In this document: piece after piece, positions 1 to 64,000 of the stretch
Numbering within the stretch: the stretch's first letter is position 1
Layout of the letters: every line of letters begins with the position of its first letter
NCBI GenBank assembly: GCA_965228005.1
Contig: CBDDGV010000003.1
Span: 828,244-892,243 of the forward strand
Source of the DNA: Lacipirellulaceae bacterium
Lineage (GTDB): Bacteria > Planctomycetota > Planctomycetia > Pirellulales > Lacipirellulaceae
DNA: 64,000 bases
Reading direction: 5' to 3'
The notes under the pieces: generated by a model
Database searches by the model: none
What the model was told of the DNA's origin: nothing
What the model saw: the letters and a program-made list of their open reading frames with translations, nothing else
Made by a program: the position numbers and the translations under genes

Positions 1-9
1 CCGCAGAGC

Positions 10-531
10 TTGGGCCTGAATCGGTTCGACCACGACGATCAGATTCACGTGTTCCTCGAGAGCTTCCGCAACCAACTCGGACACGACCTGCGAGTCGACG
101 TGGCAAACACCGGCCGCCACACAGTCTTCGGGCCCGAGGGCGGCAACCTCAAGGCCGGGGTGGTGTTCCACTGCTACCTTGTCCATTTCAGCCCCTTGCA
201 GCGGCGCCAGGTCGTCGAGGGTTCTGTGACCTTCCCAGGCAAGATCCTCGGCGTCCTGACAGATTCCGACCGCCTCAACGGGAGCAATCCGATCCTGGGG
301 TCTGATTGGACGCTCCAGTGCTTCCACCCGCAACGCGGCTTGGAATCCACTCCCGACCGGAACTCGGATATCCTCAAGATCAGCAGTGACGGTCGCACGC
401 TTTCCGCAACCATGCGGACCGAAGCGATCGACCAGGTCCGCGTGCTGGTCGCGGCAGACGAGCAGCCGGTCGACTTGGCCCGCATCGGTCAGCGCCGGCT
501 GGTTTCGCAAGCCCGCTCTGGCAGGCGGTGA
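10..531 (+). CDS. 3' portion of an unknown CDS; 5' end probably lies outside the window
   Basis: ORF ends at 531, overlapping the start of the next gene by ATGA, which suggests an operon with the GH78 gene. No recognisable motif. Confidence 0.25.
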   Translation: MGLNRFDHDDQIHVFLESFRNQLGHDLRVDVANTGRHTVFGPEGGNLKAGVVFHCYLVHFSPLQRRQVVEGSVTFPGKILGVLTDSDRLNGSNPILGSDWTLQCFHPQRGLESTPDRNSDILKISSDGRTLSATMRTEAIDQVRVLVAADEQPVDLARIGQRRLVSQARSGRR

Positions 532-2981
532 CGCAGTTGCGTTGCCGTAACGGCCTGCCCCGGGGGATCGTGGCCCTCTTCTGCGTGGCTCTGCTTGGGG
601 CCGGCGCCGCCGCGAACCCCTCCTGGCCAAGCGATCCCGCGCCGCCAGCGACGAACCCCTTCGTGGGAGCCGCATGGATTGCCCCGCCCGCGGATGCCGA
701 CCCGAGCGGACTTCGATCGGTGCTCTTCCGTCGTGAATTCACCCTCGCCGACCAACCCCAAAGGGCAACGCTGCGTGTTGTGGGTCTCGGAGACTTCGAC
801 CCGCGACTGAACGGTCGGCGCCTTGCCGACACGGGGATGAACCAAGCATGGACCCAATACGAGAAGTCGCTCTACTACCGCGAGTTCGACGTCCTAGATG
901 CGGTGCGGCCTGGTCAGAACTGCCTCGCGTTCGTGCTGACCAACTCGTTCTGGCACAACCAGAAGCCGCCCGGAGAGCGGTACTTCAAGAGCGGCCCTCA
1001 GCGATCGGCGGACGAGCCTCACTTACTACGCGCGGAACTCTACATCACGTTGCCATTGGGCGAGGTGCGGCGGATCGCGACCGACGAAGATTGGCGAACA
1101 CACCCGGGGCCGATCGTGTTCTCGCACATCTTTGCCGGTGAAGACTACGATGCCCGTGCGCGGCAGCCCGGCTGGGATTCGCCCGGTTTCGATGACTCGG
1201 GGTGGGCGAGAGCCCGGTTAGCGGAGGAACCCGCCGCGATCCTGCGGCGCCAAACCTGGCCGCCGATCGCGTCGCACGAGCGCTTCGGGCCAACTTCCGT
1301 CACCGAAGCGGCGCCGGGCGTCTGGTCCTACGCCTTCCCCCAGAATTGCTCGGCCCAGCTCCAAATCAAACTCAACGGCGGCGACCCGGGGGATCGCGTC
1401 ACGCTGCGGTGCGGCGAGCACCGCAGCGCCGAAGGGCGATTATTCGGCCACTACGTGGTCGACTGCCACGTCACGACCGACGGTGAGCCAATCGATTACA
1501 GGTGGTCGTCTTTCTACCTCGGCATGCGATTCGTCGAAGTATCGGGCGCCGTGCCGCAAGGGGTCCCCAACCCCGACGGCCTGCCGGTCATCGAGGCGAT
1601 GACGCTCGTTCATGTCCGCACAGGGTTGCCGGAAGTCGGGAGCTTCTCGTGCTCGAGCGAGTTGCTCAACCGCACGCAACGCCTAGTCGATTGGGCGATG
1701 CGTTCCAACACGCACCACGTCCTAACCGACTGCCCCCACCGCGAGAAGCTGGGCTGGCTCGAGGTGCCCTACCTAATGGCCCCGAGCTTCCAGTACCGCT
1801 ACGACTGCCGCACCTGGCACAACAAGATCATGGGCGACCTCCGCGACTCCCAACTGCAAAACGGTCGCGTGACCACGGTCGCGCCGCCGTACCCCCGGGG
1901 CAGGTTCCCCGACAAGTTTGACTGGACCGTCGAGTGGGGCGCCGCGGCCGTGCTGCTGCCCTGGGAGCAGTACCGGTGGTCGGGTGATAAGCGCATCTTG
2001 CGTGACAACATCCAAATGATGCGGCGGTTCGTCGACCACGTGGAGTCCGAGGCTAAGGACGGCATCGCCCCCGGCGGACTCGGCGACTGGTACGACTACG
2101 GCCACGGGCAGCCGCCCGGCCCGTCGCGCTTTACGCCGACCGAACTCTCGTCGACCGCAACTTGGGCGCTGTGTTCCCAGCGTGTTGCCGACGCAGCTGC
2201 GGTCCTCGGTGAGAAGCAGGCGGAGCAGTATTATCGCTCGCTTCACCAGGATATTGCCCAAGCGTTCCGACGACGCTTCCGAGACCCTGCCACGGGCGAC
2301 CTCCAGCACACGGGCAGCCCCCAGTGCGCCAACGCCATGGCTCTCTGTGCCGATGTGGTTCCACCCGAAGACCGAGCCCGGCTCATCGAACAGATCATAG
2401 CCGACCTCGAGCAACGCGGCTGGCAGCAGACCCCGGGAGACATCGGCCACGTCTACCTGATCCGCGCGCTCGCCAAAGCGGGGCGGTCCGACGTCTTGCA
2501 CAAGGTGTATTCCCGGACGAGCGCCGGCAGTTATGGCAGCGTCCTGGCGAAGGGGCTCACCTCGATGCCCGAAACGTGGGACGCCACCATGGACGGTTAC
2601 CAATCTCTCAACCACTGCATGCTCGGCCACGTCATGGAGTGGCTCCACGGCTACGTCGGCGGCATCCGGCAGCAGCCCGATGCAGCCGGTTGGACCGACG
2701 TGCTCATCGCCCCCGAGCCGGGACCGCTGACTCACGCAGAGACGAGCCTCGCTGCGCCAACCGGCAAGATCGCTGTCCGCTGGGAGATCACCGACGGCGA
2801 GTTTCAGCTCACAGCCGAAATCCCCAACGGCGTCGCCGCTGAGGCCCGCCTCCCCTCGGGCGCCGTCTACCCCCTCGCCGCCGGCGAGCAGACGCTCACC
2901 GAACCGTGGCCGAGGCCCCGGGTGATGGACGACGAGGGTCCCGCCAACAAGGCCGCGGCACAAGCAGACAGCGATGGATGA
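528..2981 (+). CDS. alpha-L-rhamnosidase, glycoside hydrolase family 78
   Basis: 817 aa with an N-terminal signal-like hydrophobic segment. Contains the motif HHVLTDCPHREKLGWLE typical of the GH78 catalytic (six-hairpin) domain. Confidence 0.8.
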   Translation: MTQLRCRNGLPRGIVALFCVALLGAGAAANPSWPSDPAPPATNPFVGAAWIAPPADADPSGLRSVLFRREFTLADQPQRATLRVVGLGDFDPRLNGRRLADTGMNQAWTQYEKSLYYREFDVLDAVRPGQNCLAFVLTNSFWHNQKPPGERYFKSGPQRSADEPHLLRAELYITLPLGEVRRIATDEDWRTHPGPIVFSHIFAGEDYDARARQPGWDSPGFDDSGWARARLAEEPAAILRRQTWPPIASHERFGPTSVTEAAPGVWSYAFPQNCSAQLQIKLNGGDPGDRVTLRCGEHRSAEGRLFGHYVVDCHVTTDGEPIDYRWSSFYLGMRFVEVSGAVPQGVPNPDGLPVIEAMTLVHVRTGLPEVGSFSCSSELLNRTQRLVDWAMRSNTHHVLTDCPHREKLGWLEVPYLMAPSFQYRYDCRTWHNKIMGDLRDSQLQNGRVTTVAPPYPRGRFPDKFDWTVEWGAAAVLLPWEQYRWSGDKRILRDNIQMMRRFVDHVESEAKDGIAPGGLGDWYDYGHGQPPGPSRFTPTELSSTATWALCSQRVADAAAVLGEKQAEQYYRSLHQDIAQAFRRRFRDPATGDLQHTGSPQCANAMALCADVVPPEDRARLIEQIIADLEQRGWQQTPGDIGHVYLIRALAKAGRSDVLHKVYSRTSAGSYGSVLAKGLTSMPETWDATMDGYQSLNHCMLGHVMEWLHGYVGGIRQQPDAAGWTDVLIAPEPGPLTHAETSLAAPTGKIAVRWEITDGEFQLTAEIPNGVAAEARLPSGAVYPLAAGEQTLTEPWPRPRVMDDEGPANKAAAQADSDG

Positions 2982-4083
2982 ATCCGCCGCCCCGGTGCTC
3001 GGGGTCACTTACCACGCTATCGGCGGTCTAGCCGCCGCAAGCTTCTACCTCCCGTACAAGCGCGTGAGGGGCTGGCCGTGGGAAAACGCTTGGCTCATGG
3101 GAGGCGTCTTCAGTTGGATCTTCGCCCCGATCGCGGCCGCCGTGATCCTGGCGCCAGAGACCTTCAACGTGCTCCAGCAGGCGCCCCCCCGCCCGCTCTT
3201 CCTGACGTGGCTGTCGGGCTTTCTTTGGGGCATTGGCGGCGCCGCTTTCGGGCTCAGCATGCGCTACCTGGGCATCGCGCTCGGCTACGCCATCGCCTTG
3301 GGGATGTGCGCCTTCTTCGGCACGATCCTGCCGCCGCTGTTCGCTGGAGAATTCAGTCAGGTGGCTTCAACAACACCGGGGCGCTTCACGCTCCTTGGGT
3401 TGGCGGTCTGCCTCGCCGGGATCGCCATGAGCGGCAAGGCAGGCCTCAACAAAGAACGGGAACTCAGCACCACTGAGAAGAAGGACGCGATAGGAGAGTT
3501 CCGCTTCGGCGCAGGCGTGCTAGTCGCACTGGTCGCCGGTGTGATGAGCGCATGCATGGCTCTCGGTTTCTCGACCGGCAAGCCCATTGCCGAGCTGGCC
3601 ACCGCGTCGGGCGTCGCGCCACTCTGGCAGAACCTGCCCGTGCTGATCGTCGTGCTCTTCGGCGGGTTCTGTTTGAACCTGCTGTGGTGCGGATGGTTGA
3701 TCGCCCGCCGAGGCTCGCTGCGGCTGTACTGGGGCACAACGACAAACCCGGGAGCCGACCCGAGCGTCCCAGCGGAACCGCAGCGCCCGCCCTTGGCGGC
3801 CAACTACCTGTGGTGCTTCGTTGCCGGCGTCACCTGGTACCTCCAGTTCTTCTTCTACGGCATGGGCACGACCAAGATGGGCGCATTCGAGTTCTCGAGT
3901 TGGACGCTCCACATGGCGTCGATTGTCTTGTTCAGTACAGTGTGGGGGTTTGCCCTTAAAGAGTGGCGTGGCACCAGCTCTGCAACCCACCGCTGGATCG
4001 CCGCTGGCCTCGCGATGCTGCTCCTCAGCACATGCATCGTCGGTTGGGGCAACTCGCTCGCGGCCGCGCCGGCGGGCCACTAA
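2974..4083 (+). CDS. rhaT: L-rhamnose/H+ symporter (RhaT family)
   Basis: 369 aa polytopic membrane protein. Its N-terminus resembles RhaT. It is adjacent to GH78 and its start overlaps the upstream stop. Confidence 0.65.
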   Translation: MDESAAPVLGVTYHAIGGLAAASFYLPYKRVRGWPWENAWLMGGVFSWIFAPIAAAVILAPETFNVLQQAPPRPLFLTWLSGFLWGIGGAAFGLSMRYLGIALGYAIALGMCAFFGTILPPLFAGEFSQVASTTPGRFTLLGLAVCLAGIAMSGKAGLNKERELSTTEKKDAIGEFRFGAGVLVALVAGVMSACMALGFSTGKPIAELATASGVAPLWQNLPVLIVVLFGGFCLNLLWCGWLIARRGSLRLYWGTTTNPGADPSVPAEPQRPPLAANYLWCFVAGVTWYLQFFFYGMGTTKMGAFEFSSWTLHMASIVLFSTVWGFALKEWRGTSSATHRWIAAGLAMLLLSTCIVGWGNSLAAAPAGH

Positions 4084-4104
4084 CCGCCACACAGGGAGCA
4101 TACA

Positions 4105-5616
4105 ATGGATCGTATCAAGCCGCCCAAACGCCCACGCATCGGGCTCTACTCGATCGGTCACCCCCACTACTGGAACCAGTTCGCGGGGCTGCTAGACCGT
4201 CTGAACGGCTACAACGCCTTCATCGAGAAGCGGCTGAGCGAGTGGGGCGAAGTCACGAACGCGGGCATGATTGACTCGGAGCCGGGTTCCCGAGCAGCCG
4301 CCGAGCGGTTCAACGCTGCGAACGTCGACATCCTTTTCTGCCACGCCGCGACCTACGCCTACAGCGCCTCAAACCTTCATATCGCACGCCACTGCAAGCG
4401 GCCGGTCGTTGTGCTGAACCTCCAACCGGCCGCGGCGATGGACTACGACCGCACCACTACGGGCGAGTGGCTCGCGCACTGCGTCGGCTGCTGCGTGCCG
4501 GAGATCAGCAACGCCTTCAACCGCGCAGGAATCGACTTCCACGTCGTCAGCGGCCTGCTCGGGCTCAGCGAGTCGCCCGCGATCGCCATCGCTGACGAGG
4601 CGACCGCAGAACACCCGGAAGCGCGGCGGGCCTGGCGCGAGATCGGCGAGTGGGCCCGCGCCGCCGGAGTCGCCCGCACCCTCGCCGAGGGACGCATGGG
4701 CTTCCTCGGCCACACCTACCCCGGCATGCTCGACATGTACTCCGACTTCACGATGGTGACCGGCCAGACCGGCATGCACGTGGAGGTCCTCGAGATGTGC
4801 GACCTGCAGCGGCTGCTTGACGGCGTCAGCGACAACGACACACGGAGCAAGCTCAAAGAGGTGGAGGCGATGTTCGTTCTTTCAGAGGACTCTCCGGCCG
4901 ACCCGCTTGCCCGGGCCCCGAGGCCTGAGCAGCTCGACGTCGCCTGCCGAGTGGCGGTCGCCCAGGAACGCCTCGTCCGAGAGCAGGACCTCGACGCCCT
5001 CACCTACTACTACCGGGGCGCAGACGGCAACGACTACGAGCAGTTGCAAGAGGCGTTCATCCTCGGTCACTCGCTCTTGACCGCACGCGGCGTGCCCTGC
5101 TCGGGCGAGGGCGACACGAAGACCGCCATCGCGATGAAGGTCTGCGACACGCTCGACGTCGGCGGGTCCTACTGCGAGATCGTCGCGTCGGACTACGAGC
5201 AAGACACGATCATCCTCGGGCACGACGGGCCTTTCCATGTCTCCATCGCCGACGGCAAGCCGATCCTCCGCGGCATGGGCCTCTACCACGGGAAGTGGGG
5301 CAACGGTGTCAGCGTCGAAGCAACCGTCCGCAAGGGGCCCGTCACGCTGCTCAACGTTACCCAGACGGCCGAAGGTCGCTTGCGGACGATCGTCAACGAA
5401 GGCGAAGCGATCGAGGCGCCGATCCTGAAGATCGGCAATACGATGACGCACGTCCGCTTCCCGGTCGGCCCCACCGACATGATGAACCGGTGGTTCGCTC
5501 TGGCCCCGACCCACCATTGCGCGATGAGCGTCGGCAACAACGCCGGGCAGCTCCGCAAGGTCGCAACCGTGATGGGGCTGCCCTGCGCATCCGCGATTAC
5601 TGTTTCCGAAGCGTGA
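4105..5616 (+). CDS. L-arabinose isomerase family (AraA/FucI superfamily) sugar isomerase
   Basis: 503 aa. N-terminal IGLYSIGHPHYW and GEGDTKTAIAMKV segments resemble AraA FVIGSQHLYG and GEGDWKTAALLRIMKV. Sits in an operon with rhaT and GH78. Confidence 0.6.
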   Translation: MDRIKPPKRPRIGLYSIGHPHYWNQFAGLLDRLNGYNAFIEKRLSEWGEVTNAGMIDSEPGSRAAAERFNAANVDILFCHAATYAYSASNLHIARHCKRPVVVLNLQPAAAMDYDRTTTGEWLAHCVGCCVPEISNAFNRAGIDFHVVSGLLGLSESPAIAIADEATAEHPEARRAWREIGEWARAAGVARTLAEGRMGFLGHTYPGMLDMYSDFTMVTGQTGMHVEVLEMCDLQRLLDGVSDNDTRSKLKEVEAMFVLSEDSPADPLARAPRPEQLDVACRVAVAQERLVREQDLDALTYYYRGADGNDYEQLQEAFILGHSLLTARGVPCSGEGDTKTAIAMKVCDTLDVGGSYCEIVASDYEQDTIILGHDGPFHVSIADGKPILRGMGLYHGKWGNGVSVEATVRKGPVTLLNVTQTAEGRLRTIVNEGEAIEAPILKIGNTMTHVRFPVGPTDMMNRWFALAPTHHCAMSVGNNAGQLRKVATVMGLPCASAITVSEA

Positions 5617-6396
5617 ACTGGATGGCAAGGCAGTCCTGGTTCGAGGAAGACTCTCTCGAACGAATGGACATCTGGGTCCGGTAAGAGCTGACCGACGAGA
5701 GTCCGACCGCCGAAGAGAAGCGGCGGCCGCATCCTTCCTACTGCAAACGGAAGCTGCCGCCGAACTCCGAACGGAGGAGCACTGCTGATCGCCGACGCCC
5801 GCGGCGGTCCTACCGCCCTTGCGGTCGGCCAGGTCCCAGCGGTGCGCCGCCCCGCTGCGGCGGTTGACGTTCACTCTGAACAGGCCGCCGTGGCGCTCGA
5901 GCAGATTCCGGGCTTTGGTTCCCCAGCTGGCCGCGAAGCCGGCCTCGTGGCTGGTGAGGATCACGCGGTGTTGGGGGCGGCAACCCAGGTACCAGCAAGC
6001 CTCCGCCGATAGAGTCCTAGGCAATGAGACCGCCGTCGATGTGTCGTGCCGACGCAGGTTAGGGCAGCCTCTGAAACTGCTGAGGTCTAGCTTACCGCCT
6101 GCAACTAGCCAAATCGCTCAGAGTTGTCGGCTGGTTCAACTGATGACAGTCTTAGACCGCACGGCCTGAAGACTCGAGCTGAGGTGTTGGGAGATCCGGG
6201 AGAATCTGGGAGCCGTTTGCCCCTGAGAATCCGTGTTAAGAATCCATGGGGACGCTGCCACGGCTTCATGGCGCATTCTCTTGCAATGATGCCCAGCGGT
6301 CGCGACATTTCTATGGCGTAGCGCGGAAGACAAACCGCCTCCACCGCCGCACGGCTCCCCGCCGCTTGCCCCGCCTAAACTCTCAATGGAATTCGT

Positions 6397-8928
6397 TTGA
6401 TGACCGCTGCCGCCAACAAAAACACGTTGCCCAGGGCGCCATGGCTTTCGTTGGCCACGCCTCTGGGGTTTCGCCGAGAAGCCTTGCTGTCCCGTCCGGC
6501 CGCGCTGGCCGGGCGTCTGGGGCTGTCGGCGCTGGCCGTGCTGCTGCTGGCGCCCGCGGCCCGCGCTCAGGTCTTTGATCCGGGGCCGTCCGACCCGTCG
6601 CTGTTCGACGAGGTGATCAGCCTGCCGGGCGACCCGGTGTTCGGGGACGAGATATCCGGCTCGGTGGGCGACAGCACCGGCGGCGGTTCGCCGACGACCC
6701 AGCTCAACGTCGCCGACGGCGGGTCCGTAGGCGACCTCTTCGACGCCTTTTCCGGCAGCGAGGTGAACATCAGCGGCGGGACTGTCGGCGACGATTTTCG
6801 CACCTTCGCTGGCAGCGAGGTGAACATCAGCGGAGGCGATGTGGGCGCCAGGTTTAGCGCCCGGTCTGGCAGCCTAATCAACATCAGCGGCGGAACCGTC
6901 GGCGGAGGCTTCGATGCGGAACCCGGCAGCGTGGTGAACATCAGCGGAGGGGACGTCGGCGACTCCTTTTTTGCCCTAGGAAGCAGCGAGGTGAACATCA
7001 GCGGCGGAACCGTCGGCAACGACATGGAAGCCTTCTCTGGCAGCGTGGTGAACATCAGCGGAGGGGAAGTCGGCTCGCGCTTCGGCGCCCGTTCCGGCAG
7101 TGTGGTGAACATCACCGGTGGCATGGTCGGTTTTCGCTTCGACGCCTTCTCCGGCAGCGAGGTGAACATCAGCGGCGGGACCGTGAATAACCTGTTCAGC
7201 GCCTTGTCGGGCAGCGTGGTGAACATCAGTGGTGGGAACATCGGACGGGGCGGCTTCGGCGCCTTTTCCGGCAGCGTGCTGAACATCAGCGGCGGGGCCT
7301 TCGGCAACAACTTCACGGCCGAGTCGGGCAGCGAGGTGAACATCAGCGGCGGCAGCTTCCGAAGTAACTTCGACGCGCTTCCCGGCAGCGACGTCGCGTT
7401 GATCGGCGGGGAATTCCGTCTCAACGGCGCCGTGTTCACCGGCCCGACGATCACGCTGTCCGGGGGCGACGTCTTCACCGGCACGCTCGCCGATGGGTCG
7501 GCGTTTATCTTCGCCGCAAACAACTCCGACGAAATCTCCGGCGTGACGCTGACGCCCGCGTCGTTGCCGGCGGTCGACCTCACGCCGATCGTGGTGGATG
7601 GCCTGGCGGCCGACGACCCGGTGGGGCTGCGGGCCGGGCAGACGCTCACGCTGGTCGACGGCGGCGAGCTGGGCGAGAACTCCGGCTTCAACGTGGTCGA
7701 CGGGACGCTACACGTCGAGGGCGGCAGCCTCGGAGATGGGGCCGAGGCCTCCCGCAGCGTGGTGAACATCCGCGGTGGAACGGTCGGCGGCTTCTTCAAC
7801 GCCTTCGCCGGCAGCGAAGTGAACATCAGCGGCGGAATCGTCGGCGAGCGCTTCGACGCCTTCTCCGGCAGTGTGGTGAACATCAGCGGCGGAACCGTGG
7901 ACCGATTATTTGACGCCTTCGCCGGCAGCGAAGTGAACATCAGTGGCGGGAGCGTCGGCGACGAGTTTGACGCCAAGTCGGGCAGCCAGGTGAACGTCCG
8001 CGGCGGCAGCGTGGGCGACGACTTCGACGCGGAGTCGGGCAGCGTGGTGAACATCAGCGATGGAACCGTCGGCAACGAATTCGACGCCTTCTCCGGCAGC
8101 GTGGTGAACATCAGCGGCGGGGACGTCGGCTTATTCTTCGACGCCGAGTCGGGCAGCGAAGTCAATATCAGCGGCGGGACCGTTGGCGATGGCTTCCAAG
8201 CCCTCTCCGGCAGCGTGGTCAACATCCGCGGCGGGGAGGTCGGTTTGCTGTTCGAAGCCGGGTCGGGCAGCGAGGTGAACATCAGCGGCGGAACCGTGGC
8301 CGGCGTTGTCGACGCGCTCGCCGGCAGTGTGGTGAACATCAGCGGGGGAACCGTGGGTCCCGGGTTCGACGCCTTTTCGGGTAGCGAGGTGAACATCAGC
8401 GGCGGGGAGGTCGGCGTGAACTTCAACGCCCTCTCGGGCAGCGAGGTGAACCTCAGCGGCGGGACCGTGGGCGACGACTTCGACGCCTTCCCCGACAGCG
8501 AGGTGAACCTGTTCGGGACCGAGTTCTTTCTGGACGGCGTCCTGCTCGACTCGCTGGTGCTCGGCGAAGCGTTCACCATCACCGACCGCGACGTCGACCT
8601 TACCGGCGTCTTGGCCGACGGGTCGGCGTTTAGCTTCGAGCTCAATCCATTCCAGGTCATTGGGGTGACTGCAGACTCCTTCGCCCCCGACGCCACGCTG
8701 ACGGTGACGCTGGTAGAAGCCGGCGATTTCGACAGCGACGGCGACGTCGACGTGGCAGACGCACTGCTCGGCCAGCGCCTCGGTGGAGACCTCGGCCCGG
8801 GAAGCGGCTGGGCGAACCAATTTGGCGCGGGATCGGCTCCGTTGTCGGCGGTCGCGGCCGTGCCTGAGCCGACAGCCTGCTTGCTGGCCCAACTTGGCAT
8901 CTGGATGCTTTCGTGCCGCCGTCGGTGA
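6397..8928 (+). CDS. PEP-CTERM sorted surface protein made of ~30 tandem 20-aa repeats, with a dockerin-like C-terminal module
   Basis: Signal peptide, followed by repeats of the form SGSEVNISGGTVGDDFDAF. C-terminus carries GDFDSDGDVDVADALLGQR, then VPEPTACLLAQLGIWMLSCRRR (PEP motif + TM helix + basic tail). Confidence 0.7.
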   Translation: MMTAAANKNTLPRAPWLSLATPLGFRREALLSRPAALAGRLGLSALAVLLLAPAARAQVFDPGPSDPSLFDEVISLPGDPVFGDEISGSVGDSTGGGSPTTQLNVADGGSVGDLFDAFSGSEVNISGGTVGDDFRTFAGSEVNISGGDVGARFSARSGSLINISGGTVGGGFDAEPGSVVNISGGDVGDSFFALGSSEVNISGGTVGNDMEAFSGSVVNISGGEVGSRFGARSGSVVNITGGMVGFRFDAFSGSEVNISGGTVNNLFSALSGSVVNISGGNIGRGGFGAFSGSVLNISGGAFGNNFTAESGSEVNISGGSFRSNFDALPGSDVALIGGEFRLNGAVFTGPTITLSGGDVFTGTLADGSAFIFAANNSDEISGVTLTPASLPAVDLTPIVVDGLAADDPVGLRAGQTLTLVDGGELGENSGFNVVDGTLHVEGGSLGDGAEASRSVVNIRGGTVGGFFNAFAGSEVNISGGIVGERFDAFSGSVVNISGGTVDRLFDAFAGSEVNISGGSVGDEFDAKSGSQVNVRGGSVGDDFDAESGSVVNISDGTVGNEFDAFSGSVVNISGGDVGLFFDAESGSEVNISGGTVGDGFQALSGSVVNIRGGEVGLLFEAGSGSEVNISGGTVAGVVDALAGSVVNISGGTVGPGFDAFSGSEVNISGGEVGVNFNALSGSEVNLSGGTVGDDFDAFPDSEVNLFGTEFFLDGVLLDSLVLGEAFTITDRDVDLTGVLADGSAFSFELNPFQVIGVTADSFAPDATLTVTLVEAGDFDSDGDVDVADALLGQRLGGDLGPGSGWANQFGAGSAPLSAVAAVPEPTACLLAQLGIWMLSCRRR
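6750..8520. repeat. 60-bp tandem repeats encoding the 20-aa units of the PEP-CTERM protein
   Basis: Recurring ggcagcgaggtgaacatcagcggcgg... blocks with 60-nt period, visible directly in the sequence. Confidence 0.7.
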
Positions 8929-9746
8929 TCCGCCAGACCCAGAGCCATACCGATTCGGGCGCCATATCGGAGAGTGCAGCAAACGCATGAAGGAGCGGTG
9001 TAACCTTCAGCGGTTGCATCGACTTCGCGGAGTTCGCGCTAGCCCGAAGCCGCTGAGTTAGCCCAGACCGCCGCGAGTTTCAGCCGTCTCAATTCCGCGT
9101 CGAACGTCGACACCGAAGCAAGCCCACGATTCCTTGTCTCGGAGTTGACTGGCTAAACCGACGTATCTGCACAGAGTCGGCCCTGCAGAGGCCCCAAGCT
9201 CCTGACCGAGGCCCACCGCTGCCGGCGGCTCACCAAGTTATCCGGGGCAGGGCAGGGCCCCGCACTCCCAACTCGGGAAAAAGGCCCTCTCGCCGAGGCT
9301 AGCGAATGGCCAACTCGTATAGTATACATAAAAGCACTGCATGCAGTGATCCAGCCAACGGAGCCGCCGCACCAAGCCCCGTCCGGCAAACCCGACACGA
9401 AAAACCGTAAACTCGAAGAGTTAAGACCGCCCCCATGAAGCCCCGAGCCTGGAAAACCCGCCCAGCGAAGAAACCGCTCGCGACAAAACGCGCGACTTTT
9501 GGCGTTTCGCCGCGTGTTCGCGTCCCCGGTCCAAAAGAAGCAGGCAAACCCTGCGAAACAAGCCCGGCCCGCCGACTTCCGTCCGTGGGAGCCCCGAGAG
9601 GGGTCGACAAAACAAGACCCGCAAACAAGAGGGAAGGACACCCCCCGCGTGACGAGGTCTTGGCCGTGCCAAGTCGAGACCGCTTGCAAGAACATGCAGC
9701 GCGACGAAGGCCCGCCGCAGGCGGGCTGAGGCCGCCAAGAACCAAG

Positions 9747-9788
9747 TGGGCGACACTGGATTCGAACCAGTGACCTCTGCGGTGTGAA
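9747..9788 (-). repeat. Partial tRNA-Val copy: 42-nt identical to the 3' half of tRNA-Val(CAC) at 39727-39768 (att-like direct repeat)
   Basis: tgggcgacactggattcgaaccagtgacctctgcggtgtgaa occurs at both sites. Identity stops inside the anticodon loop. Same orientation. Confidence 0.65.
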
Positions 9789-9982
9789 ACCGACTCGCCG
9801 AGAGCCTTGCTCCTCAGCAATTCCCGAGGAATACGGGCATCTTAGGGCTTAGATGTACCATTGCAAGACATCTCATTTGATTGCAGAGTTTCTCGGGAAA
9901 TAGCGGTATAGGGTTGAGCGACTAGTCGCGCAACACAGTAACAAAACGGTAGTGCTCTGAGGCGGTTGGCCCAAAGAAGAAC

Positions 9983-10433
9983 CGGAGCCCGAGATCGCTC
10001 CCGGGCCCCGGCGTCGTCAACAACAAGAACGGCCTACAGCAGGTTGACCACACGGTCGGCGAGGCCCTTCTCGCCGAGCACGACGTTGAGCTTGCCGCTC
10101 GTGGCGACCTTCTCCAGGACCTCCAGTTCCCGGAGACGCATCAGCGTCGTGTTGTCGGCGAGCAGGCGGGCCGTGTTGGCCTGCGACCGCATCGCGGCCG
10201 TCTCCTCGCGTCGGGCGATCAGGTTGGCCTCGGCGGCCTTCTTGGCCTCCGTGACGCGGTTGAGCAGGACCTTCATGTCGCCCGGCAGGATCACGTCCTT
10301 GACGCCCACCGAAACGACTTCCAGACCCAGCTCACCCGACCGACGACGGACCGACTCGGCGAACTCGTCCGTGACGGCGTCCTTGTCCGTCAGGAACGCG
10401 TCCAGGTCGCGCGTCGCCACGACCGCACGCAGA
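9983..10433 (-). pseudogene. Truncated duplicate of the 3' end of the SPFH/band-7 gene (98% identical to 31385-31853)
   Basis: ORF 10034..10420 translates to the last 128 aa of the 31448..32596 protein. The nucleotide repeat begins at agaaccggagcccgagatcgc at both loci. No N-terminal part is present. Confidence 0.7.
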
Positions 10434-10783
10434 GCCAGCTGAGTGGCCCGTCTCCGAGGGGTTTCAGCTGTTCCACTACTCTGCGTCTACGCATCTGATC
10501 CGTAAGGCGACTGGTCATTCGGAGATGCGATACCTACTGTGATGACTGGTCGAGTATGTGTGGGCAGATCGGTAGTTGCTGCAGAGCGGCACCGGCTGTA
10601 ACGACTCCTCCCTCTCTGGCGGGTCCGAGGCACTCGACGATTGGCCACATTCTTCTGCAATGGTTCGCGTCCTCGATTCAACCGCTTTCAATTCATCGAG
10701 ACCGCCAGAGACAGCTACTACTAGTAGCATTGAAATCAAACAAAGACGCGGCACAAGATGCAAGGAGAGAGGCGTGGATTCGA

Positions 10784-13198
10784 CTACTCGGTTACGAGCT
10801 CTAAGTCAGCGTTAACGCGAAGCTCTTCGCCGGGTTGGATACGAAAGGGTCTGAGCGATGTGCCGTGACGGAGAAGGAAGTGTGCCCCACCCCGAGAGCG
10901 AATCGTCGCCGACGAAAGCCGTCCATCCACCCATTGGACATCGACGTTAAACGCTCCACGCGCGCAGAGCCCAGAGACCGACCCGTCCGGCCACGCCTCG
11001 CTCGGGAGGGCTGGGAGCAAGTGGAGTTCGTAGGGGCCGGTTGGACCGTCGTGCTGAATGTGAGACTGCAGGAGCATCTCCGCGACACCGGCCGTGCCGC
11101 CGAAGTTGCCGTCGATTTGGAATGGCGGGTGGTTGTCGAAGAGGTTCGGGTGGGTGCTCTTCGTCAACAGCGCTTGTAGGTTCTCGTAGGCGAGATCGGC
11201 GTCGCCAAACCGGGCGAAGAAGTTGATGATCCACGCGCGGCTCCACCCGGTATGGCCCCCGCCATGCTGCAGCCGGAAGTCGATCGACTTGCGCGCCGCG
11301 TCCAGCATCTCGGGCGCCTGGAGACGGGTGTATTGCCGACCGGGGTGCACGGCGAACAGGTGGGATAGGTGGCGGTGCCCGGGCTCCGGTTCGCCGAACG
11401 GTCGGCTCCACTCCATGAGCCGACCGTCGTCGCCCACCCGGGGCAGATAGAGCCGCTCGAGCGATGAGCGGATTTCACGGAGCAGCTCGTCGTCCTCAAG
11501 CCCCAGTACCTCAGCCGCATCGAGCGTGGCACTGAACGTCTCCCAAATGATCTGCTGGCTCATGCTCGGCCCCATCGACACCGAGTAATTGCCGCCGTCT
11601 TGGGCCCGATACTTGTTCTCAGGCGAGTTGTCGGGCCCCGCTACGTAGAGGTTGGTCTCGGGGTCCAGCGTCAAATAGTCAACGTAGAAAGCAGACACCT
11701 CTCGCAACAACGGGTAAGCACGGTCGCGGAGAAACTCAGTATCCCCCGTGAAGCGGTAGTGCTCACTAAAGTGAGTTGCGTTCCACCCCAACCCGTGAGG
11801 CCACATGCCCCAGTTCAGTTGTCCGATCAACGAGGTCCAGTGCCAGACATCGCTGGTGTGACCGGCCGCGGACCCGCGTGCGCCAAACATGTTGCGAGCG
11901 GTCTTCCTTCCAGAGGGCAGCAACCGTTCGGTGTACGCAAGAAAGGGTTCGTGCAGTTCGGAAAGATCCGTTAACTCAGCCGGCCAGTAGTTCATCTGCA
12001 GGTTGATGTTCAGGTGGTAGTCGGCGTTCCAGGGGGCCTCCAGGTGCTCGTTCCAGATGCCTTGTAGGTTTGCGGGGAGGTTGCCAGGCCGCGACGATCC
12101 GATCAGCAGGTAGCGGCCGTACTGGAAGTAGAGCGCGTCGAGCCCCGGGTCGGGCGTTCCGCTCTTAACTCGCTCGAGCCTCTCGTCGGTTGGTAGCGCG
12201 TCCATGTCTCCGCTGCCCAGGTCGAGCGACACGCGACGGAACAGCTCCCGGTGCTCGGTGATGTGCCTGCTTAGGAGTTCTCCGAGTCTCTTGCCATCGA
12301 CTCCTGCGAGCGCCTCACCGACTCGATGTTGTGGCAGTTCCGGCGAGCGGCGGTGAGGCGATTGCGGCTGGTAATCCGTTGCAGCAGCGATGTAGAGGGT
12401 CACGCTGTTGGCGTCTGACACTTCGATTGATTCGCCGACGAGTTTCCTATTTCCTCCGTCGGTAACCGTCCGCACAGTCGCCTGCCAGAAGACCCCTGCG
12501 TGTTTGCCCTCATGGCTAGCCTGCCCGGCCATGGTCAGCAGCCCACGGTCGTCGCCGCTGGTGCTGAAACCGGACGTCCGGTCGAGCCGCACGCGGAGAT
12601 TGACTGCATTAGGTTGGTCCGCCTCGATCGAGACGACCAGCACATCGTCAACCGCCGACGCGAAAACCCGGCGGCGGTAGGTTACGCCTTCAATGTCAAA
12701 CGAAGTGGAGGCGATTGCCGAGTCGAGGTCGAGCTGTCGGCGGTACCCCGTCGGCCGGCCTTCGACGCCAAGCAGCGTCAGGCGTAAGTCGCCGAGCGTC
12801 TGGTAGCTTCGCGGCGAGATCCGCTCAGACATGCTCGATTGCAAGAGCCGATGCGCCTCGGCATAGTTGCCGGCGAACCACGCAGCCCGCGACTTGGGGA
12901 GCGCATCGCGCATCGAAGGGTTGTCCTGCGGCGTGGGGGGGCCCGCCCAAACAGATTCCTCATTCATCTGGATGCGCGCCTCGGATACGCCGCCGAAGCA
13001 CATCGCCCCCAGTCGCCCGTTACCGACGGGAAGCGCCTGTGTCCATTGCTCGGCAGGCTTGTCGTACCACAGGCAAGCGCCGGGCCCCGCCAACGCCGAG
13101 CTTACCCAAAAAAGGGTCAAACAAACCCACAGGTAACGGCCGCGTGCGCCCAGCCTGTTGCGAATCAGCTCAGACAACTCAACAAAGCCCCAATTCAA
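10784..13198 (-). CDS. glycoside hydrolase family 95 (alpha-L-fucosidase-like)
   Basis: 804 aa. N-terminal [43 protein letters not shown] matches the conserved GH95 N-terminal motif. Confidence 0.7.
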
Positions 13199-13297
13199 AA
13201 CGCCGCCCTCCTGTGCCGTGTATCAAAACGCGCCGTGAATCGGAACGCGTAGGCAAGAATAGCCCTGCTCAGCCGAGTAGATCATGAGCGTAGACTT

Positions 13298-14545
13298 CTA
13301 CCCATTGTCTTTGTCGAAGCTCGAGAGGTCCCAACGAGTCCGCCATTCGATTCGAAAAGAGCCGTCCCCGTCGAAACGAAGCGGCAGCCAATAGTAGCGG
13401 CCGTCGATGGCGTTCTTCGGTCGCCACTCGTCGAACAAAGCGATGTACGCGTTCTCTGATCCTTTAACCGGGAGCACGTAGGTGCTCTGCCCGCCGAAGG
13501 TCTTCTCCGGCCCTAACCCGTTGTGCGGATTCGTCCCTACACAAGGATTGCCCAGCGGTTTCCAGGGCCCCCAAATCGAGTCCGCCACCGCCGAGCGCGC
13601 CGCGTTTGGCGCCCACCCGGTGCAGCCCGAAGCAAGCAGGTAGTACTTCCCTTGGTGCTTGAATAGCGCCGGCGCCTCGTTGTGCCCGCCCGGCAACACG
13701 CGGACGTAGCGGCCGGTGAAATCGAGGTAGTCGCCCGATAGTTCCGAGATATGCAGCGTGTGATTTTCCTCGGAAGCGTGAACGTGGTAGGCAGTGCCGT
13801 CGTCATCGACAAACAGCGTCATGTCCCTTGCCATCTGACCGCCTTCGTAATCGCGCCGTGTTAGCACTCCTTCGACCACACTGTCGTGGTCGAAGGCGGC
13901 ATCAGAGGACTCGCCCGCCAGTCGGTTCTTCGCGGGTAGATTCTCTGGCCACTTGTCGGCGTTGGGGCGGTGTGATCCGAGATAGCGATAAGGACCGGCC
14001 GCGTCGTCAGCCACAGCGAGCCCCGTGCGGGCGGCCTTGTACCCCCGGCCGCGGAGTTCGAGGTGAAACCACATCACGAACCGCTTGGTCTTGGCGTTGT
14101 AGATGACCTTGGGGCGCTCGATGACGCAGCCAGCGACAATCTCGCTGGACGGGTCGTCCGAGACCGCGAGGGCGACGCCCTGATTGGACCAGTTGTAGAG
14201 GTCGGTCGATCGGTAGCACCGCACCCCGACATTGGCCACGTTGCCCGCTGAGCCCTGCGTCTTGTGCTCACCGAACCAATAGTAGGCCCCTGCGTGCTGC
14301 AGCAACCCGCCGCCATGAGCGTTGATGTGGACGCCGGCCTCGTCTGGCCAGAGCTGACCGGGCAAGAAGGAGTCGCGGGGCGAACCCACGGCGGCGGTTC
14401 CCACATCGCCTTTAGCCGTCTCGGCAGGAGCAGCGCTGTGTAAGCACCAAGTTGGTAGCGTCAACGCCAGTATCCCCACGGCAATACCACGGACGGATGG
14501 TCGAGTCGCCCAGTGACCGTGACGACCTCTGCCTAGGTTTGACAT
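13298..14545 (-). CDS. glycoside hydrolase family 43-like (five-bladed beta-propeller) protein
   Basis: Start chosen at MSNLGRGRH with a signal peptide; the longer ORF would overlap the upstream gene. GH43-like segments AYYWFGEHK and YYLLASGCTGW. Confidence 0.55.
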   Translation of the reverse strand: MSNLGRGRHGHWATRPSVRGIAVGILALTLPTWCLHSAAPAETAKGDVGTAAVGSPRDSFLPGQLWPDEAGVHINAHGGGLLQHAGAYYWFGEHKTQGSAGNVANVGVRCYRSTDLYNWSNQGVALAVSDDPSSEIVAGCVIERPKVIYNAKTKRFVMWFHLELRGRGYKAARTGLAVADDAAGPYRYLGSHRPNADKWPENLPAKNRLAGESSDAAFDHDSVVEGVLTRRDYEGGQMARDMTLFVDDDGTAYHVHASEENHTLHISELSGDYLDFTGRYVRVLPGGHNEAPALFKHQGKYYLLASGCTGWAPNAARSAVADSIWGPWKPLGNPCVGTNPHNGLGPEKTFGGQSTYVLPVKGSENAYIALFDEWRPKNAIDGRYYWLPLRFDGDGSFRIEWRTRWDLSSFDKDNG

Positions 14546-14577
14546 CGACCCCGGACATCCTAGTGAGCCGACCAGCG

Positions 14578-16152
14578 CTACCTCCAGATCTCCCATGTAT
14601 CCGTCCTGAATGGAGTGACGGGCAGAATGCCCTTTTCGGTGTACAGGTTGCACTCCGGATTGTCGCCCCACGCATAACGAACGGCCAGGGGCTCTGTGAC
14701 ATAGGGATGCCACACCTCAATCCTTCCATTGCCCAGGTGGCGGGCAAAAGCTGCTCGCCAGGTCCGGTCGGACCCGCGGATCGCGAATCCAACGATCGGG
14801 TCCCCAGCGTCGCCGTCGACGGTTTGCAAGCCGTTCCCAATGGGCGAGAGAGTCACCACGACCTTGTCCTCCACGATCTTATGGTCGACCAGCCTGGGGC
14901 TCTCGTAATCGAGGTCGTAGCCGTAGTTCTTCGCCAAGGCGATTCGGGCCAGGCGGTTTGCAACCTCGTGCTTATTGCGAGGGTGCACGTCGTCCGAGGC
15001 GCCAAGATCGATGATGACCGCTTGACCCGTGTCCGACAGGCGATCGAGCGTCAAAGTCTGAGCTTCCCGCAACCGAGCCCACGACGAGTCGAAGGACCCT
15101 TCCTGGCGTTCCAGATAAGCGGCGAGCTGCACCCAGTAGAACGAGAGCTTCTCTTGGTTCCATGCGTCCCGCCACGACTGAATCAAGAGCGGGAAGAGTT
15201 CCCGGTACTCTTCCGGCCGCCAGGCATTCGACTCGCCCTGATACCAAAGCACGCCCCGGACCGCGTACCCGGCAATCGGCGCGATGCGTGCTTCGTAGAG
15301 GTTGCCGGGCCTGGCGTTACCCATGGACCAAATGCTAGACGGGAGCGGCCGCTCCTCGGGCTGCCGACCTTCTTGCCGAAGCTTGGTCGACCGTCGCTCC
15401 CAATCAGAGAACGCCTGCTCGAACCAGGCCTTCGCCCCGGCGTCGTCTCCTTCACGGTCTTTCTGGCGCCACTCATCAAGACGGTTGGCGAACGCCGGGT
15501 CGGCTTCAACGATCCGCCGGGGAGTCCATGCTTCGGCAGCGGATCCCCCCCAGGCGTTATCGATCAGGCCGACAGGTACACCGAGCGTTCCTTGCAGACG
15601 CCTCGCAAAGTAGTAGCCGACCGCGGAGAATCGTTGAGCGTTCTCGGGAGTGCATCGTTCCCAAGAGCCTTCGAAGTCGTAGAGCGGCTCTTCCGACCCA
15701 TAGTTGTCCACCGTAAGCAACCGGATCGACGGGTGATCGGCGACGAGCAGTTCGATGTCTCCGTTCATCGCCCCGCCCACCGAGAACTGCATGTTCGATT
15801 GCCCAGAGCAGACCCAGACTTCACCTACGAGAACGTCCGTCAGCTCGATCTGGCCATCACCGTCAACAAGGATGGTCAGCGGCTCGCCCGTCGTGAGAGG
15901 ATCCAGCACGACCCGCCACCTCCCGTCTACTGCGGCGGTGGTCGTGTGGGTCTGATGGTTCTCACCACCGGAGACGGTTACCGTGACCTCGGTTCCCGGC
16001 GCGGCCTTCCCCCATAGCGGGGCCGCAGCGTCACGCTGCAGGACCATGCCGTCGCTGAACAGGTTCGGCATGGAAAGCTCTGCGTGAGCGGCGGAGCAAA
16101 GTACCGCCAGAAAGGCAGGCCACGCAACGTAAGGAAGCCCCAGGAGATTCAT
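14578..16152 (-). CDS. sialate O-acetylesterase family (SASA/DUF303) carbohydrate esterase
   Basis: Signal peptide, then EVWVCSGQSNMQF and WYQGESN motifs characteristic of the SASA esterase fold. Confidence 0.7.
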   Translation of the reverse strand: MNLLGLPYVAWPAFLAVLCSAAHAELSMPNLFSDGMVLQRDAAAPLWGKAAPGTEVTVTVSGGENHQTHTTTAAVDGRWRVVLDPLTTGEPLTILVDGDGQIELTDVLVGEVWVCSGQSNMQFSVGGAMNGDIELLVADHPSIRLLTVDNYGSEEPLYDFEGSWERCTPENAQRFSAVGYYFARRLQGTLGVPVGLIDNAWGGSAAEAWTPRRIVEADPAFANRLDEWRQKDREGDDAGAKAWFEQAFSDWERRSTKLRQEGRQPEERPLPSSIWSMGNARPGNLYEARIAPIAGYAVRGVLWYQGESNAWRPEEYRELFPLLIQSWRDAWNQEKLSFYWVQLAAYLERQEGSFDSSWARLREAQTLTLDRLSDTGQAVIIDLGASDDVHPRNKHEVANRLARIALAKNYGYDLDYESPRLVDHKIVEDKVVVTLSPIGNGLQTVDGDAGDPIVGFAIRGSDRTWRAAFARHLGNGRIEVWHPYVTEPLAVRYAWGDNPECNLYTEKGILPVTPFRTDTWEIWR

Positions 16153-16328
16153 CGGGTGACCTAAAGGAGTGCATTTCGAGGTTGGGAAACGAAGATAGAA
16201 ACAGATCGCGGCAGAGTTGAGCTGAGACGACGCCTGCTCATTGGCCGCAGCGCAGGTTGGGCTTCAAGGAGGGCTTGCGAGTCGAGCAGCCAAACGAAGT
16301 CGAGTGCATCCTATTAAAGCAAATCGAC

Positions 16329-17333
16329 TCAGAAGTCTCCGACCGGGTTGAAATCGGCGCGACCCCCTAGGAATTGGTAAACCGTTTCGAACTCGATATC
16401 CTCGCTCAGGAAGTGAACCGCACCGTCCCCCATCAGGAAGTGCGCACCGCCCGGGTGCGACGAGATGAACCCGTTCGATGCGTTCCAGTTGTTTGGGCCG
16501 CTGCAACGGAATGGCGTCGACTCGTCGCAAGTGTTGGTGTTGATGGGCACCGCCGTGCTCCGACTCCCCTGGCCGTTGTTGCTGCGGAACCAGCCCCTGG
16601 CGGTGTGCACTGAGCACTGTGGCCTGACCTCCCCAAAAAAGATGGTGGAGCTGAGCCCATCCGTGCAGTGACGGAACTCGATCCTGTGGTTGTGTCTCGT
16701 GAAGGGGCCGGAGATCTCGTCAAGATCCATGCCCGCGTTCGGGAACGCTTTCTCCGCGATCAAGTTCCAGTCGGCGATTGGGTACGAGGGCGTGTGAGCG
16801 GGGTTGCAACCTACGAGCAAGTTGGCGTTGGACCCGCTGGAAGCGTTGTAGTTGTGAGCCGCTCGCAGTCTTTCCTCTGCCCCGGCGTTATTCACCGGCC
16901 GCCACATGCCGTCCAGCAGGTCGTCGGACGGACAGATATAGACCGGGATCACAAGCTCGTCGATCGGTTGCCCATTGGGCTGGGTCTGATCTTCAATCGG
17001 CATCGAGAAGTCGATGAAGTCGAAGGCGGCTTGTTGCTCCATGTACGGAAGCAGGAATACGAGCACCGAGCCGCGGCCCTCTTCAACATCGTCGCCCGGG
17101 GGAAGCCTTCCCTGGGTGCCGTGGTAGTTGTGGAGCGCTAAACCGATCTGGCGGAAGTTGCTGATGCAAGCCGAACGGCGCGCCGCCTCGCGTGCCGACT
17201 GCACCGCGGGGAGCAAGAGGGCGACCAGTACACCGATGATTGCGATGACGACGAGGAGTTCAACTAGAGTAAACCCTAGACGGCGGTTGGCGCGTGGTTG
17301 TCGATGAGTCATCTCAAGCGCTCTCGTGTACAT
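16329..17333 (-). CDS. DUF1559 protein with prepilin-type N-terminal cleavage/methylation domain (Planctomycete-specific)
   Basis: N-terminus GFTLVELLVVIAIIGVLVALLLPAVQSAREAARRSAC. Confidence 0.8.
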   Translation of the reverse strand: MYTRALEMTHRQPRANRRLGFTLVELLVVIAIIGVLVALLLPAVQSAREAARRSACISNFRQIGLALHNYHGTQGRLPPGDDVEEGRGSVLVFLLPYMEQQAAFDFIDFSMPIEDQTQPNGQPIDELVIPVYICPSDDLLDGMWRPVNNAGAEERLRAAHNYNASSGSNANLLVGCNPAHTPSYPIADWNLIAEKAFPNAGMDLDEISGPFTRHNHRIEFRHCTDGLSSTIFFGEVRPQCSVHTARGWFRSNNGQGSRSTAVPINTNTCDESTPFRCSGPNNWNASNGFISSHPGGAHFLMGDGAVHFLSEDIEFETVYQFLGGRADFNPVGDF

Positions 17334-17387
17334 TCGTGGTTTCGAAAAGAGTGAGTAAAGAGAATGGTGTCTAACTCAGCAGAAACA

Positions 17388-18518
17388 CTATTCTTCAAAT
17401 CCGGGGATGACCTCGCGGATAAACTCCGTGAGCCGCTCTGCCATAGCTTTTTGTCGTTCTGCCGACGGGTGCGCATCGCCCGTGTAGGGGAAGATCAATC
17501 CGTAGACCCTGGGGTCGTTGTGTTTGCTCCTCAGTTCTTCAACCGCTCCGCGCAAATAACCCGGCCAAGGCGAGTCGTCATCGGTGGCCTGCATGCTGCC
17601 TAGACTGAGGATGATGTGGGCCCCGGGATAACGATCGCGGAGTGTGCGGGCGAAACGGATATAGTTCTCCTTCGCGCCTTCCGCGGTATGAGGTCCCCAA
17701 GCGTCGTTCTGCCCCAGGTTGACGACGACCAATTGGGGGGTCCACTGGTCAAAATCCCAAGGCTTGGACGGCCCGAGTTTGTCGTAATACAGCGTCTGCA
17801 TGTTTCCGCCGAAGCCCCAGACATCAACGTAGAGGCCGATGCCCGAGACCGAGATGCAGTGGTACTCGGCGGCAAGCTCCCGGGCTGTGATGCCCGCGTA
17901 AGCGTAGTAGTTGTCCTTGGCGACGGCGTCGTTCGAGTCGCCCTTCGTAGACGCTACCGAGTGGCCGGCGGTAATCGAGTCCCCATAGAATTCGATCCTC
18001 CTCTTGGGGCGCTCCGGCGGCGGCAGAAGCTGCTTTCCCGCGTCGAGCATGAAACCGCGGAACGCCGTTTTGCCTTCGGCGGTCTCGGTCCGCTTGAACA
18101 GCGTCACGGTGTGCACAGTGTCGCTGAGGCCCTCGGCGACAAGGTAACTCGACTGGCCGGGATTTAGATCAAACAGGGCCGGGGGACCGCCGTCGACGAT
18201 GGCATAGAGGTAGTTGTCGCCGTAATCGTGCAGGGTCGCGGTAATCGACTCCCCTTCGAACCGGGCCGTAACTTCGCTACCAGGCCACCAGAGAGTAGGC
18301 GCCTTCGGGTCCTCGTGATCAATACGTCCCGTGTAGCGGATGTGAGGGTGATCAGCCTCAATGACCGTCACGGCAAAGGCCGGATGGCAAAGGCAAGCCG
18401 TGCACATCAAGAACAGGCTCATGCCCCGCCAGGCCTTGGCGGCAAAGCCGCACCGATAGCGAGTCACTCCTGCTGTCGGAGCGTGAGCAGCTTCGTAGTA
18501 GCGTGGCAAAACGATCAT
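17388..18518 (-). CDS. SGNH/GDSL hydrolase family esterase
   Basis: FYGDSITAGH (GDS block) and DGIHP-like C-terminal block. True start is probably the internal Met before the signal peptide MSLFLMCTACLC. Confidence 0.55.
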   Translation of the reverse strand: MIVLPRYYEAAHAPTAGVTRYRCGFAAKAWRGMSLFLMCTACLCHPAFAVTVIEADHPHIRYTGRIDHEDPKAPTLWWPGSEVTARFEGESITATLHDYGDNYLYAIVDGGPPALFDLNPGQSSYLVAEGLSDTVHTVTLFKRTETAEGKTAFRGFMLDAGKQLLPPPERPKRRIEFYGDSITAGHSVASTKGDSNDAVAKDNYYAYAGITARELAAEYHCISVSGIGLYVDVWGFGGNMQTLYYDKLGPSKPWDFDQWTPQLVVVNLGQNDAWGPHTAEGAKENYIRFARTLRDRYPGAHIILSLGSMQATDDDSPWPGYLRGAVEELRSKHNDPRVYGLIFPYTGDAHPSAERQKAMAERLTEFIREVIPGFEE

Positions 18519-18563
18519 GCTATGCTGACAAACTCTTCACTAACTAATCGGAGAAAGCTCTCG

Positions 18564-19034
18564 ATGGAACCGAACCACTCTTTGTTGTTCCTGCGGCGAC
18601 CAAGCATGTCGATAATGTGGTCCTTTCTAGGTCTGGCAATGCTTGGCTGCGGCTCGGGCAGCGTTTCTGTTACTGGGACGGTAACCCTTGACGGCTCTCC
18701 ACTTGCTGAGGCTTTCGTGTCATTCACTCCGGATGACGGCGGTCGGCCGGTATCAATAACAACGAATGACTCTGGAGAGTTTGCCTTCGACGACGGGACG
18801 CCTCCTGGACTATTGGCCGGGGTGTATAAAGTGACTGTTAGCAAGACCGAGAGACTTGGCTTGCCCCCTGGAATCGAGGAAGGCGGGCCGATCCCCGCGG
18901 ACTTCGACCCGGCCAGCGCCAAGGAGCACTGGGTCACGCCGCGAAAGTACGCAAAAACTAGCACCTCCGGATTAACCGCGAACGTGGAACGAGGGATGTC
19001 GCCAGTGGCATTAAATCTGATCTCGGATGAGTAG
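18564..19034 (+). CDS. small secreted/lipoprotein with a carboxypeptidase-regulatory-like beta-sandwich
   Basis: ATG at 18564 preceded by ggagaaag. LGCGSGS lipobox-like. Resembles the small proteins that accompany DUF1559 genes (compare 29337..29765). Confidence 0.4.
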   Translation: MEPNHSLLFLRRPSMSIMWSFLGLAMLGCGSGSVSVTGTVTLDGSPLAEAFVSFTPDDGGRPVSITTNDSGEFAFDDGTPPGLLAGVYKVTVSKTERLGLPPGIEEGGPIPADFDPASAKEHWVTPRKYAKTSTSGLTANVERGMSPVALNLISDE

Positions 19035-19053
19035 CGTCCCGGGCGCCGTCTGA

Positions 19054-20892
19054 TCACAAGCGTTTGTCGAGCGGGCTCCCGAGCCGCTGATCTGATGAGC
19101 CAGGGTCGCTTTGTGAGTCGACGGGTTCGATACGCGGATCGACAAGAACAACATGGTCGTGGTGCAAGGAGCCGTCTGCATCGGATGTCACAATTGTCAG
19201 GTATCGAGCGCTGAGGGGCAGGGGAATCTCGAAGGCCTCATCCCCGTCGCTCCGCCCGAAGTCTAGGCGGCTGTAACAGAGCTCGCCGTCGACATAGACC
19301 CGTGCGTCCACGCGCGACGGGTCGACCGGGTGGTCCATCGTGTGCGAGTTGTCCAGGTTCGTAACCGAACCCACCAAGCGAATGTCCGTCGATTCGCAAG
19401 CGGCAAGCCGGCGGACGGATCTGAGGTTGAACGTAATGCCGACGTTGGAGTGCAGGCCGAGGATGCCGTCTGCTGCCGTGGCGAGTCTAGCGGTGGCGCA
19501 CTCGAACGCGGTCCGGCCCCAGAAGTCTTGATCCTGACCGCTAAAGACACTGTTCTCCACTTCCGGTTCGAGCCGCCGACGTGACCAGATCGGCCCCCAA
19601 GAATCTCCGCTGGTTGAAGGCAAGTCGATCTTCCCGCCCTCCGAGTTGTACTGAGTCGCGATTCCGTCGGCCTCGGGCACGAACACGCCGTCGATGAGTG
19701 GGGTCCAGCGGGTGGCCCTGTAGGGCGTTCCATCGACTTCGACTTTCCGGTAGTAGGCCTCCTGGTCGATCGAGTAACCCTTGTATCGACCCCAGAAACC
19801 TGTGACCGGGTCGACCGAGCCAGCGACTACCGGGCCATTGGATTTCTTGCCCGCGAGCAGGTCGAGCAGGCTCACGGCTTTCGGCTCCCGGTTCGGTTTT
19901 GCTTCGTGCAGGCTCTGGCGCCCTTCGTACAAGCTTGCGACAGCCCTGGGGGAGGCGTTGCGGTGAACGCCGTCACGATCGACTCGGACGGACATGCCTT
20001 CGAGTAGCTTGCGCACAAAGCTGCTAGCGGGCTCGGTGGCATGCAGGCCGTGCACATGGACCTCGCCATCGAAAACGCTCACGTCGGTGCCGTCCCCGCC
20101 AACCCTAACGCCGAACTCGGTCCCCACATCGACAACGGTTGCTGAAGGGGTGACGACAGTGAAGGACTCGTCTCCGTTGGCGCGGCCAACAACCATCCCA
20201 TCGAGCAGCCTCGCAGAGGTCGGGCTTGTGATCTGTAGTTGGGAAGCGGGATTGATGACTAACTCCGCCCCGCTTGTAAACTCGATCGTCGCCGTTCCTC
20301 GTTCGATCGCCAGGAGGTCGCCGGGCCGCAGCCGCATCAAGAAGTCTGCAGGGGCGGCATCGTTGACCCACCGGAGGTCGTTCGAGATGGAAACAACACG
20401 CGCTACGATCTGCTCGGTGTCTTCCACAAAGAGAGAAGCAGGTTGCGACGAGCTGTCGGCCGGCGAGGAACCGGGCGGGCTTGTCTTGCCCCGATCCGCG
20501 ACCACCCCTGAATCGGGCTCCAGGCCTAACCAGAACAGTGCCGCGGCGACCAAACTAGCAGCCAGGCCAACCGTGATGCGAAGAAGCGGTCCCGCACTCT
20601 TGCGTTCACGGCCCACGCTGTGGGCCTCACGCTTCTCATGTCTGGGCTCGTTCATCAGGGTCAACAGCCCGTTGATGTCGCCGCTGCCACGCGAATTCCC
20701 CCAGCTCCGCATGCCCGCTAGGAGGTGGACCGTCTTGAGGTAGGTTCGACGATTCGCTTCATCAGTTTCAAGCAGGCCCTTTAGTTCCTGAGCCTCAGCA
20801 GCCGTGAGCTCCTGGTCGCAGAGCACCCCTAGCAACTCTTCCAGTCGCTGCTCTTGCGTCCTTCCGCGACGGGGATCTTGTTCTTGCGCCAC
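19054..20892 (-). CDS. FecR-domain anti-sigma factor
   Basis: N-terminal anti-sigma helix region, one TM segment and a FecR-like region (TATIEFTSGAELVINPASQLQI...VVDVGTEFGVRV). Start overlaps the stop of the upstream sigma gene. Confidence 0.55.
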   Translation of the reverse strand: MAQEQDPRRGRTQEQRLEELLGVLCDQELTAAEAQELKGLLETDEANRRTYLKTVHLLAGMRSWGNSRGSGDINGLLTLMNEPRHEKREAHSVGRERKSAGPLLRITVGLAASLVAAALFWLGLEPDSGVVADRGKTSPPGSSPADSSSQPASLFVEDTEQIVARVVSISNDLRWVNDAAPADFLMRLRPGDLLAIERGTATIEFTSGAELVINPASQLQITSPTSARLLDGMVVGRANGDESFTVVTPSATVVDVGTEFGVRVGGDGTDVSVFDGEVHVHGLHATEPASSFVRKLLEGMSVRVDRDGVHRNASPRAVASLYEGRQSLHEAKPNREPKAVSLLDLLAGKKSNGPVVAGSVDPVTGFWGRYKGYSIDQEAYYRKVEVDGTPYRATRWTPLIDGVFVPEADGIATQYNSEGGKIDLPSTSGDSWGPIWSRRRLEPEVENSVFSGQDQDFWGRTAFECATARLATAADGILGLHSNVGITFNLRSVRRLAACESTDIRLVGSVTNLDNSHTMDHPVDPSRVDARVYVDGELCYSRLDFGRSDGDEAFEIPLPLSARYLTIVTSDADGSLHHDHVVLVDPRIEPVDSQSDPGSSDQRLGSPLDKRL

Positions 20893-21441
20893 TTACTGTG
20901 CCCCACTCGTTTGAATCTGAGATTCTATGCATCGCATCAGCGCGGCCCGGACAGCCGCGAGCGATTTGTAGACGCCATTGGGAGTAATCCCGAGGCGGTC
21001 GGCGATCCCCGAAACTGCTTCTCCGGCGCCGTACCGCATCTTGATGAGTTCACGCTGTCTTTCTGGCATCTTCTCCATGCAGTCGGCAAGGGCTTCTTGC
21101 CGTTCCCCCAGTTCGACTTGCATCTCTAATTGAAGGTCCGCCAGATCTTCGACTAACTCACTGCTGAAAACGACCTTTGCTCGGCTGGCTCGTTGGTAGT
21201 ACCGGAGTACTTCGTATTTTGCGATGGTGCAAACCCAACGAACGAATTCCTCGTCGGGGTCATCCTTGCTGTAAGTGAAGGAATCAATCTTTCGGAAGGC
21301 CGCGACGGAAGTGTTCTGGAAGACATCGTCCACTTCGCTGGAGGGCAGCAAGAGGCTGGCGACAAAGCCGCGCACCCGCTGCTCGTTTGCGATAAGCAAC
21401 CCAACAAAGGCCTCGTTCGTGAGTGGTTTCCCCGAGCGCAT
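20893..21441 (-). CDS. ECF-type RNA polymerase sigma-70 factor
   Basis: 182 aa with sigma-70 region 2 (FVRWVCTIAKYEVLRYYQR) and region 4 (ADRLGITPNGVYKSLAAVRAALMRCIE). Confidence 0.75.
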   Translation of the reverse strand: MRSGKPLTNEAFVGLLIANEQRVRGFVASLLLPSSEVDDVFQNTSVAAFRKIDSFTYSKDDPDEEFVRWVCTIAKYEVLRYYQRASRAKVVFSSELVEDLADLQLEMQVELGERQEALADCMEKMPERQRELIKMRYGAGEAVSGIADRLGITPNGVYKSLAAVRAALMRCIESQIQTSGAQ

Positions 21442-21900
21442 TTGCTCACTCGTTTCCTCTGAGGGCTCCGCGCATGCAACTGGTACTCCGTGCCATTCCC
21501 GGCCTCCGTGCCGGACTACCTCAATCAGTCAAAGGAGTGCTGATTCGATCAATGCCCTTCAGTTCGCTACCACGCCCCAAGCGAGGAATTGGACTCAAAT
21601 CCTGGTCCGAATGACTTTCTCGACGCGGACGCATAATCAACGTAACAGGGGTGCGGTCCCCCGCACGCCTGTTTGCGATCTACAAACCGAATCAAACTTT
21701 ACGCCCGAATATCGACCCGATTTTGGGCAAGCTCAGGAAACTTTGCGTTCTATTTCTTTTGTTTCCACAATGGAAGCAATCGTGCGGTAGCAGATAGCCG
21801 GCAACTCGCCGCAGTCGTTCTCCTTTCGATTGCCCAGAGTGAGTCCAGCAGCCGTCTTTTCATTTGCCTCTCGTTCTCATCTCCAACTCGCAGGCACGCA

Positions 21901-22974
21901 ATGTCGATCCGCAAAGAAGAGAGCCACGCATCCGAGAGTTCCTCCGAGGGAGATTTTGCCGGGCGGCTCAGAAACTACTCTCGCATGGTGAGCGAGAAGC
22001 TCGACTTGAATCGCCAATCTGCTGCCAAAGTCGTCGGGATGTCGGCCGCGGCTTGTGCGGCACTCTCGGCCCACCAATCGGCTGAGGCGGCGATCCGCTA
22101 CAGCGGTCCGCTCAACCTCAACGCCGCGGTCTACACCAACTTCTCATTCCAAAACGCTTCGTTCAACATCGACGGGCTTGCCAACTTCGGGATCTCTGCA
22201 GCTCGTTTCTCGGCCTACTACCTCTACGGCTTGCAACAAGTCGGCTTCGGAACAACGGGCACGGTGAACAACACGAATGCCGCTGGCCCAAATGGTGAAG
22301 AGATCGTCTTCGCCCCCGGCCCCAATGGCGACAACCAGCCGGATAGGCTCGGTGCAGGAACGACGATCGATTCCAACTCGCCCTGGTTTGCGCCGGCCAT
22401 CAACGCGGGCAACATCAACAAGGCCGTGATCCAGGCGAACAACTACGCCCCCTATTCCTACTTTTCTGGGAACAACTGGCCGAACCCAGCCGCCGGATTC
22501 AACTACCCCAACTACGGCTACGGTTACTTCTACACCGCCACCGGCTTCGCGGGCATCCGCTTCGACACGGCCGGCGGAAACGCGAAGCATAACGGGTGGG
22601 TCCGCCTTCAAATCACTAACAACGGGACCGTTGGCGGGTTCACCCAGCGGTACCAGGTCGGCAGGATTGATGTCCTCGAATGGGCCTACGAGACAACCCC
22701 GGATGCTCCGATCGAAGCCGGCGCAGGCGTAGGGGCCGGAGATTTTGACGCCGACGGAGACGTGGACATTGCCGATCTCGCGCTCTGGCAGCGAGACGAC
22801 GGCTCGGCCGCCGGGCTGGAAGAGTGGCAGGTCAACCTCGGGCGTGTCGATACGCCTGTGCCGGCGATCTCGAGCGTGCCTGAGCCGGGATCGGCTGCAC
22901 TGCTGACCCTCGGTCTCTTGGCGACGGGGGCCCGCGGAGTCCGCAGGCAGCGGAAAATCAAAGAAGCAAAGTAG
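21901..22974 (+). CDS. PEP-CTERM protein (paralog A) with dockerin-like DxDxDG motif
   Basis: Start taken at MSIRKEESHASE. C-terminus GDFDADGDVDIADLALWQRDDGSAAG ... VPEPGSAALLTLGLLATGARGVRRQRK. Confidence 0.6.
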   Translation: MSIRKEESHASESSSEGDFAGRLRNYSRMVSEKLDLNRQSAAKVVGMSAAACAALSAHQSAEAAIRYSGPLNLNAAVYTNFSFQNASFNIDGLANFGISAARFSAYYLYGLQQVGFGTTGTVNNTNAAGPNGEEIVFAPGPNGDNQPDRLGAGTTIDSNSPWFAPAINAGNINKAVIQANNYAPYSYFSGNNWPNPAAGFNYPNYGYGYFYTATGFAGIRFDTAGGNAKHNGWVRLQITNNGTVGGFTQRYQVGRIDVLEWAYETTPDAPIEAGAGVGAGDFDADGDVDIADLALWQRDDGSAAGLEEWQVNLGRVDTPVPAISSVPEPGSAALLTLGLLATGARGVRRQRKIKEAK

Positions 22975-23105
22975 CCGTGCAGTGCGTGGAGTGTCGGCGG
23001 GCGTACGGGGCAGTACGCTCTGCCATGCAGCCGCAGCGTCGGCCGTGATTGGTTGGCTCTGCTCGAAGAGTTCTTTTCCGTTTTCTCCACAGTTAGGTCT
23101 GTCTA

Positions 23106-24002
23106 ATGCAAAGAACACCCGGGAATCCGACCTTCTCCGACCGCTTACAGAGTTACTCTCGGATGGTGACGACCAAGCTCGACGCCGGCCGACAAAAAGC
23201 GGTCCAGGCCACGGCGCTCACTGCGGCGGCGAGTGCGACGCTCTCGGCCCACCAAGCCGCCGAAGCCGCGATCGTTTATAGCGGCCCGGTGAACCTCACC
23301 GCCGCGGTCTACTCCGACTTCTCTTTCCAGAACGCCTCATTCAGCATCGACGGCCTAGCCAACTTCGGCATCTCGGCCGCCCGGTTCTCCGCCTACTACC
23401 TCTACGGCTTGCGGCAAGTCGGTTTCGGGACGACGGGTTCCGTCAACAACACCGGCGTCCCGGGGCCGAACGGTGAAGAGATCGTTTTCGCGCCGGGCGG
23501 GGGCGGCCAGAACCAACCCGACAAGCTCGGCGCTGGCACGACCATCGACTCGAACTCGCCCTGGTTCGCGCCCGCGATCAACGCGGGCAACGGCAACAAG
23601 GCCCTGATCGAGGCGAACAACTACGGTTCCGCCGCCGCCGGGAACAACTGGCCGAACCCGGCAGCCGGCTTCAACTACCCCGCCTACGGCTACGGCAACT
23701 TCTACACCGCCACGGGCTTCGCGGGCGTCCGCTTCGACACGGCCGGCGGCAACGCGAAGCACAACGGATGGGTGCGTCTGCGGATCACCAACAACGGCGT
23801 CGGCGGGACCTTTACCCAGCGTTACCAAGTCGGCAAGATCGACGTTCTCGACTGGGCGTACAATTCGATCCCCGACGCCCCGATCGCAGCCGGCCAGATC
23901 CCCGAGCCGTCGGCCGCCGCACTCGGCACGCTTGGCGCCTTGGCTCTCGGCGCCTCGAGCGTGAGAGCAATTGGTCGAAAGCGTCGGAGCAAAGCCGCTT
24001 GA
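23106..24002 (+). CDS. PEP-CTERM protein (paralog B of 21901..22974)
   Basis: N-terminal 180 aa are near-identical to paralog A (YSRMV..KLD...SAHQAAEAAI.YSGP.NL.AAVY). Ends IPEPSAAALGTLGALALGASSVRAIGRKRRSKAA. Confidence 0.6.
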   Translation: MQRTPGNPTFSDRLQSYSRMVTTKLDAGRQKAVQATALTAAASATLSAHQAAEAAIVYSGPVNLTAAVYSDFSFQNASFSIDGLANFGISAARFSAYYLYGLRQVGFGTTGSVNNTGVPGPNGEEIVFAPGGGGQNQPDKLGAGTTIDSNSPWFAPAINAGNGNKALIEANNYGSAAAGNNWPNPAAGFNYPAYGYGNFYTATGFAGVRFDTAGGNAKHNGWVRLRITNNGVGGTFTQRYQVGKIDVLDWAYNSIPDAPIAAGQIPEPSAAALGTLGALALGASSVRAIGRKRRSKAA

Positions 24003-24124
24003 GCACAGCGTCGCACGGCGCAGTCGCAAAACGACTCTGGGAAACATGTTCCCAGAGTCGTTTTTTTGGCATCCGGTTTCCCCACGCGGCGATGATGCCC
24101 CAATCCTGAAGACAACGAGCTCCA

Positions 24125-26608
24125 TTGGCCACGCCGATGATAACCAACGGAAAATCGAAGAAGATCCTGCTGATCGGCTGGGACGCCGCGGATTGGAAGG
24201 TCATCAACCCGCTGCTCGACGCCGGGAAGATGCCCGCACTCGAGGGGATGATCAACGGCGGCGTGATGGGCAATCTAGCCACCATCCACCCGATCCTCTC
24301 GCCCATGCTCTGGACCTCGATCGCCACCGGCAAGCGCGCCTTCAAGCACGGCATCCATGGCTTTACCGAGCCAACAGCGGACGGTTCGGACATCCAGCCG
24401 ATCACCAACCTGTCTCGGAAGACGAAAACGTTCTGGAACATCTTCAACCAGAACGGGATGCGGGGGCACATCGTCGGTTGGTGGCCCAGCAGCCCGGCGG
24501 AACCGATCAACGGCGTGATGGTCTCGAACCACTTCCAACGCATGGCGTCGATCGATCCCGACGAGCCGTGGCCGATGGCCACGGGCACCGTGCACCCCCC
24601 GGAGATGCAGGAGGAACTCGAGGAGCTTCGGTTCCACCCGGCTTGGCTCGACGAACGACAGGTGCGGCCGTTCATCCCTCATGCGGAAGAGGTCGATCAA
24701 GACAAAGACAGCCGCATGGCGTCGTGCATGAAGATGATCGCCGAGTGCACGAGCATCCAAGCAGCTGCGACCCACCTGTTGCAGACGCAACCCTGGGACT
24801 ACGCGGCGGTCTACTTCGACGCGATTGACCACTTCTGCCACGGGTTCATGAAGTACCACCCGCCGCGGCAGGAGTTCATCTCCGAGCAGGACTTCCGGCT
24901 CTACTCAAACGTGGTCGAAGCCGGCTACCGCTTCCACGACATGATGCTGGCCACGCTGCTGACCCTGGCCGGCGAGGACACCACGGTGATCCTGATCTCC
25001 GACCACGGCTTCCACCCAGACCACATGCGGCTCAAGAGCATGCCCAACGAGCCCGCCGCCCCCGCCGCGGAGCACCGTGACCTGGGGATTATCGTCATGA
25101 AAGGCCCCGGGGTCCGGGAGGACGAGAGGATCTACGGGGCGAGCCTATTGGATATCTGCCCGACGTTGCTGACCGCCGCAGGGCTGCCGGTGGGGGAAGA
25201 CATGGACGGCAACGCATTGGTGCAGGCCTGGGAGGAACGACCCGAGGTGCAGCGCATCCCCTCGTGGGAGGACGTTGCGGGCGACACCGGCCAGCACCCG
25301 CCCGACACGAAGCTCGACCCCCGCGAGTCGCAACAGGCGATCCAGCAGTTGGTCGAGCTCGGCTACATCGACAAGCCCGCAGGCGACAAGCAGCAGGCGA
25401 TCGCGCAGACCGTCGGCGAACTGAACTTCAACCTAGCACAAGCCTATATCGACGCCGACCGCCACGCCGAGGCCGTCGAGATCCTGGCCGAGCACTACGA
25501 GAAAGACCCGACCGACACGCGCGTCGGGATGCGGCTTATCTTCTGCTACCGCGCGCTAGGGCGGATCGATGAGATGAAGCCCCTGCTCGAGCGTGTCAAG
25601 AGGCATCGGGTCGAGAAGGTGACGGAGTCTGCGAGAATGCTCGCGGCCCTCGTCGACAAGATCTCCCTTCGCTCAGAAGACGCTCCGCGACGATCGAAGA
25701 AAGACGGCAAAGAAGAAGGCGCCGGCCCTCCGACTCCTCGGGACCCTTCGGAAGACGCCGAACTGGCCGCCGCGATGGCCGCCGCCGAACGGCTTGCCGC
25801 GATCGAGGGTGACGAGGACGCCTCCGACGAGCAGAAGCTGAAAGCCCGCAAGGAACTCGCCGAGAAGCGACAATCGATCTTCCAGAAGGCGGTGCAGAAG
25901 GCCACCGACACAGAGAAGCGGCAGATACAGATGTTGCTCAAGGAGTCGCAGCACAACCCCTATTCGTTCGACTACCTCGACGGCTACGTCTTGCTCGCGG
26001 AGGGAAAGGTAGAGGAATCGCTGGAGTGCTTCCGACGCGCCGAAGAGGTCGAGCCGAATCGCCCGTGGCTCCCCATCCAGATCGGCGAAGCCTACCAGCA
26101 ACTCAATCGGTGGGAGGAGGCGGAGACCAGCTTCCTACGCGCCATCGAATTAGACCCCGAGAACGCCTCGGCTCATTCCGGGCTGGCGAGGACCTACCTG
26201 GGGCTCTCCCAGAACCAAGAAGCGGCCGAATCCGCGCTCACGGCCGTCAGCCTGCAACACTTCGCTCCCTACGCCCACTACCTGCTCGGGTCCGCGCTGC
26301 ACCGCCTCGGCGAAGTCGATCGGGCCGTCGAAGCTCTCAGCACGGCCGTGAGCATCAATCCCAACTTCAGCGAAGCACACGGCCGGTTGGCGTTGCTCTA
26401 CGAACGTCAACTCAACGACCCCGAGAAGGCGACCTACCACCAGAAGTGTGTCAGCCAGGCCGCTGCGAAAGGGCCTTCGTCCGCGATGCCTACTCCCGTC
26501 GTCGGCATCGCCGCATCGGCCAAAGACAAACAGGCCCTGTGGGACAGCATCACGGATTTAGTGACCGAACGCCCGCGCTCCGACCGGGGCTCGACCTCTC
26601 CGGCGTGA
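24125..26608 (+). CDS. alkaline-phosphatase-superfamily phosphodiesterase/nucleotide pyrophosphatase fused to C-terminal TPR repeats
   Basis: KILLIGWDAADW metal-site motif typical of type I phosphodiesterase/NPP. C-terminal half holds TPR-like repeats (AYIDADRHAEAVEIL..., AYQQLNRWEEAETSFLRAIELDP). Confidence 0.6.
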   Translation: MATPMITNGKSKKILLIGWDAADWKVINPLLDAGKMPALEGMINGGVMGNLATIHPILSPMLWTSIATGKRAFKHGIHGFTEPTADGSDIQPITNLSRKTKTFWNIFNQNGMRGHIVGWWPSSPAEPINGVMVSNHFQRMASIDPDEPWPMATGTVHPPEMQEELEELRFHPAWLDERQVRPFIPHAEEVDQDKDSRMASCMKMIAECTSIQAAATHLLQTQPWDYAAVYFDAIDHFCHGFMKYHPPRQEFISEQDFRLYSNVVEAGYRFHDMMLATLLTLAGEDTTVILISDHGFHPDHMRLKSMPNEPAAPAAEHRDLGIIVMKGPGVREDERIYGASLLDICPTLLTAAGLPVGEDMDGNALVQAWEERPEVQRIPSWEDVAGDTGQHPPDTKLDPRESQQAIQQLVELGYIDKPAGDKQQAIAQTVGELNFNLAQAYIDADRHAEAVEILAEHYEKDPTDTRVGMRLIFCYRALGRIDEMKPLLERVKRHRVEKVTESARMLAALVDKISLRSEDAPRRSKKDGKEEGAGPPTPRDPSEDAELAAAMAAAERLAAIEGDEDASDEQKLKARKELAEKRQSIFQKAVQKATDTEKRQIQMLLKESQHNPYSFDYLDGYVLLAEGKVEESLECFRRAEEVEPNRPWLPIQIGEAYQQLNRWEEAETSFLRAIELDPENASAHSGLARTYLGLSQNQEAAESALTAVSLQHFAPYAHYLLGSALHRLGEVDRAVEALSTAVSINPNFSEAHGRLALLYERQLNDPEKATYHQKCVSQAAAKGPSSAMPTPVVGIAASAKDKQALWDSITDLVTERPRSDRGSTSPA

Positions 26609-27159
26609 TCACCATCGTCACCGGCCTGCCAAGGTCCGGCACCTCGATGCTGATGCAGATGCTCACCGCGGGAGGGCTGCCCGCGTTCACCGACGGCGAA
26701 CGCGCCGCCGACGAAGACAACCCCAAGGGCTACTTTGAACTGGAGCGGGTGAAGCGAATCCGCAGCGACGCGTCCTGGATCTCCGACGCGCGCGGCAAGT
26801 GCATCAAAGTCATCGCCCAGCTACTCCCGATGCTGCCCAAGCAGCGCTACCGGATCATCTTTGTCGATCGCGACCTGGACGAGGTCGTCCGCTCGCAGCG
26901 TGCGATGCTCGACCGCTCGGGCAAAGCTGGCGCAAAGCTGTCCGACGAGCAGCTCAAGGACGCCTTCACGAAGCAGACCCGGGCCATCGGCGAGATGCTC
27001 GAGGCGACGCAGATTCCCGTGATCAAAGTGCGACACCGAGACTGCATTCACGAGTCGGCGACCGTGGCGACCAAGATCAACCAGTTCTTAGGCAGCGGGC
27101 TCAACGAAGAGGCGATGGCCGCCGCAGTAGATCTCGATCTGTACCGGCAACGGGCGTGA
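26605..27159 (+). CDS. sulfotransferase family protein (P-loop PAPS-binding)
   Basis: GTG start at 26605 overlaps the upstream TGA (GTGA). Encodes VITIVTGLPRSGTSML (5'-PSB loop) and RIIFVDRDLDEVVRSQ (3'-PB-like). Confidence 0.55.
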   Translation: MITIVTGLPRSGTSMLMQMLTAGGLPAFTDGERAADEDNPKGYFELERVKRIRSDASWISDARGKCIKVIAQLLPMLPKQRYRIIFVDRDLDEVVRSQRAMLDRSGKAGAKLSDEQLKDAFTKQTRAIGEMLEATQIPVIKVRHRDCIHESATVATKINQFLGSGLNEEAMAAAVDLDLYRQRA

Positions 27160-27223
27160 ACGCGTACATTGACGTTCCCGGCTGAAACCAGGTCGTTCTG
27201 CGCTGTGCAACGGTAGGAGTTCC

Positions 27224-29230
27224 ATGAAACGAGAGCGTCGGCTGCAGCCGCCCCGAGTCAAAACCGACCAGCTTAGGCAATGCCTGGTAGTCCCGGGTTC
27301 GTGGCCTTGTGAGGTGCTCCTGGCCGCTGTTCTGTTGCTCGGCGCCGGTTCCCACCAGTCGTCCGCCGACGTATTCACAAACGTCGCGGAAGCGACCAAC
27401 GACGGGTACGAGCTGATCTACACGCTGCCGATCCCCGATTCGGCTTCGTTCAGCTCCACCAGCGTCATCCCGTTCTTGGTAGACAACTCCGCCAGCTTCG
27501 CCAACACGCCGTTTGATCGCGTGGCTTACTACTTGGAACTAGCCGGCGGCCAAGGACTCACTTACGCGTACACCTCTATGGACGCCTTTTCGACCAACCT
27601 CAGCGATATCGGTTTGCCAGCCGATGGGCAGCTTTTCCAGCAGAACGTGTCGAACCTAAACGTCTTCTCTAACTCAACCTCGTTAACGACCGGCATCGGG
27701 ATTTCCACGGGAAACATCGAGTTCTGGAACACCAACTACGGCACCGCGAACAGCGCGGGTGTTCCCGGCGCGAACGACGGGACGTACGACTTTGGAGACA
27801 GCGTCTCCGGCAACGGGAGCTACTCGTCGTTCCAGGTGCACAACCACGGAGCCGGGGAGACGATCATCGCGTACAACCAGTGGGCCGGATTCAACCCGAA
27901 TGCGGACAGCGACCTGGGCATTGGGAACAGACCCGTCGGGAACCCCGATTGGACGTTCTCGCAGAGCGCCGGGTCGTACTCGGTCAAGAACCTGCAGGTC
28001 TTGATCAGACCGTCGGGCCTTTCGGTCGACTCTTCCCTGCAGCGCGCAATCTTCCAACGCAACTACCAGAACTCCGCGACGATCCCCCTCCAGGGCCAGG
28101 TGGACGCCTCGGCGGCCGTCTCCATTGAGGCCCGGGCCGTCCCGCGCGCCGGCTACTCGGGGGTCGCGACCGGATGGGTCACGGTCGATTCCAGCCTTCA
28201 GTCCGGCTCATGGGACGGGGCGCTTGATCTGCTGGCGGGTTGGTACGACATCGAAGTCCGGTCGATCGATGGGGGCGGCAACGTCGTTGACCAGCAGTCC
28301 GTCAATCGCGTCGGCGTTGGCGAAGTCTTCGTGGTCGCCGGGCAGTCCAACTCCGCGAACTACGGCAACCCGACGCTCTCCGCGCAGGACGACCGCGTCT
28401 CTGCGTTCGATCTAACGAACTGGCAGAAGGCCAACGACCCCATGCCAGTAGCCGACGGCTCAGGTGGTTCTCCTTGGCCGGCGCTCGGCGATATGCTCAC
28501 CGAGGAGTGGGACGTTCCCGTAGGGTTCGTGTCGGTCGGGTGGGGCGGAACCTCCGCCGCGCAATGGGAGCCCGGGGCCACCGGGCCGGACGCCGAGCCG
28601 CTCTACAACCGACTTCAAGACGCGCTAACCGCCCTCGGCCCCGACGGCGCCCGAGCCGTACTTTGGCACCAAGGTGAGGCTGACAACGCCTTCAACACGT
28701 CTGCGGTTGCATACGAAGCTTCGCTCGAGACGATCATCGCACAGTCGCGTGTCGACGCGGGTTACGACGTGCCGTGGGGAATCGCGCTGGCCTCATTCAT
28801 TTCACTGGGCAACCCCAACGACCCCAATATCACCGCCGCCCAGCAGAAGGTCGTCGACGACGACCCGCTAAACTTCCTCGGAGCCGCGACAGACGACCTT
28901 GGCGGCCCGGCATGGCGGTGGGACGGCATCCACTTCAACGAGCCCGGTCTCCGCGAACACGCGCAGCGCTGGTTCGACCAACTCCTAGCGTCACTTGAGT
29001 TCCCCACTCCGACCCCCGGCGACTACGACGGCGACGGAGACACGGACATCGCAGACCTCATGAGATGGCAAAGAAACGACGGATCAGCCGCAGGCCTGGA
29101 TGCCTGGCGGACCGGAGCCGGGGCGGGCGGCACATCAACGCAATCCGCCTCCGCCGTACCAGAACCACTCAGTATTTGGGGCATTGTCGGCGCCGCCCTT
29201 TGCCTGGCACATGACAGGCGGCGCCGCTAA
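27224..29230 (+). CDS. SASA-type carbohydrate esterase with PEP-CTERM anchor
   Basis: VFVVAGQSNSANYG and LWHQGEADN motifs. C-terminus GDYDGDGDTDIADLMRWQRNDGSAAG ... VPEPLSIWGIVGAALCLAHDRRRR. Confidence 0.65.
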   Translation: MKRERRLQPPRVKTDQLRQCLVVPGSWPCEVLLAAVLLLGAGSHQSSADVFTNVAEATNDGYELIYTLPIPDSASFSSTSVIPFLVDNSASFANTPFDRVAYYLELAGGQGLTYAYTSMDAFSTNLSDIGLPADGQLFQQNVSNLNVFSNSTSLTTGIGISTGNIEFWNTNYGTANSAGVPGANDGTYDFGDSVSGNGSYSSFQVHNHGAGETIIAYNQWAGFNPNADSDLGIGNRPVGNPDWTFSQSAGSYSVKNLQVLIRPSGLSVDSSLQRAIFQRNYQNSATIPLQGQVDASAAVSIEARAVPRAGYSGVATGWVTVDSSLQSGSWDGALDLLAGWYDIEVRSIDGGGNVVDQQSVNRVGVGEVFVVAGQSNSANYGNPTLSAQDDRVSAFDLTNWQKANDPMPVADGSGGSPWPALGDMLTEEWDVPVGFVSVGWGGTSAAQWEPGATGPDAEPLYNRLQDALTALGPDGARAVLWHQGEADNAFNTSAVAYEASLETIIAQSRVDAGYDVPWGIALASFISLGNPNDPNITAAQQKVVDDDPLNFLGAATDDLGGPAWRWDGIHFNEPGLREHAQRWFDQLLASLEFPTPTPGDYDGDGDTDIADLMRWQRNDGSAAGLDAWRTGAGAGGTSTQSASAVPEPLSIWGIVGAALCLAHDRRRR

Positions 29231-29336
29231 GCGGATGAGGCTGGAGCCGCTAGAGGAACGATGCGGCACGATCAAGAACGCAAGCCCAGTGCTTTGCCCA
29301 CGCAGGACATTCCCAAGGAAGCTATCCGATCGTCCG

Positions 29337-29765
29337 TTAAGGAGACAGGTTGAGCTGCAAACCTTCTCCCTCCCCCACAGTCACCGTCAAGCCAGAGCTG
29401 TCCACGCTCTCGTACTTCTCTGGCACTTGGAGAAACGTCCCTTCAAGTTTGCGCATCGGCATGGCCCTACCGCCACGGCTCTCTTTGCCCGCCGCTGCCA
29501 TCCCGGCGTACATCGAAGTGTTCACAGCAACGCGGTACTCTCCGGGCTTAACCGCGTAAACGGTAAAGACCCCGCCTACTCTCAGGTCACTCGATACCTG
29601 CGGGCCCCCTTCCACCGGCGCAAGCAACACCATGCCAATCTCGAGCGGCTGGCCATTGAGCGTGGCTTGGCCGTTGACATCGATTTGTTCCTGGGCATTT
29701 GGGCCACACCCCGCGCAGAGGGCGGCGGTCACGACAACCAGGGAAAGCTGGAAACAAGAGTGCAT
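29337..29765 (-). CDS. small lipoprotein (carboxypeptidase-regulatory-like domain) co-transcribed with a DUF1559 gene
   Basis: AALCAGCG lipobox. Lies 33 nt downstream of the DUF1559 gene on the same strand. Confidence 0.45.
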   Translation of the reverse strand: MHSCFQLSLVVVTAALCAGCGPNAQEQIDVNGQATLNGQPLEIGMVLLAPVEGGPQVSSDLRVGGVFTVYAVKPGEYRVAVNTSMYAGMAAAGKESRGGRAMPMRKLEGTFLQVPEKYESVDSSGLTVTVGEGEGLQLNLSP

Positions 29766-29797
29766 AGCTGCGATTGATCGAATGTAGGGTCTAGCGG

Positions 29798-30805
29798 TCA
29801 GTTCAGCGCGTCCTGGATGACTTGCCCGTCACCCGGAAGGATCAGATGGCTCCAGGGAATGATGTCGATGGTATCGCTGACGGTTCTGACGGCCCCGTCC
29901 CCCATCCCGACAAGAACGATGCCGGCGGAGTGGCCGATCGCCCGGTACTCTGCCCACCGGCATTCGCCCGGGTTAGGTGTCGAGATCGGCGGGAAGAACT
30001 GGTTGTATTCGATCTCCTCAGGGTTGTCCGTGAAGGCAATGTTCGTCCTGGCAAATACCGGCCAGTAGCGATCGTCCGCGGTGTAGCCCCACGAGTTGCC
30101 AAACGTGTCTGTGTTGTTCGGCTCACTGGCGGGGCCGCAGCCCATCTGACGCTCGGCAACAAAAACCGTGTTTGACGTGCCGTCCAGAATCTGCCGCAGA
30201 CGCCGGTCGCCGGCCCCGTTCCTCCACTCCCAGATGTCCTCGGGAGCGAACTCCGGGTCGCCGAACACCTGCCAGTTGCACCCGTAACTCGCCAGCGCCA
30301 CATCGACAGGGCGCCTCCACATCCAGCCGATGTTGCAACCGTCCACAAACACGCCGTCCTGGGGAGCGCTGGCATCATTCGGAGCGATCAGCACAGAGAG
30401 AGGAACGCTCATCGCCGCTTGCGTGTCGTTAATCGGCCCTAAGACACTCTTAGATGTGTTCCCGAAATCCGAAATGCTCTGACCGATCGCCCCCTGCTCA
30501 AAAAAAGGCAGCAGGCTGAAGAAGAAGGTCGTGTCGTCTGAGTTGTACGGCCCGGAGTAGTTGTCAACCCACCAAGCCGCATAGGCGGGGGGGAGGACGG
30601 AGTATTGGTTCTCCGCATTCAAAACGGACAGCATGATCTGCCTAAGATTGTTGGAGCTCTGCGTTCGTCGTGCTGCCTCTCGTGCGGCTTGCACTGCCGG
30701 CAGGAGCAGCCCCACGAGGACTCCAATAATCGCGATCACTACGAGTAGTTCTACGAGGGTGAATCCTGGGCTTGTCTTTCGCTCGATTCGATTCGGCATA
30801 GTCAT
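29798..30805 (-). CDS. DUF1559 prepilin-like protein
   Basis: GFTLVELLVVIAIIGVLVGLLLPAVQAAREAARR. Confidence 0.8.
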   Translation of the reverse strand: MTMPNRIERKTSPGFTLVELLVVIAIIGVLVGLLLPAVQAAREAARRTQSSNNLRQIMLSVLNAENQYSVLPPAYAAWWVDNYSGPYNSDDTTFFFSLLPFFEQGAIGQSISDFGNTSKSVLGPINDTQAAMSVPLSVLIAPNDASAPQDGVFVDGCNIGWMWRRPVDVALASYGCNWQVFGDPEFAPEDIWEWRNGAGDRRLRQILDGTSNTVFVAERQMGCGPASEPNNTDTFGNSWGYTADDRYWPVFARTNIAFTDNPEEIEYNQFFPPISTPNPGECRWAEYRAIGHSAGIVLVGMGDGAVRTVSDTIDIIPWSHLILPGDGQVIQDALN

Positions 30806-31447
30806 GTACCCGCGTTGAGGGGATAGGAGCCGCTTGTGACGAAGCCGCTAAGGGGCGCTGCCGACGGCTGTTCGGCCTACAAGTCCGCCTAGGTAATCCC
30901 AGAGAATCCAGAAGAGAGTCAGTAGAGAATATGAAGAGAGTCTATGAGAATTACTCGAAGTGCTCCGGCATCTCCTAATTCGGGGCCATTCTCGCCGGCC
31001 CCGCCACCAACCCGGGGCGCCACGGTGTCCGGTTCTTCTCGCATCATGGATGGCTCAAGCACCCGACCCTCTCGCTTCTTGCGGTAAGCCACTTATGAAG
31101 TACTGTGGCTCGAGCCACCATGCTGGGACGATGTCCCGCTGAAGCCTTCCGCAAGCAACCACATGCGGAGCAGAGAATTGGAGAGAAATAGCCACAGCGG
31201 CGAAGAATTGATCGCTTCCTTCCGGAAACGCTCTGCAGGACTCCGTCGTCGGCACAAGTGTTAGGGATCGTAGGAGCCTATAGAATTGACATGGACGGCG
31301 CCCCCGCCTTTTCTACTGATAGACTGTCCGGGACGGGCCGCGCAGTGGGAAGGCCGTCGTTTCCCCGTTTCGTTCATCAACGGAGAGCGAAAGAACCGGA
31401 GCCCGAGATCGCTCCCGGGCCCCGGCGTCGTCAACAACAAGAACGGC

Positions 31448-32596
31448 CTACAGCAGGTTGACCACACGGTCGGCGAGGCCCTTCTCGCCGAGCACGACGT
31501 TGAGCTTGCCGCTCGTGGCGACCTTCTCCAGGACCTCAAGTTCCCGGAGACGCATCAGCGTCGTGTTGTCGGCGAGCAGGCGGGCCGTGTTGGCCTGCGA
31601 CCGCATCGCGGCCGTCTCCTCGCGTCGGGCGATCAGGTTCGCCTCGGCGGCCTTCTTGGCCTCCGTCACTCGGTTGAGCAGGACCTTCATGTCGCCCGGC
31701 AGGATCACGTCCTTGACGCCCACCGAAACGACTTCCAGACCCAGCTCACCCGACCGGCGACGGACCGACTCGGCGAACTCGTCCGTGACGGCGTCCTTGT
31801 CCGTCAGGAACGCGTCCAGGTCGCGCGTCGCCACGACCGCACGCAGAGCCAGCTGCGCCTCGCGGTACAGCGACTGCTTCGCGCCGTCGGCCACGGTGAC
31901 CGCCTGCCGCGCGTCGACCACGCGGTAGGTAACCACGGCGTTCATCCGCAGCGTGACCTTGTCGGCGGTCATGATTTCCTGACCGGCGACATCGAGGGTC
32001 TGCTCACGGAGGTCGACCTCGACCACCTTCGCGTCGGCTGTGCGCCGCCAGTACGCGTACTGGCCCGGCGGCAGCGTCTCGACGAAGCTGCCGTCGTAGA
32101 ACACGACGCCGACCGAGTTCCGCGCAACCGTGCAGATGTCGAGCACCTGCGAGGCGTACGGGCTGCCGAGCACACGGTTGAGGTCCTTGTGACGGAAGCG
32201 GACCTCGCCGGCGTCGACGACCTCGACACGCACGTCCTTCTCGCCGGTCCAGTACGCGTACAGGCCCGGCGGCAGGATGTGGCTGAAGCGGCCCTCGATC
32301 CAGACCAGGCCGCGGTCGTTGTCCTTGAGGTCCACGACCACCGCCTCGCCTTCCAGGGCGCCGCTCTTCACGATCGCCTCGAGTTCGTCGTGCGCCAGCC
32401 AAGGGTCGCGACGCGACACGACATCGACCCGCACCTTCCACGACGGGGCCTTCAGCCAGTGCCGCCCGCGGGTGAGCAGGCCCTGGAACTCGCCGTCTCG
32501 GAAGTAGAGGCCTACTTCGTAGCTACGAATCTTGACTCGCTTGTAAAACGTCATGGGAGGCCTCCTTTCTGTGGCCAAGGGGTTGGGTGCACTCAA
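31448..32596 (-). CDS. SPFH/band-7 (HflC/stomatin-like) family protein
   Basis: 382 aa with an SPFH-like central region. N-terminal repeated GxYAYW motifs. The 3' 400 nt are duplicated at 9983-10433. Confidence 0.7.
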   Translation of the reverse strand: MSAPNPLATERRPPMTFYKRVKIRSYEVGLYFRDGEFQGLLTRGRHWLKAPSWKVRVDVVSRRDPWLAHDELEAIVKSGALEGEAVVVDLKDNDRGLVWIEGRFSHILPPGLYAYWTGEKDVRVEVVDAGEVRFRHKDLNRVLGSPYASQVLDICTVARNSVGVVFYDGSFVETLPPGQYAYWRRTADAKVVEVDLREQTLDVAGQEIMTADKVTLRMNAVVTYRVVDARQAVTVADGAKQSLYREAQLALRAVVATRDLDAFLTDKDAVTDEFAESVRRRSGELGLEVVSVGVKDVILPGDMKVLLNRVTEAKKAAEANLIARREETAAMRSQANTARLLADNTTLMRLRELEVLEKVATSGKLNVVLGEKGLADRVVNLL

Positions 32597-32996
32597 TTGG
32601 CGAGTGCAGGAAGTGAAAGACTCGGTGTATCTCGATTGGTTCGTTGGTAATGGTGAATAAACCCTCGGGCGGCGGTGCGATCCGTTGGATCACGCACGCG
32701 CTACGCGGAGCACGCTTGAGCGGTCGTTGGCGCTGCGGCTTCGGGGAGCGTCTGCCGTGGAGGCTCGCGCGGGGCTTCCCGCGGTTGCGTCCAACGGCTT
32801 GGTCTCCCTTCGGCACGCCGCGCCGCTGCAAAGCGGTATCTGCGTGCTACAAAGCGGCGAGTGGCGTTGCCGGCGCTGCTTCTACGACAGGGATTGGCCG
32901 GAGCCTCTCCGAGCCGGGTCCGCAACGGCCGGCCGATCCAACGTCCGTCCGCCGCCCTCGGGCTTCTTGGTGACGCTCTCGCGTCGACACCCTTCA

Positions 32997-33071
32997 TGGT
33001 GGGGGGTGCGGGAGTCGAACCCGCGACAGCCAGATTAACAGTCTGGTGCTCTACCACTGAGCTAACCTGGT
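32997..33071 (-). tRNA. tRNA-Asn(GTT)-like with encoded CCA; acceptor strands not complementary, likely a pseudogene
   Basis: Perfect T-arm gcggg/cccgc, D-arm gctc..gagc and AC loop ctgttaa. The 5' acceptor accaggt cannot pair with 3' acccccc. Confidence 0.4.
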
Positions 33072-33193
33072 GGCGATCTGACGTTGGCCATCCTAGAACC
33101 CATGCACGGAACACGCCCGCCCAACCGAACCAAGCGGGGACGGACGCGCCGCTGGCCCGGCACGTCAAAACCTTGCTTGTAGATCGTTCTAAG

Positions 33194-33265
33194 AGACGCC
33201 GGTGGGAGTCGAACCCACTTCAAACCGGGTTGCAGCCGGTTGCCTCGCCGTCGGGCTCCAGCGTC
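33194..33265 (-). tRNA. tRNA-Cys(GCA)
   Basis: AC arm accgg-ctgcaac-ccggt. U73 discriminator. 7-bp acceptor with one G-U pair. 3-bp D-stem. Confidence 0.6.
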
Positions 33266-33288
33266 TTCGTTGTCACTGAAAGTGTCAG

Positions 33289-33360
33289 CAGCCTGTCCAG
33301 GAGTTGAACCTGATCCTCGACCTTCGCAGGGTCGCGTGCGATCCGCCACACCCACAGGCT
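33289..33360 (-). tRNA. tRNA-Arg(GCG)
   Basis: AC arm cgacc-ctgcgaa-ggtcg. Acceptor agcctgt/acaggct perfect. Confidence 0.6.
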
Positions 33361-33364
33361 GTAG

Positions 33365-33437
33365 TACCTCGCCAGGGAATCGAACCCCGTCTTGCAGATT
33401 CGAAGTCTGCCGTGCTCGTCCGTCACACTCGCAAGGC
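33365..33437 (-). tRNA. tRNA-Arg(TCG)
   Basis: AC arm gcaga-cttcgaa-tctgc. D-stem gtgt/gcac. Confidence 0.6.
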
Positions 33438-33469
33438 GTCGTAGCCCGTCCAGGAATCGAGGGGCTGGT

Positions 33470-33530
33470 CAACTCTACCGCGTGCCGCCTTCATCCTCCC
33501 TCGCCGGTCGGCGGCGTCACTTGCTTCCAA
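33470..33530. repeat. Conserved ~60-nt element, copy A (second copy at 37262-37316)
   Basis: ctaccgcgtgYcgcct...tcctccctNNccggtcggcggcgWcacttgctYcc is shared by both loci. Contains the hairpin cgccg-gtcgg-cggcg. Not foldable as a tRNA. Confidence 0.5.
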
Positions 33531-33580
33531 CAGCTTCGGAAGCTGACATGCGCTCCGGCACACCCACGGGCCGTACTCAG

Positions 33581-33652
33581 CATCTCGACCTGGGGTCGAA
33601 CCAGGACCTGGGCTTTAGGAGAGCCCCGTGCGGTCCATTACACTATCGAGAT
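33581..33652 (-). tRNA. tRNA-Arg(CCT)
   Basis: AC arm gggct-ctcctaa-agccc. Acceptor perfect. Confidence 0.6.
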
Positions 33653-33656
33653 GTGG

Positions 33657-33730
33657 GGCCGACGGCTGGATTCGCACCAGCATGATCCGGTTTACAAGAC
33701 CGGCGCCTTTCTAGGTCGAGCCACGTCGGC
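33657..33730 (-). tRNA. tRNA-Thr(TGT)
   Basis: AC arm ccggt-cttgtaa-accgg. T-loop variant tgcgaat. Confidence 0.55.
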
Positions 33731-33734
33731 ACAG

Positions 33735-33803
33735 CAGGAGTGCAAGGAATCGAACCCTGCTCGGCGGTTTTGGAGGCCGCTTGCTTCCCAGAAGCACACT
33801 CCT
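33735..33803 (-). tRNA. tRNA-Trp(CCA) with an unusually short D-arm
   Basis: AC loop ctccaaa. Acceptor aggagtg/cactcct perfect. D region is only 16 nt. Confidence 0.5.
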
Positions 33804-33813
33804 GTAGTTCGAG

Positions 33814-33887
33814 GGCATCCGGAGGGATTCGAACCCTCACTTCCTGCTTCACAGGCAGGCGTGCGTACCGTGTACACCTCGGACACC
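33814..33887 (-). tRNA. tRNA-His(GTG) with encoded G-1
   Basis: AC arm cctgc-ctgtgaa-gcagg. Extra 5' G opposite C73, as expected for bacterial tRNA-His. Confidence 0.65.
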
Positions 33888-33921
33888 ATAAGTTGGGCCG
33901 CCGTCGCCGACGGCCCAACAG

Positions 33922-34722
33922 TCAGTCGATGAACGCCACGTGCCGCATGGCCGCCGAGTCGGTCTCGGTGTTCAACAGCACCTGACGCCACTCCTTCAGC
34001 ACGATCGTCTTGTGATCGGCGTGCCGTACCTTGCCGCGTACGAAGACCAGAGGGTTCCGCTTCTGGGTGACCCAGTGCAGGTTCCGCATCTTCGGCCGAC
34101 GGCTGATCAGCTGACGGTACTGCTCGACGGTCAAGCCGTTCGGACGCGCGTTGCTGACGTAGACGGTCTCGCCGCCCTGACGCACCAACTCGTCGACCAT
34201 GTGCGGCTTGCCGCCGCCGCGGATCAGCGGCTCGTTCCGCAGGATCAGCCTCTCGTCGACCCGCACCCACCGTGGGACCGGGACGAAGAACCACTCACCC
34301 TGGCGGACGAACGCCTCGTTGCGACGGCGGTTCCGCTTCCTCCGCTTGACCTTCAGCTCGTCCTGCCGACGCCGGACCGGCAGCGGCTTCAACGCCTCCA
34401 TCGCCGTAATGACATTGGAGGCGCCCGCCCGCTCCGGCACCGCGGCGACGAACCAGTGACGCTCGTCGTGGCCGCATAGGAACTTGTGCTTCCCGTCCGA
34501 ATCACGGGACATCAGCAGCAAGTGCCGCTCCCGCGGCCGCGTATCGACGACCTGCAGCTCCCGCTCACGACCGGGCAGGACCGAAACGCCGAAGAACTCG
34601 CCCTCGGCGTCCGACCCGATGTCGATCGATACGCTGCTCTGCAGCCGCCTCGATACGCTAACGTCAACCTTGGCACGCGCGCCGATCTTGGCGAAGTGCC
34701 GCTCAATCAAGTGCGCGTTCAT
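33922..34722 (-). CDS. hypothetical protein embedded in the tRNA array (267 aa, basic K/R-rich centre)
   Basis: ORF on the same strand as the tRNAs, with no overlap of neighbouring tRNAs when started at MNAHLIERHF. Contains FLCGHDERHWFVAAVPE and KVKRRKRNRRRNEAF. No family recognised. Confidence 0.5.
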   Translation of the reverse strand: MNAHLIERHFAKIGARAKVDVSVSRRLQSSVSIDIGSDAEGEFFGVSVLPGRERELQVVDTRPRERHLLLMSRDSDGKHKFLCGHDERHWFVAAVPERAGASNVITAMEALKPLPVRRRQDELKVKRRKRNRRRNEAFVRQGEWFFVPVPRWVRVDERLILRNEPLIRGGGKPHMVDELVRQGGETVYVSNARPNGLTVEQYRQLISRRPKMRNLHWVTQKRNPLVFVRGKVRHADHKTIVLKEWRQVLLNTETDSAAMRHVAFID

Positions 34723-34757
34723 AGGAACGTCCTCCAGGAAACAGAAAACAAAACCAG

Positions 34758-34842
34758 CGGAAGGAGAGGGAGTCGAACCCTCAAGGCAGTGAAGCTCCAC
34801 CGGCTTCCAACCGGGTCCCGTCGCCCATCGGGTAGCCCTTCC
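34758..34842 (-). tRNA. tRNA-Ser(GGA), type II
   Basis: 85 nt. AC loop ttggaag. Long variable arm. G73. Confidence 0.55.
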
Positions 34843-34850
34843 GTACCCAG

Positions 34851-34940
34851 TAGCCCGACCAGGATTCGAACCTGGCCCCGTCACTCAGCAAACGCGGCTC
34901 GTTAGAAGCGAGGGATGATCGTCCGTTTCACCATCGAGCC
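34851..34940 (-). tRNA. type II (long variable arm) tRNA with apparent anticodon TCT; identity ambiguous
   Basis: 90 nt, A73, 21-nt variable arm. AC loop cttctaa closed by a 4-bp stem plus a C-C mismatch. Confidence 0.4.
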
Positions 34941-34963
34941 AAACTCTTTTTTGCAAACGCAAG

Positions 34964-35053
34964 CGGAAGGCATGGGATTCGAACCCACATGCCGCGAGTG
35001 AGGCGGCTCCGCATTAGCAGTGCGGCCCGGCGAGCCGTATCCGGCTGCCTTCC
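34964..35053 (-). tRNA. tRNA-Ser(GCT), type II
   Basis: 90 nt. AC arm ccgca-ctgctaa-tgcgg. G73. Acceptor perfect. Confidence 0.6.
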
Positions 35054-35061
35054 GTGTTTAG

Positions 35062-35150
35062 TGGACCCACTGGGAATCGAACCCACCGCGTTCCCCTAAG
35101 GACGTAGGCCGACCTGCCGAGCCGGTGTCGTCCCGTTGGACCATGAGCCC
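35062..35150 (-). tRNA. type II tRNA-like gene, anticodon unresolved (Leu-like D-arm)
   Basis: 89 nt. Acceptor pairs with G-U wobbles. D-arm resembles tRNA-Leu. AC loop tcggcag has no U33. Confidence 0.35.
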
Positions 35151-35161
35151 TCGTGTGGAGT

Positions 35162-35234
35162 GGACCGGAAGGGAATCGAACCCTTCGCACCGACTTTGCA
35201 AGAGTCAGTCGCCCCCTTGGAACATGCCAGCCCA
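35162..35234 (-). tRNA. tRNA-Ala(TGC)
   Basis: G3:U70 in the acceptor. AC loop cttgcaa. A73. D-arm non-canonical. Confidence 0.55.
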
Positions 35235-35243
35235 TTCTCTGAG

Positions 35244-35314
35244 AGGTCCGTCCGGGAATTGAACCCGGTCCTCGTCCTTACCACGGACGCGTGCGGCCGA
35301 AACACTTACAGACC
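35244..35314 (-). tRNA. tRNA-Thr(GGT)
   Basis: AC arm cgtcc-gtggtaa-ggacg. Confidence 0.55.
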
Positions 35315-35320
35315 ATCGAG

Positions 35321-35393
35321 TGATCCCGGATGGAATCGAACCATCTATCTCCTGGGTGTCATCCAGGCGTCGTAGCCGTTGGACCACGGGATC
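35321..35393 (-). tRNA. tRNA-Val(GAC)
   Basis: AC arm cctgg-atgacac-ccagg. Acceptor perfect. Confidence 0.55.
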
Positions 35394-35398
35394 GTCAG

Positions 35399-35474
35399 TG
35401 ACCAGGGTGGGAGTCGAACCCACAAAATCACCAGGCTCTCGACCTGGTCGCTTTGCCAGTTTGCGTACCCAATC
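35399..35474 (-). tRNA. tRNA with Leu-type anticodon GAG on a short-variable-arm scaffold (atypical)
   Basis: AC arm ccagg-tcgagag-cctgg. 7-nt variable region. D-arm ta-cgc-aaactggcaa-agcg. A73. Confidence 0.35.
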
Positions 35475-35482
35475 ATGGGAAG

Positions 35483-35550
35483 TAGCGGGTCCGGGAGTCG
35501 CACCCGACGGTCCAGGCTTATGAGGCCCGGCTGAGCCTGGCTCACCCGCA
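35483..35550 (-). tRNA. tRNA-Met(CAT)-like with 1:72 mismatch and aberrant D-arm
   Basis: AC arm cgggc-ctcataa-gcctg. U1-U72 unpaired. D region is only ~14 nt. Confidence 0.35.
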
Positions 35551-35557
35551 TCAGCAG

Positions 35558-35658
35558 TAGCCAAGGGGCCGCGTATTCAGGGAAACGGGGCGAACTCCCA
35601 CGCCACAAGTGGCACGACATTCTGAGTGTCGCGTGTCTACCTGTTCCACCACTTGGCT
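35558..35658 (-). tRNA. tRNA-Leu(CAG)-like, type II, atypical T region
   Basis: AC arm cgaca-ctcagaa-tgtcg. Variable hairpin gccac-aa-gtggc. Leu-like D-arm tg-gtg-gaacaggtaga-cac. Acceptor agccaag/cttggct. Confidence 0.4.
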
Positions 35659-35665
35659 GTATCAG

Positions 35666-35736
35666 TAGCCCGTACGGGAATCGAACCCGTGCCGCGAGTT
35701 TGAGGGACTCGCATCCTGCCGCTAGACCAACGGGCC
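35666..35736 (-). tRNA. tRNA-Glu(CTC)
   Basis: Glu-like D-arm tg-gtc-tagcggcagga. AC loop ccctcaa with C33. Confidence 0.5.
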
Positions 35737-35749
35737 TCTCTCGTGTCAG

Positions 35750-35831
35750 TGCGCCGGGCAGGAGTTGAACCTGCACAGCCCGAAGGCGGGTGGGTTACAG
35801 CCACTGGGGCTCGCCGATGCCCAGCCGACGC
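35750..35831 (-). tRNA. tRNA-Tyr(GTA), type II
   Basis: 82 nt. AC loop ctgtaac. D-stem gggc/gccc. Long variable region. Confidence 0.55.
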
Positions 35832-35846
35832 ATGAGTTGTTGCCAG

Positions 35847-35923
35847 TAGCACGGGTGGGAGTCGAACCCACAAACTGTCACGAAGGTTTGAGCTTCGTCG
35901 CTTTGCCGTTTGCGTACCGTGCC
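35847..35923 (-). tRNA. tRNA with Leu-type anticodon CAA on a short-variable-arm scaffold (atypical)
   Basis: AC arm cgaag-ctcaaac-cttcg. 9-nt variable region. A73. Confidence 0.4.
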
Positions 35924-35931
35924 GGATCGAG

Positions 35932-36006
35932 CGTCCCCGGCGGGATTTGAACCCGCGTCCTCCACCGTGACAGGGTGGCGAGCACTCCAGGCTGCTCCAC
36001 GAGGAC
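35932..36006 (-). tRNA. tRNA-Asp(GTC)
   Basis: AC arm ccacc-ctgtcac-ggtgg. G73. D-stem gagc/gctc. Confidence 0.6.
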
Positions 36007-36014
36007 CTGTTGAG

Positions 36015-36088
36015 TGGCTCAGGTGGGATTCGAACCCACAGCATCCTCGGGTTTAAGCCAAGGTGGTCTGCCGATTGCCTACCGAGCC
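36015..36088 (-). tRNA. tRNA with Leu-type anticodon TAA on a 74-nt type I scaffold (atypical)
   Basis: AC arm cttgg-cttaaac-ccgag. 6-nt variable region. A73. Confidence 0.4.
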
Positions 36089-36109
36089 GCCCGTTCACTT
36101 GCTTGTGAG

Positions 36110-36182
36110 TACCCAAAGCAGGATTCGAACCTGCAAACACCTGATCCTAAGTCAGGCCGCTCAGCCGTTGGCGTATCTGGGC
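36110..36182 (-). tRNA. tRNA with Leu-type anticodon TAG on a 73-nt type I scaffold (atypical)
   Basis: AC arm cctga-cttagga-tcagg. 5-nt variable region. A73. Confidence 0.4.
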
Positions 36183-36194
36183 ATCGCATCGAAG

Positions 36195-36267
36195 TAGTCC
36201 TGGGTGGACTCGAACCACCGATCTTCTTCTTGTAAGGAAGCCGCCTTTGCCGCTAGGCCACAGGACT
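36195..36267 (-). tRNA. tRNA-Val(TAC)
   Basis: AC loop cttacaa. Acceptor agtcctg/caggact perfect. D-stem gcct/aggc. Confidence 0.55.
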
Positions 36268-36366
36268 GAAAACCACAGTGCTTTAGCAAAAGTTGACCTA
36301 CTCGCATTTGCTTGCTAACCTTTGCTGGGCGCAGCGGAACAGTACTTGGAAACAGCGGTCGAGCCA

Positions 36367-37044
36367 ATGAAACGCTACCTACTTCTGTTCATATTCACCT
36401 CTCAATCAGTTTGTTTTTCTAGCAGTCTGATACTTGACCAATCGTTTGAATGGGAATCACCAGCACACTATGGTGGTTTCGGTTCAGCCTCCATGGGAAA
36501 AAGGCAAGCCCAAACCTTTACAGTTGGAGTTACAGGATCATTGCGTCGCATTGAGATTGCTGTTCGTCCGGAAGGCGAGCGTGAAGAAATGAACACAGAT
36601 CAAATTGAAATCTTTCTTGTGCAAACGGTGTCTGGATTACCAAACCTAAACCCGGCTAGTATGTTGGCATCAAGTTCAGAAACCATTCCGACTCCGGGTT
36701 CAGTACTCGTCCAGGGTGGGGAAAACAATAGGTTCCAGGACTTCCATTGGGCACAGTTCGACCTACCTCCAACAAGTGTGGTGTCTGGCGAACTCCTTGC
36801 AATCGTCTTGTCTACCGAAATCAATCATGGGTATCATTGGGCAGCAAGTTTTCCCGGATCATATTTATACGGTCGTGGGCTAAGAGGCTCTTCGGAAGGT
36901 ATATATGCTGAACCTCCGATTAACTTTCAGCATCGCGACTGGTTGTTTCGAACCTATGTCGTTCCGATTCCAGAGCCATCAGGAGCGCTATTGCTGGCTT
37001 TGGGAACAATTACTTTATGCGCCATCAGGAAGCGCCGAAGTTGA
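36367..37044 (+). CDS. PEP-CTERM protein, low-GC (foreign-looking) gene inside the tRNA array
   Basis: MKRYLLLFIFTSQSVCFSS signal. Ends VPIPEPSGALLLALGTITLCAIRKRRS. Coding sequence is AT-rich relative to the ~65% GC surroundings. Opposite strand to the tRNAs. Confidence 0.55.
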   Translation: MKRYLLLFIFTSQSVCFSSSLILDQSFEWESPAHYGGFGSASMGKRQAQTFTVGVTGSLRRIEIAVRPEGEREEMNTDQIEIFLVQTVSGLPNLNPASMLASSSETIPTPGSVLVQGGENNRFQDFHWAQFDLPPTSVVSGELLAIVLSTEINHGYHWAASFPGSYLYGRGLRGSSEGIYAEPPINFQHRDWLFRTYVVPIPEPSGALLLALGTITLCAIRKRRS

Positions 37045-37060
37045 TTCGATTTCTAGGGAA

Positions 37061-37122
37061 CTGCGGGGGTTGGAATCGAACCAATCCCAGCGCGCCCCGT
37101 CCTACCGTTGAACGACCCCGCA
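37061..37122 (-). tRNA. truncated tRNA-like gene lacking an anticodon arm (pseudogene)
   Basis: Perfect 7-bp acceptor tgcgggg/ccccgca, D-arm and T-arm present. Only 12 nt sit in place of anticodon arm plus variable region. Confidence 0.4.
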
Positions 37123-37140
37123 TAAGTTATCTCCCTCTAG

Positions 37141-37215
37141 TTCCGGGGGTAGGAATCGAACCTACGGACTCCTGGTTCAAAGCCAGGCAACACTACCAGC
37201 AGCGTCGACCCCGGA
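37141..37215 (-). tRNA. tRNA-Gln(TTG)
   Basis: AC arm cctgg-ctttgaa-ccagg. Acceptor perfect. Confidence 0.55.
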
Positions 37216-37261
37216 ATGCTTCCATCAAGAGAGTGCCCTGCGGGAGTCGGCCGCTCCACGA

Positions 37262-37316
37262 AGGACTACCGCGTGTCGCCTCGCTCCTCCCTACCGGTCG
37301 GCGGCGACACTTGCTC
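37262..37316. repeat. Conserved ~60-nt element, copy B (see 33470-33530)
   Basis: ctaccgcgtgtcgcctcgctcctccctaccggtcggcggcgacacttgctccc. Confidence 0.5.
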
Positions 37317-37425
37317 CCGCCTCGCCTGGTTGGAAGCCCGGAGCCTCTGCCGCTCGGCCAACGGAAGCAACCGAGCACGGCTGACTCAACGTCAGCCGAG
37401 CGCAGGGCGGTAGCTCTCAGAAAAG

Positions 37426-37513
37426 CGGAAGGAGTGAGAGTCGAACTCACAAGGCGCGCGTGGCGCTCGACTGCTTTCGAGGCAGCTGCCATCGCCCATT
37501 GGCTTGCCCTTCC
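37426..37513 (-). tRNA. type II tRNA-like gene with Ser(GGA)-like acceptor and abnormal (6- or 8-nt) anticodon loop
   Basis: Acceptor ggaagga/cccttcc identical to the tRNA-Ser(GGA) at 34758. Anticodon hairpin ctcga-aagcag-tcgag. Confidence 0.35.
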
Positions 37514-37521
37514 GTTTGGAG

Positions 37522-37593
37522 CACCGGTGGGAGGACTCGAACCTCCACTCGTCGGCTTAACAGGCCGCCGCCTTACCGTTTGGCCACACCGGT
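37522..37593 (-). tRNA. tRNA-Asn(GTT)
   Basis: AC loop ctgttaa. Acceptor accggtg/caccggt perfect. Confidence 0.55.
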
Positions 37594-37602
37594 TCATGTG
37601 AG

Positions 37603-37676
37603 TCAGGACGGCTGGATTCGAACCAGCGGTCTCGTGCGCCCGAGGCACGCGGAATACCAGGCTTTCCCACGCCCTG
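37603..37676 (-). tRNA. tRNA-Pro(CGG)
   Basis: AC arm cgtgc-ctcgggc-gcacg. D-stem ggaa/ttcc. Confidence 0.55.
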
Positions 37677-37683
37677 AATCGAA

Positions 37684-37754
37684 TGCGCCCAGCCGGAATC
37701 GAACCGACACACCCTGCATGGCGAGCAGGAAGGCTGCCACTACATCATGGGCGC
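37684..37754 (-). tRNA. tRNA-Gly(GCC)? (C33 in loop)
   Basis: AC arm cctgc-tcgccat-gcagg. Acceptor gcgccca/tgggcgc perfect. Confidence 0.4.
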
Positions 37755-37807
37755 AAAACAATGCGAATTAAGTTGTCAAAGAACGCGGAACGACCGGCCG
37801 TTCCGAG

Positions 37808-37879
37808 AGCACCGGGAGGGATTCGAACCCACGTAGCCGCTGTACGAGAGCGGAGTCTTTGCCTCTAGACGACCAGTGC
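37808..37879 (-). tRNA. tRNA-Thr(CGT)
   Basis: AC arm ccgct-ctcgtac-agcgg. Confidence 0.55.
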
Positions 37880-37889
37880 TTGTTGTCAG

Positions 37890-37962
37890 TGGGACCAGAG
37901 GGACTCGAACCCTCACCCGCCTGGGTAAGAACCAGGGATGCTGCCGCTAACACCTCAGTCCC
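37890..37962 (-). tRNA. tRNA-Lys(CTT)
   Basis: AC arm cctgg-ttcttac-ccagg. Confidence 0.55.
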
Positions 37963-37977
37963 AAAACCGTCTCGCAG

Positions 37978-38050
37978 TTGGCGCGGGAGGAATTGAACCC
38001 CCGACCCACGACTTATAAGGTCGTCGCTCTCACCACTGAGCTACGCGCCA
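37978..38050 (-). tRNA. tRNA(TAT), AUA-decoding tRNA-Ile2-like
   Basis: Fully canonical cloverleaf. Acceptor tggcgcg/cgcgcca. D-arm ta-gctc-agtggtga-gagc. AC arm acgac-cttataa-gtcgt with U33 and A37. Confidence 0.6.
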
Positions 38051-38069
38051 TGAAAGGGGGCGCAAGCAG

Positions 38070-38141
38070 TGGGGCCGGAGGGATTCGAACCCTCACCGTG
38101 CGGATTAAAAGTCCGTCGTGCAGCCGTTACACCACAGCCCC
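38070..38141 (-). tRNA. tRNA-Lys(TTT)
   Basis: AC loop cttttaa. Acceptor pairs with one G-U. Confidence 0.55.
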
Positions 38142-38223
38142 GAGGTCTGGGTTGGGCGTATCGGTTTGCGTCGGCGGACAGTCGACATCGTGTTGCTCCT
38201 AGTGGTTCGCGAAGTGCCGTGAG

Positions 38224-38295
38224 TGGTAGTCCTGGGAATCGAACTCAGCGCCGCGGTCTTATCAGGACCACTTGGGCAACCAGCCCTCGACTACC
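38224..38295 (-). tRNA. tRNA-Ile(GAT) (array copy, distinct from the chromosomal copy at 49397)
   Basis: AC loop ctgataa. Acceptor ggtagtc/gactacc perfect. Confidence 0.55.
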
Positions 38296-38299
38296 GTGA

Positions 38300-38392
38300 G
38301 TCGGGCGCCTCGGGGTCGAACCGCCGTGTCCCTTAGCAAACGGGGCTCCTGCTCCCAAAAGCAGGCGTGCTCCCATCTGCACCTCCGCCCGG
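38300..38392 (-). tRNA. type II tRNA-like gene with an 8-nt anticodon loop ttttggga (Pro UGG-like plus one U)
   Basis: AC arm cctgc-ttttggga-gcagg. Long variable hairpin. Weak T-stem. Confidence 0.3.
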
Positions 38393-38401
38393 TGTTTTCA
38401 G

Positions 38402-38475
38402 TCAGAACGGTCGGATTCGAACCGACGGCCTCTTGGCCCCCAGCCAAGCGCGATACCTAGCTTCGCCACGTTCTG
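38402..38475 (-). tRNA. tRNA-Pro(GGG)
   Basis: AC arm cttgg-ctggggg-ccaag. Acceptor cagaacg/cgttctg perfect. Confidence 0.55.
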
Positions 38476-38484
38476 ATTGGTCAG

Positions 38485-38556
38485 CACCCCGTGAGGGAAT
38501 CGAACCCTCATCTGCGGATTGAAAGCCCGCCATCCTCGCCGTTAGACCAACGGGGC
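38485..38556 (-). tRNA. tRNA-Glu(TTC)
   Basis: AC loop ctttcaa. Glu-like D-arm tg-gtc-taacggcgagg. Confidence 0.55.
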
Positions 38557-38610
38557 GTGTCGTGTCTCCTTGTGCGCGCACCGGGTGCGCACGGTGTCTC
38601 TGAAACCCAG

Positions 38611-38682
38611 TGGGCCGGGAGGCGCTCGAATCCTCGTCTGCGGTTCTTCAGACCGCCGCTATACCGTCTCAGCTACCAGCCC
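38611..38682 (-). tRNA. tRNA-Phe(GAA)
   Basis: AC arm gcggt-ctgaaga-accgc. D-stem gctg/tagc. Confidence 0.55.
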
Positions 38683-38721
38683 TAATGGTCGTGGGGTCGG
38701 CCTCTTCGATCGGCAGGAGCC

Positions 38722-38759
38722 AAAGAAAAAGGCCCGGCGTCTGTCTGACACCGGGCCTT
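38722..38759 (-). terminator. intrinsic terminator-like hairpin for minus-strand transcripts arriving from the NUDIX gene
   Basis: ggcccgg...ccgggcc stem followed, on the minus strand, by TTTTTCT. Confidence 0.35.
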
Positions 38760-39054
38760 GTGGCTCATCAAAGAGTCCAGCCGAGTGTCATGTGCGCCTT
38801 GGTTCGCAGGCGGGCGCGTACCCAGGCTTATCGTTCGCCGGTTGGGCGAGCGGCAAGCCGGCGGTATTCGCCGTATGCGATGAGCGTATGAAACTCAGCT
38901 GTAACATGGTTCCGTCTCCGGAGAGGGTTGCTTCTTTTCAACTCTACCCGCTTTTCACGCCGCGGGTCGCGTCTAGGTAACTATAGACGACATAAACCGG
39001 GTCAGGTTCACAGGCTTTCTTGGAAAAAACCACAAATCCGTTTTGGCTCGGAAC

Positions 39055-39483
39055 TCAGCCGCCGCAGTCGGTCTGCAGTGCGCCGAGAAGTGCGTCCAGA
39101 ATCTCGGCCAACGACGGAGCCAAGAGTTGTCTGGCTTCTTCGAAGCCGACGACCAGGCGCTCTCGAGTTGCTTGCTCCTCCCACTCCTCGAGCAGGCTCT
39201 CCACGGCGAGAGGGTAGATGTCGATGCGTGCGAGGCCGCCCCATTTCTCCTGCTCGTAAGTCCCGAGTGCCTCTCCGGTGATCCGTCCGACGACGCCCGC
39301 CTCTTCCTGGGCTTCTTTCACCGCGGTTGATTCCGGCGTCTCCCCGGGGTCGATCACCCCCTTCGGGAAAATCCACTTCCCCGATGACCTGGACGTGATG
39401 AGGACAATCTCCAGCCCAACGCCGTCCTGCAGGTACGGCAGACCCCCGGCCTGACGGAACAAGAAGTCCGGTTTCTTCGCCAA
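39055..39483 (-). CDS. NUDIX hydrolase
   Basis: Nudix box GKWIFPKGVIDPGETPESTAVKEAQEEAGV. Confidence 0.75.
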   Translation of the reverse strand: MAKKPDFLFRQAGGLPYLQDGVGLEIVLITSRSSGKWIFPKGVIDPGETPESTAVKEAQEEAGVVGRITGEALGTYEQEKWGGLARIDIYPLAVESLLEEWEEQATRERLVVGFEEARQLLAPSLAEILDALLGALQTDCGG

Positions 39484-39726
39484 ATCGAGTCCTCCTGAAG
39501 TTGGGAACGATTTGCAAGCTTCTCGAACAGTTTAGAGGCAATACCAACGCTGTCACTGACCAACAGGCACATTGGTAGATCTCCGACGAGGACTTCGAGA
39601 AGGACTCAACAGACCGCTGCCAACCGCGTAGCAGCAGGCAGCCAGTTGGGCTCGCATAGCAAAGGAGGGCGAGCGTGCACGAGAGCCGACGAGCCCTGTC
39701 TAGCCGGCCGAAGAGGAGAGATTCAG

Positions 39727-39800
39727 TGGGCGACACTGGATTCGAACCAGTGACCTCTGCGGTGTGAACACAGCGCTCTAACCAACTGAGCTAGCCGCCC
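39727..39800 (-). tRNA. tRNA-Val(CAC), intact; its 3' 42 nt are repeated at 9747-9788
   Basis: Canonical cloverleaf gggcggc-ta-gctcagttggttagagc-g-ctgtg-ttcacac-cgcag-aggtc-actgg-ttcgaat-ccagt-gtcgccc-a. Confidence 0.85.
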
Positions 39801-39854
39801 TGAGAATCCCAGATTCTAACGCTTCCCGGCCCGCCGTTCCAGGCGCCCGGCCGG

Positions 39855-40226
39855 TTACGCTGTCGGGGTCGTCGGCTTGTCGTCCGCCGCTGAATCGGCG
39901 GCTTCCCCCTCCGGTGCCGACCCCTCCAGCTCGTTGTCTGAGCCGTCGTCGTCCGAGCCATCCTCGTCCGAGCCGGCGTCGGCGTACTGCTGCTCGTCGT
40001 AGTACGGCAGCCGTTCGGTATCGGTATCGACGTACAGCGACTGGTTGAACTCGTCCTGGATGCCGCTGAGCCCGCGGCGGAACTCGGCGAGCGTCTGCCC
40101 CCAGCTGCGGGCCACCTCCGGCAGCCTGCCGCCATACAGGAGCAGCGCCACGCCCAGAATGAGCAGCATCTCCCCCGGGCCGGGGCTCCAGAAGGCGAGG
40201 ATGGAGTGCATGATCATCGATGCCAA
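39855..40226 (-). CDS. tatA: twin-arginine translocase TatA/E-like protein with acidic C-terminal tail
   Basis: N-terminal TM helix LLILGVALLLYGG, amphipathic helix RLPEVARSWGQTLAEFRRG, then a D/E-rich tail. Confidence 0.55.
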   Translation of the reverse strand: MASMIMHSILAFWSPGPGEMLLILGVALLLYGGRLPEVARSWGQTLAEFRRGLSGIQDEFNQSLYVDTDTERLPYYDEQQYADAGSDEDGSDDDGSDNELEGSAPEGEAADSAADDKPTTPTA

Positions 40227-40261
40227 CCCAACGGCTGATTTGGCGTGCTTGTGCGCCGCCG

Positions 40262-40495
40262 TTACTTCTGGGCGAATTCCTTTTCGCGTTCGCCGCTGGA
40301 GGCTGAGTGCACCTGTTCCTCGATCTTGTCCTCGGAGGTGTCTCCGTCCCTGATGCCCTTCTTGAACTCAGTGATGCCGACTCCTAGAGATCGCATGACC
40401 GAGGGCAACCGGTTGCCGAACAAGAGAAGCAACACAAAAGCAACGATCAGCATCTCGGGCACACCGGGGAACCCGATAGCGAACAGGATGTCCAT
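40262..40495 (-). CDS. tatA: twin-arginine translocase subunit TatA
   Basis: 77 aa: MLIVAFVLLLLFGNRLPSVMRSLGVGITEFKKG. Confidence 0.7.
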   Translation of the reverse strand: MDILFAIGFPGVPEMLIVAFVLLLLFGNRLPSVMRSLGVGITEFKKGIRDGDTSEDKIEEQVHSASSGEREKEFAQK

Positions 40496-40639
40496 GGGTT
40501 ACTCGCCTTTCTCGGTGTCGGCTCGTCGCCTATCGTAAACTTTGTCTGCGCAACACGTTCGGTTCGAGACCCTCTATTATTCCTCTCGTAACGCGTCTAG
40601 TCAAACCGCCGATTCCTTTGGCCGAAACAAAGCGATCCT

Positions 40640-42454
40640 CTAGCGTGGGATCGCCTCCCACCCCCGCCGTTCCGCCACCTCAGGGCTGTCCTCGGGAGAG
40701 TACCGGTAGTACACCTCCAGGCACAACGCGGCCATCGCGGTGGTGTACACGCGCCCGCCGTAGCCGCCCCAGACGGTGTCCGTGCCCCAGCCGCCGTCGG
40801 CCTGCTGCGTGGTGGTGAGCGCAGCGGTCAACGCGCGGTTCCAGCGCCGCCAGGCCAACTCCGCGTCGACCGAGGCGTCGCTCGCCGATTCCAAGGCCAG
40901 CGTGGCGTAGTACCAGTAGTAGAAGTTAGCGCGGCCCGATCCCGGAGGCTGTACGAGCAGCGAGTCGACCGCCTCCTTAGTCGCCGCGGGAGCCACGGCT
41001 GATGCGTTGCCCGCCAGCAGTTGGCGGCAGTACAACGCCTCGGCGGTCATGGTCCGGCTTGCCCGGGTCACCGGCTGGTAAGCCGCCAACCCTCCGGAGG
41101 ACCCTCGACGGACGCTCCGCAGAAACCGTTCCACCCGCGTCCAGGTGACCGAAGGCACGTCGACACCCGCGAGCTGCGCGGTCTTCAGTCCCATCAGCTG
41201 CCAACCCAACTGGCTCGTGTCCCCGGTGTGACCGCGGAGGTACCGCCAGCCGCCGTCCGACGGGTGCTGCAGGCTGAGTGAGTACCGCACCGCCCGCTCG
41301 CACATCGGCCTCAGGTCGTCGTCGTCGGTGACGGCCATCGCCTCCAGTGCAGCGAGCGAAGCCATCGAGTGGCAGTAGGTTTGCGCGAACACCTGGGCGT
41401 CGCCGTAGAGCGAGCCGTCGGACCGTTGCCGCTGCCGGAGGTAGGTGAGCCCGCGGTCGACGTTCTGCGCGTACGGCCCCGACTCGTGCGTGCTACCCGC
41501 GCCGAGGAAGGCCAGCAGCGCCAGACCGGTCACGCCCGTGTCGGCGTTGGCGCCGGCGCGGTTGCGGTTGTGCCCGAGCACGACGCGCTCCTCACCGGCC
41601 CCGTGCCGCGCGGCGACCCACCCCCCGGAGGCCGCCTGCGTGGAGGCTAACCAGGCGAGCGCCTTCCGCACGGCCCGCTCGGTCTGGGGGCTGCCCCCCC
41701 GACGCGCGGCGCGCTGCAGGCGGTCGGCGGCGAATCGATCGGCGTACTGCGAAGGAACCTCAGGGTCGCGCCGCGGCCGCAGCGGGTTCACCGGCTCCGG
41801 CGGCTCAACGGACTTGGCCTCAGTAGAATCCGTCTCCGATTTCGCCAATGGGGCTTCCACGACTGAGTCGTCCTCCGCTGCCGCCGACTCAACCGCGCTG
41901 TCTCCTGTCTCCTGTTCCCCTGTTTCCTCTTCCCTCTCCTGCTTCCCTGTCTCCTCCGCCGCCTCCGGCTCGCTTTCCGTATCTTCTGCCGGCGTCTCCT
42001 CGGCAGCTTCCGTCTCTTCGATCTCTTCCAGCACCTCTTCGAGTTCTTCGGCCGTCACCGGTTCCGGCGGCGTCGGCTCGGGAGTCACCACCGCTTCCTC
42101 GATGGGTTGCTCCCAATCGGCCAGCGGCGGCGCTTCATCGAGTTCTTCCTCTTCTTCCACCGGCGCCTCGTCCGGCAGCATCGCGATGCGGATCGGCGCC
42201 TCGGACCCGTCGCCCCCCGCGCCCGAGACGATCCGGATCGTCGTCGCCACGCACGCCAGCAGCAGGTGCACCCACAACGACAACGCGGCGCAGCGGTGCC
42301 AGGCCTTGGCGCCGCGCCACCGGGTGCGGAACAGGAAGACCAGCCCCACGCCGCTCGCCGCGAGCGCAAACCACAGGCACGCCGCGACGCTCGGCCAGGC
42401 GAACCCGATCAGCGGGTCGGCCATCATCGACGGGGGAGGGCAGGGCGGGAGCAT
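40640..42454 (-). CDS. membrane-anchored protein with acidic linker and prenyltransferase/squalene-oxidase-like (terpenoid cyclase fold) repeats
   Basis: N-terminal TM helices, an E/T-rich segment, and C-terminal repeats with SGGW/DGGW motifs (QAASGGWVAARHG, QHPSDGGWRY, QQADGGWG). Confidence 0.45.
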   Translation of the reverse strand: MLPPCPPPSMMADPLIGFAWPSVAACLWFALAASGVGLVFLFRTRWRGAKAWHRCAALSLWVHLLLACVATTIRIVSGAGGDGSEAPIRIAMLPDEAPVEEEEELDEAPPLADWEQPIEEAVVTPEPTPPEPVTAEELEEVLEEIEETEAAEETPAEDTESEPEAAEETGKQEREEETGEQETGDSAVESAAAEDDSVVEAPLAKSETDSTEAKSVEPPEPVNPLRPRRDPEVPSQYADRFAADRLQRAARRGGSPQTERAVRKALAWLASTQAASGGWVAARHGAGEERVVLGHNRNRAGANADTGVTGLALLAFLGAGSTHESGPYAQNVDRGLTYLRQRQRSDGSLYGDAQVFAQTYCHSMASLAALEAMAVTDDDDLRPMCERAVRYSLSLQHPSDGGWRYLRGHTGDTSQLGWQLMGLKTAQLAGVDVPSVTWTRVERFLRSVRRGSSGGLAAYQPVTRASRTMTAEALYCRQLLAGNASAVAPAATKEAVDSLLVQPPGSGRANFYYWYYATLALESASDASVDAELAWRRWNRALTAALTTTQQADGGWGTDTVWGGYGGRVYTTAMAALCLEVYYRYSPEDSPEVAERRGWEAIPR

Positions 42455-42470
42455 CGGCTTGTTCCCCCGC

Positions 42471-42902
42471 TTACCTTCGAGACGCGCCGCCGCCGTCGGC
42501 CAGGCGCACTGTGATGCCGAGCTCCGCGACCCGCGCGTCCTTGCACGCGGACAACGCCGAGGCGATCTCCTGGAACCGGCTCTCCGCCGCGCCGCGGATC
42601 ACGACGCTCGTCCCCGGGTACGCCGCCACCGCCGAGGCGAGCCGCCCCCGCAGCGTCTCGAGCGAGACCGTCTCGCCGTCCAGCGCCAGCGTCCCGTCGC
42701 CGCGCACGGTGACGACCCGCTGCTTGGGGGCCGGCGTCGAGGGCGACGCGGCGGCCACCTCCGGCAGGTCGAGCGGGATCTCGTGCTCCATGTCCACGAA
42801 CTTCGTCGCGACCATGAAGAAGATGATCAGCAGGAACACCACGTCGATCATCGGCGTGAGGTTCAGCACGGGCTGGTCGTCTTGTTGGGTTTTCAGCGGC
42901 AC
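42471..42902 (-). CDS. exbD: ExbD/TolR biopolymer transport protein
   Basis: 143 aa: LNLTPMIDVVFLLIIFFMV, then a periplasmic domain. Confidence 0.75.
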   Translation of the reverse strand: MPLKTQQDDQPVLNLTPMIDVVFLLIIFFMVATKFVDMEHEIPLDLPEVAAASPSTPAPKQRVVTVRGDGTLALDGETVSLETLRGRLASAVAAYPGTSVVIRGAAESRFQEIASALSACKDARVAELGITVRLADGGGASRR

Positions 42903-42924
42903 GGCGCCTCCCTCCCGCGGCGGG

Positions 42925-43725
42925 TCAAGCGGCCTTCTTGCCGGCGGCCTTGATGCCCGTCTGGCTCGCCCGCGAGCGGCGGTGCTCCAACGCCTCGCAC
43001 GAGATGAGGTTCACCAGGTCCTGGCCCAGCCGGTCGATCTCCATCACCAGCGAGTCGACCCGCCCCACAAACCACAGGTAGAGGATCAACGCCGGGATGG
43101 CGACGAACAGCCCCGCGGCGGTCGAGAGCAGCGCCCCGCTGATGCCCTGGGCCAAGAGCTCCGGCCGGCCCATCGCGGCCTGCCCGGCGATCGCGTTGAA
43201 CGCCTCCATCATCCCCCACACGGTGCCCAACAGCCCCATCAGCGGGCTCACGGTCGCCACGCCGTTGATCACGCGCAGGAACCGTCGCAGCTGGTTCGCG
43301 GCCCGCTCGCCTTCGTCGAGCACCGCCTGCTCGACCTCCACGGCCGGCTTGCCCCATTTACGCACCGCGGCGGCGAACACCTCCGCCACGTAACTGCCGT
43401 TTTGCTCGCAGAGGGCGAGCGCGTGGTCGCGGTCGACGGCGCCTTCGCTGATTTGCAGCAGGAACCGCTCGGCGAACAGACGCGGCGCCACCCGGCGCCG
43501 ACGCAGGCTGAACGTCCGCTCGAAGGTCACCAACAACAGCACGAACGAGCAGAGTAGGATCGGCAGCAGCAGCGGGCCGCCCGCCCACAGCATGTCCCAC
43601 ACGCTGGTGGTGGGGATCGCTTCTTCGACTGCGGCGTCGGCGGCTTCCTGCGCGCACGCCGCCGCCGGAGCGAGCGTTGCTAACGCCGCCCATGCGAAGC
43701 CCGTGATTCGATTCCGACCGATCAT
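42925..43725 (-). CDS. exbB: MotA/TolQ/ExbB proton channel
   Basis: Three TM helices: GLLGTVWGMMEAFNAIA and LSTAAGLFVAIPALILY. Confidence 0.75.
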   Translation of the reverse strand: MIGRNRITGFAWAALATLAPAAACAQEAADAAVEEAIPTTSVWDMLWAGGPLLLPILLCSFVLLLVTFERTFSLRRRRVAPRLFAERFLLQISEGAVDRDHALALCEQNGSYVAEVFAAAVRKWGKPAVEVEQAVLDEGERAANQLRRFLRVINGVATVSPLMGLLGTVWGMMEAFNAIAGQAAMGRPELLAQGISGALLSTAAGLFVAIPALILYLWFVGRVDSLVMEIDRLGQDLVNLISCEALEHRRSRASQTGIKAAGKKAA

Positions 43726-43780
43726 CCCTGACCGCCTGTTCCTGTCCGCTTCCTAGCGGGTCTGTCCTCACGCTTGCCGC

Positions 43781-45187
43781 TTACTTCCGCCGGGCGACCC
43801 GGTCCCGGGTGTGCGCCATCCGCCCGCGCAGCTGCTCTTCGATCGGCGAGCCGGGCCAACGCTCCGCCGCGTCCTCGTACACGCCGGACGCCCGCCGCCA
43901 ATCGCCTTCGATCTCGTGTGTCTTGCCGATCTCCAACGCCGCCCGGGCCTGCCATTCGAGGTGGTCGTGTTCGTCGATCACCCGCCGGAGTTCTTGCCGG
44001 GCCCGCTGCATGTCTCTCTGGTGGAAGAACGTCTCGCCGATCATCCACTGGGCCATCGCCGCGATCGTTTGGTTCTTGCTCCTCGGGTCGGTCAACACCT
44101 TGCTGTAGGCTCTCCGCGCCGCCGGGAACTGCCCCCGTCCGGCCAGGGCCCGCCCGCGCAGGTAGTGCAGTTCAGGCGAGAGCTCGAAGCCCGCGGCGTC
44201 GATCGCCTCGGCGTGCTCCAGGGCCCGTGTCCACCGCTGCCGGCGCGCCGCGAGCTGGCCCAGCCTCAACCGCACCACGTCGCGTACCCGGTCGGCGACG
44301 GACGACAGCTCCGCCTCGATCCGCTCGAAGCGCTCCGCCGCCTCTTCGAAGTCTCCTGTTCGGTAGGCCGCTTCCGCTTGCCAGTAGGCGAGCTCGGCGG
44401 CGGTCTCGTTGTCGATACCCGATCCGTGATCGGTCAGCGTGGCGGCAACTTCGTCCCAACGCCGCCCCGCGGCGAGCGTCCGGCACTTCAGCGCCAGCGT
44501 GTTGGCGTAGAGCGCTTCGGCCGCGCGGTCCTCTACGGCTTCGTCTGCCTCAACGCGTTCTTGGGCGCCGCGTTGTTGGTCGCCACGTTCGTGGGCGAGC
44601 GTGGCCAGCAACGCGTCGGCGTGGGCCACGCACTCTTCCGCCCGGTTATCTTCGGCACAAAGCAGTGCTAGCCAGTAGGCCGCCCGGTGCGCCTGCGGTG
44701 AGCCGGGGTGCTCAGAAACCACACGACCGAAAGAGTTTTCCGCGCCCGCAAGGTCGCCCAACTCGTAGCGGATGCGGGCGGACGACTCGAGCGCGGCGGC
44801 CGCGTAGGGGTTCGGCCGGGGCGCCGCGGCGATCTGGTCGAACAAGGCCGCCGCCTCGGCGCGCCGTGAGAGCTTCAGCTGCAGCAGGGCCGCCTTCCAC
44901 TGTGCGGTTGCACGCTGGCTGAAGTCGGTCGCCTCGTCGGCCGCTTGGCGGTAGGCGTCGATCGCCGCCTCGAGCCTTTCCTGCTGCTCCAGCCGCAGGC
45001 CCTCGACCAGGGCAGCCGATTCGGCGCAAGCGGCTTGTCCGCCAAACGCGGCAGCGGTCAAGAGCAGGCCGGCGATCGCTCGAAGGGTTCGGTCCATGCC
45101 AACCAGCCCGCTAGGAAGAAAAGGGCCCAAAGAAAAAGGGCCTGCCGATCCGCCCGACCGGCGATTCGACAAGCCCCGTGTCCCCAA
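43781..45187 (-). CDS. TPR repeat protein with signal peptide
   Basis: Repeated A/Y/W/L-rich 34-aa units, e.g. AYRQAADEATDFSQRATAQWKAALLQLKL. Confidence 0.5.
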   Translation of the reverse strand: MGTRGLSNRRSGGSAGPFSLGPFLPSGLVGMDRTLRAIAGLLLTAAAFGGQAACAESAALVEGLRLEQQERLEAAIDAYRQAADEATDFSQRATAQWKAALLQLKLSRRAEAAALFDQIAAAPRPNPYAAAALESSARIRYELGDLAGAENSFGRVVSEHPGSPQAHRAAYWLALLCAEDNRAEECVAHADALLATLAHERGDQQRGAQERVEADEAVEDRAAEALYANTLALKCRTLAAGRRWDEVAATLTDHGSGIDNETAAELAYWQAEAAYRTGDFEEAAERFERIEAELSSVADRVRDVVRLRLGQLAARRQRWTRALEHAEAIDAAGFELSPELHYLRGRALAGRGQFPAARRAYSKVLTDPRSKNQTIAAMAQWMIGETFFHQRDMQRARQELRRVIDEHDHLEWQARAALEIGKTHEIEGDWRRASGVYEDAAERWPGSPIEEQLRGRMAHTRDRVARRK

Positions 45188-45200
45188 CCGTCTGTTTTCT

Positions 45201-45812
45201 CTACCGCGACGAGGGCCCGTACGACTCGCTCGGTCCGGTGTCGACGTTGCCCACCATGTGCAGGTGGTTGTGGTCGATATAGATCACCTCGCGGGCGTCC
45301 TCGTCCACAATCGTGTGCGGCACGGGCCAGCCGACGCGGCGGACATCTTGATAGAAGATCGTGCACTTGTAGTGGGCGTGGTGCTGCTGAGCCGGCCCGA
45401 TCAGCGGGTACACCCGCGGCGGGTCGACGTAATCGGCGATCTTCTCCTTCACGATCCGCACGTCGTTGCGGTTGTGCTCGTACAAGAAAGGCACGCCGCC
45501 CTGCACCTTGTCGGCACGCTCCAGGGCACGCATCACTTCGTCGTCGCTCGGCGGGTCCAGCGCCGCGATCTCGCCGCCGGAAGTAATCGGCCCCAGGATC
45601 GGCACCCGGGCGTAACGCTCCTGGATCCACGCCTCGTCTTCCTTCTTCTTCTGGAAGTACGGGCTCACCGGGATCGGAACCGCGAACGGACCGAGGCTCG
45701 GCCCCAGGTTCTGCAGACCCCAGAAGCACCCGGTTGAGGAGAGCGACCCCGCCGCAAGCAGGGTGACCACAGCCAAACGCAGGTTGCGAGTGATGCAGAG
45801 TTTCGGATCCAT
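45201..45812 (-). CDS. hypothetical lipoprotein
   Basis: Start placed at MDPKLCITRNLRLAVVTLLAAGSLSSTGC (lipobox). Confidence 0.35.
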   Translation of the reverse strand: MDPKLCITRNLRLAVVTLLAAGSLSSTGCFWGLQNLGPSLGPFAVPIPVSPYFQKKKEDEAWIQERYARVPILGPITSGGEIAALDPPSDDEVMRALERADKVQGGVPFLYEHNRNDVRIVKEKIADYVDPPRVYPLIGPAQQHHAHYKCTIFYQDVRRVGWPVPHTIVDEDAREVIYIDHNHLHMVGNVDTGPSESYGPSSR

Positions 45813-46076
45813 CGAAATGCCTTGCTCGGTGTCTTCTGTGGGGGGCGGCTGACACGCCTGTGGCCGGAACTCCTCCGGTCCACGGAAGTAGTTATCGTGT
45901 GAACGTGGGCAAGACTTGCAGGTTTTTCGGATTATTCCGGGAAAGTCGATTTTGCGGACGCCGGCAATGCTATCGCCCCTGTCGCGGCCTCTCCTAGAGC
46001 AGCAAACAAAAAGGCCCCGCCGGCGATTCGCCGGCGGGGCCGTGGACGCTTCACTCACACTCTGCCTGACGCCGGC

Positions 46077-46883
46077 TTAATAGTGCTTGTTGTCCTTGAA
46101 GTCCAAGAACCACCAGCCGTCGTCCCATTCCAGCTGCACCTTCCGCCAGCCCAGGGGCACCTGCGGGTAGGGATAGAACGGGCCGATGTAAGGCCAGGCC
46201 GAAGGCGAGTACTGCTTCGGGTACGTGAGCGCCGCGTAGTTCGGCGCCGCCGCGTAGCTCGGCCACGCGTAGCCCGGCAGCTGAGGGTTGTCGTAGCTGA
46301 CCGACTGACCCACCGCCGGCGGGATCTGTGCGGTCGGGACGGGCCCGCCCATCCCGGCGCCGCCGGCGCCAGCGTAACCGCCGCCCGCGTAACCCCCGGG
46401 GGGGCAACCGGCGCCGGCAAACGTCGCGGCCTGGATCGGCGCGCCAGCCGGGGCGTACGGCAGCGGCATGTTGCCGCGGGCCGGCCGGCGAGCCGTCATC
46501 GGCTGCACGTGAGGAATCTGGTCGAGCGATTGTTCGATGCTAGCCAGCTCCGGATCGACCAACGGGTTCTTGGCCAGCTTCGGCTCGGGAAGCTGCTTGG
46601 CAGGCTCCTCGATCGTGATCCGGCTCACTACTGCCTCGACACCCTCGGTGCCGCGGGCGAGCTGCTCGGCGATCTTCTTTTGCTCCGCACTGGTCACCGT
46701 GCCCATCAGCCAGGCGACGCCGTCCTCGTACTTCACGCCAACTTTGTAGCCCTTCAGACGCCCGCTCTCTTTCATGTTGCGGGCGATCAGGTTCGCGGTC
46801 TTGTCCTTGGCGCTTGCGGCCTGGGGCGCAACCGCGCCGCAGAACAACGCCAGGGCCATCAGACCCACTGTGAGTTTTCGCAT
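46077..46883 (-). CDS. BON-domain protein with a G/P/A/Y-rich low-complexity C-terminal region
   Basis: Signal peptide MRKLTVGLMALALFCGAVAPQAASA, then a BON-like region (KGYKVGVKYEDGVAWLMGTVTSAEQKKIAEQLARGTEGVEAV). Confidence 0.5.
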   Translation of the reverse strand: MRKLTVGLMALALFCGAVAPQAASAKDKTANLIARNMKESGRLKGYKVGVKYEDGVAWLMGTVTSAEQKKIAEQLARGTEGVEAVVSRITIEEPAKQLPEPKLAKNPLVDPELASIEQSLDQIPHVQPMTARRPARGNMPLPYAPAGAPIQAATFAGAGCPPGGYAGGGYAGAGGAGMGGPVPTAQIPPAVGQSVSYDNPQLPGYAWPSYAAAPNYAALTYPKQYSPSAWPYIGPFYPYPQVPLGWRKVQLEWDDGWWFLDFKDNKHY

Positions 46884-47172
46884 CTCCCCCTCCTGGTGAG
46901 TGAGCGCCGTCGCGAACACCCGCACAGCGGCTGGCGTCGCGGCAGAAAAGTGTGCGTCCACGCCCGGCGGTGCGTCTCTGGCGACACGCCGCCCGGGCAT
47001 CCGACCGCCCGGCGCCCCCCGCGGGGCACAATCCGAGACTGGTCTGGTTACGCTTTTCGGCACACGGTCATGCCGGAGAGGAGTTTTTTTCCGATTTTGC
47101 CAGCCGCACCGCTCCTAACGGCTCTGCCGGTCGTCCGGCCGAGCCGTAAGTACAAGCTGCGCACTATCGGTG

Positions 47173-49116
47173 CTAGCGCTTGTTGCGCCGGCTCTGGTTC
47201 GCCTGCCGAGAGGTCAGCAGCTTCTGCACCGCCTCTTCCAGCTCGGTCGCCTGCAGGTCGTTGTCGACCAGCCGGCCCTGCTGATCGATCAGCAACAGCA
47301 TCGGCATCGAGGGCACGCCCATCTCGGTGGCCAGACGGCTCTCGAAACCGCCCTCCTCGTGCAGCTGCTTCCACGGCAGGCGGTGCTTCTTGAGGTACGC
47401 CTGCGCGGCGGACCTGTCGTAGTCGAGGTTCACGCCCAAGATTTCCAACCCTTGCTTCCGGTACTTCGTGTACAGCTCCTTCATGATCGCGTGGTCGGTT
47501 TTCGACACGTCCGGAGAAGTCGCCCAGTACTGCACCACCACCACCTTGCCGCGGTAGTTGTTCAGCCCTAGTTTGCCGCCCCCGAGGACCGCCCCGGAAA
47601 TCCGCACCGGCTTGCCCACGCCTGCAAGCCGCGTCAGTGCGCCGCGGGCCCGTGGGGCGTGCACGTTCTGTGGCGCCTGTGTCACAATCCGCTGGTACCA
47701 CTTCGCCGCGGCCTTCGGGTCGGAGATCTCACTACCCAACGCGAGCTGGTAGTACGCCTCGGCGGCCTGCTCGCTCTTGGGGTACTTCTTCACGAACGCT
47801 TCCAGGCTCTCCAGCCAGGCGTCGTTCGTCTTCGCGTGGTCCACCCCCGGCTTGCCCAGGGCGGCCATGTACTCCGCCAGCATCCGCTGGAACTGGAAGT
47901 ACGGAACCAGGTCCTTCGTCCCGGCCCGCTCGGCGAGCTTCTTCTCCCAGCTGGCCAGATACTTCACGCCGCCGTCGAACTGACCCATCTGCGTCGCCGA
48001 ACCCACCGTGTCCGCGATCTGCTTCAGCCACAAACGCTGCTCCTCGGCGCTGGTCGCGGCGGCCGCCAGACGCCCCAACAGCTCCGCCCGCTGCCGGTTC
48101 AGCTTCGGCAACTCCGCGGCCTTCCCCTGGATCATCTTCTGGTCGATCGCGTCCAGCGAGGTCAGCAGCTCCTGCATCTTGTTGTCGTCGCCGGCGCTCG
48201 CCATGGCCGTTGGCAGCGGCACGACGCTGCCTGTGGGGCTGTAGAACAACCCGGCCGTGGCCGTCCCTTCGGAGGAAGCCGCCGGCGCGTCGATCAGCTT
48301 CCACGCATCGCCCACCCGCACCATGGTGCCCAGGTTGAGCTGGTTGTGATCCTCGCCGTCCTGCACCATTGCCCAGGCGTTTTCGTACACCAGCAGGTCC
48401 TTGCCGGCCTTGCCCTCAGCCGGGATCAGCCCCGGCCGCAGCCCGCCGAAGTCGGAGAACTCCGTCTGCTTGCTCAGCCCGGCCTGCTTCGCGTTCGCGG
48501 CGAAGTCTTTGCTCGCCGCGGCAATCCTCTCGGAAACCCGCTTCGACTGCCCCGCCTCCAGGCCGAGCGTCTTCAGCTCGCCGGCGGTCAGCAGCAAGCT
48601 AGCAAACCTGCGCGAGTCGCCCTCGGCCAGCGCGTGCACCGCTTCCTCAGCGGCCTCCTCGGCCGATATCCGCTTCCACTGGTCGATCTTGCCGTCCTGG
48701 TTGCGGTCGATCCCCCAGCGGGTGCCCCCCTGGTGGAACCAACGCGATTGGTCCGCCTTGTTGTCGAAGTCGCTATCGATGTCGCGGTACACCTCCACGC
48801 CGTTGCTGTAGTAGCTCCAGCGGTCGACCACCTTGTCGTTGTTCGTGTCGGCGAACTGCCGCAGCACCACTCCAGCGCCCGAGCGGACCACCCACGCCGT
48901 GGAGTCGCCCACCTTCTCCGCCTTCACGGTGCAGGCTTCCACCTCGCCCGGCTCGGGCCGGTCGTACTCCACGCCCGCCTGGATCGGTTCGTACGCCAGC
49001 GTGTCCGCCACCTTCGGCGCGGCCCACGCGCCCGCGGGCAGCACGACCAAGCAACCTAGCGCAGCCATCCACGGGCGGCGAACAACGGCACAAACGGCGA
49101 GCGGATTCATCGACAA
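47173..49116 (-). CDS. large periplasmic protein with a C-terminal TlpA/thioredoxin-like domain lacking the CxxC motif
   Basis: C-terminal GKVVVVQYWATSPDVSKTDHAIMKELYTKYRKQGLEILGVNLD aligns with TlpA-type thioredoxins, but YWATSP replaces WCxxC. Confidence 0.5.
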   Translation of the reverse strand: MSMNPLAVCAVVRRPWMAALGCLVVLPAGAWAAPKVADTLAYEPIQAGVEYDRPEPGEVEACTVKAEKVGDSTAWVVRSGAGVVLRQFADTNNDKVVDRWSYYSNGVEVYRDIDSDFDNKADQSRWFHQGGTRWGIDRNQDGKIDQWKRISAEEAAEEAVHALAEGDSRRFASLLLTAGELKTLGLEAGQSKRVSERIAAASKDFAANAKQAGLSKQTEFSDFGGLRPGLIPAEGKAGKDLLVYENAWAMVQDGEDHNQLNLGTMVRVGDAWKLIDAPAASSEGTATAGLFYSPTGSVVPLPTAMASAGDDNKMQELLTSLDAIDQKMIQGKAAELPKLNRQRAELLGRLAAAATSAEEQRLWLKQIADTVGSATQMGQFDGGVKYLASWEKKLAERAGTKDLVPYFQFQRMLAEYMAALGKPGVDHAKTNDAWLESLEAFVKKYPKSEQAAEAYYQLALGSEISDPKAAAKWYQRIVTQAPQNVHAPRARGALTRLAGVGKPVRISGAVLGGGKLGLNNYRGKVVVVQYWATSPDVSKTDHAIMKELYTKYRKQGLEILGVNLDYDRSAAQAYLKKHRLPWKQLHEEGGFESRLATEMGVPSMPMLLLIDQQGRLVDNDLQATELEEAVQKLLTSRQANQSRRNKR

Positions 49117-49396
49117 GGGTCCTTTATCGAGAGCGGGTCTGCCCGAACCTCCCTGGCCCGGTGCGGATCACGACAAGCGGGGCTACGCAACAAGCCCCGA
49201 GCCACGACTTATAACGCTCCTGCGGGGCCGGCGGCTAGATCGGATCGCCCGGGCCCGGTCCGTGCCGCCGCGGCGCGCCCCCTGGCGACCCCGCCAGGAG
49301 CGACTTATACTAGCGAATTCCCGTCGCCGCGGCGTCGCCTGCAAGCAATGCCGGCACGCCGAGCGGGCCCCAAACGGGCCCAAACGCCGCGACCGG

Positions 49397-49470
49397 GGGC
49401 GTGTAGCTCAGTTGGTTAGAGCGCAGCCCTGATAAGGCTGAGGTCCCAAGTTCGAATCTTGGCACGCCCA
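49397..49470 (+). tRNA. tRNA-Ile(GAT), chromosomal copy
   Basis: gggcgtg-ta-gctcagttggttagagc-g-cagcc-ctgataa-ggctg-aggtc-ccaag-ttcgaat-cttgg-cacgccc-a. Confidence 0.85.
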
Positions 49471-49529
49471 CTCCTGTTTTCTGTCTCCTGTCTCCCGTCT
49501 CCTGGGGTCCGAAGCTCCCTCCGATTCGA

Positions 49530-50633
49530 TTGCTCCGACCCATCCCGTTGGTGCACGCCATGGGGGCAACGCTTCTAAACGGCCTCATCTACCTCCTCAG
49601 CGTCCCCGCAGCGCTGTGGGCCGCCGGGGCTCTCTTCTACGACGCCGGACGCGCCAAACCACTCGGCATGGTCCTGGTCATCCTCTGGATCGTCGCCGTC
49701 AGCGCGCTCTTCGTGCTGATCTCGCCGCCGTGGAAAGCGTTCGCCGTCTTCGCCCTCGCGATGGCGGTCTTGCTCACCTGGTGGCTCTCGCAGAAGCCCT
49801 CCATGGACCGCGACTGGGACCCCAACTACGCGCGCCTCCCCAGCATGGTGGTCGACGGCGACCAGCTCACCATCCACAACCTCCGCAACACCGACTACCA
49901 GCCCGACGGACAAACCACACCTCGGTTCGAGACGCGCCGCTACCGCATGTCCCAGCTCCGCGGCGTCGACGCCCTCGTCCTCACCTTCGGCGTCCCCACT
50001 ATGAGCCACCCCATGTTCGTCTTCGACTTCGGCGAGGACGGGCGCGTGTGCATCTCCATCGAGGTCCGCTACCGCGTCGGCCAAGACTACGACCTGCTCC
50101 GCAGCATCTACCGCCAACAGGAGCTCATCTACGTCGTCAGCGACGAACGCGACTCCGTCCTCCGGCGCACCCTCGGGCACGCAGACCGCAACCTCTACCT
50201 CTACCGTCTCACCGCCGAGCCGCTCATCGTCCACCAGTTCTTCCTCGAGTACGCCAACAGCGTCAACCACCTCGCCGAGACGCCCCGCTGGTACAACGGC
50301 ATCACCCGAAACTGCACCACCAGCATCTACTCCCAGGCCAAGGGCCGTATGCAATGGGACTGGCGCATCCTCTTCAACGGGGCCCTCGGCCGCATGATGT
50401 ACGAACTCGGCATACTCGACCAAACGCTCCCCTACGATGAGCTCAAGCAGCAGAGCCGCGTGACCGATATCGCCAACCGGGCCCCCGCCGAAGGCTTCAG
50501 CGACTACCTCCGCAGCGAGCTGCCCGGCTACAGCCCTCACGCCGTCGGACACCACAGCGTGGCGTCACTGCCGGCCCAGAGCGGCCCGAAAGAAGACCCG
50601 CCCGAAGCAGCGGAAGAAGGAGCCCCAGCGTGA
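49530..50633 (+). CDS. hypothetical membrane protein (DUF4105/Lnb-N-like)
   Basis: Three N-terminal TM helices followed by a soluble domain. Family assignment tentative. Confidence 0.4.
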   Translation: MLRPIPLVHAMGATLLNGLIYLLSVPAALWAAGALFYDAGRAKPLGMVLVILWIVAVSALFVLISPPWKAFAVFALAMAVLLTWWLSQKPSMDRDWDPNYARLPSMVVDGDQLTIHNLRNTDYQPDGQTTPRFETRRYRMSQLRGVDALVLTFGVPTMSHPMFVFDFGEDGRVCISIEVRYRVGQDYDLLRSIYRQQELIYVVSDERDSVLRRTLGHADRNLYLYRLTAEPLIVHQFFLEYANSVNHLAETPRWYNGITRNCTTSIYSQAKGRMQWDWRILFNGALGRMMYELGILDQTLPYDELKQQSRVTDIANRAPAEGFSDYLRSELPGYSPHAVGHHSVASLPAQSGPKEDPPEAAEEGAPA

Positions 50634-52459
50634 TCCTCGACAAAGTACTGCTCCTCAAGCGCCACCCCTGCTCCCGCGGGCTCGACGAGGCCGCCCTCGA
50701 AGAGATCGCCGAAGACGTCGAGCTGCTCCGCCTCGACCAGGGCGAGGTGATCTGCGAGCCAGGCGACCCGATCTCTAGCGTCTACCTCGTCATCCACGGC
50801 CGGTTGCGCGTCGAGCTCCACGACGAGAAGGGCAACCTCATGGTCGACCGCCTCCTCCGCGCGGGGAGCCAGTTCGGAGGCCTCGCCGCGGCGTTCGGCG
50901 AGCCGATCCCTCTAGGGTGCGTCGTCCAAGACCCGTGCCTGTTGCTCCGCATCGACCACGACCGCGTCGTAGCCCTCACCAAGAAGCACGATGCGCTCCG
51001 TGCCAACTTCGCCCGCCTCATTGCGCTCGGGGTCCGCAACGCAGTCTTCGCCGATAAGACCCCGCGGCCGCCGCGCTTGGTCTCTTTCTTCCACGCCTCC
51101 GACACCACACGCGCTATCACCCAGCAGCTCGTCGAGCGGCTCGCGTCCCTCGGCGAGGCCGTCGGCGTCTTCTCCGACCGTCGGCTGGAATACCCGGGGG
51201 TCAGCGACTACCGCCTCATCAGCGGCGACGATCCCCCCGCTCCGACGGAAATCCAAAACCGGGCCGCCGAGCTCAGCCAGGAAGGCCGCGTTATCTTCGA
51301 TGCGTCCGCCGACTACAACCACGAACGCGCGCTCGACGCCTGCGAGGCCTGCGGCCAACTCTTCTGGTGCGTCACGCCAGATAATTGGGAAGGGTCCCTC
51401 GCCTACCTCCAGAAACTCATGCAACGCGCCCCCACCTGGCGCGACAAGCTCCACATCGTCTGGCTCCTCGAGCCCGGGCAGCACGCCCCAGTCGCCGCCC
51501 CGCTGCGGGAGCACGCCGCAGGCGACTTCAAGCTCTGCTTCGGGCCGCCGACCGAGAACCAAAGCCCCTCGATCAACCACGGCTTCGAGCGGCTCGTCCA
51601 CCGCCTCCGCGGCGTCCAGATCGGCCTCGCCCTCGGCGGCGGGGCGGCCCGCGGCATGGCCCACCTCGGCGTCCTCCGGGCGCTGCTCGACCACGGCATC
51701 GTCGTCGACCAGATCGTCGGCACCAGCGCCGGCGCCATGACCGGCATCCTCGGCGCCGCCGGCTTCCACCCCGACTACCTCATCGAGCGGTTCATGGCCG
51801 ACCTCCGACCGTCGCGCCCCTTCCAGTGGCTGCCGCGCGGAGGCCAGTGGTACCTGCTCTACAAGTACCGCACCCGGCAGTTCGACCCCATGCTCCGCAA
51901 GTACCTGGGGGACGCCCGCATCGAGCAACTCCCTATGCCCGTCCGCTCGGTCGCCGTCGACCTCATCAGCGGCCGGACCGTCGTCCGCAAGAGCGGCGAC
52001 GCCGTACACGGCATCGTCGAGAGCATCAACCTGCCGCTGCTGGCCACCCCCATCAACCGCGAGGGCGAGGCGCTCGTCGACGGCGGGCTGCTCAACAACG
52101 TCCCCGCCGACGTGCTCTCCAAGAACGAGTGCAACTTCATCATCGCCGTCAGCGTCACGGCGAAGATGGAGTTTGAGTTCGCCAGGAACCGCGCCGACAC
52201 GCCGCTCGACAACATGCGGCGCGCCTCCACCATCCAGACGCTGCTCCGCAGCACGCTGGTGCAGAGCTACAACATGAACTCCATCGGCGTCGAGCCGGCC
52301 GACATCGTCATCGAGCCCGACGTCACCGGCTTCGACCTCTCCGACTTCGGCAGCACCGACGCCATGGCCGCCGTCGGCGGCCTCGCCACCGACGACGCCA
52401 TGCCCAAGATCAGGAGCCTCCTCAACAAGCTCGACCCCAAACTCTTCCCCGAGCCCTAG
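50630..52459 (+). CDS. cyclic-nucleotide-binding-domain protein fused to a patatin-like phospholipase
   Basis: GTG start overlaps the upstream stop. N-terminal cNMP-binding-like region. Patatin motifs GGGAARGMAHLGVLRAL (oxyanion), GTSAG (GxSxG) and DGG. Confidence 0.75.
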   Translation: MILDKVLLLKRHPCSRGLDEAALEEIAEDVELLRLDQGEVICEPGDPISSVYLVIHGRLRVELHDEKGNLMVDRLLRAGSQFGGLAAAFGEPIPLGCVVQDPCLLLRIDHDRVVALTKKHDALRANFARLIALGVRNAVFADKTPRPPRLVSFFHASDTTRAITQQLVERLASLGEAVGVFSDRRLEYPGVSDYRLISGDDPPAPTEIQNRAAELSQEGRVIFDASADYNHERALDACEACGQLFWCVTPDNWEGSLAYLQKLMQRAPTWRDKLHIVWLLEPGQHAPVAAPLREHAAGDFKLCFGPPTENQSPSINHGFERLVHRLRGVQIGLALGGGAARGMAHLGVLRALLDHGIVVDQIVGTSAGAMTGILGAAGFHPDYLIERFMADLRPSRPFQWLPRGGQWYLLYKYRTRQFDPMLRKYLGDARIEQLPMPVRSVAVDLISGRTVVRKSGDAVHGIVESINLPLLATPINREGEALVDGGLLNNVPADVLSKNECNFIIAVSVTAKMEFEFARNRADTPLDNMRRASTIQTLLRSTLVQSYNMNSIGVEPADIVIEPDVTGFDLSDFGSTDAMAAVGGLATDDAMPKIRSLLNKLDPKLFPEP

Positions 52460-52537
52460 GGAGTGCGTGTACTTGCTTCAGAGCCGCAAGCACGCAGAGC
52501 CGCAAGCCGTAAGGCTGCGGAAGCCCCACGCCCCCGC

Positions 52538-52603
52538 TTTCTTGTAGCCGCTTTCTTGTAGCTACTTTCTTGTAGCTACTTTCTTGTAGCTACTTTCTTG
52601 TAG
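52538..52603. repeat. five tandem copies of a 14-bp unit (gctttcttgtagct-like)
   Basis: gctttcttgtagcc gctttcttgtagcta ctttcttgtagcta ctttcttgtagcta ctttcttgtagaaag. Lies 310 bp upstream of the FGGY kinase gene. Confidence 0.5.
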
Positions 52604-52914
52604 AAAGTGGCCACCCACTCTGATAAACAGAGGGGTCGAAGCAGGCAGGCACTTGGTTGCCTGCACACGCCACCGCAGAAAACTGGAGCCGCTTTGGCCA
52701 AAACAGACCGCGGCCCGCTCGCCTCCAACAACGACTTCACCCGAAGAAAACCGACCTCTGACCCCCGGCCTCTCACCACTCCCAACAGCCTTTAGGCGTA
52801 TCGCCGCGAGTTCGCCGGCGCACCGCCGACCAAGAACACGCAACACCGTATCAGCCCGCAACTTCCAGCGACCAGCCAACGAATAACGCCAACCGCCAAC
52901 CGACAAAACCCAAC

Positions 52915-54423
52915 ATGCCCACTTCAGGCTACCTCGGAATCGACGCCGGCACGCAGGGACTCTCCGTCCTGTTCGTCGACCAGGCTATGCAGACCGTCGC
53001 CCTTGGCGAAGGCGGCTACGACATGGTCCCTGGCCTCGACGAAGGCTGCTACGAGCAGCACCCCAACGACTGGATCGCCGCCCTGCGCAGCGCCAGCCGC
53101 GAGCTGCACGAAAAGCTCACCGCCCAAGGCGTCCAGCCGGAGGTGCTCGCGGTCGGCATCTCCGGCCAGATGCACGGCGAGGTCCTCGCCGACGAAGCCG
53201 GTCAGCCGCTCGGCCCGGCCCGGCTCTGGTGCGACTCCCGCAACGACGCCGAGGGCGAAGAGCTCACTGAACTGCTGGGAGTCAAAATCCCCAAGCGGAT
53301 GACCGCCGCCCGCTGGCTCTGGACACTCCGCAACCAGCCCGAACGAGCCCGCCGCTGCCGGCACATCACCACCCCCGCGGGTTGGATCGCCCACGCCCTC
53401 ACCGGCGATTGGCAGCTCGGCGTCGGCGACGCCTCGGGGATGTTCCCCATCGACCCCCAGTCCAACGGCTACCGCACCGACCTGCTCGACCGCTTCGCGA
53501 CTGTGGTCGCCGACGCCCCGTCGCTCGCCGAACTACTCCCAGAGCCGCGCATCGCCGGCCAGCCCGCCGGAGTGCTCAACGAAGCCGGAGCCGAACTGCT
53601 CGGCCTGCCCGCCGGAGTCCCCGTCGCCCCCGCCGAGGGCGATCAACCCGCATCCCTCGCCGCCTCGCTCATCGGCTCCCCCGGCATGGTCTCGATGAGC
53701 TTCGGCACTTCCGTGGTGGCCAACTCCGTCAGCGACCGGCCGTTCGAGGGCGTCCACGCAGCCGTCGACCACTTCTGTGCGCCCGACGGCAAGCCGATCA
53801 ACATGGTCTGCCTGCGGAACGGCACCACGTTCCTTAACGCGGTCGTCCAGATGCTCGGCGGCCGGTTTGACGAGGTCATCCCCGCGCTGCTCCAGGCCCC
53901 GCCCGACTGCGGCGGGCTGCTCGCCCTGCCGCTGATGGACGACGAACCCGCCCTCGGCGTCGACGCCGGCGGCACGGCCACGCTGTTTGGCCTCGACCCC
54001 GAGAACGCCACGCCCGGCAACGCCGCCAAAGCCGCTTTGCTGGCCACCACGTTCAACCTCCGCATCGGCTCGGAAGTCCTCGCCGCCCAAGGCCAACCCC
54101 GCACGCGAATCATCCTCACCGGCGGACTTGCCAAGACGCCCGAGCTGGGCCAGATCATCGCCGACGCGTTCGCCACGCCGCTGTTCGTGCCCGACAGCGC
54201 CGACGAAGGAGCCGCCTGGGGCGCCGCGCTCTTGGCCAAGTACCTCCACGCCACAACCTCGGACGCGGCACAGCCCTGGCCCGAGTTCCTCGAGGCCCAC
54301 GCCGCCCCGCCGCTTGCGGAGTTCCAGCCCAACGCCGACCGCAGTCATGCGTACGACGGCGTCTACGCCCGCTATCAGCGGCTGTTGGCCGCCCGAGCGG
54401 CCCTGGCGGCAGTATCCGAATGA
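52915..54423 (+). CDS. FGGY-family carbohydrate kinase
   Basis: N-terminal YLGIDAGTQGLSV. FGGY N- and C-domain motifs (GTSVV, GGLAKTPELGQIIADAF). Confidence 0.7.
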   Translation: MPTSGYLGIDAGTQGLSVLFVDQAMQTVALGEGGYDMVPGLDEGCYEQHPNDWIAALRSASRELHEKLTAQGVQPEVLAVGISGQMHGEVLADEAGQPLGPARLWCDSRNDAEGEELTELLGVKIPKRMTAARWLWTLRNQPERARRCRHITTPAGWIAHALTGDWQLGVGDASGMFPIDPQSNGYRTDLLDRFATVVADAPSLAELLPEPRIAGQPAGVLNEAGAELLGLPAGVPVAPAEGDQPASLAASLIGSPGMVSMSFGTSVVANSVSDRPFEGVHAAVDHFCAPDGKPINMVCLRNGTTFLNAVVQMLGGRFDEVIPALLQAPPDCGGLLALPLMDDEPALGVDAGGTATLFGLDPENATPGNAAKAALLATTFNLRIGSEVLAAQGQPRTRIILTGGLAKTPELGQIIADAFATPLFVPDSADEGAAWGAALLAKYLHATTSDAAQPWPEFLEAHAAPPLAEFQPNADRSHAYDGVYARYQRLLAARAALAAVSE

Positions 54424-55406
54424 CGACGAGCAGCAAACCCACGATCGCGATCTCCACCGGCGACCCCGCCGGCGTCGGGCCCGAGATCGTCTGCAAGGCC
54501 CTCGCCGACGCCGACCTCCGCGACTCCGCGCGCTGGGTGCTGATCGGCGACCGCTGGGTCTTCGAAAAGCAGCAGGAACAAACGCCGCTTGAGATCGACC
54601 AGCACGCCGCCGACTGGCAACAACTCGACGCCAACGCTTCGGTCGCCCTGCTCGACGCCCGCCAACTCCAGCCCGAGCAGGTAACCGTGGGAGCGGTCCA
54701 CGCCGCCTGCGGGGCCGCTTCGCTCGAGTACGTCCGCCAAGCAGCCGCCGCCTGCATCGACGGCCGCGCCGCCGCCATGGTGACCGCCCCGCTCAGCAAA
54801 GAAGCGGTCGCGCTGAACGGCATCGCTTTTACCGGCCACACCGAGTACATCGCCGGCCTCTGCGGCCGCGACGACTCGAGGCTGCTGCTCTACCACAAGC
54901 AGATCTCGGTCGTGCACGTCTCGACCCACGTCAGCCTGGTCGAAGCCGCAAAGCTGGAAGTCGGTCGGATCACCAAGACCATCGAGCTGGGCGCCGACGC
55001 GATGCGGCGGTTCGGCGTCGCCCAGCCCCGCGTCGCGGTCTGCGGCCTCAACCCTCACGCCGGCGAGAACGGCCTGTTCGGCACCGAGGAAACCGAGTTC
55101 ATCGCCCCCGCCATCGAAGCCGCCCGTAGCGCCGGAGTCGACTGCTACGGCCCGCTGCCGGCCGACACGGTCTTCCTGCAGGCGGTCAACGGCGCCCACG
55201 ATCTGGTGGTCGCCATGTACCACGACCAGGGTCACGCGCCGATGAAGCTGTTCGACTTCGAGCACACCGTGAACGTCACCCTCGGCCTGCCGATCATCCG
55301 GACCTCGGTCGACCACGGCACCGCGTACGACATCGCCGGCAAGGGGCTGGCCTCAGAAGTCGACATGCAGACCGCGATGCGGCTGGCGTTGCAGATGACC
55401 CGATGA
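54420..55406 (+). CDS. pdxA: PdxA-family 4-hydroxythreonine-4-phosphate dehydrogenase-like NAD-dependent dehydrogenase
   Basis: IAISTGDPAGVGPEIVCKA, TGHTEYIA, LNPHAGENG, DHGTAYDIAGKG motifs. ATGA overlap with the FGGY kinase. Confidence 0.75.
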   Translation: MTTSSKPTIAISTGDPAGVGPEIVCKALADADLRDSARWVLIGDRWVFEKQQEQTPLEIDQHAADWQQLDANASVALLDARQLQPEQVTVGAVHAACGAASLEYVRQAAAACIDGRAAAMVTAPLSKEAVALNGIAFTGHTEYIAGLCGRDDSRLLLYHKQISVVHVSTHVSLVEAAKLEVGRITKTIELGADAMRRFGVAQPRVAVCGLNPHAGENGLFGTEETEFIAPAIEAARSAGVDCYGPLPADTVFLQAVNGAHDLVVAMYHDQGHAPMKLFDFEHTVNVTLGLPIIRTSVDHGTAYDIAGKGLASEVDMQTAMRLALQMTR

Positions 55407-55588
55407 CCAGCCGCGAAAGTGTGGGCCCCGACCGCCGTCCGGCGCAACCCGACCAAGCCTCATATGCCGCAACCGCCCGCGGCAAACCCCTGCGGGGGAC
55501 TGGAGTATGGCATAGTTGTGTAAGGCCGAGCCGCTACCGCGGGCGGCCCCTGTCTGCCGGTCCTCACAGCACTCAGGCCTCTCTTCAC

Positions 55589-56191
55589 ATGACCACACTC
55601 CGAAGCGGCGGTGCGTCTACAGTCTCCCGGGTCCACTGCGACGCCTGCGACATGGCGTTGCCCCTCCGCCTGGGCGGGATGAGCGAGCGTTCGGCCCAGT
55701 GGGAGTGCGGCCGCTGCGGCTCGTCGTTCATGTCGGTGTACGACACGGTCTCTCCCAAGCACCGGATGTCGCTGATCCGTCTGGGGGACCTGCACTTCGA
55801 CGCCTCGCGGGCCCCGAAGGTCACGCCGCAGATCAAAGCGCGGATCGAGATGATCGTCGAGAGCCAACGCAACGAAGAGTTCCACGAAGCCCGTCGCGAA
55901 AAGCGTATCCGCAGGTCCCTGCCGATCACCGGCGTCCGCGTCGACGAGAACCTGTCTCCTACGGGCGGGGGCTTCTCGGCGATGCTCGTGGATATCTCTA
56001 CGGGCGGCTTGGGCATGGTGAGCTTGGAGCCGATCGACACCGAGTCGGTCATCGTGCAACTCCCCAAACCCCAGGATCGGCTGATGCAGGTTGTCCTGAA
56101 GATCACGCACAACCACGAGATCGACCGCGACCTGTACCGCGTGGGCGGCCCGCTCGTTGGCCGGTTCGCCGAAGCGGTCGTTCAGGCCTGA
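55589..56191 (+). CDS. PilZ-domain-like protein with N-terminal Cys4 cluster
   Basis: CDACDM...CGRCG zinc-ribbon-like, then RREKRIRRSL...DISTGGLGM resembling PilZ RxxxR / DxSxGG. Confidence 0.45.
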   Translation: MTTLRSGGASTVSRVHCDACDMALPLRLGGMSERSAQWECGRCGSSFMSVYDTVSPKHRMSLIRLGDLHFDASRAPKVTPQIKARIEMIVESQRNEEFHEARREKRIRRSLPITGVRVDENLSPTGGGFSAMLVDISTGGLGMVSLEPIDTESVIVQLPKPQDRLMQVVLKITHNHEIDRDLYRVGGPLVGRFAEAVVQA

Positions 56192-56239
56192 CTAAAAAAC
56201 CAGCGTCCTGCTCTCCGCAATCGGTTAGCTCTAGAGCGG

Positions 56240-56980
56240 CTAAGCCGCAAGGCGATCGGCCGATTCGTGGCCGCCGCTCTGCTCGCGGTGGGCTTTCAAT
56301 GACGGGCGTTCGGGCAGTTCTTCCCGAGCCTGATCTGGGTAGGACTGCAGCAGGTAGTGCGCCACAAGGCACCCGATCGCCCAGCCGACGAGCACGTCGG
56401 AGAGGAAGTGGGCCCCGACGACGAGCCGCTGGACGCCGACCCCAAGCGCCAACAGCGTGAAGAGCGTTCGCCCCCGAGGGTAGAGCCAGGTCAGACCGAT
56501 CGCGAGTCCCGCTGCTGTGGCCGCGTGGGCGGAAGGGAAGCTCTGGCCGCCTGCACCGGCGCTGATGAGCGGCAGGAAGTCGGTGAATGTCTCCAGGTTG
56601 CTGAGGCCTTCCAATTGAAGCTGGCGGGGGCGCTGGCGGCTGACGATCAGCTTCAGCACATCGGCGGCGAGCCCGCCGCCGAACGCGCAGGCGGCCAACC
56701 AGGGGACCAGCTTCCGGCGGAGTGGATCGAGGTTGGCCACCACGGCCAACACCAGCAGCACCCCGAGGCCGTGGCCGAACATCTCGGCCATGAACAGCAG
56801 GTCCGTGGACAAGCCCTGGAAACGGACGGGGAGCAGGGCGCGTTGCAGGGGGACGTCGACAACCAACGCCGAGCCGAACAGTACCGCGGCCGTCGCGGCG
56901 GCCAAGCCCAGCCGGAAGGCAGTGCGCTCCCTCAACGGGGTGCGTTCGCCGTTCAGAGCGCGGACGCTTGCTGTTGTCAC
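56240..56980 (-). CDS. PAP2-family phosphatase (phosphatidic acid phosphatase type 2)
   Basis: KLIVSRQRP, SFPSAHA, GAHFLSDVLVGWAIG motifs. Six TM helices. Confidence 0.7.
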   Translation of the reverse strand: MTTASVRALNGERTPLRERTAFRLGLAAATAAVLFGSALVVDVPLQRALLPVRFQGLSTDLLFMAEMFGHGLGVLLVLAVVANLDPLRRKLVPWLAACAFGGGLAADVLKLIVSRQRPRQLQLEGLSNLETFTDFLPLISAGAGGQSFPSAHAATAAGLAIGLTWLYPRGRTLFTLLALGVGVQRLVVGAHFLSDVLVGWAIGCLVAHYLLQSYPDQAREELPERPSLKAHREQSGGHESADRLAA

Positions 56981-57305
56981 CTGACCCCCCAGGAAGTGAC
57001 GGACGACCTTCGCGGTACGCTAGCTAATTGCTGCCGATCGACCGGCTCCGGTCCACACAGTCGAAGCGCCTCGGCCCGGCAGTAGAAGTGATCGGGCGGG
57101 GGGCCGCACAGCTGCGGAAAAACCTCGGTTTTTCTCTTGCTCTTCAGCGGATGTTAACGGCCGCTTCATAGGGAGACCGCCCAATCGACTCGGCTTGTTG
57201 GGCCCCGGCCCATTCCATAACCTCCGCGCGATAATTTGCTCGCCAGAGGAGCCGATTTCTGCTCGCTCCATAACTCCTTACTCTGTTCAGCCGGAGGCGT
57301 GAGCC

Positions 57306-59105
57306 ATGCTTAGCCAATTGAAAGGCGCTCCGCTGGCGCTGGCCGTGACGGCCGTGGTGCTGTTCCTCTCGAACCTGGGAGGAGCCCGGCTCTGGGACGA
57401 CGACGAGCCCAAGAACGCGGCATGCGGTCGGGAGATGTACGAGGAGGGCAACTGGACCGTCCCCATGTACAACAACGAGCTTCGCCCTCACAAACCGGTG
57501 CTGCTGTACTGGGCGATGATCGCCTCGTACGCGACCGTAGGGGTTACGGAGTTTGGGGCCCGCCTCCCGTCGGCGCTTGCCGGCATCGTGACGGTGCTGC
57601 TTTGCTATCAACTGGGGCGGAAGCTGTACGACGACTGGGCCGGGCTGGCCGCCGGCGTGCTGCTGGCGAGTGGATTGATGTTCGCCGTGCTCTCGCGTGC
57701 GGCGACGCCGGACGGGGTGTTGATCGTCTGCATCACGGGTTCACTCTGGTGCTTTGCTTCCGGGGTAGCGGAACTACGCGGCGGGCATTTCAGCAAGGTA
57801 TCGCCGGCGGAGAAGGCAGGCGGCGGTCTGTTCGACGGGCAAGCGCTTCCCCTCGGTTGGACCGCCGGGATGTACGGCTGCATCGGGCTGGCCGTGTTGG
57901 CGAAGGGGCCGATTGGCGTGCTCCTGCCCATGTCGATTACGGGGCTCTACGCGGTCTTGGCGCGTGCGAGGTTTGAGAGACCTGGCGGAGCAACCGGTTG
58001 GAAGCAGGCGGCCAGCCATGCCTTGGCTCTGGTTGCTCCGTGGCGACTCTGGTCCATCGCACGCGGGATGCGGGTGTGGACGGGGGCGGCGATTGCCGGC
58101 TGCGTGGCGCTGCCTTGGTACGCCGCAGTGACGTACGCCACGGGCGGCGAGTGGCTCGCCGGGTTCCTGGGAACCCACAACATGCACAGGTTCATGCGCC
58201 CGATGGAGGGGCACAGCGGGCCGGTGTTCTACTACCTGATCGCCATCATGGCGGGCTTCTTCCCGGGGTCGTGCTTCCTACCGGTTGCTCTGGTGCGTGC
58301 GGTGCGCGAGCAGCGGGGCGATGCGAGACTGCAGCAGTCGCACCTGTTCTTGCTCTGTTGGGTGGCTTGCTACCTGATCGTGTTCACGGCGGCCGCGACC
58401 AAGTTGCCGAACTACATCGTGCCGTGCTTCCCGGCGGTTGCATTGCTGACGGGTTGCTGGCTGGCGGACGCGGCTCGGAGCGGGGCGGGGCAGCGGTTCT
58501 GGCTGCGATTGGGGCTGAGCTCGTTGGCCGTGGTCGGGGTCGTGCTGACCGCGGGGCTGGCCTACGTCGCGTCGCGCTACCTGGATTCGGACTGGACCAT
58601 CCCTGTCGCAGGCTTGGCTCCGGTCGCCGGAGCGGCGGTAGCTCTGGTGCTTCTCCGACGGGACCAGGCCGCCGAAGCGGCGATGGCCTTCGCCGCCACC
58701 TGCGTGGTGTTTTCTCTGCTGGCCACAGGGGTGACGGCTCCTCGCATCAGCCCGTACCAGACCAGCCCGCGGGTGGCGCTCCGCTTGACCGAGATTGAAG
58801 AAGAGTACGGCACAGGTCCCGTGAACGTAGCGACCTACCGCTACACAAAGCCGAACGTGGTTTACTACCTGGGCCGACCGGTGCCGAAACTTGAAAACGA
58901 CACGGACCTGGTGGAGCACCTGTCCACGCGAGACGGGTTGGCTGTGTTACCGCTCAATGTCTACGAAAGCCTCAGCGACCGGTTGCCGCCGGGTGTCGGC
59001 GTGGTCCACACCGAACCCCGGTTCTTCAAGCCGGGGCAGGCGGTGGTGATCGTGGGACGCGCACCCGCGGTCGCGCATTCCGATGGCCATGTAGAGCGGC
59101 GTTAG
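57306..59105 (+). CDS. ArnT/PMT-like glycosyltransferase (GT39/GT83, undecaprenyl- or dolichyl-phosphate sugar dependent)
   Basis: RLWDDDEPKNAACGREMYEEGNWTVPMYNNELRPHKPVLLYW (DE-loop motif). Polytopic. Confidence 0.7.
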   Translation: MLSQLKGAPLALAVTAVVLFLSNLGGARLWDDDEPKNAACGREMYEEGNWTVPMYNNELRPHKPVLLYWAMIASYATVGVTEFGARLPSALAGIVTVLLCYQLGRKLYDDWAGLAAGVLLASGLMFAVLSRAATPDGVLIVCITGSLWCFASGVAELRGGHFSKVSPAEKAGGGLFDGQALPLGWTAGMYGCIGLAVLAKGPIGVLLPMSITGLYAVLARARFERPGGATGWKQAASHALALVAPWRLWSIARGMRVWTGAAIAGCVALPWYAAVTYATGGEWLAGFLGTHNMHRFMRPMEGHSGPVFYYLIAIMAGFFPGSCFLPVALVRAVREQRGDARLQQSHLFLLCWVACYLIVFTAAATKLPNYIVPCFPAVALLTGCWLADAARSGAGQRFWLRLGLSSLAVVGVVLTAGLAYVASRYLDSDWTIPVAGLAPVAGAAVALVLLRRDQAAEAAMAFAATCVVFSLLATGVTAPRISPYQTSPRVALRLTEIEEEYGTGPVNVATYRYTKPNVVYYLGRPVPKLENDTDLVEHLSTRDGLAVLPLNVYESLSDRLPPGVGVVHTEPRFFKPGQAVVIVGRAPAVAHSDGHVERR

Positions 59106-60247
59106 CGCTGCACCCGGGCGGAGCCGCCGGTGGCGAGGGCCTCGACCTCGGCCAATGTCGCCATGGAAACGTCCCCGGTGAAGGTGGTCAGCAGCGCGCC
59201 GTGGGCCCAGCCGATGCGGAGGGCCTCTTCGTAGGGCCGGCCGCTGATCAGGCTGTAGATCAGCCCCGAGGCGAATCCGTCACCTCCTCCGATTCGGTCA
59301 ACGACGTCGAGCTCCAGCGTCGGGCTTGTGAACTGCTGACCGTCGACCCAGAGGACGGCGCCCCAGTTGTGGCGGTTGGTGCTCTTGACCTCTCGGAGCG
59401 TGGTGGCGACTGCCTTCACCTGCGGCAGTTCGACGCGCACCGCGTCGATCATCTTGAAGAACGTATTCGGGTCGAGTTCCGAAGGCTTCTCCTTCAGGTC
59501 GACGCCTTGCGAGCCAAAGAGCTCGGACGGCTCGAGGTCCGATAGCTTGGTCTCGACTTCGGGGCCGCGGATGCCGAGGCCCTTCTGGAGGTCCTCTTCG
59601 TTGCCGATCAGCACGTCGACGTGTTCCACGATCCGGCGGAAGACCTGTTGGGCTTCCTCGATGCCCCCTCGGGCCGCCCACAGCTTGGCGCGGTAGTTGA
59701 GGTCGAACGACGTGACGGCCCCGGCGGCCTTGGCGGCCTGCATGGCCTCGATGATCAGCTCGGCGGTCGTGTCGGAGAGAGCGGCGAAGATGCCGCCGGA
59801 GTGGAACCAGCGGACGCCACCGTCGAAGATCTCCTGCCAGTTGAAGTCGCCCGGCTTGAGCAGGGCGCCGGCCTCGTTGGAGCGGTTATAGAACACCACT
59901 GGCGGACGGACGCCTTGACCACGGTCGCTGTAGACCGTCGCGATGTTGGGGCCGCGGACGCCGTCGTACTCGAAGTGCTTGTAGAAGGGTTGGACCCCCA
60001 TCTCTCGCACGCGGGCTTGGACGAGTTCGCCCACTGGGCTGTCGACCATCGCCGTGGCGACGCCCGTGCTAAGGCCGAAGCAGCTCGCCAGGTTGGCGGA
60101 GGTGTTGTACTCGCCGCCGGAGACGTGCACTTCGAACGACCGAGCGCGGCGGAAAGGAATGATGCCGGGGTCGAGCCGGTGCACAAGGGCGCCGAGCGAG
60201 AGGAAGTCGAGCCGGCAGGGGTCGGTGCGGACGGCGAGTGACGACAT
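59102..60247 (-). CDS. PfkB/ribokinase-family sugar kinase
   Basis: DRIGGGDGFASGLIY (GG/DTxGAGD block) and an NxxE region. Confidence 0.7.
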   Translation of the reverse strand: MSSLAVRTDPCRLDFLSLGALVHRLDPGIIPFRRARSFEVHVSGGEYNTSANLASCFGLSTGVATAMVDSPVGELVQARVREMGVQPFYKHFEYDGVRGPNIATVYSDRGQGVRPPVVFYNRSNEAGALLKPGDFNWQEIFDGGVRWFHSGGIFAALSDTTAELIIEAMQAAKAAGAVTSFDLNYRAKLWAARGGIEEAQQVFRRIVEHVDVLIGNEEDLQKGLGIRGPEVETKLSDLEPSELFGSQGVDLKEKPSELDPNTFFKMIDAVRVELPQVKAVATTLREVKSTNRHNWGAVLWVDGQQFTSPTLELDVVDRIGGGDGFASGLIYSLISGRPYEEALRIGWAHGALLTTFTGDVSMATLAEVEALATGGSARVQR

Positions 60248-60461
60248 TGAATTGGGTGGGCTGGGGATGAGCTTGACGTCACGGCGGGGAAGCCGCCGCT
60301 GCTATCCGAAGGCCTAGCAGTGTAGGCCGTGCTTGGTCTGCCGCCGCCACTGCCGAAGGGATTTCTTATCCCTGCATTCTTACTGAAAGACCGCCCAACG
60401 CCAGGGCGTACGCAGAAGTCGGACACGCTGTGCGGAAAAACGGAGTTGGTTGCTCAGACGG

Positions 60462-61691
60462 CTACCCGGCGGCCCGGTAGATCGAAAGAAAACCCTCGGC
60501 GTCGAGGGCGACCGGATTGAACGTACCGGTCCACTGCGGCACGGCCTCCTCGGCCAGGCGGGGCAGGGCCTCGGACGGCACCTGCAGGTCGGAGAGAGTA
60601 GTCTCTAGGCCGGCTCGGCGGCACAGATCCTCTAGCAGAACGGCCGCTGCTTCCACCGAATCGGCCGGTGACTCGCCTCCGCCGGTAACCGGCCCGGCGA
60701 TCAGGCCATACGCTTGTGCACACTCTTCGCAGTGGGCGCCGTTGTGCCGGACTACGTGGGGGAGCATGACGCCGACTGCCTGCCCGTGGGGGACGCCGAA
60801 TTTCGCCGTGAGCGGGTTGGCCAGTGCGTGGGCCGCCCCGAGCATGGAGTTCTCGATCGCCAACCCGGCGAAGCAGGCGCCGAGCTGCATGTCGGCGCGG
60901 GCTTCCAGGTTGTCGGGCTCCTCGAAGACCCGGATCCCGTTGACGAGCGCCCGCCAAGCCTCTCGGGTGAATGCCTCCGAGCAGTGGCTCCGCTTGGTGG
61001 TGACGAGCGTCTCGACCGCGTGGGCAACGGCATCGATCCCGGTGAGCGCGGTGACCATCGGGGGCTGGGTGAGGGTGAGTTCGGGGTCGAGCACCGCGGT
61101 GCGGAAGGCGGCCCGCTTGTCGCCGCAGGCCATCTTCACGTGTGTTTCGGCGTCGGAGATTAGGGCGAAAGACTGGGCCTCGCTGCCCGTGCCGGCCGTG
61201 GTGGGGACGGCGATCATCGGCAAGAGGTCGGCGGTGGCTTTGCCCACGCCCCGGTAGTCTTGCATCCGCCCGCCACAGGAGTGGATGAAGTTGATGCCCT
61301 TGGTGCAGTCCATGCTGCTGCCGCCGCCGAGGCCGACGAGGATGTGCGGGTCGAACTCCTTGGCGACCGCGACGCCCGCGTCGACGTTGTCGGTGGTGGG
61401 GTTCTCCTGCACGCCGTCGAAGAGGAGCGTCGCGTGGCCGGCGGATTGGAGGGCGTTGATGCCCCGCTGGGTGTGACCCGCGGCGATCACGCCCGGGTCG
61501 CTGACGATCATCACCCGGGCGCGGGGCCGGATCAGCGCGGCGAGTGCGCCGAGTTCGGAGACGCGGCCCGGTCCGAACGCGATGCGGGTGGGGCAGCTAA
61601 AGTCGAACGGCGTCATCCGGTTGCGGCGACCTGCAGCGCGCGGCTGCGGTAGAGGAACTCGATGAGGTTGCCCTCGTGCGGCTGGAGCCAA
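60462..61691 (-). CDS. iron-containing alcohol dehydrogenase (lactaldehyde/propanediol oxidoreductase-like)
   Basis: GLGGGSSMDCTKG, VPTTAGTGSE, HAVETL motifs. Confidence 0.75.
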   Translation of the reverse strand: MAPAARGQPHRVPLPQPRAAGRRNRMTPFDFSCPTRIAFGPGRVSELGALAALIRPRARVMIVSDPGVIAAGHTQRGINALQSAGHATLLFDGVQENPTTDNVDAGVAVAKEFDPHILVGLGGGSSMDCTKGINFIHSCGGRMQDYRGVGKATADLLPMIAVPTTAGTGSEAQSFALISDAETHVKMACGDKRAAFRTAVLDPELTLTQPPMVTALTGIDAVAHAVETLVTTKRSHCSEAFTREAWRALVNGIRVFEEPDNLEARADMQLGACFAGLAIENSMLGAAHALANPLTAKFGVPHGQAVGVMLPHVVRHNGAHCEECAQAYGLIAGPVTGGGESPADSVEAAAVLLEDLCRRAGLETTLSDLQVPSEALPRLAEEAVPQWTGTFNPVALDAEGFLSIYRAAG

Positions 61692-63040
61692 TCGAGCTTC
61701 GGTGTGGGGATGGGGCCGAGGTTGAGGCGGTCGATGTCGGTGCTCCCGATGAGAGCGTCCTGGAAATCGGCGTCGTCGGTAAGTGCAGTGCCTACCAGCG
61801 TGGGGCCGATGTGGCGGAGCATCTGGTCCTGCGGGCAGCAGACGACGCTGGCCATCGGGAACATATACTCCTTATTCGCGGCGGGGATTTCCGGCGAGTC
61901 GACATGGAGAATTGTGGGGCGGAGGTAGGCGCAGGTCTCGTGCTCCACAAGCCTCGGGCCGTAGGCCTCGGTGGCGTGGGCGACGCCATCGGTTGCGATA
62001 TCTGCTTCGAGCGCTTTCCACACCGCGGCCGCGACGCCCTCGGTGGTGAACGCGGCGAGGCCCGCGTCGGGGTTGTCGGGCGGGAGCGCCTCGATGGGGC
62101 CGAGCTTCTCAGCAATCGCCGCGGCAATCTCTTCGGTGTGCCGCGACGCGTAAACGCTGCTGCAGTTGATGCAGCTCCGCCCGCCGTTGCGGTAGATGCT
62201 GTCGGCGATCAGGTCGACGAACTCCGGCCAGCTGTCGACGCAGTCGTCGCCGATGAGGATCTTGCTGTAGCCGGGGCCGTGAACCTGGACGCGGGGGTTG
62301 CCCTCGTACTGCTGCACGGTGCTGGGGCCGCCGAAGATCATCGCCCGTCGGTAAGCGGCGAGCAGGGCCCCGCCAACCTCGGCGCCGGGGCCGGGGTAGA
62401 GCGAGATCGCCTCCGCAGGGATGCCGGCCTCGATCATCGCGGCGGCGACCCGGTAGGGGGTCCACGGTTCTTGCGACCCCGGCTTGAGGGCGAGCCCCAT
62501 CTGCAGCGGGATCACCGGCAGCCACAGTGTGTGGACGCCCGGTGAATTGGAGGGGAGAACGGCCCCGAGGGCGTCGGTTTGGGCTTGGTAGCTGACGGTG
62601 ACGCCACGGCCTTCGTCGCCGTAGCCTCGGGCGAGGATTTCCGGCGAGATGCCGCGGGTGAGGCAGTCGAGGATCTTCTCGATGTTCTTGAGGACGAACG
62701 CGTTCTTGGTGACGTTCGCCTTGCACATTGAGATCGGCATGCCCGTGGTAGCCGACTGCTGGGCGACGAAGTCGTCCGGCGACTGCGGGCTGTCGCCGAC
62801 GGTGACCGTACCAGACTCGAACAACTCACCTGCCTTGCGGCAGCGCTCCATGAGCTCGGCGGGCGAGACTTGGCGGAGGGCCTCACGGGCCTTGGCCGCC
62901 TTCTTGGCATCGCGCTTGACGATGCCGCCGCCGACAGTGTGAACCTTTGCAACCGGCTCGCCGGTGAGGAAGTGCGAGACGGTTTCGGCTTCCAGGGACT
63001 CGTAGGGCTGGCCCCAGCGGTAGGCTGGTAATTCAATCAT
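61613..63040 (-). CDS. aldehyde dehydrogenase family protein (acylating, EutE/PduP-like)
   Basis: 475 aa with GGRSCINCSS catalytic Cys region. Overlaps the ADH gene, consistent with an operon. Confidence 0.55.
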   Translation of the reverse strand: MIELPAYRWGQPYESLEAETVSHFLTGEPVAKVHTVGGGIVKRDAKKAAKAREALRQVSPAELMERCRKAGELFESGTVTVGDSPQSPDDFVAQQSATTGMPISMCKANVTKNAFVLKNIEKILDCLTRGISPEILARGYGDEGRGVTVSYQAQTDALGAVLPSNSPGVHTLWLPVIPLQMGLALKPGSQEPWTPYRVAAAMIEAGIPAEAISLYPGPGAEVGGALLAAYRRAMIFGGPSTVQQYEGNPRVQVHGPGYSKILIGDDCVDSWPEFVDLIADSIYRNGGRSCINCSSVYASRHTEEIAAAIAEKLGPIEALPPDNPDAGLAAFTTEGVAAAVWKALEADIATDGVAHATEAYGPRLVEHETCAYLRPTILHVDSPEIPAANKEYMFPMASVVCCPQDQMLRHIGPTLVGTALTDDADFQDALIGSTDIDRLNLGPIPTPKLDWLQPHEGNLIEFLYRSRALQVAATG

Positions 63041-63088
63041 AAGGAACCGCCGATGAACGCTGATGAACGGAGATAGTCGCGGGTAGAG

Positions 63089-63505
63089 TTAGTAGTTGTT
63101 GACAACACGTTTCACTTCGACCTTGGGGTTGCCGAAGTTCATCAGAAGGGCAACTGATAGCCCTGTTGCCTTGAGATAGTTCATGCACTGGGCTTGGTGG
63201 ATGCTATCGAGTTGCCTAACGGCTTTCAGCTCAAGGATGACGCTCTGATCGACGACCAAGTCGGCGACGTACTCGCCAACGACGGCGCCGTCGTAGACTA
63301 CTTCGATTCCCTTCTGCTGCTCCACTTTGAAGCCACGTTTCCGGAGTTCATGGCAGAGAGCGTTTTCGTACACCTTCTCTAAGAATCCTGTGCCTAGAGC
63401 GTTCGCCACGTCGTAGGCCGCTCCAATGATCGCCTCGGTGAGCCGATCGCTGTGCGATCTGCGTTCATCAGCGTTCATCGGCGGTTCTGCTCTAGTAGAC
63501 CCCAA
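63089..63505 (-). CDS. GxxExxY family protein
   Basis: GTGFLEKVYENAL...VGEYVADLVVDQSVILELKA. Confidence 0.6.
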   Translation of the reverse strand: MGSTRAEPPMNADERRSHSDRLTEAIIGAAYDVANALGTGFLEKVYENALCHELRKRGFKVEQQKGIEVVYDGAVVGEYVADLVVDQSVILELKAVRQLDSIHQAQCMNYLKATGLSVALLMNFGNPKVEVKRVVNNY

Positions 63506-63959
63506 CGGTGGTCGCCTCAGCTAGTCGGCGGAACGGCCTCACGCCGCTGATGCCGTCCCAGGGGTATTGTTCGCAGGGGGGCTCGCGTTCGCCTTCGTCC
63601 CGCTCCAGGAAGCCGGGGACGAAGAACTCTTTCGTGAGCGTGGTGAGCTTTGCGCGACCGGTCTCGCCGTAACCAACCACCGCGTTGGTGTCGTCGAAAT
63701 CCACCACCTCGACGACCGCACGGGGTTGCGGTGCGTAGTAGCTGATCTTGTAGGCGTTTTCGGCGGTCACCGGGGCGCTGCAGGCCAGGCCCATCAAGGT
63801 GTTGCCGTAGGTGGGCGTCATGTAGATGCCGCTCTCCTCGGGGGGGCCGCCGAAGAGTTCCTCCACGCAGAACTTGGTCCACTGGGGCGTGAACTCCGTG
63901 CCTCCGGAGAAGATGCCGGTTACGCCCTGCTCGGCGAGGCTGGTGCCGCGTTCTTCCAA
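63492..63959 (-). CDS. C-terminal part of an unknown CDS; frame ambiguous and probably continues beyond the window end
   Basis: Two overlapping minus-strand ORFs reach the window edge. No motif recognised. Confidence 0.2.
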   Translation of the reverse strand: MEERGTSLAEQGVTGIFSGGTEFTPQWTKFCVEELFGGPPEESGIYMTPTYGNTLMGLACSAPVTAENAYKISYYAPQPRAVVEVVDFDDTNAVVGYGETGRAKLTTLTKEFFVPGFLERDEGEREPPCEQYPWDGISGVRPFRRLAEATTVGVY

Positions 63960-64000
63960 CTCGAGGCACAGAGCTTCGATGAGCTTCGGCGTGCCGAACA

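Follow-up and report, generated by a model that had tools for sequence, protein, structure and literature searches.

A Probable Decayed, Integrase-Less Composite Island With a Long tRNA Array in the tRNA-Val(CAC) Gene of a Lacipirellulaceae-Like Planctomycete

A Repeat of the tRNA-Val 3' Half Bounds 30 kb of DNA

The 64-kb stretch of planctomycete DNA that was analyzed here (the window) raises the question whether two copies of the 3' half of a tRNA-Val gene, lying 30 kb apart, are the ends of an integrated element, and what this element would be if no integrase comes with it. Our answer is that the segment 9745–39768 is probably a decayed, integrase-less, composite island in the tRNA-Val(CAC) gene of a Lacipirellulaceae-like planctomycete, resembling a cis-mobilizable element (CIME). 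The following features define its ends.

39726–39800 (or 39727–39800), minus strand: intact tRNA-Val(CAC), called by ARAGORN and by Rfam (65.5 bits, gathering score 29)
39725–39768, minus strand: attL-side repeat copy, consisting of the 3' 42 nt of the tRNA-Val and 1–2 nt downstream
9745–9788, minus strand: attR-side repeat copy, an orphan tRNA 3' half recognized as a sequence repeat
9710–9726, minus strand: GC-rich hairpin GCCCGCC-tgc-GGCGGGC, read from the sequence, 18 nt outside the attR copy
9789–9976, minus strand: unique spacer of 188 bp between a Band7 relic and attR, delimited by sequence comparison

The preliminary description of the locus reported a 42-bp repeat of the tRNA-Val 3' half at both ends and an intact tRNA-Val(CAC) at the right end, and both statements hold. 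The 42-mer occurs in two exact copies (0 mismatches; 0 expected by chance in 100 shuffles), whereby the exact direct repeat is in truth 44 bp long (9745–9788 = 39725–39768), and no third copy was found with up to 13 mismatches allowed. The first base of the repeat coincides with that of the anticodon loop (TTCACAC), and the repeat extends 1–2 nt beyond the 3' end of the tRNA. This 3' end faces the enclosed DNA, as is expected for attL and attR. Thus, the segment has the layout of a tRNA island, being bounded by a repeat of the tRNA 3' end with the intact tRNA facing inward. The left copy does not belong to a second full tRNA-Val gene, a case that the preliminary description had considered, because neither ARAGORN nor Rfam called a tRNA at 9745–9820 and the neighboring sequence is unrelated to the tRNA-Val 5' half. 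The hairpin at 9710–9726, which the terminator scan did not call because it has no T-run, may be the hairpin that once lay downstream of the tRNA gene. The spacer is presumed to be the attR-proximal end of an earlier element; it shows no similarity to any fetched locus and shares no arm-type motifs with the region 39484–39724.

Related Genomes Carry Other Elements at the Same tRNA-Val

It had been proposed to compare related genomes for an empty tRNA-Val site. This comparison revealed a synteny break at the tRNA and other elements inserted there; no empty site and no relative with the left flank abutting the tRNA-Val were found among the relatives compared. In the relatives L136 and L105, the tRNA-Val lies in the neighborhood that it also has in the window, with ExbBD, a prenyltransferase-like gene and two TatA genes. 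The closest relative, L105 (approximately 85% nucleotide identity, 84% for a flank protein), is collinear with the window from 52382 to 39719 at 85–89% nucleotide identity. The homology stops 6–7 nt past the tRNA-Val, and a Phage_integrase gene, coding for a tyrosine integrase, follows 127 bp further on in an element that also contains DUF1580 genes. The 44-bp repeat is identical in L105. Integrase genes adjoin the same tRNA-Val in the more distant relatives L113, L114/L121 and L117 as well, and L136 harbors a complete element of 6.3 kb with genes for an integrase, an Xis-like HTH_17 protein, AAA_25 and ParE, which has the tRNA at one end and, at the other, a copy of the tRNA 3' end that is exact over 14 bp (19/21). 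In L135, no integrase gene follows the tRNA-Val. As far as sequence comparison goes, the relatives support an integration site at the tRNA-Val. The putative left boundary is drawn solely from the repeat, the host-like GC3 of the left-flank genes and the hairpin just outside.

The small tyrosine-integrase elements of L136 and L105 have the attB gene, its neighborhood and a direct repeat of the tRNA 3' end on the far side in common with the window. However, they have kept their integrase, and the repeat of L136 is short (14–21 bp) and T-loop-proximal, whereas in the window the repeat measures 44 bp, the integrase is missing and the cargo is unrelated.

The Island Has Probably Lost Its Recombination Genes

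39537–39602, plus strand: possible remnant of a tyrosine integrase gene, corresponding to its last ~22 codons (GNTnaV..aHW*ISDEDFEK), from a tblastn alignment

The preliminary description had seen no integrase, and this was confirmed, since no Phage_integrase, Recombinase, rve or transposase domain was detected in any sizeable ORF of the 64-kb window and a tblastn search of the window with the L105 integrase yielded no match. Pfam and PHROG scans of the island ORFs revealed no excisionase, relaxase, oriT, T4SS, packaging signal or phage structural gene within the 30 kb. Hence the integrase gene that a tRNA island would carry inside the element, as a rule beside the tRNA, is missing, as are the capsid, portal and terminase genes of a prophage and the T4SS and relaxase genes of an ICE. 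The stretch at 39537–39602 may be what is left of an integrase C-terminus. It contains an in-frame stop and is convergent on the tRNA, as the integrase genes of L136 and L117 are, and its Smith-Waterman score of 39–40 is in marginal excess of the maximum of 38–39 in 528 background windows; with such a short match, this is only suggestive. Among the three options that had been offered for the missing integrase (a degenerate element, mobilization in trans or an integrase located elsewhere), the degenerate element fits best, with no recombinase in 64 kb and a stop-interrupted integrase-like stretch.

It might also be that the 30-kb unit is an active satellite without an integrase of its own, which is routinely excised and transferred by an integrase from elsewhere in the genome or from a co-resident element at the tRNA-Val. 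Both 44-bp att copies are perfectly intact, the closest relative has an integrase-bearing element at exactly the same tRNA with the identical 44 bp, and accretion-mobilization is on record for CIMEs (PMC5704250). Nevertheless, this is unlikely, since the 30 kb contains no excisionase, oriT, relaxase or packaging signal, the att-proximal regions have no arm-type repeats in common, and the interior rather resembles decay and illegitimate joins. Moreover, 44 bp are too short for their perfect identity to show continuing selection for mobility.

The tRNA Array Belongs to a Module Found in Other Planctomycetes

33005–38682, minus strand: long tRNA array with 36 tRNAs called by ARAGORN (33193–38682) and a partial tRNA (33005–33067)
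33922–34722, minus strand: ORF266, encoding a conserved 266-aa protein, between tRNA-Ser(GGA) and tRNA-His
36322–37044, plus strand: low-GC ORF (GC3 0.42) on the opposite strand inside the array, with a PEP-CTERM-like C-terminus in translation
38692–38895, minus strand: conserved array leader upstream of tRNA-Phe
39055–39483, minus strand: NUDIX hydrolase gene (Pfam 4.6e-12; PHROG nudix 2e-21) between tRNA-Val and the array
31391–32596, minus strand: full Band_7/SPFH gene (ORF 31448–32554 or 31448–32596; Pfam 1.3e-29) with its own terminator

The 36 tRNAs occupy 5,490 bp (6.6 per kb), all on the minus strand, which lies above the limits for a long array (at least 20 co-oriented tRNA genes at a density of at least 2 per kb). 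They cover 19 amino acids, lacking Met and including Ile(UAU). The Rfam gathering score was passed by 25 of the 36 and by the partial tRNA, whereby tRNA-Ile(UAU) was the best-scoring member with 71 bits. The array Ile(GAU) stays below the gathering score and is 63% identical to the canonical Ile(GAU) at 49397–49471. The array tRNAs may be supernumerary to the housekeeping tRNAs, from which they appear to have diverged. Their gene order is shared with 30 other planctomycete loci, and the mean identity to the tRNAs of the L024 array amounts to 90%.

Array, ORF266 and Band7 recur with conserved order at unrelated sites in other genomes, and in 14 further loci the array is followed by a Band7 homologue. 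The array of a Bythopirellula sp. is located between copies of IS66 and IS3, about 5.3 Mb along the contig from the tRNA-Val locus of that genome. Band7, Ro60 and HNH genes are often neighbors of planctomycete arrays. Relatives of ORF266 are also found beside or in the tRNA arrays of large viral contigs. Among the planctomycete arrays, the ORF266 identities drop with taxonomic distance, which suggests that they have long resided in the phylum and have also moved. The leader contains a box of the TGTGACAC type together with a 13-bp hairpin and T-run (38759–38729). The opposite-strand ORF at 36322–37044 has no Pfam or PHROG match, and no homologue of the NUDIX gene was found in the other array loci.

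Leader, 36 tRNAs, ORF266 and Band7 could together form a self-contained translation-rescue or anti-defence cassette that is common to planctomycetes and large phages, in which ORF266 would be a mobility protein or a new enzyme acting on tRNA, and the leader a terminator/antiterminator switch that activates the array under translational stress. We put this forward as a speculative proposal, with a modest chance of being right.

The Island Is Probably a Patchwork With a Nested Band7 Repeat

10442–31390: cargo block of 21 kb, annotated with Pfam
9977–10441, minus strand: Band7 relic (copy Y-B) with the last 128 codons (10034–10420) and 57 bp that include a terminator hairpin (10012–9981)

Domain searches bore out the contents that had been named before, i.e., CAZyme/PEP-CTERM genes, the band-7 gene, the tRNA array and NUDIX. 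The carbohydrate genes of the cargo block encode GH95, a GH43-like protein, a SASA esterase, a CE2/GDSL esterase and a second SASA protein, and its regulatory genes encode a FecR-NPCBM anti-sigma factor and an ECF sigma factor. The remaining products are a DUF1559/N-methyl protein, ORF180, two paralogous PEP-CTERM-type proteins, a phosphodiesterase-TPR protein, a sulfotransferase-like protein and a second DUF1559 protein. The mean GC3 of the cargo genes is 0.75 compared to 0.83 and 0.86 in the flanks (Mann-Whitney p = 3e-5), and the GC content of the island is 0.615 compared to 0.655 and 0.671; its composition is thus atypical for the host, as in a tRNA island. Composition is uneven within the island, and three cargo genes (23106–27159) show a host-like GC3 of 0.84–0.85. 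Neither a homologous cargo block near arrays elsewhere nor an IS or other junction feature that would account for the entry of the 21-kb block was found.

The block is bracketed by a second, nested direct repeat of 465 bp that is absent from the preliminary description (9977–10441 = 31391–31855; 460 of 465 positions identical), whose right copy (Y-A) is the 3' 465 bp of the full Band_7 gene. All five differences are synonymous third-position changes (P about 0.0015 if neutral). Therefore, two Band7 alleles meet here. Together with the array module and the compositionally distinct cargo, this argues for a patchwork and not for the single 30-kb element of the preliminary description. If a single element had integrated once with all its cargo, the Band7 fragment would have to be an in-place duplication of 465 bp. 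Such a history needs the fewest integration events and agrees with the finding of att copies at the two ends and none in between. Yet the exclusively synonymous changes fit two working genes rather than a dead copy arisen in situ, the composition inside the island is heterogeneous, and at other loci the array module lacks this cargo, so that we regard a single integration as quite improbable.

Equally improbable, in our estimation, is that there is no island at all and that the 30 kb are mostly native chromosome, with 9745–10441 as debris of a local rearrangement or of a small decayed insertion. The left flank (rhamnosidase, RhaT, sugar isomerase) and the cargo both encode plant/algal glycan utilization, some cargo genes have host-like GC3, and an empty site was not found among the relatives. 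Given this functional likeness, part of the cargo could indeed be native chromosome. However, the orphan tRNA half lies 30 kb off in the direction in which the tRNA 3' end points, has the same orientation as the tRNA and ends sharply at the anticodon loop; the synteny with L105 stops precisely at the tRNA; the order X-spacer-Y-cargo-Y-array-X, with X for the 44-bp and Y for the 465-bp repeat, needs extra steps under simple duplication or deletion; and the mean GC3 of the cargo differs from that of both flanks. A chimeric assembly join at the repeats is highly implausible, even though the source is apparently an uncultured-genome (metagenome-assembled) contig of 1.65 Mb with two nested repeats, because the 465-bp copies differ at 5 positions and are thus no collapsed repeat, 44 bp are too short to mislead the assembly of a long contig, every junction is unique sequence, and the variation at this tRNA site among relatives has biological causes.

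Proposed Origin and Known Counterparts

The decayed composite island could have arisen as follows. A tyrosine-recombinase element would have integrated by recombination between an attP carrying the 3' 44 nt of the tRNA and the chromosomal gene, which restored a complete tRNA gene at the attL end and displaced the original 3' half to the attR end. In later remodeling, the tRNA-array module with leader, 36 tRNAs, ORF266 and Band7, which is conserved across Planctomycetota, would have entered, with the NUDIX gene upstream, and the 21-kb CAZyme/ECF-sigma block would have come to lie between the Band7 gene of this module and the truncated Band7 relic of a second, related element. This position of the cargo points to recombination or fusion of two related elements; no inner att relic was found at the junction between them. 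The integrase gene would have disappeared except for about 22 degenerate codons at most. We infer the order of these events. On its own the island is presumably immobile and would be excisable only with a matching integrase from another element at the same tRNA.

The definition of CIMEs (PMC5704250), for example CIME19258 and CIME302 of Streptococcus thermophilus, fits the island because both att sites are intact and the recombination genes are absent. Like the island, CIMEs have kept an attL and an attR that stem from the 3' end of their target gene but no longer have genes for integration/excision and transfer, and they commonly form composite or accreted structures at a single att site. In contrast to CIMEs, the window contains no partner ICE or IME and no inner att, and its mobilization would be by analogy only; in contrast to the streptococcal examples, the host is a planctomycete and the cargo a tRNA array with CAZymes.

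ICEAfe1 of Acidithiobacillus ferrooxidans is reported to be a tRNA-array ICE that integrates in a tRNA gene via the anticodon-loop region (PMC4758250, PMC8421152, bioRxiv 10.1101/2020.11.02.365908). It likewise combines a long tRNA array on an element in a tRNA gene with an att on the anticodon-loop side, but has about 300 kb and its own integrase and conjugation genes, whereas the island has 30 kb and neither. L-arrays, such as the trn operon of Anabaena sp. PCC 7120 (PMC8421152), and tRNA array units (Tran et al., PMC4758250) resemble the array of the window in their many co-oriented, apparently supernumerary and divergent tRNAs and in their patchy occurrence. Elsewhere L-arrays are linked to HNH endonucleases and RNA-repair-type genes. 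Planctomycete arrays differ by a conserved order of their own, the embedded ORF266, the Band7 gene and a leader that is both distinct and conserved. For planctomycete genomes, "degenerate tRNA gene clusters" that include a canonical tRNA-Ile(UAU) have been described, with a suggested HGT origin (PMC4807772). With its mixture of high- and low-scoring tRNAs and with tRNA-Ile(UAU) scoring best, the array of the window is the same phenomenon; as far as is apparent, that account describes no att-bounded context, ORF266/Band7 association or leader.

Significance

The island is real but of a familiar kind and involves no new mechanism; it is an ordinary case of tRNA genes collecting, and then fossilizing, mobile DNA. 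What it contributes is an example from the planctomycetes with glycan-degrading genes and a full, apparently spare set of tRNAs between att scars, and it presents the tRNA-Val downstream of two TatA genes as an integration hot spot across a whole family. If the cassette proposal were true, the island would be a snapshot of a cassette carried by, and disabling, an integrative element. More useful are the by-products, i.e., the array order, the embedded, highly conserved ORF266 that also occurs in tRNA arrays of large viral contigs, the Band7, Ro60 and HNH neighbors and the structured leader, which provide handles on what long tRNA arrays do, how they are switched on and how they are moved.

The tRNA-Val Repeat Pair and the Enclosed Segment

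The preliminary description had taken a 42-mer from the 3' half of tRNA-Val as the boundary of an integrated island, and this 42-mer indeed occurs exactly twice in the window with 0 mismatches, where no copy would be expected by chance. It extends to a 44-bp exact direct repeat (repeat family D14), with one copy at 9745-9788 and the other at 39725-39768, and neither a third copy nor an inner att relic was found in the window when up to 13 substitutions were allowed. In the sense of the tRNA, the repeat runs from the first base of the anticodon loop (TTCACAC) to the tRNA 3' end plus 1-2 nt. The tRNA-Val 3' end faces lower coordinates and hence the enclosed DNA, and at a distance of 30 kb the orphan half has the same orientation. 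This is the geometry expected of an attL/attR pair. Neither ARAGORN nor Rfam calls a tRNA at 9745-9820, and the sequence adjoining the orphan half bears no relation to the 5' half of tRNA-Val; thus, the objection that the repeat could belong to a second full tRNA-Val gene does not apply. A search for arm-type integrase-binding motifs common to both att-proximal regions yielded none above shuffled controls.

Features of the island and its flanks, from the right flank to the left
39801-64000: right flank with two TatA, prenyltransferase-like, ExbD/ExbB, TPR, BON and thioredoxin-like genes and the canonical tRNA-Ile(GAU), among others
39726/7-39800 (-): intact tRNA-Val(CAC), called by ARAGORN and Rfam (65.5 bits against a gathering score of 29)
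39055-39483 (-): NUDIX gene, first island gene counted from the tRNA
38692-38895 (-): conserved leader ahead of the array
38682-33193 (-): array of 36 tRNA genes
36322-37044 (+): low-GC PEP-CTERM-like ORF on the opposite strand, interrupting the array
34722-33922 (-): ORF266, a conserved 266-aa protein gene, second interruption of the array
33005-33067 (-): partial tRNA (Rfam model positions 5-66, 57 bits), past the last ARAGORN call of the array
32554-31448 (-): Band_7 gene
31390-10442: 21-kb cargo block with CAZyme, ECF sigma/FecR, PEP-CTERM and DUF1559 genes
10441-9977 (-): truncated Band_7 3' end
between truncated Band_7 and orphan tRNA half: 188-bp spacer of unique DNA
9745-9788: orphan tRNA half, far end of the island
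left flank: rhamnosidase, RhaT, sugar isomerase and a 19-aa-repeat protein

The host is a planctomycete with DUF1559 plus N-terminal methylation-motif proteins, PEP-CTERM proteins and nearest homologues in Bythopirellula and Lacipirellulaceae. With X for the 44-bp repeat and Y for a repeat of the Band_7 3' end, the order on the minus strand is tRNA(5' half)-X, NUDIX, array, Band_7 ending in Y, cargo, Y, spacer, X. The ORF at 36322-37044 has a GC content of 0.50 (GC3 0.42) and a C-terminal PEP-CTERM-like sorting signal (PEPS, hydrophobic stretch, RKRRS), and gave no family match. Within the cargo block, the PEP-CTERM gene at 21673-22974 and the adjacent gene at 23106-24002 are paralogues with 78-82% identity over about 550 bp (22045-22722 vs 23223-23894) and represent a local tandem gene duplication. 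A tRNA-Ala(GGC) called by ARAGORN at 28529-28613 (-) lies within a SASA esterase ORF, has no Rfam support and is probably a false positive. Just beyond the left end of the island, an ORF at 6397-8928 without a Pfam match is made up of two blocks with about 35 tandem copies of a 57-bp (19-aa) unit in all, with both strands open. In the right flank, a 14-bp unit (CTTTCTTGTAGCTA) is repeated five times in tandem at 52537-52606, intergenic and upstream of an FGGY kinase gene, and a 31-nt inverted repeat (63044-63074 and 63457-63487, 97% complementary, arms 382 nt apart) is located near the right end of the window.

Occupancy of the tRNA-Val Site in Relatives

A homologue with 84% identity to the flank protein encoded at 40640-42454 is present in a metagenome-assembled genome from NCBI (locus L105). 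L105 is collinear with the window from 52382 to 39719 at 85-89% nucleotide identity, and all similarity ends 6-7 nt beyond the tRNA 3' end. The same tRNA-Val with the identical 44 bp is present there, followed 127 bp on by a gene for a 391-aa Phage_integrase protein and then by unrelated small genes. In more distant relatives, the arrangement ExbD, prenyltransferase, TatA, TatA, tRNA-Val is kept; an integrase homologue lies about 120 bp past tRNA-Val in L113 and L114/L121, and in L117 an integrase gene on the opposite strand has its end at tRNA-Val. On a 5.66-Mb Bythopirellula contig (L136), a compact element at 12782-19190 encodes an integrase, HTH_3, a ParE toxin, AAA_25 and an Xis-like HTH_17 protein. 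Its ends are tRNA-Val and, 6.3 kb off, a repeat of the tRNA 3' end that is exact over 14 bp (19/21). It is a complete integrative element and a positive control for what a tRNA-end repeat means in this lineage. The integrases found at tRNA-Val across these relatives make the site an integration hot spot for at least two integrase types.

A further locus, L135 (64% identity), has a tRNA-Val without an integrase after it; its downstream genes are unrelated to the left flank of the window, and we did not take it as an empty site. The isomerase homologues from the left flank (L106-L109) share only window positions 651-5583 and are uninformative on position 9745, and the junction and spacer DNA showed no similarity to the fetched loci. 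In none of the fetched loci did the left flank adjoin tRNA-Val, and the left boundary of the island, set by the repeat, is putative.

Base Composition and a Candidate Integrase Relic

No integrase or serine recombinase domain was detected when the sizeable ORFs of all 64 kb were scanned, as had been noted at first inspection, and the same ORFs contained no transposase, excisionase, relaxase or phage structural domains. The GC content of the cargo block (0.615) and of the array segment (0.614) is lower than that of the flanks (0.655 and 0.671). The mean GC3 of the 14 cargo genes is 0.75, against 0.83 on the left and 0.86 on the right (Mann-Whitney p=3e-5); in three of the cargo genes, at 23106-27159, GC3 is host-like (0.84-0.85).

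Between NUDIX and tRNA-Val, a plus-strand frame reads GNTNAVTDQQAHW*ISDEDFEK and, like the integrase genes of L136 and L117, converges on the tRNA. It can be aligned to the end of the L117 and L136 integrases that holds the catalytic tyrosine (GNTPKVAQRHYLKVTDSDFEK), and the core GNTP.VA..HY is also present in a third homologue, L137. The local-alignment score of 39-40 is higher than that of each of 528 equally sized background windows, albeit barely (maximum 38-39). It is probable but unproven that this stretch is an integrase relic; if so, the body of the integrase gene would have been replaced by NUDIX-array DNA.

A Nested Repeat of the Band_7 Gene

A second repeat, which had been missed in the preliminary description, is nested within the first. 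The stretches 9977-10441 and 31391-31855 match over 465 bp with 5 mismatches and comprise the final 128 codons of Band_7, with no amino-acid difference, as well as 57 bp downstream with the terminator hairpin of the gene. On one side the homology ends just past this hairpin, on the other side in the middle of the gene. All five differences are synonymous third-position changes, for which the chance under random substitution is about 0.0015. Both copies thus diverged while they were working genes, and the truncated copy is the relic of a second, related Band_7 gene; a duplication in situ was rejected on the same grounds. We also rejected the derivation of the order X-Y-cargo-Y-X from a tandem duplication followed by deletion of native DNA, because the X-spacer copy expected between the cargo and the full Band_7 gene is absent.

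The tRNA Array as a Recurrent Module

ORF266 has more than 7,400 homologues, with 65-78% identity among the best 120. The best 80 ORF266 loci, with one genome per species, were scanned for tRNAs within the fetched flanks; half of them (40/80) contain at least 5 tRNAs and thirty contain at least 15. In these thirty loci the order F E P (I) K I K T G P N S G Q Q ... V T A S R S [ORF266] H W T R R R C is conserved. A Band_7 gene follows the array in 14 distinct loci. In planctomycete array loci other than the window, a Ro60-like TROVE+vWA gene follows the array in 15 and an HNH endonuclease gene occurs in 8 (L032 13647-15383, L028 10893-11549 and matching ORF clusters for these two genes). The latter two genes are both absent from the window; as neighbors elsewhere, they link the arrays to RNA quality-control and homing-type genes. 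NUDIX was found beside the array only in the window among the array loci compared, and no homologues of the cargo block were found near other tRNA arrays.

On average, the tRNAs in the array of the window are 90% identical to those in the array of Bythopirellula L024. The array Ile(GAU) has only 63% identity with the canonical Ile(GAU), which lies 10 kb away, and it falls below the Rfam threshold, and 11 of the 36 array tRNAs miss the Rfam gathering score. The array fits the long tRNA arrays that spread horizontally (PMC8421152; PMC4758250), and it also fits the planctomycete "degenerate tRNA gene clusters" with a canonical tRNA-Ile(UAU) described in PMC4807772. Copies of IS66 and IS3 enclose the array in L024/L027, where about 5.3 Mb of contig separate it from the tRNA-Val locus of the same genome, and the two closest ORF266 homologues among the matches listed (78%) have no tRNA array. 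The module thus has no fixed position. It recurs as a unit outside the island.

The leader upstream of the first array tRNA is conserved in 19 loci (alignments A2 and A3) and matches no Rfam family. It contains an invariant TGTGACAC(T)CG box, 35-45 nt ahead of a 13-bp GC-rich hairpin with a T-run; this hairpin shows compensatory changes, and covariation is also seen in another hairpin on the 5' side. The box can pair with the 5' arm of the GC-rich hairpin (9 pairs, 96% of cells paired) and may thus form part of a terminator/antiterminator switch. It could also be that the box is a -35-like promoter element.

Origin of the Composite Island

The reading as an island integrated at tRNA-Val thus stands as far as the integration signature and the degenerate state are concerned; it was incomplete, since the island is a composite. 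In its interior, the conserved array module is joined by a cargo block of different composition and by the relic of a second Band_7 allele, and its att-type repeat pair lies at a proven hot spot with no recombination genes remaining. We suggest that an element with its own integrase, possibly one of the L136/L117 type, inserted at tRNA-Val, whereby an array module ending in Band_7, terminator, spacer and attR would have belonged to this element or to a related one. Later, two related elements, or resident and incoming DNA, may have recombined and the integrase may have been lost. Such a recombination would have put the full Band_7 gene and the 21-kb block ahead of the truncated resident Band_7, for which one homologous end and one illegitimate join inside Band_7 would suffice. 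Two tandem elements that fused with deletion of the inner att site and the integrase would give the same picture. At the island joins we found no inner att relic, IS or junction homology, and because all three are absent the two routes look alike.

Active mobilization in trans is a less probable reading. If the segment were mostly native chromosome with some debris, the similar functions of the left flank and the cargo would be accounted for, but this reading needs more steps and conflicts with the orientation of the orphan half, the sharp boundary and the mean shift in composition. A single 30-kb element that duplicated its Band_7 end in place is at odds with the exclusively synonymous differences. 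Misassembly is unlikely, as the long repeat copies differ and every junction is unique sequence.

The island is predicted to be immobile by itself, and its excision would need an integrase of the same specificity from another element. Like a cis-mobilizable element (CIME) as defined in PMC5704250, it has kept both att sites and lost the genes for integration and transfer. The island joins the known classes of tRNA-integrated islands, CIME-like remnants and carriers of long tRNA arrays, and the conserved protein and the leader of the array module are more promising leads than the island itself.

Follow-up and report, generated by a model that had tools for sequence, protein, structure and literature searches.

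Duplicated gene 3' ends around genomic islands are classically made by integrases, as in the case of e14 at icd (PMC13626634). CIMEs are decayed ICEs or IMEs that have kept attL and attR and are without integration and transfer genes. Campbell-type single-crossover integration, as in suicide-plasmid merodiploids and lambda-dgal heterogenotes, needs no site-specific enzyme, and the insert is able to loop out again. Long tRNA arrays, which form part of the setting described here, have been reported in Planctomycetes, and their horizontal spread is thought likely (PMC4758250, PMC8421152).

In this study, we analysed a 64,000-nt stretch of DNA from a Lacipirellulaceae bacterium (the window), in which the 3' end of a slipin gene occurs twice, on either side of an accessory carbohydrate-use and regulatory island (10442-31390). 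An insertion that leaves an intact gene and a dead copy of its tail is a familiar island footprint, and this one is unusual only in its absent integrase. We estimate at about one in two the probability that it arose when imported DNA with a slipin tail of its own entered by a single Campbell-type crossover, a process that was probably driven by homology.

The duplicated slipin tail and its setting

Self-comparison of the window revealed a direct repeat of 465 bp (9977-10441 and 31391-31855) with a start-to-start spacing of 21,414 bp. The copies differ by 5 mismatches and 0 indels (98.9% identity), and their similarity ends abruptly on either side. This confirms the pair of about 98% identity noted in a sequence-only reading of this DNA, whose edges (9983-10433 and 31385-31853) are corrected here. 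A chance match of 465 bp at 99% identity within 64 kb is not possible. Each copy contains 57 nt of 3' flank with a terminator hairpin (14 pairs, 10012-9981), the stop codon (10034-10036 and 31448-31450) and the last 135 codons of slipin; the 128 codons given by the earlier reading describe only a GTG-started ORF at 10034-10420. This ORF, in the distal copy, matches Pfam Band_7. Both copies lose similarity in the T-tract of the terminator.

The proximal copy (31391-31855, minus strand), delimited by the repeat comparison, is the working 3' end and terminator of an intact slipin/band-7 (SPFH) gene (31448-32554, minus strand; Pfam Band_7; GC3 0.905), a Pirellulales core gene whose homologs carry the source name 'slipin family protein'. 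Its start is most likely the ATG at 32554, and not 32596 as first assigned, based on an upstream GGAGG and on full-length alignment to homologs of 367-368 aa (73-91% identity, 99-100% coverage). The target ORF is still full length, with 368 aa and 99-100% coverage against these homologs. The distal copy (9977-10441, minus strand), identified by the repeat comparison and Pfam Band_7, begins abruptly at an arbitrary point inside the gene and is, as read from the sequence, a dead 3' fragment of slipin.

The 5 mismatches are grouped within 220 bp (10124-10343), and 5/5 are synonymous third-position changes, an outcome with a probability of 0.002-0.003 under neutrality. Since all differences are synonymous, the two tails are best read as two alleles, and neither as a recent duplication in place nor as a repeat collapsed during assembly. 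They probably represent two functional alleles, one donor-type and one recipient-type, with the reservation that synonymous differences are not strict proof.

Two other origins of the repeat were rejected: a fresh in-place duplication, by the exclusively synonymous differences, and a transposon-type target duplication, by the length of 465 bp, which is far too long, and the lack of a transposase. Separately, synonymous differences could postdate the insertion, if a stretch of the working gene was exchanged by ordinary allelic recombination.

The slipin gene is syntenic with a tRNA array in many Pirellulales genera, and array and slipin form one block that is conserved family-wide. Together with a conserved leader of ~230 bp, the array occupies 33005-38920 (minus strand), with 36 tRNAs found by ARAGORN (33193-38682) and one tRNA found by Rfam only (33005-33067). 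The 36 tRNAs lie on the same strand within 5.5 kb, and 26 also exceed the Rfam gathering score; this density places the array among tRNA L-arrays, defined by at least 20 same-strand tRNA genes and at least 2 per kb. One tRNA of the array is a duplicate of a tRNA-Ile(gat) that stands alone, and Rfam detected nothing besides tRNAs. The array is the context of the slipin-tail insertion, and not the finding itself.

An outer repeat encloses this block. The intact tRNA-Val(cac) lies at 39726-39800 (minus strand; 65.5 bits in Rfam), and 44 nt from its anticodon loop to its 3' end recur at 9745-9788 (minus strand; 44/44 nt identical to 39725-39768), so that the intact tRNA stands at one end. The fragment is ~190 bp from the distal slipin tail, across a spacer of 188 bp (9789-9976) without an ORF and without similarity to the related loci. 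Judged by its form, this 44-nt repeat is a genuine att-type signature. In the related locus L085, right-flank synteny with the window ends exactly at the 3' end of this tRNA, and an integrase island is found there. No integrase was found inside the tRNA-Val bracket of the window; instead, a NUDIX hydrolase gene (39055-39483, minus strand; GC3 0.77) adjoins the tRNA, placed between the array and tRNA-Val and outside the conserved block by family search and composition. Left-flank relatives (L086, L089) lose synteny at an isomerase gene. No tRNA-fragment repeats bracketing the array block were found in relatives, and the window alone has one. The 30-kb bracket holds the conserved tRNA-array/slipin block and is without an integrase, so that a simple island model is not established. 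The earlier suggestion that the segment is nested in a tRNA-Val island thus keeps its classic repeat and the synteny break in L085, and is opposed by the conserved block and the missing integrase.

The inserted DNA

The DNA inserted between the two copies (10442-31390) measures 20.9 kb, and its only truly novel joint is 10441|10442. Behind this joint lies non-coding junction DNA (10442-10783) without a family match in any reading frame and with a GC content of 0.547, compared with 0.615 for the segment, in agreement with the drop in GC first placed at 10440-10780. The cargo operon follows on the minus strand (10784-21441; GC3 0.61-0.77). By Pfam it encodes an ECF sigma factor, a FecR/NPCBM anti-sigma factor, an ORF without an assigned family, a CE2/GDSL esterase, a DUF1559 protein, a SASA esterase, GH43 and GH95, and its present end is the slipin terminator in the distal repeat copy. 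The remaining cargo (21673-30805), assigned by Pfam and paralog repeats, comprises two PEP-CTERM paralogs, a phosphodiesterase-TPR protein, a sulfotransferase, a second SASA esterase and an ORF without an assigned family on the plus strand, and a second DUF1559 gene (29798-30805) on the minus strand. These Pfam assignments agree with the gene content listed from sequence alone. Non-coding DNA without a family match (30806-31390; GC 0.58) connects the cargo to the proximal repeat copy.

The GC3 of the cargo is mostly 0.72-0.77, as against 0.81-0.90 in the flanks and 0.905 in slipin, and the cargo is compositionally foreign relative to the core flanks. The possibility that it is native DNA contiguous with the left flank was rejected on the basis of this GC3 difference and by the intervening tRNA and slipin fragments.

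No integrase, transposase or excisionase was found in the cargo ORFs by Pfam, NCBIfam and PHROGs, and no recombinase remnant in six-frame pieces of the junction DNA or across 9.7-40 kb. For the spacer, junction and gap DNA, no match was found elsewhere in the window or in related loci. A genome contig scan (identities up to 81%) showed no synteny of the cargo and the window's flank genes with any of 80 slipin loci. A metagenome scan with the protein of the second SASA gene (SASA2) returned matches of at most 47% identity, with neither synteny nor slipin nearby.

Related loci and the route of insertion

A second genome (L006, on a separate contig of 6.75 Mb) has the same layout as the window. 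Its slipin-tail repeat is 298 bp long and 94% identical, likewise stops at the terminator, and flanks one low-GC3 gene; no recombinase was found among its Pfam-scanned ORFs. The inner repeat ends differ, with 135 codons in the window and ~86 in L006. L006 is a second, independent case of the slipin-tail layout.

Of 67 related loci, one has a tyrosine recombinase in the 8 kb downstream of slipin. Locus L001 carries a TIR/TPR gene and a tyrosine integrase, the latter 4.3 kb downstream of slipin, and shows no att-like repeat. In L090 and L092, a prophage with a gpA terminase adjoins slipin; ~32 kb of the L090 prophage were walked, short of its far end, and no slipin-tail repeat was met en route. 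No slipin-tail duplication was found in L001 or, over the part walked, in L090. Mobile DNA downstream of slipin in relatives (the L001 integrase island and the L090/L092 prophage) counts against a homology-driven view. Phage records did not contain the slipin tail, and the matches among plasmid records were limited to distant full-length slipins. The collections searched contained no conspecific genome, and for this reason neither an empty site nor a circular junction was found. The closest slipin relatives (86-91% identical) are on contigs shorter than 10 kb, and their downstream DNA is unrelated. Between two strains (L002 and L003), identity is 99.4% over 4.3 kb and breaks off directly after the slipin terminator. 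In L002 and L025, the DNA downstream of slipin includes other pieces of the conserved block, and not the 3' end alone, and L025 has local partial duplications at the slipin locus.

According to the reading that we prefer, the incoming DNA was probably a circularised chromosome piece from a closely related strain. In this donor, the cargo would already have stood just past the slipin terminator, and the incoming piece would have brought its own slipin tail and terminator. Entry by one reciprocal, Campbell-type crossover within the last ~0.46 kb of slipin would produce an intact mosaic slipin, the cargo, and a truncated tail of the resident type, followed by the former downstream DNA, namely the spacer and the tRNA-Val fragment. 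The crossover would have been made by host homologous recombination rather than by a site-specific integrase. By means of the resulting 465-bp repeats, the island could also loop out and then insert itself in other strains. The donor, a circular intermediate and the involvement of RecA are inferred, and the formation of the first circle with a slipin tail is speculative.

Host homologous recombination is favoured because no recombinase gene or remnant was found, the homology is long and the inner end is arbitrary. Moreover, imports that carry their own homology fit the other block pieces downstream of slipin in L002 and L025 better than an integrase specific for the 3' end does. The locus shows what such a crossover would leave: more than 200 bp of duplicated homology with one copy cut at an arbitrary point (465 bp; 298 bp in L006), and copies from different alleles (5/5 synonymous, P ~0.002), a pattern that later allelic conversion could mimic. 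The earlier proposal, an element in the 3' end of a gene that supplies a replacement tail, is supported by the layout, the allelic tails, the composition and the parallel in L006. There is no mark of a self-mobile element, as integrase, transposase, excisionase and remnants are all missing and 1/67 loci has a tyrosine recombinase.

The duplication could alternatively have been left by an e14-like integrative element with the slipin tail in its attP, inserted by a site-specific integrase that was later deleted or that acts in trans from another place in the genome, leaving a CIME-like, att-flanked island without an integrase. We consider this unlikely, but still a real possibility. In its favour, icd-e14-icdC has exactly the same arrangement (PMC13626634), elements have been described to decay into CIMEs (PMC5704250), mobile DNA adjoins slipin in relatives (the tyrosine integrase of L001, the prophage of L090/L092), and an integrase-type att repeat of tRNA-Val lies 190 bp away, at a tRNA where L085 has an integrase. 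However, no integrase gene or remnant was found in 9.7-40 kb, and no recombinase among the Pfam-scanned ORFs of L006. L001 and L090 are without the slipin-tail duplication, the inner repeat ends vary (135 and ~86 codons), tyrosine recombinases are rare downstream of slipin (1/67 loci), and repeats of 465 and 298 bp far exceed usual att cores.

An improbable account places the whole event in situ: the tail was duplicated locally by staggered-break fill-in or segmental duplication, foreign DNA lodged between the copies, and the 5 differences came from later allelic recombination that overwrote part of the working gene. The mismatch cluster of 220 bp (10124-10343) resembles a short conversion tract, and other local partial duplications occur at the locus, as in L025. 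Nevertheless, this account requires two separate rare events, and leaves unexplained both the foreign composition of the cargo and the fact that the two cases end exactly where strain-conserved sequence ends. Very little weight falls on an assembly chimera of two strains joined at a shared slipin tail, even though the source is apparently a metagenome-type assembly (1.65-Mb contig) and the copies are allelic, as expected of co-occurring strains. A chimera via a shared repeat would not make the novel in-gene joint 10441|10442, and an assembly able to resolve 57-bp tandem arrays and the 36-tRNA array easily spans 465 bp. L006 also has the same layout on a separate contig.

The slipin island alone leaves current understanding unchanged. 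It documents the addition of a polysaccharide-degradation and regulation module beside a core gene without damage to it, in a poorly studied phylum, and suggests that, for such modules to dock, it can be sufficient to have long homology to a conserved gene rather than an integrase. If the repeats allow loop-out, the module may be transferable among strains. The DNA past the slipin terminator, beside the conserved tRNA array, appears to be a strain-level hot spot, useful for Pirellulales comparisons.

A wider and rather doubtful idea is that the tRNA-array/slipin block acts as a portable 'landing pad'. Islands without their own integrase would spread among Pirellulales strains because they bring along part of this highly conserved block and recombine with the resident copy. 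In this genome, the array/slipin block itself sits within the tRNA-Val att bracket. If true, this would be an initial concrete clue to the movement of long tRNA arrays, as passengers of tRNA-targeted islands.

Comparison with known systems

In both the window and e14 (and phage 21) at icd/icdC of E. coli K-12, the target is intact, the insert has supplied its 3' end, and a C-terminal pseudogene is displaced. The tails of icd and icdC differ mainly by synonymous changes, as do the slipin tails here (PMC13626634). Direct repeats containing the gene's 3' end stand at both ends of the slipin island, and no element-encoded tyrosine or serine recombinase was found near one end by Pfam, NCBIfam and PHROGs in ORFs and junction frames. 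In contrast, e14 has an integrase gene of its own, and its excision is site-specific. Its cargo is phage-derived, whereas that of the slipin island is metabolic and regulatory. The repeat at icd, too, is far shorter than the 465-bp slipin repeat.

Like a CIME, the slipin island has retained its repeats and is without mobility genes. It differs in that no cognate integrase-bearing element with a slipin-tail att was found, and in that the repeats are hundreds of bp long with varying inner ends. The window resembles integrase-made tRNA-gene islands in the repeat from anticodon loop to 3' end, the intact tRNA at one end and the synteny break at the tRNA, and differs from them in having no integrase and in enclosing a family-conserved block. 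With 36-37 same-strand tRNA genes in 5.7 kb, the array is comparable to other long tRNA arrays. Unlike horizontally spread arrays, it is syntenic with slipin across genera and looks vertically inherited.

Campbell-type integrants share with the slipin island several hundred bp of homology duplicated on either side, with one copy cut at the end of the captured fragment. The described examples are laboratory or phage-derived constructs, whereas the slipin case is natural and concerns a 21-kb chromosomal island.

A duplicated slipin tail

The window holds a single long direct repeat, located by repeat search and pairwise alignment at 9977-10441 and 31391-31855. The copies are 465 bp long and 21,414 bp apart from start to start, with 5 mismatches and no indels, and their similarity breaks off sharply at both edges. 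The duplication reported in the sequence-only reading stands, but its coordinates were off by a few bases. The right copy is the functional 3' end of an SPFH/band-7 gene on the minus strand, whose 367-368-aa homologs are named slipin family proteins in their source records. We place the start of this gene at the ATG at 32554 (368 aa, GGAGG upstream) instead of the TTG at 32596, which allows end-to-end alignment with these homologs. Each copy comprises the last 135 slipin codons, the stop codon and 57 nt of 3' flank. This flank contains a 14-pair G+C-rich hairpin and then a T-tract, within which the likeness of the two copies is lost. Since the left copy begins abruptly in the gene at 10441, it is a dead fragment.

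All five differences between the copies (10124, 10226, 10253, 10256 and 10343) are third-position and synonymous, and the two translations are identical over 135 residues. The expected synonymous share of random changes in the repeat sequence is approximately 27-32%, and the chance of five synonymous changes out of five is 0.002-0.003. Therefore, the copies diverged while each sat in a working gene. They are two alleles from a closely related population, and each is a mixture of states found in relatives. A recent local copy that is now decaying was rejected because the differences are exclusively synonymous.

The cargo and the tRNA-Val bracket

Pfam confirmed the genes that had been listed from sequence for the DNA between the copies (10442-31390, 20,949 bp). 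A minus-strand operon encodes an ECF sigma factor, a FecR/NPCBM anti-sigma factor, an unknown ORF, a CE2/GDSL esterase, a DUF1559 protein, a SASA esterase, GH43 and GH95. A second group comprises two PEP-CTERM paralogs, a phosphodiesterase-TPR protein, a sulfotransferase, a second SASA esterase, an unknown ORF and a second DUF1559 gene. The GC3 of the cargo genes is mostly 0.72-0.77, compared to 0.81-0.90 for the flanking core genes and 0.905 for slipin; thus, the cargo is compositionally foreign and the slipin gene is not. ARAGORN called a tRNA-Ala(ggc) at 28529-28613 within the SASA2 ORF; Rfam does not list this tRNA, and the call is probably spurious.

No integrase, transposase or excisionase was matched among the ORFs of 9.7-40 kb (Pfam, NCBIfam, PHROGs). 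A further scan, covering the stop-free pieces of the non-coding junctions (10442-10783 and 30806-31390) and the longest pieces beside tRNA-Val, gave no Pfam family even at E = 1. The only stop-free piece obtained from the spacer 9789-9976 is 48 aa long.

We found that 9745-9788 repeats the last 44 nt of tRNA-Val(cac) (39726-39800) without a mismatch, with identity beginning in the anticodon loop. Integrases that act on tRNA genes classically leave this kind of footprint. For the right flank, the closest relative is L085 (GCA_039190745.1), which shares about 85% DNA identity with the window between 52382 and 39719. Its synteny stops at the 3' end of tRNA-Val, where an integrase-bearing island follows, which makes tRNA-Val a live attachment site in the lineage. 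That island is a different one at the same tRNA-Val(cac) site, with a tyrosine integrase, a DUF1580 protein and a NERD/kinase gene directly after the tRNA (L085 12641-14017). The left flank of the bracket was not traceable in any relative. In L086, a left-flank relative, synteny ends past a sugar isomerase, and a plasmid-type RP-C replication protein and a VWA protein follow (13489-14799), probably an integrated element. An 843-aa ORF at 6397-8928 has no family match; inside it, 57-bp (19-aa) tandem repeats form two blocks (6641-7339 and 7640-8566).

The proposal that the slipin element is nested in a tRNA-Val island holds in part: the 44-nt att-type footprint supports it, but the bracketed 30 kb has no integrase and includes the family-conserved array/slipin block. 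Nesting is the simplest reading of the sequence and would place the tRNA array within the bracket. This is not absurd, because published surveys record long tRNA arrays in Planctomycetes and view their spread as horizontal (PMC4758250, PMC8421152).

The slipin locus in relatives

Slipin is a core gene: in Lacipirellulaceae and elsewhere in Pirellulales it has thousands of homologs, with identities of 73-91%. A long same-strand tRNA array, usually closing with tRNA-Cys, immediately precedes it in Adhaeretor, Lacipirellula, Bythopirellula and many MAGs, and the window has this arrangement too. Here the conserved block starts at the slipin terminator (31391) and reaches about 38920, approximately 230 bp upstream of tRNA-Phe. 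This leader is conserved, and the synteny of array, tRNA-Cys and slipin is common to many Pirellulales genera.

The array (33005-38920, minus strand) holds 36 ARAGORN tRNAs at 33193-38682 and one Rfam-only tRNA at 33005-33067. Its tRNA-Ile(gat) (38223-38295) duplicates a stand-alone tRNA-Ile(gat) (49397-49471). Unusually long members at 38300-38391, 35061-35150 and 34850-34940 all fall below the Rfam gathering score. A 92-nt 'tRNA-???' (4-nt anticodon call ttgg) occupies the place of the relatives' tRNA-Pro(tgg), and calls of about 90 nt were made for tRNA-Ala(ggc) and tRNA-Arg(tct), the long Ala(ggc) recurring in the related loci L004, L007 and L151. A plus-strand 240-aa ORF (36322-37044) of low GC, about 0.50, and without a match in Pfam, NCBIfam or PHROGs interrupts the array and looks like a small insertion. 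In the related locus L152, a DUF6807 gene (80-1159) lies between tRNA-Cys and a 90% identical slipin, so the block is variable on this side too.

The sequence beyond the slipin terminator differs in every relative. The sharpest case is L002 versus L003, two strains that are 99.4% identical over a 4.3-kb stretch of array and slipin but have no similarity left directly past the terminator. Some relatives carry mobile DNA there: a TIR/TPR gene and a tyrosine integrase in L001, and a prophage with gpA terminase and HNH endonuclease in L090 and L092. This prophage (>32 kb; gpA terminase, HNH-AP2; L090 11100-21092, L092 770-10765, L142 and L143) begins directly past the terminator in two IMG/VR records of one and the same sequence. 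Tyrosine recombinases are rare downstream of slipin, with the L001 protein the only Phage_integrase match among 108 mid-sized ORFs within 8 kb (67 loci). The ORFs of this region also include rve_3 transposases (3 loci), RtcB tRNA ligase (2 loci) and RlaP RNA-repair proteins (2 loci); a published study ties rtcB to how a tRNA array is regulated in a cyanobacterium (PMC8421152).

A second, independent case of the layout is L006, a Pirellulales MAG whose slipin is 77% identical to that of the window. Downstream of its full slipin come one low-GC3 gene, which encodes a 1363-aa TPR/DUF3857/transglutaminase protein, and next a slipin-tail copy (298 bp, 94% identical) ending, as in the window, just past the terminator hairpin. 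The inner end of the repeat lies at about 86 codons, versus 135 in the window, and no recombinase was found among the L006 ORFs scanned with Pfam. Apart from L006, none of 80 loci has a slipin-tail repeat within 10 kb. Other pieces of the block also occur downstream of slipin: scattered array and internal slipin codon fragments in L002 (7132-7656, about 3 kb downstream), and in L025 (11854-12700), past the full gene, an incomplete second copy that takes in the 5' part of tRNA-Cys, the leader and codons 1-42 of slipin.

Origin of the repeat and known systems

An intact gene, then the cargo, then a truncated tail abutting other downstream DNA is what results when the chromosome undergoes a single reciprocal crossover with a circular molecule bearing a slipin-tail copy. 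Integrases and homologous recombination both give this product. We favour homologous recombination, with a probability of roughly 50%, since neither a recombinase nor its remnant was found in 9.7-40 kb, nor a recombinase among the scanned L006 ORFs, and since the homology spans hundreds of bp with inner ends that differ between the two cases. Furthermore, the outer repeat end coincides with the point where strains cease matching, as expected if the import were a chromosomal segment from another strain in which the cargo already occupied the hot spot. The block fragments other than 3' ends and the rarity of integrases past slipin argue in the same direction.

Insertion by an integrase that was later lost or acted in trans would make the island an e14-like element that has decayed to a CIME-like state. 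This route has strong precedent and would fit the mobile DNA at slipin in L001 and L090, but we consider it rather unlikely. Local duplication with later allelic conversion requires two rare events and is given little weight. An assembly chimera is very improbable, as it would not produce the in-gene joint 10441|10442. A more novel reading, in which the array/slipin block acts as a landing pad for homologous imports and is itself carried in a tRNA-Val island, seems doubtful to us.

The layout is the same as that of e14 at icd/icdC in E. coli (PMC13626634). However, the self-encoded recombinase that defines e14-type elements was not found, and we therefore do not file the island among them. Its integrase-less state fits the definition of a CIME (PMC5704250), and it works like a Campbell-type merodiploid. 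Taken together, the feature is real and adds a new case, from a little-studied phylum, to a type of event that is already known.

What the first reader, a model, noticed from the sequence alone, without database searches (positions are those of the whole stretch)
32997..38682. 5.7-kb array of about 41 tRNA or tRNA-like genes on one strand
Hand-folded cloverleafs give anticodons for all 20 amino acids: Cys, Arg x3, Thr x3, Trp, His, Ser x2, Ala, Val x2, Met, Leu(CAG), Glu x2, Tyr, Asp, Gln, Asn, Pro x2, Gly, Lys x2, Ile x2 and Phe, plus several atypical members. Genes are packed 5-25 nt apart on the minus strand, downstream of a NUDIX gene and next to tRNA-Val. Such tRNA arrays are accessory and often mobile in other phyla, but are unusual to see in a Planctomycete-like genome.
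Basis: partly seen in the sequence, partly recalled or inferred. Interest (0 to 1): 0.9.

Follow-up and report, generated by a model that had tools for sequence, protein, structure and literature searches.

The report
Regulated accessory tRNA gene array
This is a real block of about 42 transfer-RNA genes of a kind already reported in Planctomycetes; comparison with about 80 related loci suggests it is a maintained operon, probably switchable, that carries a conserved protein of unknown function.

Summary
ARAGORN tRNAs on the minus strand in 33193-38682. Six more degenerate or atypical members are visible by hand and by synteny, about 42 in all.

Such arrays are not unusual in Planctomycetota. 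The same gene order recurs in dozens of Pirellulales and Planctomycetales genomes. "Degenerate tRNA gene clusters" with a canonical tRNA-Ile(UAU) were described in 2016, so the kind is known. The NUDIX and tRNA-Val neighbours are incidental, and I found no integrase.

Four things appear to be new.
1. The tRNAs are maintained rather than decaying: 73% of stem positions carry compensatory changes, and discriminator bases match the isotype.
2. The array is preceded by a conserved ECF-type promoter motif, a small leader ORF and a terminator. The stop codon of the leader ORF lies in an anti-terminator strand. This looks like a ribosome-sensing attenuator.
3. A 266-aa protein with no known family or fold is embedded in the array. 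Its relatives also lie inside tRNA clusters on large IMG/VR viral contigs.
4. Related loci add an SPFH (Band_7) gene, YrlA-like Y RNAs and Ro60; this window has only the SPFH gene.

Function is inferred: a reserve tRNA set expressed when translation falters.

The parts
38985..39009 (-). ECF-sigma-type promoter-like motif, GAACC-N15-CGTCT, 46 nt downstream of the NUDIX stop codon
   Evidence: This is the only match in the window. The same motif lies about 250-360 nt upstream of tRNA-Phe in 16 of 23 arrays. In the 86 loci, 28 of 29 matches are on the array strand. Function is inferred.
38788..38907 (-). Leader ORF of 39 codons (MLQLSFIRSSHTANTAGLPLAQPANDKPGYAPACEPRRT*), with GGAGA 7 nt before the ATG; its UGA stop forms the first three bases of the anti-terminator strand
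   Evidence: An open frame ending at this TGA is present in 20 loci. They share the peptide motif F[AG]xQPxN..Y..R[LM][LM]* with third-position wobble. An SD-like motif is seen in only 9 of 20.
38785..38790 (-). Anti-terminator strand UGACAC, complementary to GUGUCA in the 5' arm of the terminator
   Evidence: Pairing is 97% over 19 loci, against 3-61% when the partner is slid. There is little variation, so covariation support is weak.
38722..38759 (-). Intrinsic terminator: 13-bp GC-rich hairpin plus a U-tract, 39 nt upstream of tRNA-Phe
   Evidence: Pairing is 98.4% over 19 loci; 6 of 13 pairs change on both sides; no shuffle reaches the observed values.
38610..38682 (-). tRNA-Phe(GAA), first gene of the array
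   Evidence: ARAGORN; Rfam 57.0 bits.
38484..38556 (-). tRNA-Glu(TTC)
   Evidence: Rfam 60.8 bits.
38401..38475 (-). tRNA-Pro(GGG)
   Evidence: Rfam 62.5 bits.
38300..38391 (-). Atypical tRNA in the Pro(UGG) slot: 8-nt anticodon loop (UUUUGGGA) and a 22-nt variable-arm hairpin
   Evidence: No Rfam match. Relatives have a 74-nt Pro-TGG in this slot.
38223..38295 (-). tRNA-Ile(GAT), divergent
   Evidence: No Rfam match even at E<=1.
38069..38141 (-). tRNA-Lys(TTT)
   Evidence: Rfam 62.4 bits.
37977..38050 (-). tRNA-Ile(TAT), the most canonical member
   Evidence: Rfam 71.2 bits, the highest in the array. This matches the canonical tRNA-UAU reported in PMC4807772.
37889..37962 (-). tRNA-Lys(CTT)
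   Evidence: Rfam 45.8 bits.
37807..37879 (-). tRNA-Thr(CGT)
   Evidence: Rfam 52.5 bits.
37683..37755 (-). tRNA-Gly(GCC)
   Evidence: Rfam 47.9 bits.
37602..37676 (-). tRNA-Pro(CGG)
   Evidence: Rfam 56.5 bits.
37521..37593 (-). tRNA-Asn(GTT)
   Evidence: Rfam 66.4 bits.
37425..37513 (-). tRNA-Ser(CGA), class II
   Evidence: tRNA-Sec model 37.8 bits.
37234..37408 (-). Gly(TCC)-like tRNA of 175 nt, with an insert in the D region and a 50-nt structured element in the T-loop; probably inactive
   Evidence: Read by hand. Relatives have Gly-TCC in this slot.
37140..37215 (-). tRNA-Gln(TTG)
   Evidence: Rfam 35.5 bits.
37061..37122 (-). 62-nt stump of tRNA-Gln(CTG); the anticodon arm is deleted
   Evidence: by comparison with the L001 Gln-CTG.
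36367..37044 (+). Opposite-strand, low-GC (50%) ORF of 225 aa with a PEP-CTERM end; an insertion where relatives have Ser-TGA
   Evidence: TIGR02595, 18.1 bits against a cut-off of 16.
36194..36267 (-). tRNA-Val(TAC)
   Evidence: Rfam 62.5 bits.
36109..36182 (-). tRNA-Leu(TAG), 74 nt, no long variable arm
   Evidence: Rfam 53.7 bits.
36014..36088 (-). tRNA-Leu(TAA), 75 nt, no long variable arm
   Evidence: Rfam 43.2 bits.
35931..36006 (-). tRNA-Asp(GTC)
   Evidence: Rfam 56.7 bits.
35846..35923 (-). tRNA-Leu(CAA), 78 nt, no long variable arm
   Evidence: Rfam 49.1 bits. In 27 counterparts from other arrays, 16 of 21 pairs show compensatory changes.
35749..35831 (-). tRNA-Tyr(GTA), class II
   Evidence: tRNA-Sec model 26.9 bits.
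35665..35736 (-). tRNA-Glu(CTC)
   Evidence: Rfam 57.0 bits.
35558..35658 (-). Leu(CAG)-like class-II tRNA with a disrupted or expanded T region
   Evidence: Read by hand. Relatives have an 85-nt Leu-CAG in this slot.
35483..35550 (-). Short tRNA with anticodon CAT, a reduced D arm and a U1/U72 mismatch
   Evidence: Read by hand. ARAGORN calls Met-CAT in 11 other arrays. Weak Tymo_tRNA-like match.
35398..35474 (-). tRNA-Leu(GAG), 77 nt, no long variable arm
   Evidence: Rfam 39.8 bits.
35320..35393 (-). tRNA-Val(GAC)
   Evidence: Rfam 57.6 bits.
35243..35314 (-). tRNA-Thr(GGT)
   Evidence: No Rfam match.
35160..35237 (-). tRNA-Ala(TGC); G3:U70 is present when the gene is started at GGGCUGG
   Evidence: and reading by hand. 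No Rfam match.
35061..35150 (-). tRNA-Ala(GGC), 90 nt, with G3:U70 and an extra variable-arm hairpin
   Evidence: Rfam 27.6 bits, below the gathering score.
34963..35053 (-). tRNA-Ser(GCT), class II
   Evidence: tRNA-Sec model 37.6 bits.
34850..34940 (-). tRNA-Arg(TCT), 91 nt, with an extra variable-arm hairpin
   Evidence: Rfam 36.7 bits. Counterparts in other arrays are 73 nt.
34757..34842 (-). tRNA-Ser(GGA), class II; ends 34 nt before the ORF start
   Evidence: tRNA-Sec model 30.0 bits.
33922..34722 (-). ORF266: a 266-aa conserved protein of unknown family embedded in the array, with GGAGGA before the ATG
   Evidence: more than 7,400 homologues; 2,049 clusters at 50% identity; no family; pLDDT 85.5; no known fold; embedded in tRNA clusters.
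33813..33886 (-). tRNA-His(GTG), with G-1 (33887) opposite C73
   Evidence: Rfam 51.3 bits.
33734..33803 (-). tRNA-Trp(CCA)
   Evidence: Rfam 30.4 bits.
33654..33730 (-). tRNA-Thr(TGT)
   Evidence: Rfam 47.2 bits.
33580..33652 (-). tRNA-Arg(CCT)
   Evidence: Rfam 53.1 bits.
33442..33572 (-). Arg(CCG)-like tRNA of 131 nt, carrying the 51-nt structured element (33475-33525) after the anticodon stem
   Evidence: Read by hand. Relatives have Arg-CCG in this slot.
33364..33437 (-). tRNA-Arg(TCG)
   Evidence: Rfam 31.0 bits.
33288..33360 (-). tRNA-Arg(GCG)
   Evidence: Rfam 23.4 bits, below the gathering score.
33193..33265 (-). tRNA-Cys(GCA), last regular tRNA
   Evidence: Rfam 45.3 bits.
33005..33067 (-). 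Terminal tRNA-like element: canonical D arm, anticodon stem and T arm, but only a 3-bp acceptor stem; followed by ACCA
   Evidence: Rfam 57.3 bits over model positions 5-66. Syntenic in 7 other arrays, with a variable anticodon loop.
31448..32596 (-). SPFH/Band_7 gene downstream on the same strand; a recurrent partner of the array
   Evidence: Pfam 1.3e-29. Present on the same strand as ORF266 in 15 related loci (downstream in 14), and inside the array in L002.

Best explanation
The block is a chromosomal long tRNA array ("L-array") of a lineage that is widespread in Planctomycetota. It is organised as one operon on the minus strand, in this order:
1. an ECF-type promoter motif (39009-38985);
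2. a 39-codon leader ORF (38907-38788);
3. an intrinsic terminator (38759-38722);
4. about 34 tRNA genes;
5. a conserved 266-aa protein (34722-33922);
6. about 8 more tRNA genes;
7. a terminal tRNA-like element;
8. an SPFH (Band_7) gene.

The tRNAs depart from the standard model but are kept functional by selection. They cover 19 amino acids directly and a 20th (Met) only through an atypical CAT member, and they include a tRNA-Ile(UAU).

Proposed mechanism. A ribosome that translates the leader smoothly reaches the UGA. That UGA is the start of the strand UGACAC. The ribosome covers this strand, the terminator forms and the array stays silent. When translation slows, the strand is left free to pair with GUGUCA in the terminator's 5' arm. 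RNA polymerase then reads through. The cell receives a reserve tRNA pool and the co-transcribed protein.

Shown from sequence:
- the genes and their order;
- conservation of tRNA structure and of discriminator bases;
- the terminator, and the complementarity of the anti-terminator strand;
- the link between the protein and tRNA clusters.

Inferred: promoter use, the direction of the switch, the stress signal, and the role of the protein. I guess the protein handles or repairs tRNA.
For: Array and synteny. The order Phe Glu Pro Pro Ile Lys Ile(TAT) Lys Thr Gly Pro Asn Ser Gly Gln Gln Ser Val Leu Leu Asp Leu Tyr Glu Leu Met Leu Val Thr Ala Ala Ser Arg Ser [ORF] His Trp Thr Arg Arg Arg Cys, complete in L020, recurs with omissions and local changes. 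Of 83 loci, 27 have at least 20 tRNAs.

Selection on the tRNAs:
- In 39 anticodon families, 482 of 663 stem positions show a change on both sides, with 97.7% of cells paired.
- The short Leu-CAA has 16 of 21 pairs with compensatory changes.
- Discriminators fit the isotype: His C73 31/34, Asp G73 30/30, Gly U73 27/28, Cys U73 23/23, Trp G73 26/27, Leu A73.
- In the window, G-1:C73 is kept in His and G3:U70 in both Ala genes.

Regulation:
- The terminator is conserved, with 6 of 13 pairs covarying and 98.4% paired.
- UGACAC pairs with GUGUCA in 97% of cells, against 3-61% in slid controls. L017 changes all three strands together.
- The leader frame is open in 20 loci and ends at that UGA, with a shared peptide motif and third-position wobble.
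- GAACC-N15/16-CGTCT stands at a fixed distance in 16 of 23 arrays. 28 of 29 matches are on the array strand. The motif also precedes ORF266 where arrays are reduced.
- The scan found no sigma-70-like promoter between the terminator and tRNA-Phe.

Protein link:
- The ORF lies 34 nt from the tRNA on each side in the window, and 37-71 nt in most relatives.
- Of 30 full-length relatives on IMG/VR viral contigs, 16 lie among at least 5 same-strand tRNAs.

Precedent: the Anabaena L-array is silent until translation is impaired (PMC8421152).
Against: - No expression, charging or read-through data exist for any of this.
- The anti-terminator strand barely varies, so its support is conservation plus complementarity, not covariation (2 pairs; 20-40 of 500 shuffles do as well).
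- An SD-like motif precedes the leader start in only 9 of 20 loci. My ungapped codon-position count gave no third-position excess.
- The ECF motif alone is not significant within the window (0.56 expected by chance).
- ARAGORN-called sets are biased towards paired stems, so the 97.7% is inflated.
- In this window six members are damaged, and three more carry odd inserts or an 8-nt anticodon loop. Some decay is therefore going on.
- The nearest relatives of the protein (78% identity, Bythopirellula L007/L008) have no tRNAs nearby. The protein therefore does not strictly need the array.
- PMC4807772 reads these clusters as degraded and dispensable.
Confidence: 0.6

Rival explanations
1. Decaying relic. 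The array was acquired horizontally long ago and is now drifting towards loss. Only tRNA-Ile(UAU) is useful, for AUA codons. The other genes, the ORF and the upstream hairpin have no joint function.
For: - PMC4807772 reports low Cove scores, a canonical tRNA-UAU and fast turnover.
- In the window, six members are broken or carry inserts, and four ARAGORN calls have no Rfam match.
- A foreign low-GC gene has replaced two slots.
- Some relatives keep only 2-8 tRNAs next to the ORF.
Against: - Gene order, cloverleaf pairing with compensatory changes and isotype-specific discriminators persist between orders whose ORF266 proteins are only 55-65% identical. Neutral sequence would not keep these.
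- The promoter motif, leader and terminator are conserved with the array, not with the varying upstream genes.
Confidence: 0.2
2. Cargo of a mobile element or prophage that is still mobile. The array would move between genomes on an integrative element or a large phage.
For: - Presence is patchy, and the closest Bythopirellula relatives lack the array.
- One genome holds two copies (L028/L029).
- Integrase/DnaB or Prim-Pol modules adjoin the array in L002 and L005.
- ORF266 relatives with tRNA clusters occur on IMG/VR viral contigs, and the order Arg-CCT, Arg-CCG, Arg-TCG is shared.
Against: - In this window, none of the 20 flanking ORFs scanned has an integrase, transposase or phage domain.
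- GC content matches the surroundings, except for the inserted PEP-CTERM gene.
- The Band_7 gene is syntenic in Bythopirellula, Lacipirellula and others.
- The tRNA-like stump I first took for an att remnant is a conserved array member.
- There is no match in phage or plasmid records.
Confidence: 0.12
3. The RNAs do not work mainly in translation. They would act as decoys or substrates for tRNA-targeting toxins, or for a Ro60/Y-RNA type quality-control system. ORF266 would be the protein that acts on them.
For: - In 20 related loci a Ro60 (TROVE) gene follows the array.
- YrlA-like Y RNAs lie between the array and Ro60 in L014, L021 and L058.
- One viral locus has Ro60, Band_7, ORF266 and tRNAs together.
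- Many members have non-standard arms or inserts.
Against: - The window has neither Ro60 nor YrlA.
- Conserved discriminators, G-1 in His, G3:U70 in Ala and an anticodon set lacking only a clear Met point to selection for aminoacylation and decoding.
Confidence: 0.08

Closest known systems
"Degenerate tRNA gene clusters" of Planctomycetes (Kim et al. 2016, PLoS One, PMC4807772, S2 text)
   Same: Same phylum and the same object. Dense clusters of low-scoring tRNA genes contain one highly canonical tRNA-Ile(UAU), here at 37977-38050 with 71.2 bits. Duplicated clusters occur in some genomes.
   Different: That paper reports 2-28 genes, weak similarity and disrupted synteny, and treats the clusters as dispensable. 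In my searches of its main text and supplements I found no mention of an embedded protein, a leader or terminator, or compensatory conservation. Here 36-42 genes are in an order shared across orders.
Anabaena sp. PCC 7120 trn operon, the model L-array (Santamaria-Gomez et al. 2021, PMC8421152; Puerto-Galan and Vioque 2012)
   Same: A long, same-strand, non-periodic array of supernumerary tRNAs. It is silent by default, induced when translation is impaired, and has a protein gene associated with it.
   Different: The Anabaena array sits on a plasmid and has 26 genes. [quoted passage not shown] Here the array is chromosomal, the candidate switch is a leader-peptide terminator behind an ECF-type motif, and the embedded protein has no recognisable family.
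tRNA array units of Acidithiobacillus ICEs, Firmicutes and Mycobacterium (Tran et al. 2016, PMC4758250)
   Same: The window meets the formal definition of at least 20 tRNA genes at 2 or more per kb. The array adds redundancy rather than many new anticodons.
   Different: According to that survey, gene order is not shared between phyla. No ICE context is present here.
tRNA clusters of large phages (contigs catalogued in IMG/VR)
   Same: ORF266 relatives (26-51% identity) are embedded between tRNAs. Short Leu tRNAs occur there too, and the order Arg-CCT/CCG/TCG is the same. Ro60 and Band_7 are present in L097.
   Different: Genes are spaced more widely, with other ORFs between them. GC content ranges from 27% to 66%. 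I did not verify the viral nature of the contigs.
Ribosome-dependent transcription attenuators (the trp/his/pheL leaders; antibiotic-sensing leaders such as bmrCD and mef/mel)
   Same: A short upstream ORF is followed by mutually exclusive anti-terminator and terminator helices. The stop codon lies in the strand that the ribosome must mask.
   Different: There is no run of codons for a single amino acid. The controlled genes are tRNAs. I identified no upstream pairing partner for the anti-terminator strand (a 1:2 helix). Nothing has been tested experimentally.
rsr-yrlBA-rtcBA type Ro60/Y RNA loci (Chen et al. 2014, PMC4201824)
   Same: In relatives, YrlA-like RNAs and Ro60 follow the array on the same strand.
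   Different: They are absent from this window. The terminal tRNA-like element here has normal tRNA arm order, not the permuted T-arm/stem/D-arm order of YrlA.

Membership tests
tRNA array unit (Tran et al. 2016) | At least 20 tRNA genes in one region | tested here: met
   36 ARAGORN calls in 33193-38682.
tRNA array unit (Tran et al. 2016) | Density of at least 2 tRNA genes per kb | tested here: met
   36 genes in 5,490 bp, or 6.6 per kb.
L-array (Santamaria-Gomez et al. 2021) | All genes in one orientation and close enough to be co-transcribed | tested here: met
   All are on the minus strand and most spacers are 3-25 nt. The one opposite-strand insertion is at 36367-37044.
L-array (Santamaria-Gomez et al. 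2021) | Non-periodic gene order | tested here: met
   The anticodon order has no repeating unit. I did not run the tandem-repeat tool.
L-array (Santamaria-Gomez et al. 2021) | Supernumerary genes that duplicate a housekeeping set | tested here: inconclusive
   A canonical Ile-GAT (49397) and Val-CAC (39726) exist outside the array. The rest of the genome was not available.
L-array (Santamaria-Gomez et al. 2021) | Patchy distribution consistent with horizontal spread | tested here: inconclusive
   The array is absent next to the closest ORF266 relatives (L007/L008). It is present in some loci labelled Verrucomicrobiota and Terriglobales. Synteny with Band_7 points to long vertical descent.
Planctomycete degenerate tRNA cluster (Kim et al. 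2016) | Members score lower than canonical tRNAs | tested here: met
   Array members score 23-71 bits, and four have no match. The two tRNAs outside score 65.5 and 77.
Planctomycete degenerate tRNA cluster (Kim et al. 2016) | Contains a single canonical tRNA-Ile(UAU) | tested here: met
   37977-38050 scores 71.2 bits, the best in the array. Ile-TAT is among the top scorers in L014 and L021.
Leader-peptide transcription attenuator | Intrinsic terminator between the promoter and the regulated genes | tested here: met
Leader-peptide transcription attenuator | Alternative helix that excludes the terminator | tested here: met
   UGACAC/GUGUCA is 97% paired in 19 loci; covariation is weak.
Leader-peptide transcription attenuator | Translated short ORF placed so that the ribosome masks the anti-terminator strand | tested here: inconclusive
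   The frame and a peptide motif are conserved, and the stop codon lies in the strand. An SD-like motif is present in 9 of 20 loci. Translation itself was not shown.
Leader-peptide transcription attenuator | Read-through that responds to the state of translation | not testable with these tools
   Needs Term-seq or reporter assays.
ECF-sigma-dependent promoter | GAAC in the -35 region and CGTC in the -10 region, about 16 nt apart | tested here: met
   GAACC-N15-CGTCT at 39009-38985. Position and strand are conserved. The sigma factor and the start site are unknown.
Integrative mobile element or prophage | Integrase or recombinase, with att repeats at the borders | tested here: not met
   No such domain in the 20 flanking window ORFs scanned. 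The candidate att stump is a conserved array member.
Ro60/Y RNA locus | TROVE-domain protein with a YrlA-like RNA within about 4 kb | tested here: not met
   No Ro60 by tblastn and no YrlA match in the window. The feature is met in relatives L014, L021 and L058.

The most novel reading that the evidence does not exclude
The array would be the core of a conserved, stress-inducible reserve translation and RNA-care operon, shared between PVC bacteria and large phages. Its parts would be:
- an ECF-driven, ribosome-sensing attenuator that gates the operon;
- a near-complete set of structurally unorthodox but chargeable tRNAs, including class-I-shaped tRNA-Leu;
- a new family of tRNA-array proteins with a new fold that acts on these tRNAs;
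- in many genomes, SPFH, Y RNAs and Ro60 as further partners.
Probability: 0.35. Interest if true: 0.8.

Novelty: new member of a known kind. Interest (0 to 1): 0.55.

Why it matters
What long tRNA arrays do in bacteria is still open; only the Anabaena array has functional data. This lineage offers concrete handles for experiments.
- A conserved terminator switch can be tested with reporters in cultivable Planctomycetes.
- The evolutionary evidence shows that the "degraded" tRNAs are in fact maintained.
- A large protein family is tied to tRNA clusters in both bacteria and large phages: 2,049 clusters at 50% identity, with no Pfam or PDB match and no known fold.

If the switch senses ribosome speed, it would be the first leader-peptide attenuator I know of that controls tRNA genes. 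It would also give a mechanism for how a reserve tRNA pool is called up. The short, class-I-shaped tRNA-Leu genes raise a question about recognition by LeuRS.

Tried and rejected
1. The Asn-like stump at 33005-33067 as an att remnant of an integrated element. Rejected. The same element sits after tRNA-Cys in seven other arrays. Its arms are conserved and its anticodon loop varies.
2. The same stump as a YrlA Y RNA. Rejected. It has no YrlA match even at E<=10 on a 600-nt search. YrlA has a permuted arm order.
3. NUDIX, TatA or DUF1559 as functional partners. Rejected: no counterpart in any related locus.
5. A conserved neighbour of ORF266 in loci without arrays. None found.
6. ORF266 on sequenced phages or plasmids. 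No tblastn match.
7. The 50-nt insert as a known ribozyme or riboswitch. No Rfam match. Folding energy is no better than for shuffled sequence.
8. A simple codon-position test of the leader ORF. Uninformative because of indels.
9. The name of the source organism. The cluster look-up returned none. The Planctomycetota assignment rests on the DUF1559/N_methyl genes and on relatives' titles.

Full report
**1. The observation**

ARAGORN finds 39 tRNA genes in the window. Of these, 36 lie on the minus strand between 33193 and 38682. Rfam's tRNA model scores 26 of them at or above its gathering score. With relaxed thresholds the class-II members appear as sub-threshold tRNA-Sec matches. Four ARAGORN calls have no Rfam match at all: Ile-GAT (38223), the 92-nt gene at 38300, Thr-GGT and Ala-TGC.

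I read the gaps by hand and compared them with related arrays. This adds six members:
- a Leu-CAG-like class-II gene, 35558-35658;
- a 68-nt CAT tRNA, 35483-35550;
- a 175-nt Gly-TCC gene with inserts, 37234-37408;
- a 131-nt Arg-CCG gene with an insert, 33442-33572;
- a 62-nt Gln-CTG stump, 37061-37122;
- a terminal Asn-like tRNA body, 33005-33067.

None of the array genes encodes CCA. In nearly all of them the discriminator base is followed by CU.

**2. The surroundings**

The genome is about 65% GC. Flanking genes are ordinary chromosomal ones:
- upstream, TatA, tRNA-Val(CAC) and a NUDIX gene;
- downstream, an SPFH/Band_7 gene and a DUF1559/N_methyl gene, a combination typical of Planctomycetota;
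- further out, glycoside hydrolases, esterases, FecR and ExbB/D.

I scanned 20 flanking ORFs and found no integrase, transposase or phage domain.

Two ORFs interrupt the array. One is a 266-aa ORF on the array strand (33922-34722), 34 nt from the tRNA on each side. The other is a 225-aa PEP-CTERM ORF on the opposite strand (36367-37044). Its 50% GC content makes it look like a late insertion.

**3. The array is one of many**

The 266-aa protein (ORF266) has more than 7,400 homologues at 64-78% identity among the best 120 listed. A genome scan returned 80 loci, mainly from these groups:
- Bythopirellula, Lacipirellula, Stieleria, Rhodopirellula, Novipirellula, Roseiconus, Bremerella, Schlesneria and Maioricimonas;
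- Phycisphaerae;
- a few Verrucomicrobiota and one Terriglobales metagenome-assembled genome.

ARAGORN on all loci gives these counts for 83 non-redundant places:
- 55 have a same-strand tRNA next to the ORF;
- 43 have at least 5 tRNAs;
- 27 have at least 20 tRNAs.

The gene order is shared. The fullest example is L020, with 42 genes. The order is Phe Glu Pro Pro Ile Lys Ile(TAT) Lys Thr Gly Pro Asn Ser Gly Gln Gln Ser Val Leu Leu Asp Leu Tyr Glu Leu(CAG) Met Leu Val Thr Ala Ala Ser Arg(TCT) Ser(GGA) [ORF266] His Trp Thr Arg Arg Arg Cys.

The ORF usually starts 40-71 nt after Arg-TCT or Ser-GGA and usually ends 37-55 nt before His or Thr. The closest ORF266 relatives (78%, two Bythopirellula genomes) have no tRNAs nearby. 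One genome has two arrays (L028, L029).

**4. What the literature already says**

- Tran et al. 2016 list Planctomycetes among the phyla with tRNA array units.
- Santamaria-Gomez et al. 2021 list the phylum among those with long "L-arrays".
- Kim et al. 2016 describe "degenerate tRNA gene clusters" of 2-28 partly degraded genes in many Planctomycetes. These have low Cove scores, except for a canonical tRNA-Ile(UAU) found only in such clusters. The authors regard the clusters as probably dispensable.

The window fits this description. Ile(TAT) at 37977-38050 is the best-scoring member, at 71.2 bits.

**5. The tRNAs are maintained, not merely decaying**

For the short Leu-CAA slot, 27 counterparts from other arrays give a cloverleaf in which 16 of 21 pairs keep pairing through changes on both sides.

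Across 39 anticodon families, 482 of 663 acceptor, anticodon and T-stem positions show such changes. Pairing is 97.7%. Detection bias inflates the pairing figure.

Discriminator bases follow the rules for each amino acid: His C73 31/34, Asp G73 30/30, Gly U73 27/28, Cys U73 23/23, Trp G73 26/27, Ser and Asn G73, Leu A73.

In the window, His keeps G-1 opposite C73, and both Ala genes keep G3:U70. This is the signature of selection for charging. It argues against the "relic" reading for most members.

Some features remain odd:
- Four Leu isoacceptors lack the long variable arm, in all arrays.
- Arg is decoded by GCG, TCG and CCG anticodons rather than ACG.
- Several non-class-II tRNAs carry hairpins of about 20 nt in the variable arm.

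**6. A conserved control region**

A 13-bp GC-rich hairpin with a U-tract lies at 38759-38722, 39 nt before tRNA-Phe. The same hairpin stands 40-110 nt before tRNA-Phe in about 20 other arrays. On an alignment of 19 loci it is 98.4% paired. Six of its 13 pairs change on both sides, and no shuffle reaches the observed values.

About 25-35 nt upstream, every one of these loci has TGAC(A/G)C, complementary to G(T/C)GTCA in the 5' arm of the hairpin. This pairing holds in 97% of cells, against 3-61% when the partner is slid. It varies little. L017 changes all three strands together.

The TGA of this motif ends an open frame in all 20 loci. In the window the frame is a 39-codon ORF (38907-38788) with GGAGA before the ATG. 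The peptides share F[AG]xQPxN..Y..R[LM][LM]*. The differences in the Phe, Gln, Asn and Tyr codons are at third positions.

About 300 nt before tRNA-Phe, 16 of 23 arrays have GAACC-N15/16-CGTCT. In the window it is at 39009-38985. Among all 86 loci, 28 of 29 matches are on the array strand. In Planctomycetales loci with reduced arrays the same motif stands about 200 nt before ORF266, followed by its own small ORF and hairpin.

The scan found no sigma-70-like promoter between the terminator and tRNA-Phe.

The simplest reading is an ECF-type promoter feeding a ribosome-dependent attenuator. A ribosome at the UGA masks the anti-terminator strand and transcription stops. Slowed translation frees the strand and the array is read. 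This step is inferred. It fits the Anabaena L-array, which is silent until translation is impaired. I found no paper that links tRNA arrays to leader-peptide attenuation.

**7. The embedded protein**

ORF266 has no match in Pfam, NCBIfam, PHROGs, PADLOC or PDB sequences. The family has 2,049 clusters at 50% identity, all about 265 aa, with no fusions.

Conserved residues include KFLCGHDERHWF, RQGEWFF and RH.DH.T.

The family is absent from sequenced phage and plasmid records. It is present on 84 IMG/VR viral contigs, many of them 100-530 kb. Of the 30 full-length matches there, 16 sit among at least 5 same-strand tRNAs, often within tens of nucleotides of the flanking tRNAs. Short Leu tRNAs and the Arg-CCT/CCG/TCG order recur there. 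I did not verify that these contigs are viral.

The link to tRNA clusters is therefore strong. The activity is unknown. tRNA processing, repair or binding is a guess.

**8. Other recurrent partners**

- A Band_7 gene lies on the same strand as ORF266 in 15 loci, downstream of it in 14, and inside the array in L002.
- A Ro60 (TROVE) gene follows the array in 20 bacterial loci and 3 viral ones.
- Full-length YrlA-like Y RNA matches (E 1e-10 to 1e-5, below the gathering score) lie between tRNA-Cys and Ro60 in L014, L021 and L058.
- The window has Band_7 but neither Ro60 nor YrlA.

**9. Verdict**

The array is a new member of a known kind, and for Planctomycetes it is ordinary rather than exceptional. 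It is not an artefact, and within this window it is not on a recognisable mobile element.

Its interest lies in features that the earlier reports I searched do not mention:
- evidence that the tRNAs are maintained;
- a conserved candidate attenuator;
- a protein family tied to tRNA clusters in both bacteria and large phages.

My confidence is high for the anatomy, moderate for the regulatory model and low for any specific role of the protein.

Noticed in passing
window 9977-10441 and 31391-31855: A 465-bp direct repeat at 98.9% identity. The second copy is the 3' end of the Band_7 gene plus 57 nt. The first copy is a truncated Band_7 C-terminal ORF (10034-10420). Together they bracket a 21-kb carbohydrate-utilisation block (GH95, GH43, SASA, CE2, DUF1559, FecR). 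This suggests a duplication or insertion next to the array.
   Followed up: partly
window 33475-33525 and 37266-37315 (minus strand); L001, L005 (two copies), L010, L020 (two copies), L053, L058: A structured element of about 50 nt, AGCAAGUG.CGCCGCCGACCGG..GGGAGGA..GGCG.CACGCGGUAG. By eye, its 8-bp stem shows compensatory changes between copies. It lies inside different tRNA genes in different genomes: in the T-loop of Gly-TCC here and of Leu-GAG in L005, after the anticodon stem of Arg-CCG here, and in the D region of a Ser-like gene in L001. It is always on the array strand and has no Rfam match.
   Followed up: partly
window 33005-33067 (minus strand): A terminal tRNA-like element after tRNA-Cys. 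Its D arm, anticodon stem and T arm are canonical and highly conserved, its acceptor stem has only 3 bp, and ACCA follows it. It is syntenic in seven other arrays, where the anticodon loop differs each time (GTT, TTT, ATG, GTA, AAC ...). Its role is unknown; it might be a processing or termination signal.
   Followed up: partly
window 36109-36182, 36014-36088, 35846-35923, 35398-35474: Four tRNA-Leu isoacceptors (TAG, TAA, CAA, GAG) are 74-78 nt long and lack the long variable arm that bacterial tRNA-Leu normally has. This holds in all arrays and in about half of the viral loci. Leu-CAG keeps the class-II form. A73 is conserved.
   Followed up: partly
window 38300-38391, 34850-34940, 35061-35150: The Pro(UGG)-slot gene, Arg-TCT and Ala-GGC each carry a hairpin of about 20 nt in the variable arm. 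The first also has an 8-nt anticodon loop. A related insert, GACCAACGC..GCGUCGGUG, recurs in Pro-GGG, Arg-GCG, Ile-GAT and His-GTG of other arrays.
   Followed up: partly
window 36367-37044 (+ strand) and 37061-37122: A low-GC (50%) PEP-CTERM protein gene is inserted on the opposite strand, in the part of the array where relatives have Gln-CTG and Ser-TGA. Gln-CTG is left as a 62-nt stump.
   Followed up: partly
L051, L052, L058, L064, L066, about 200 nt upstream of the ORF266 homologue: In Planctomycetales-type loci ORF266 has its own control region. It consists of a GAACC-N15/16-CGTCT motif, a GAAAGGAGG ribosome-binding site and a small ORF of about 25 codons (MRH.CPTHHR.LN.PRGWS.VA..*). The UGA of that ORF lies in the 5' arm of a hairpin, UGACGUG...CACGUC.
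   Followed up: no
L014 12135-13238, L021 11903-12978, L058 8443-8517; Ro60 genes in 20 loci: In many related genomes the array is followed by one to three YrlA-like Y RNAs and a Ro60 (TROVE) gene on the same strand. One IMG/VR contig (L097) has Ro60, Band_7, ORF266 and tRNAs together. I did not find this link in my term searches of Chen et al. 2014.
   Followed up: partly
window 38760-38784 and 38683-38721 (minus strand): In the window, L001, L010 and L017, a further conserved helix (CUCUUUGAUGAGCC ... GGCUC..AUCGAAGAG) encloses the terminator hairpin and reaches almost to tRNA-Phe. It may add a layer to the switch or serve as a processing site.
   Followed up: no
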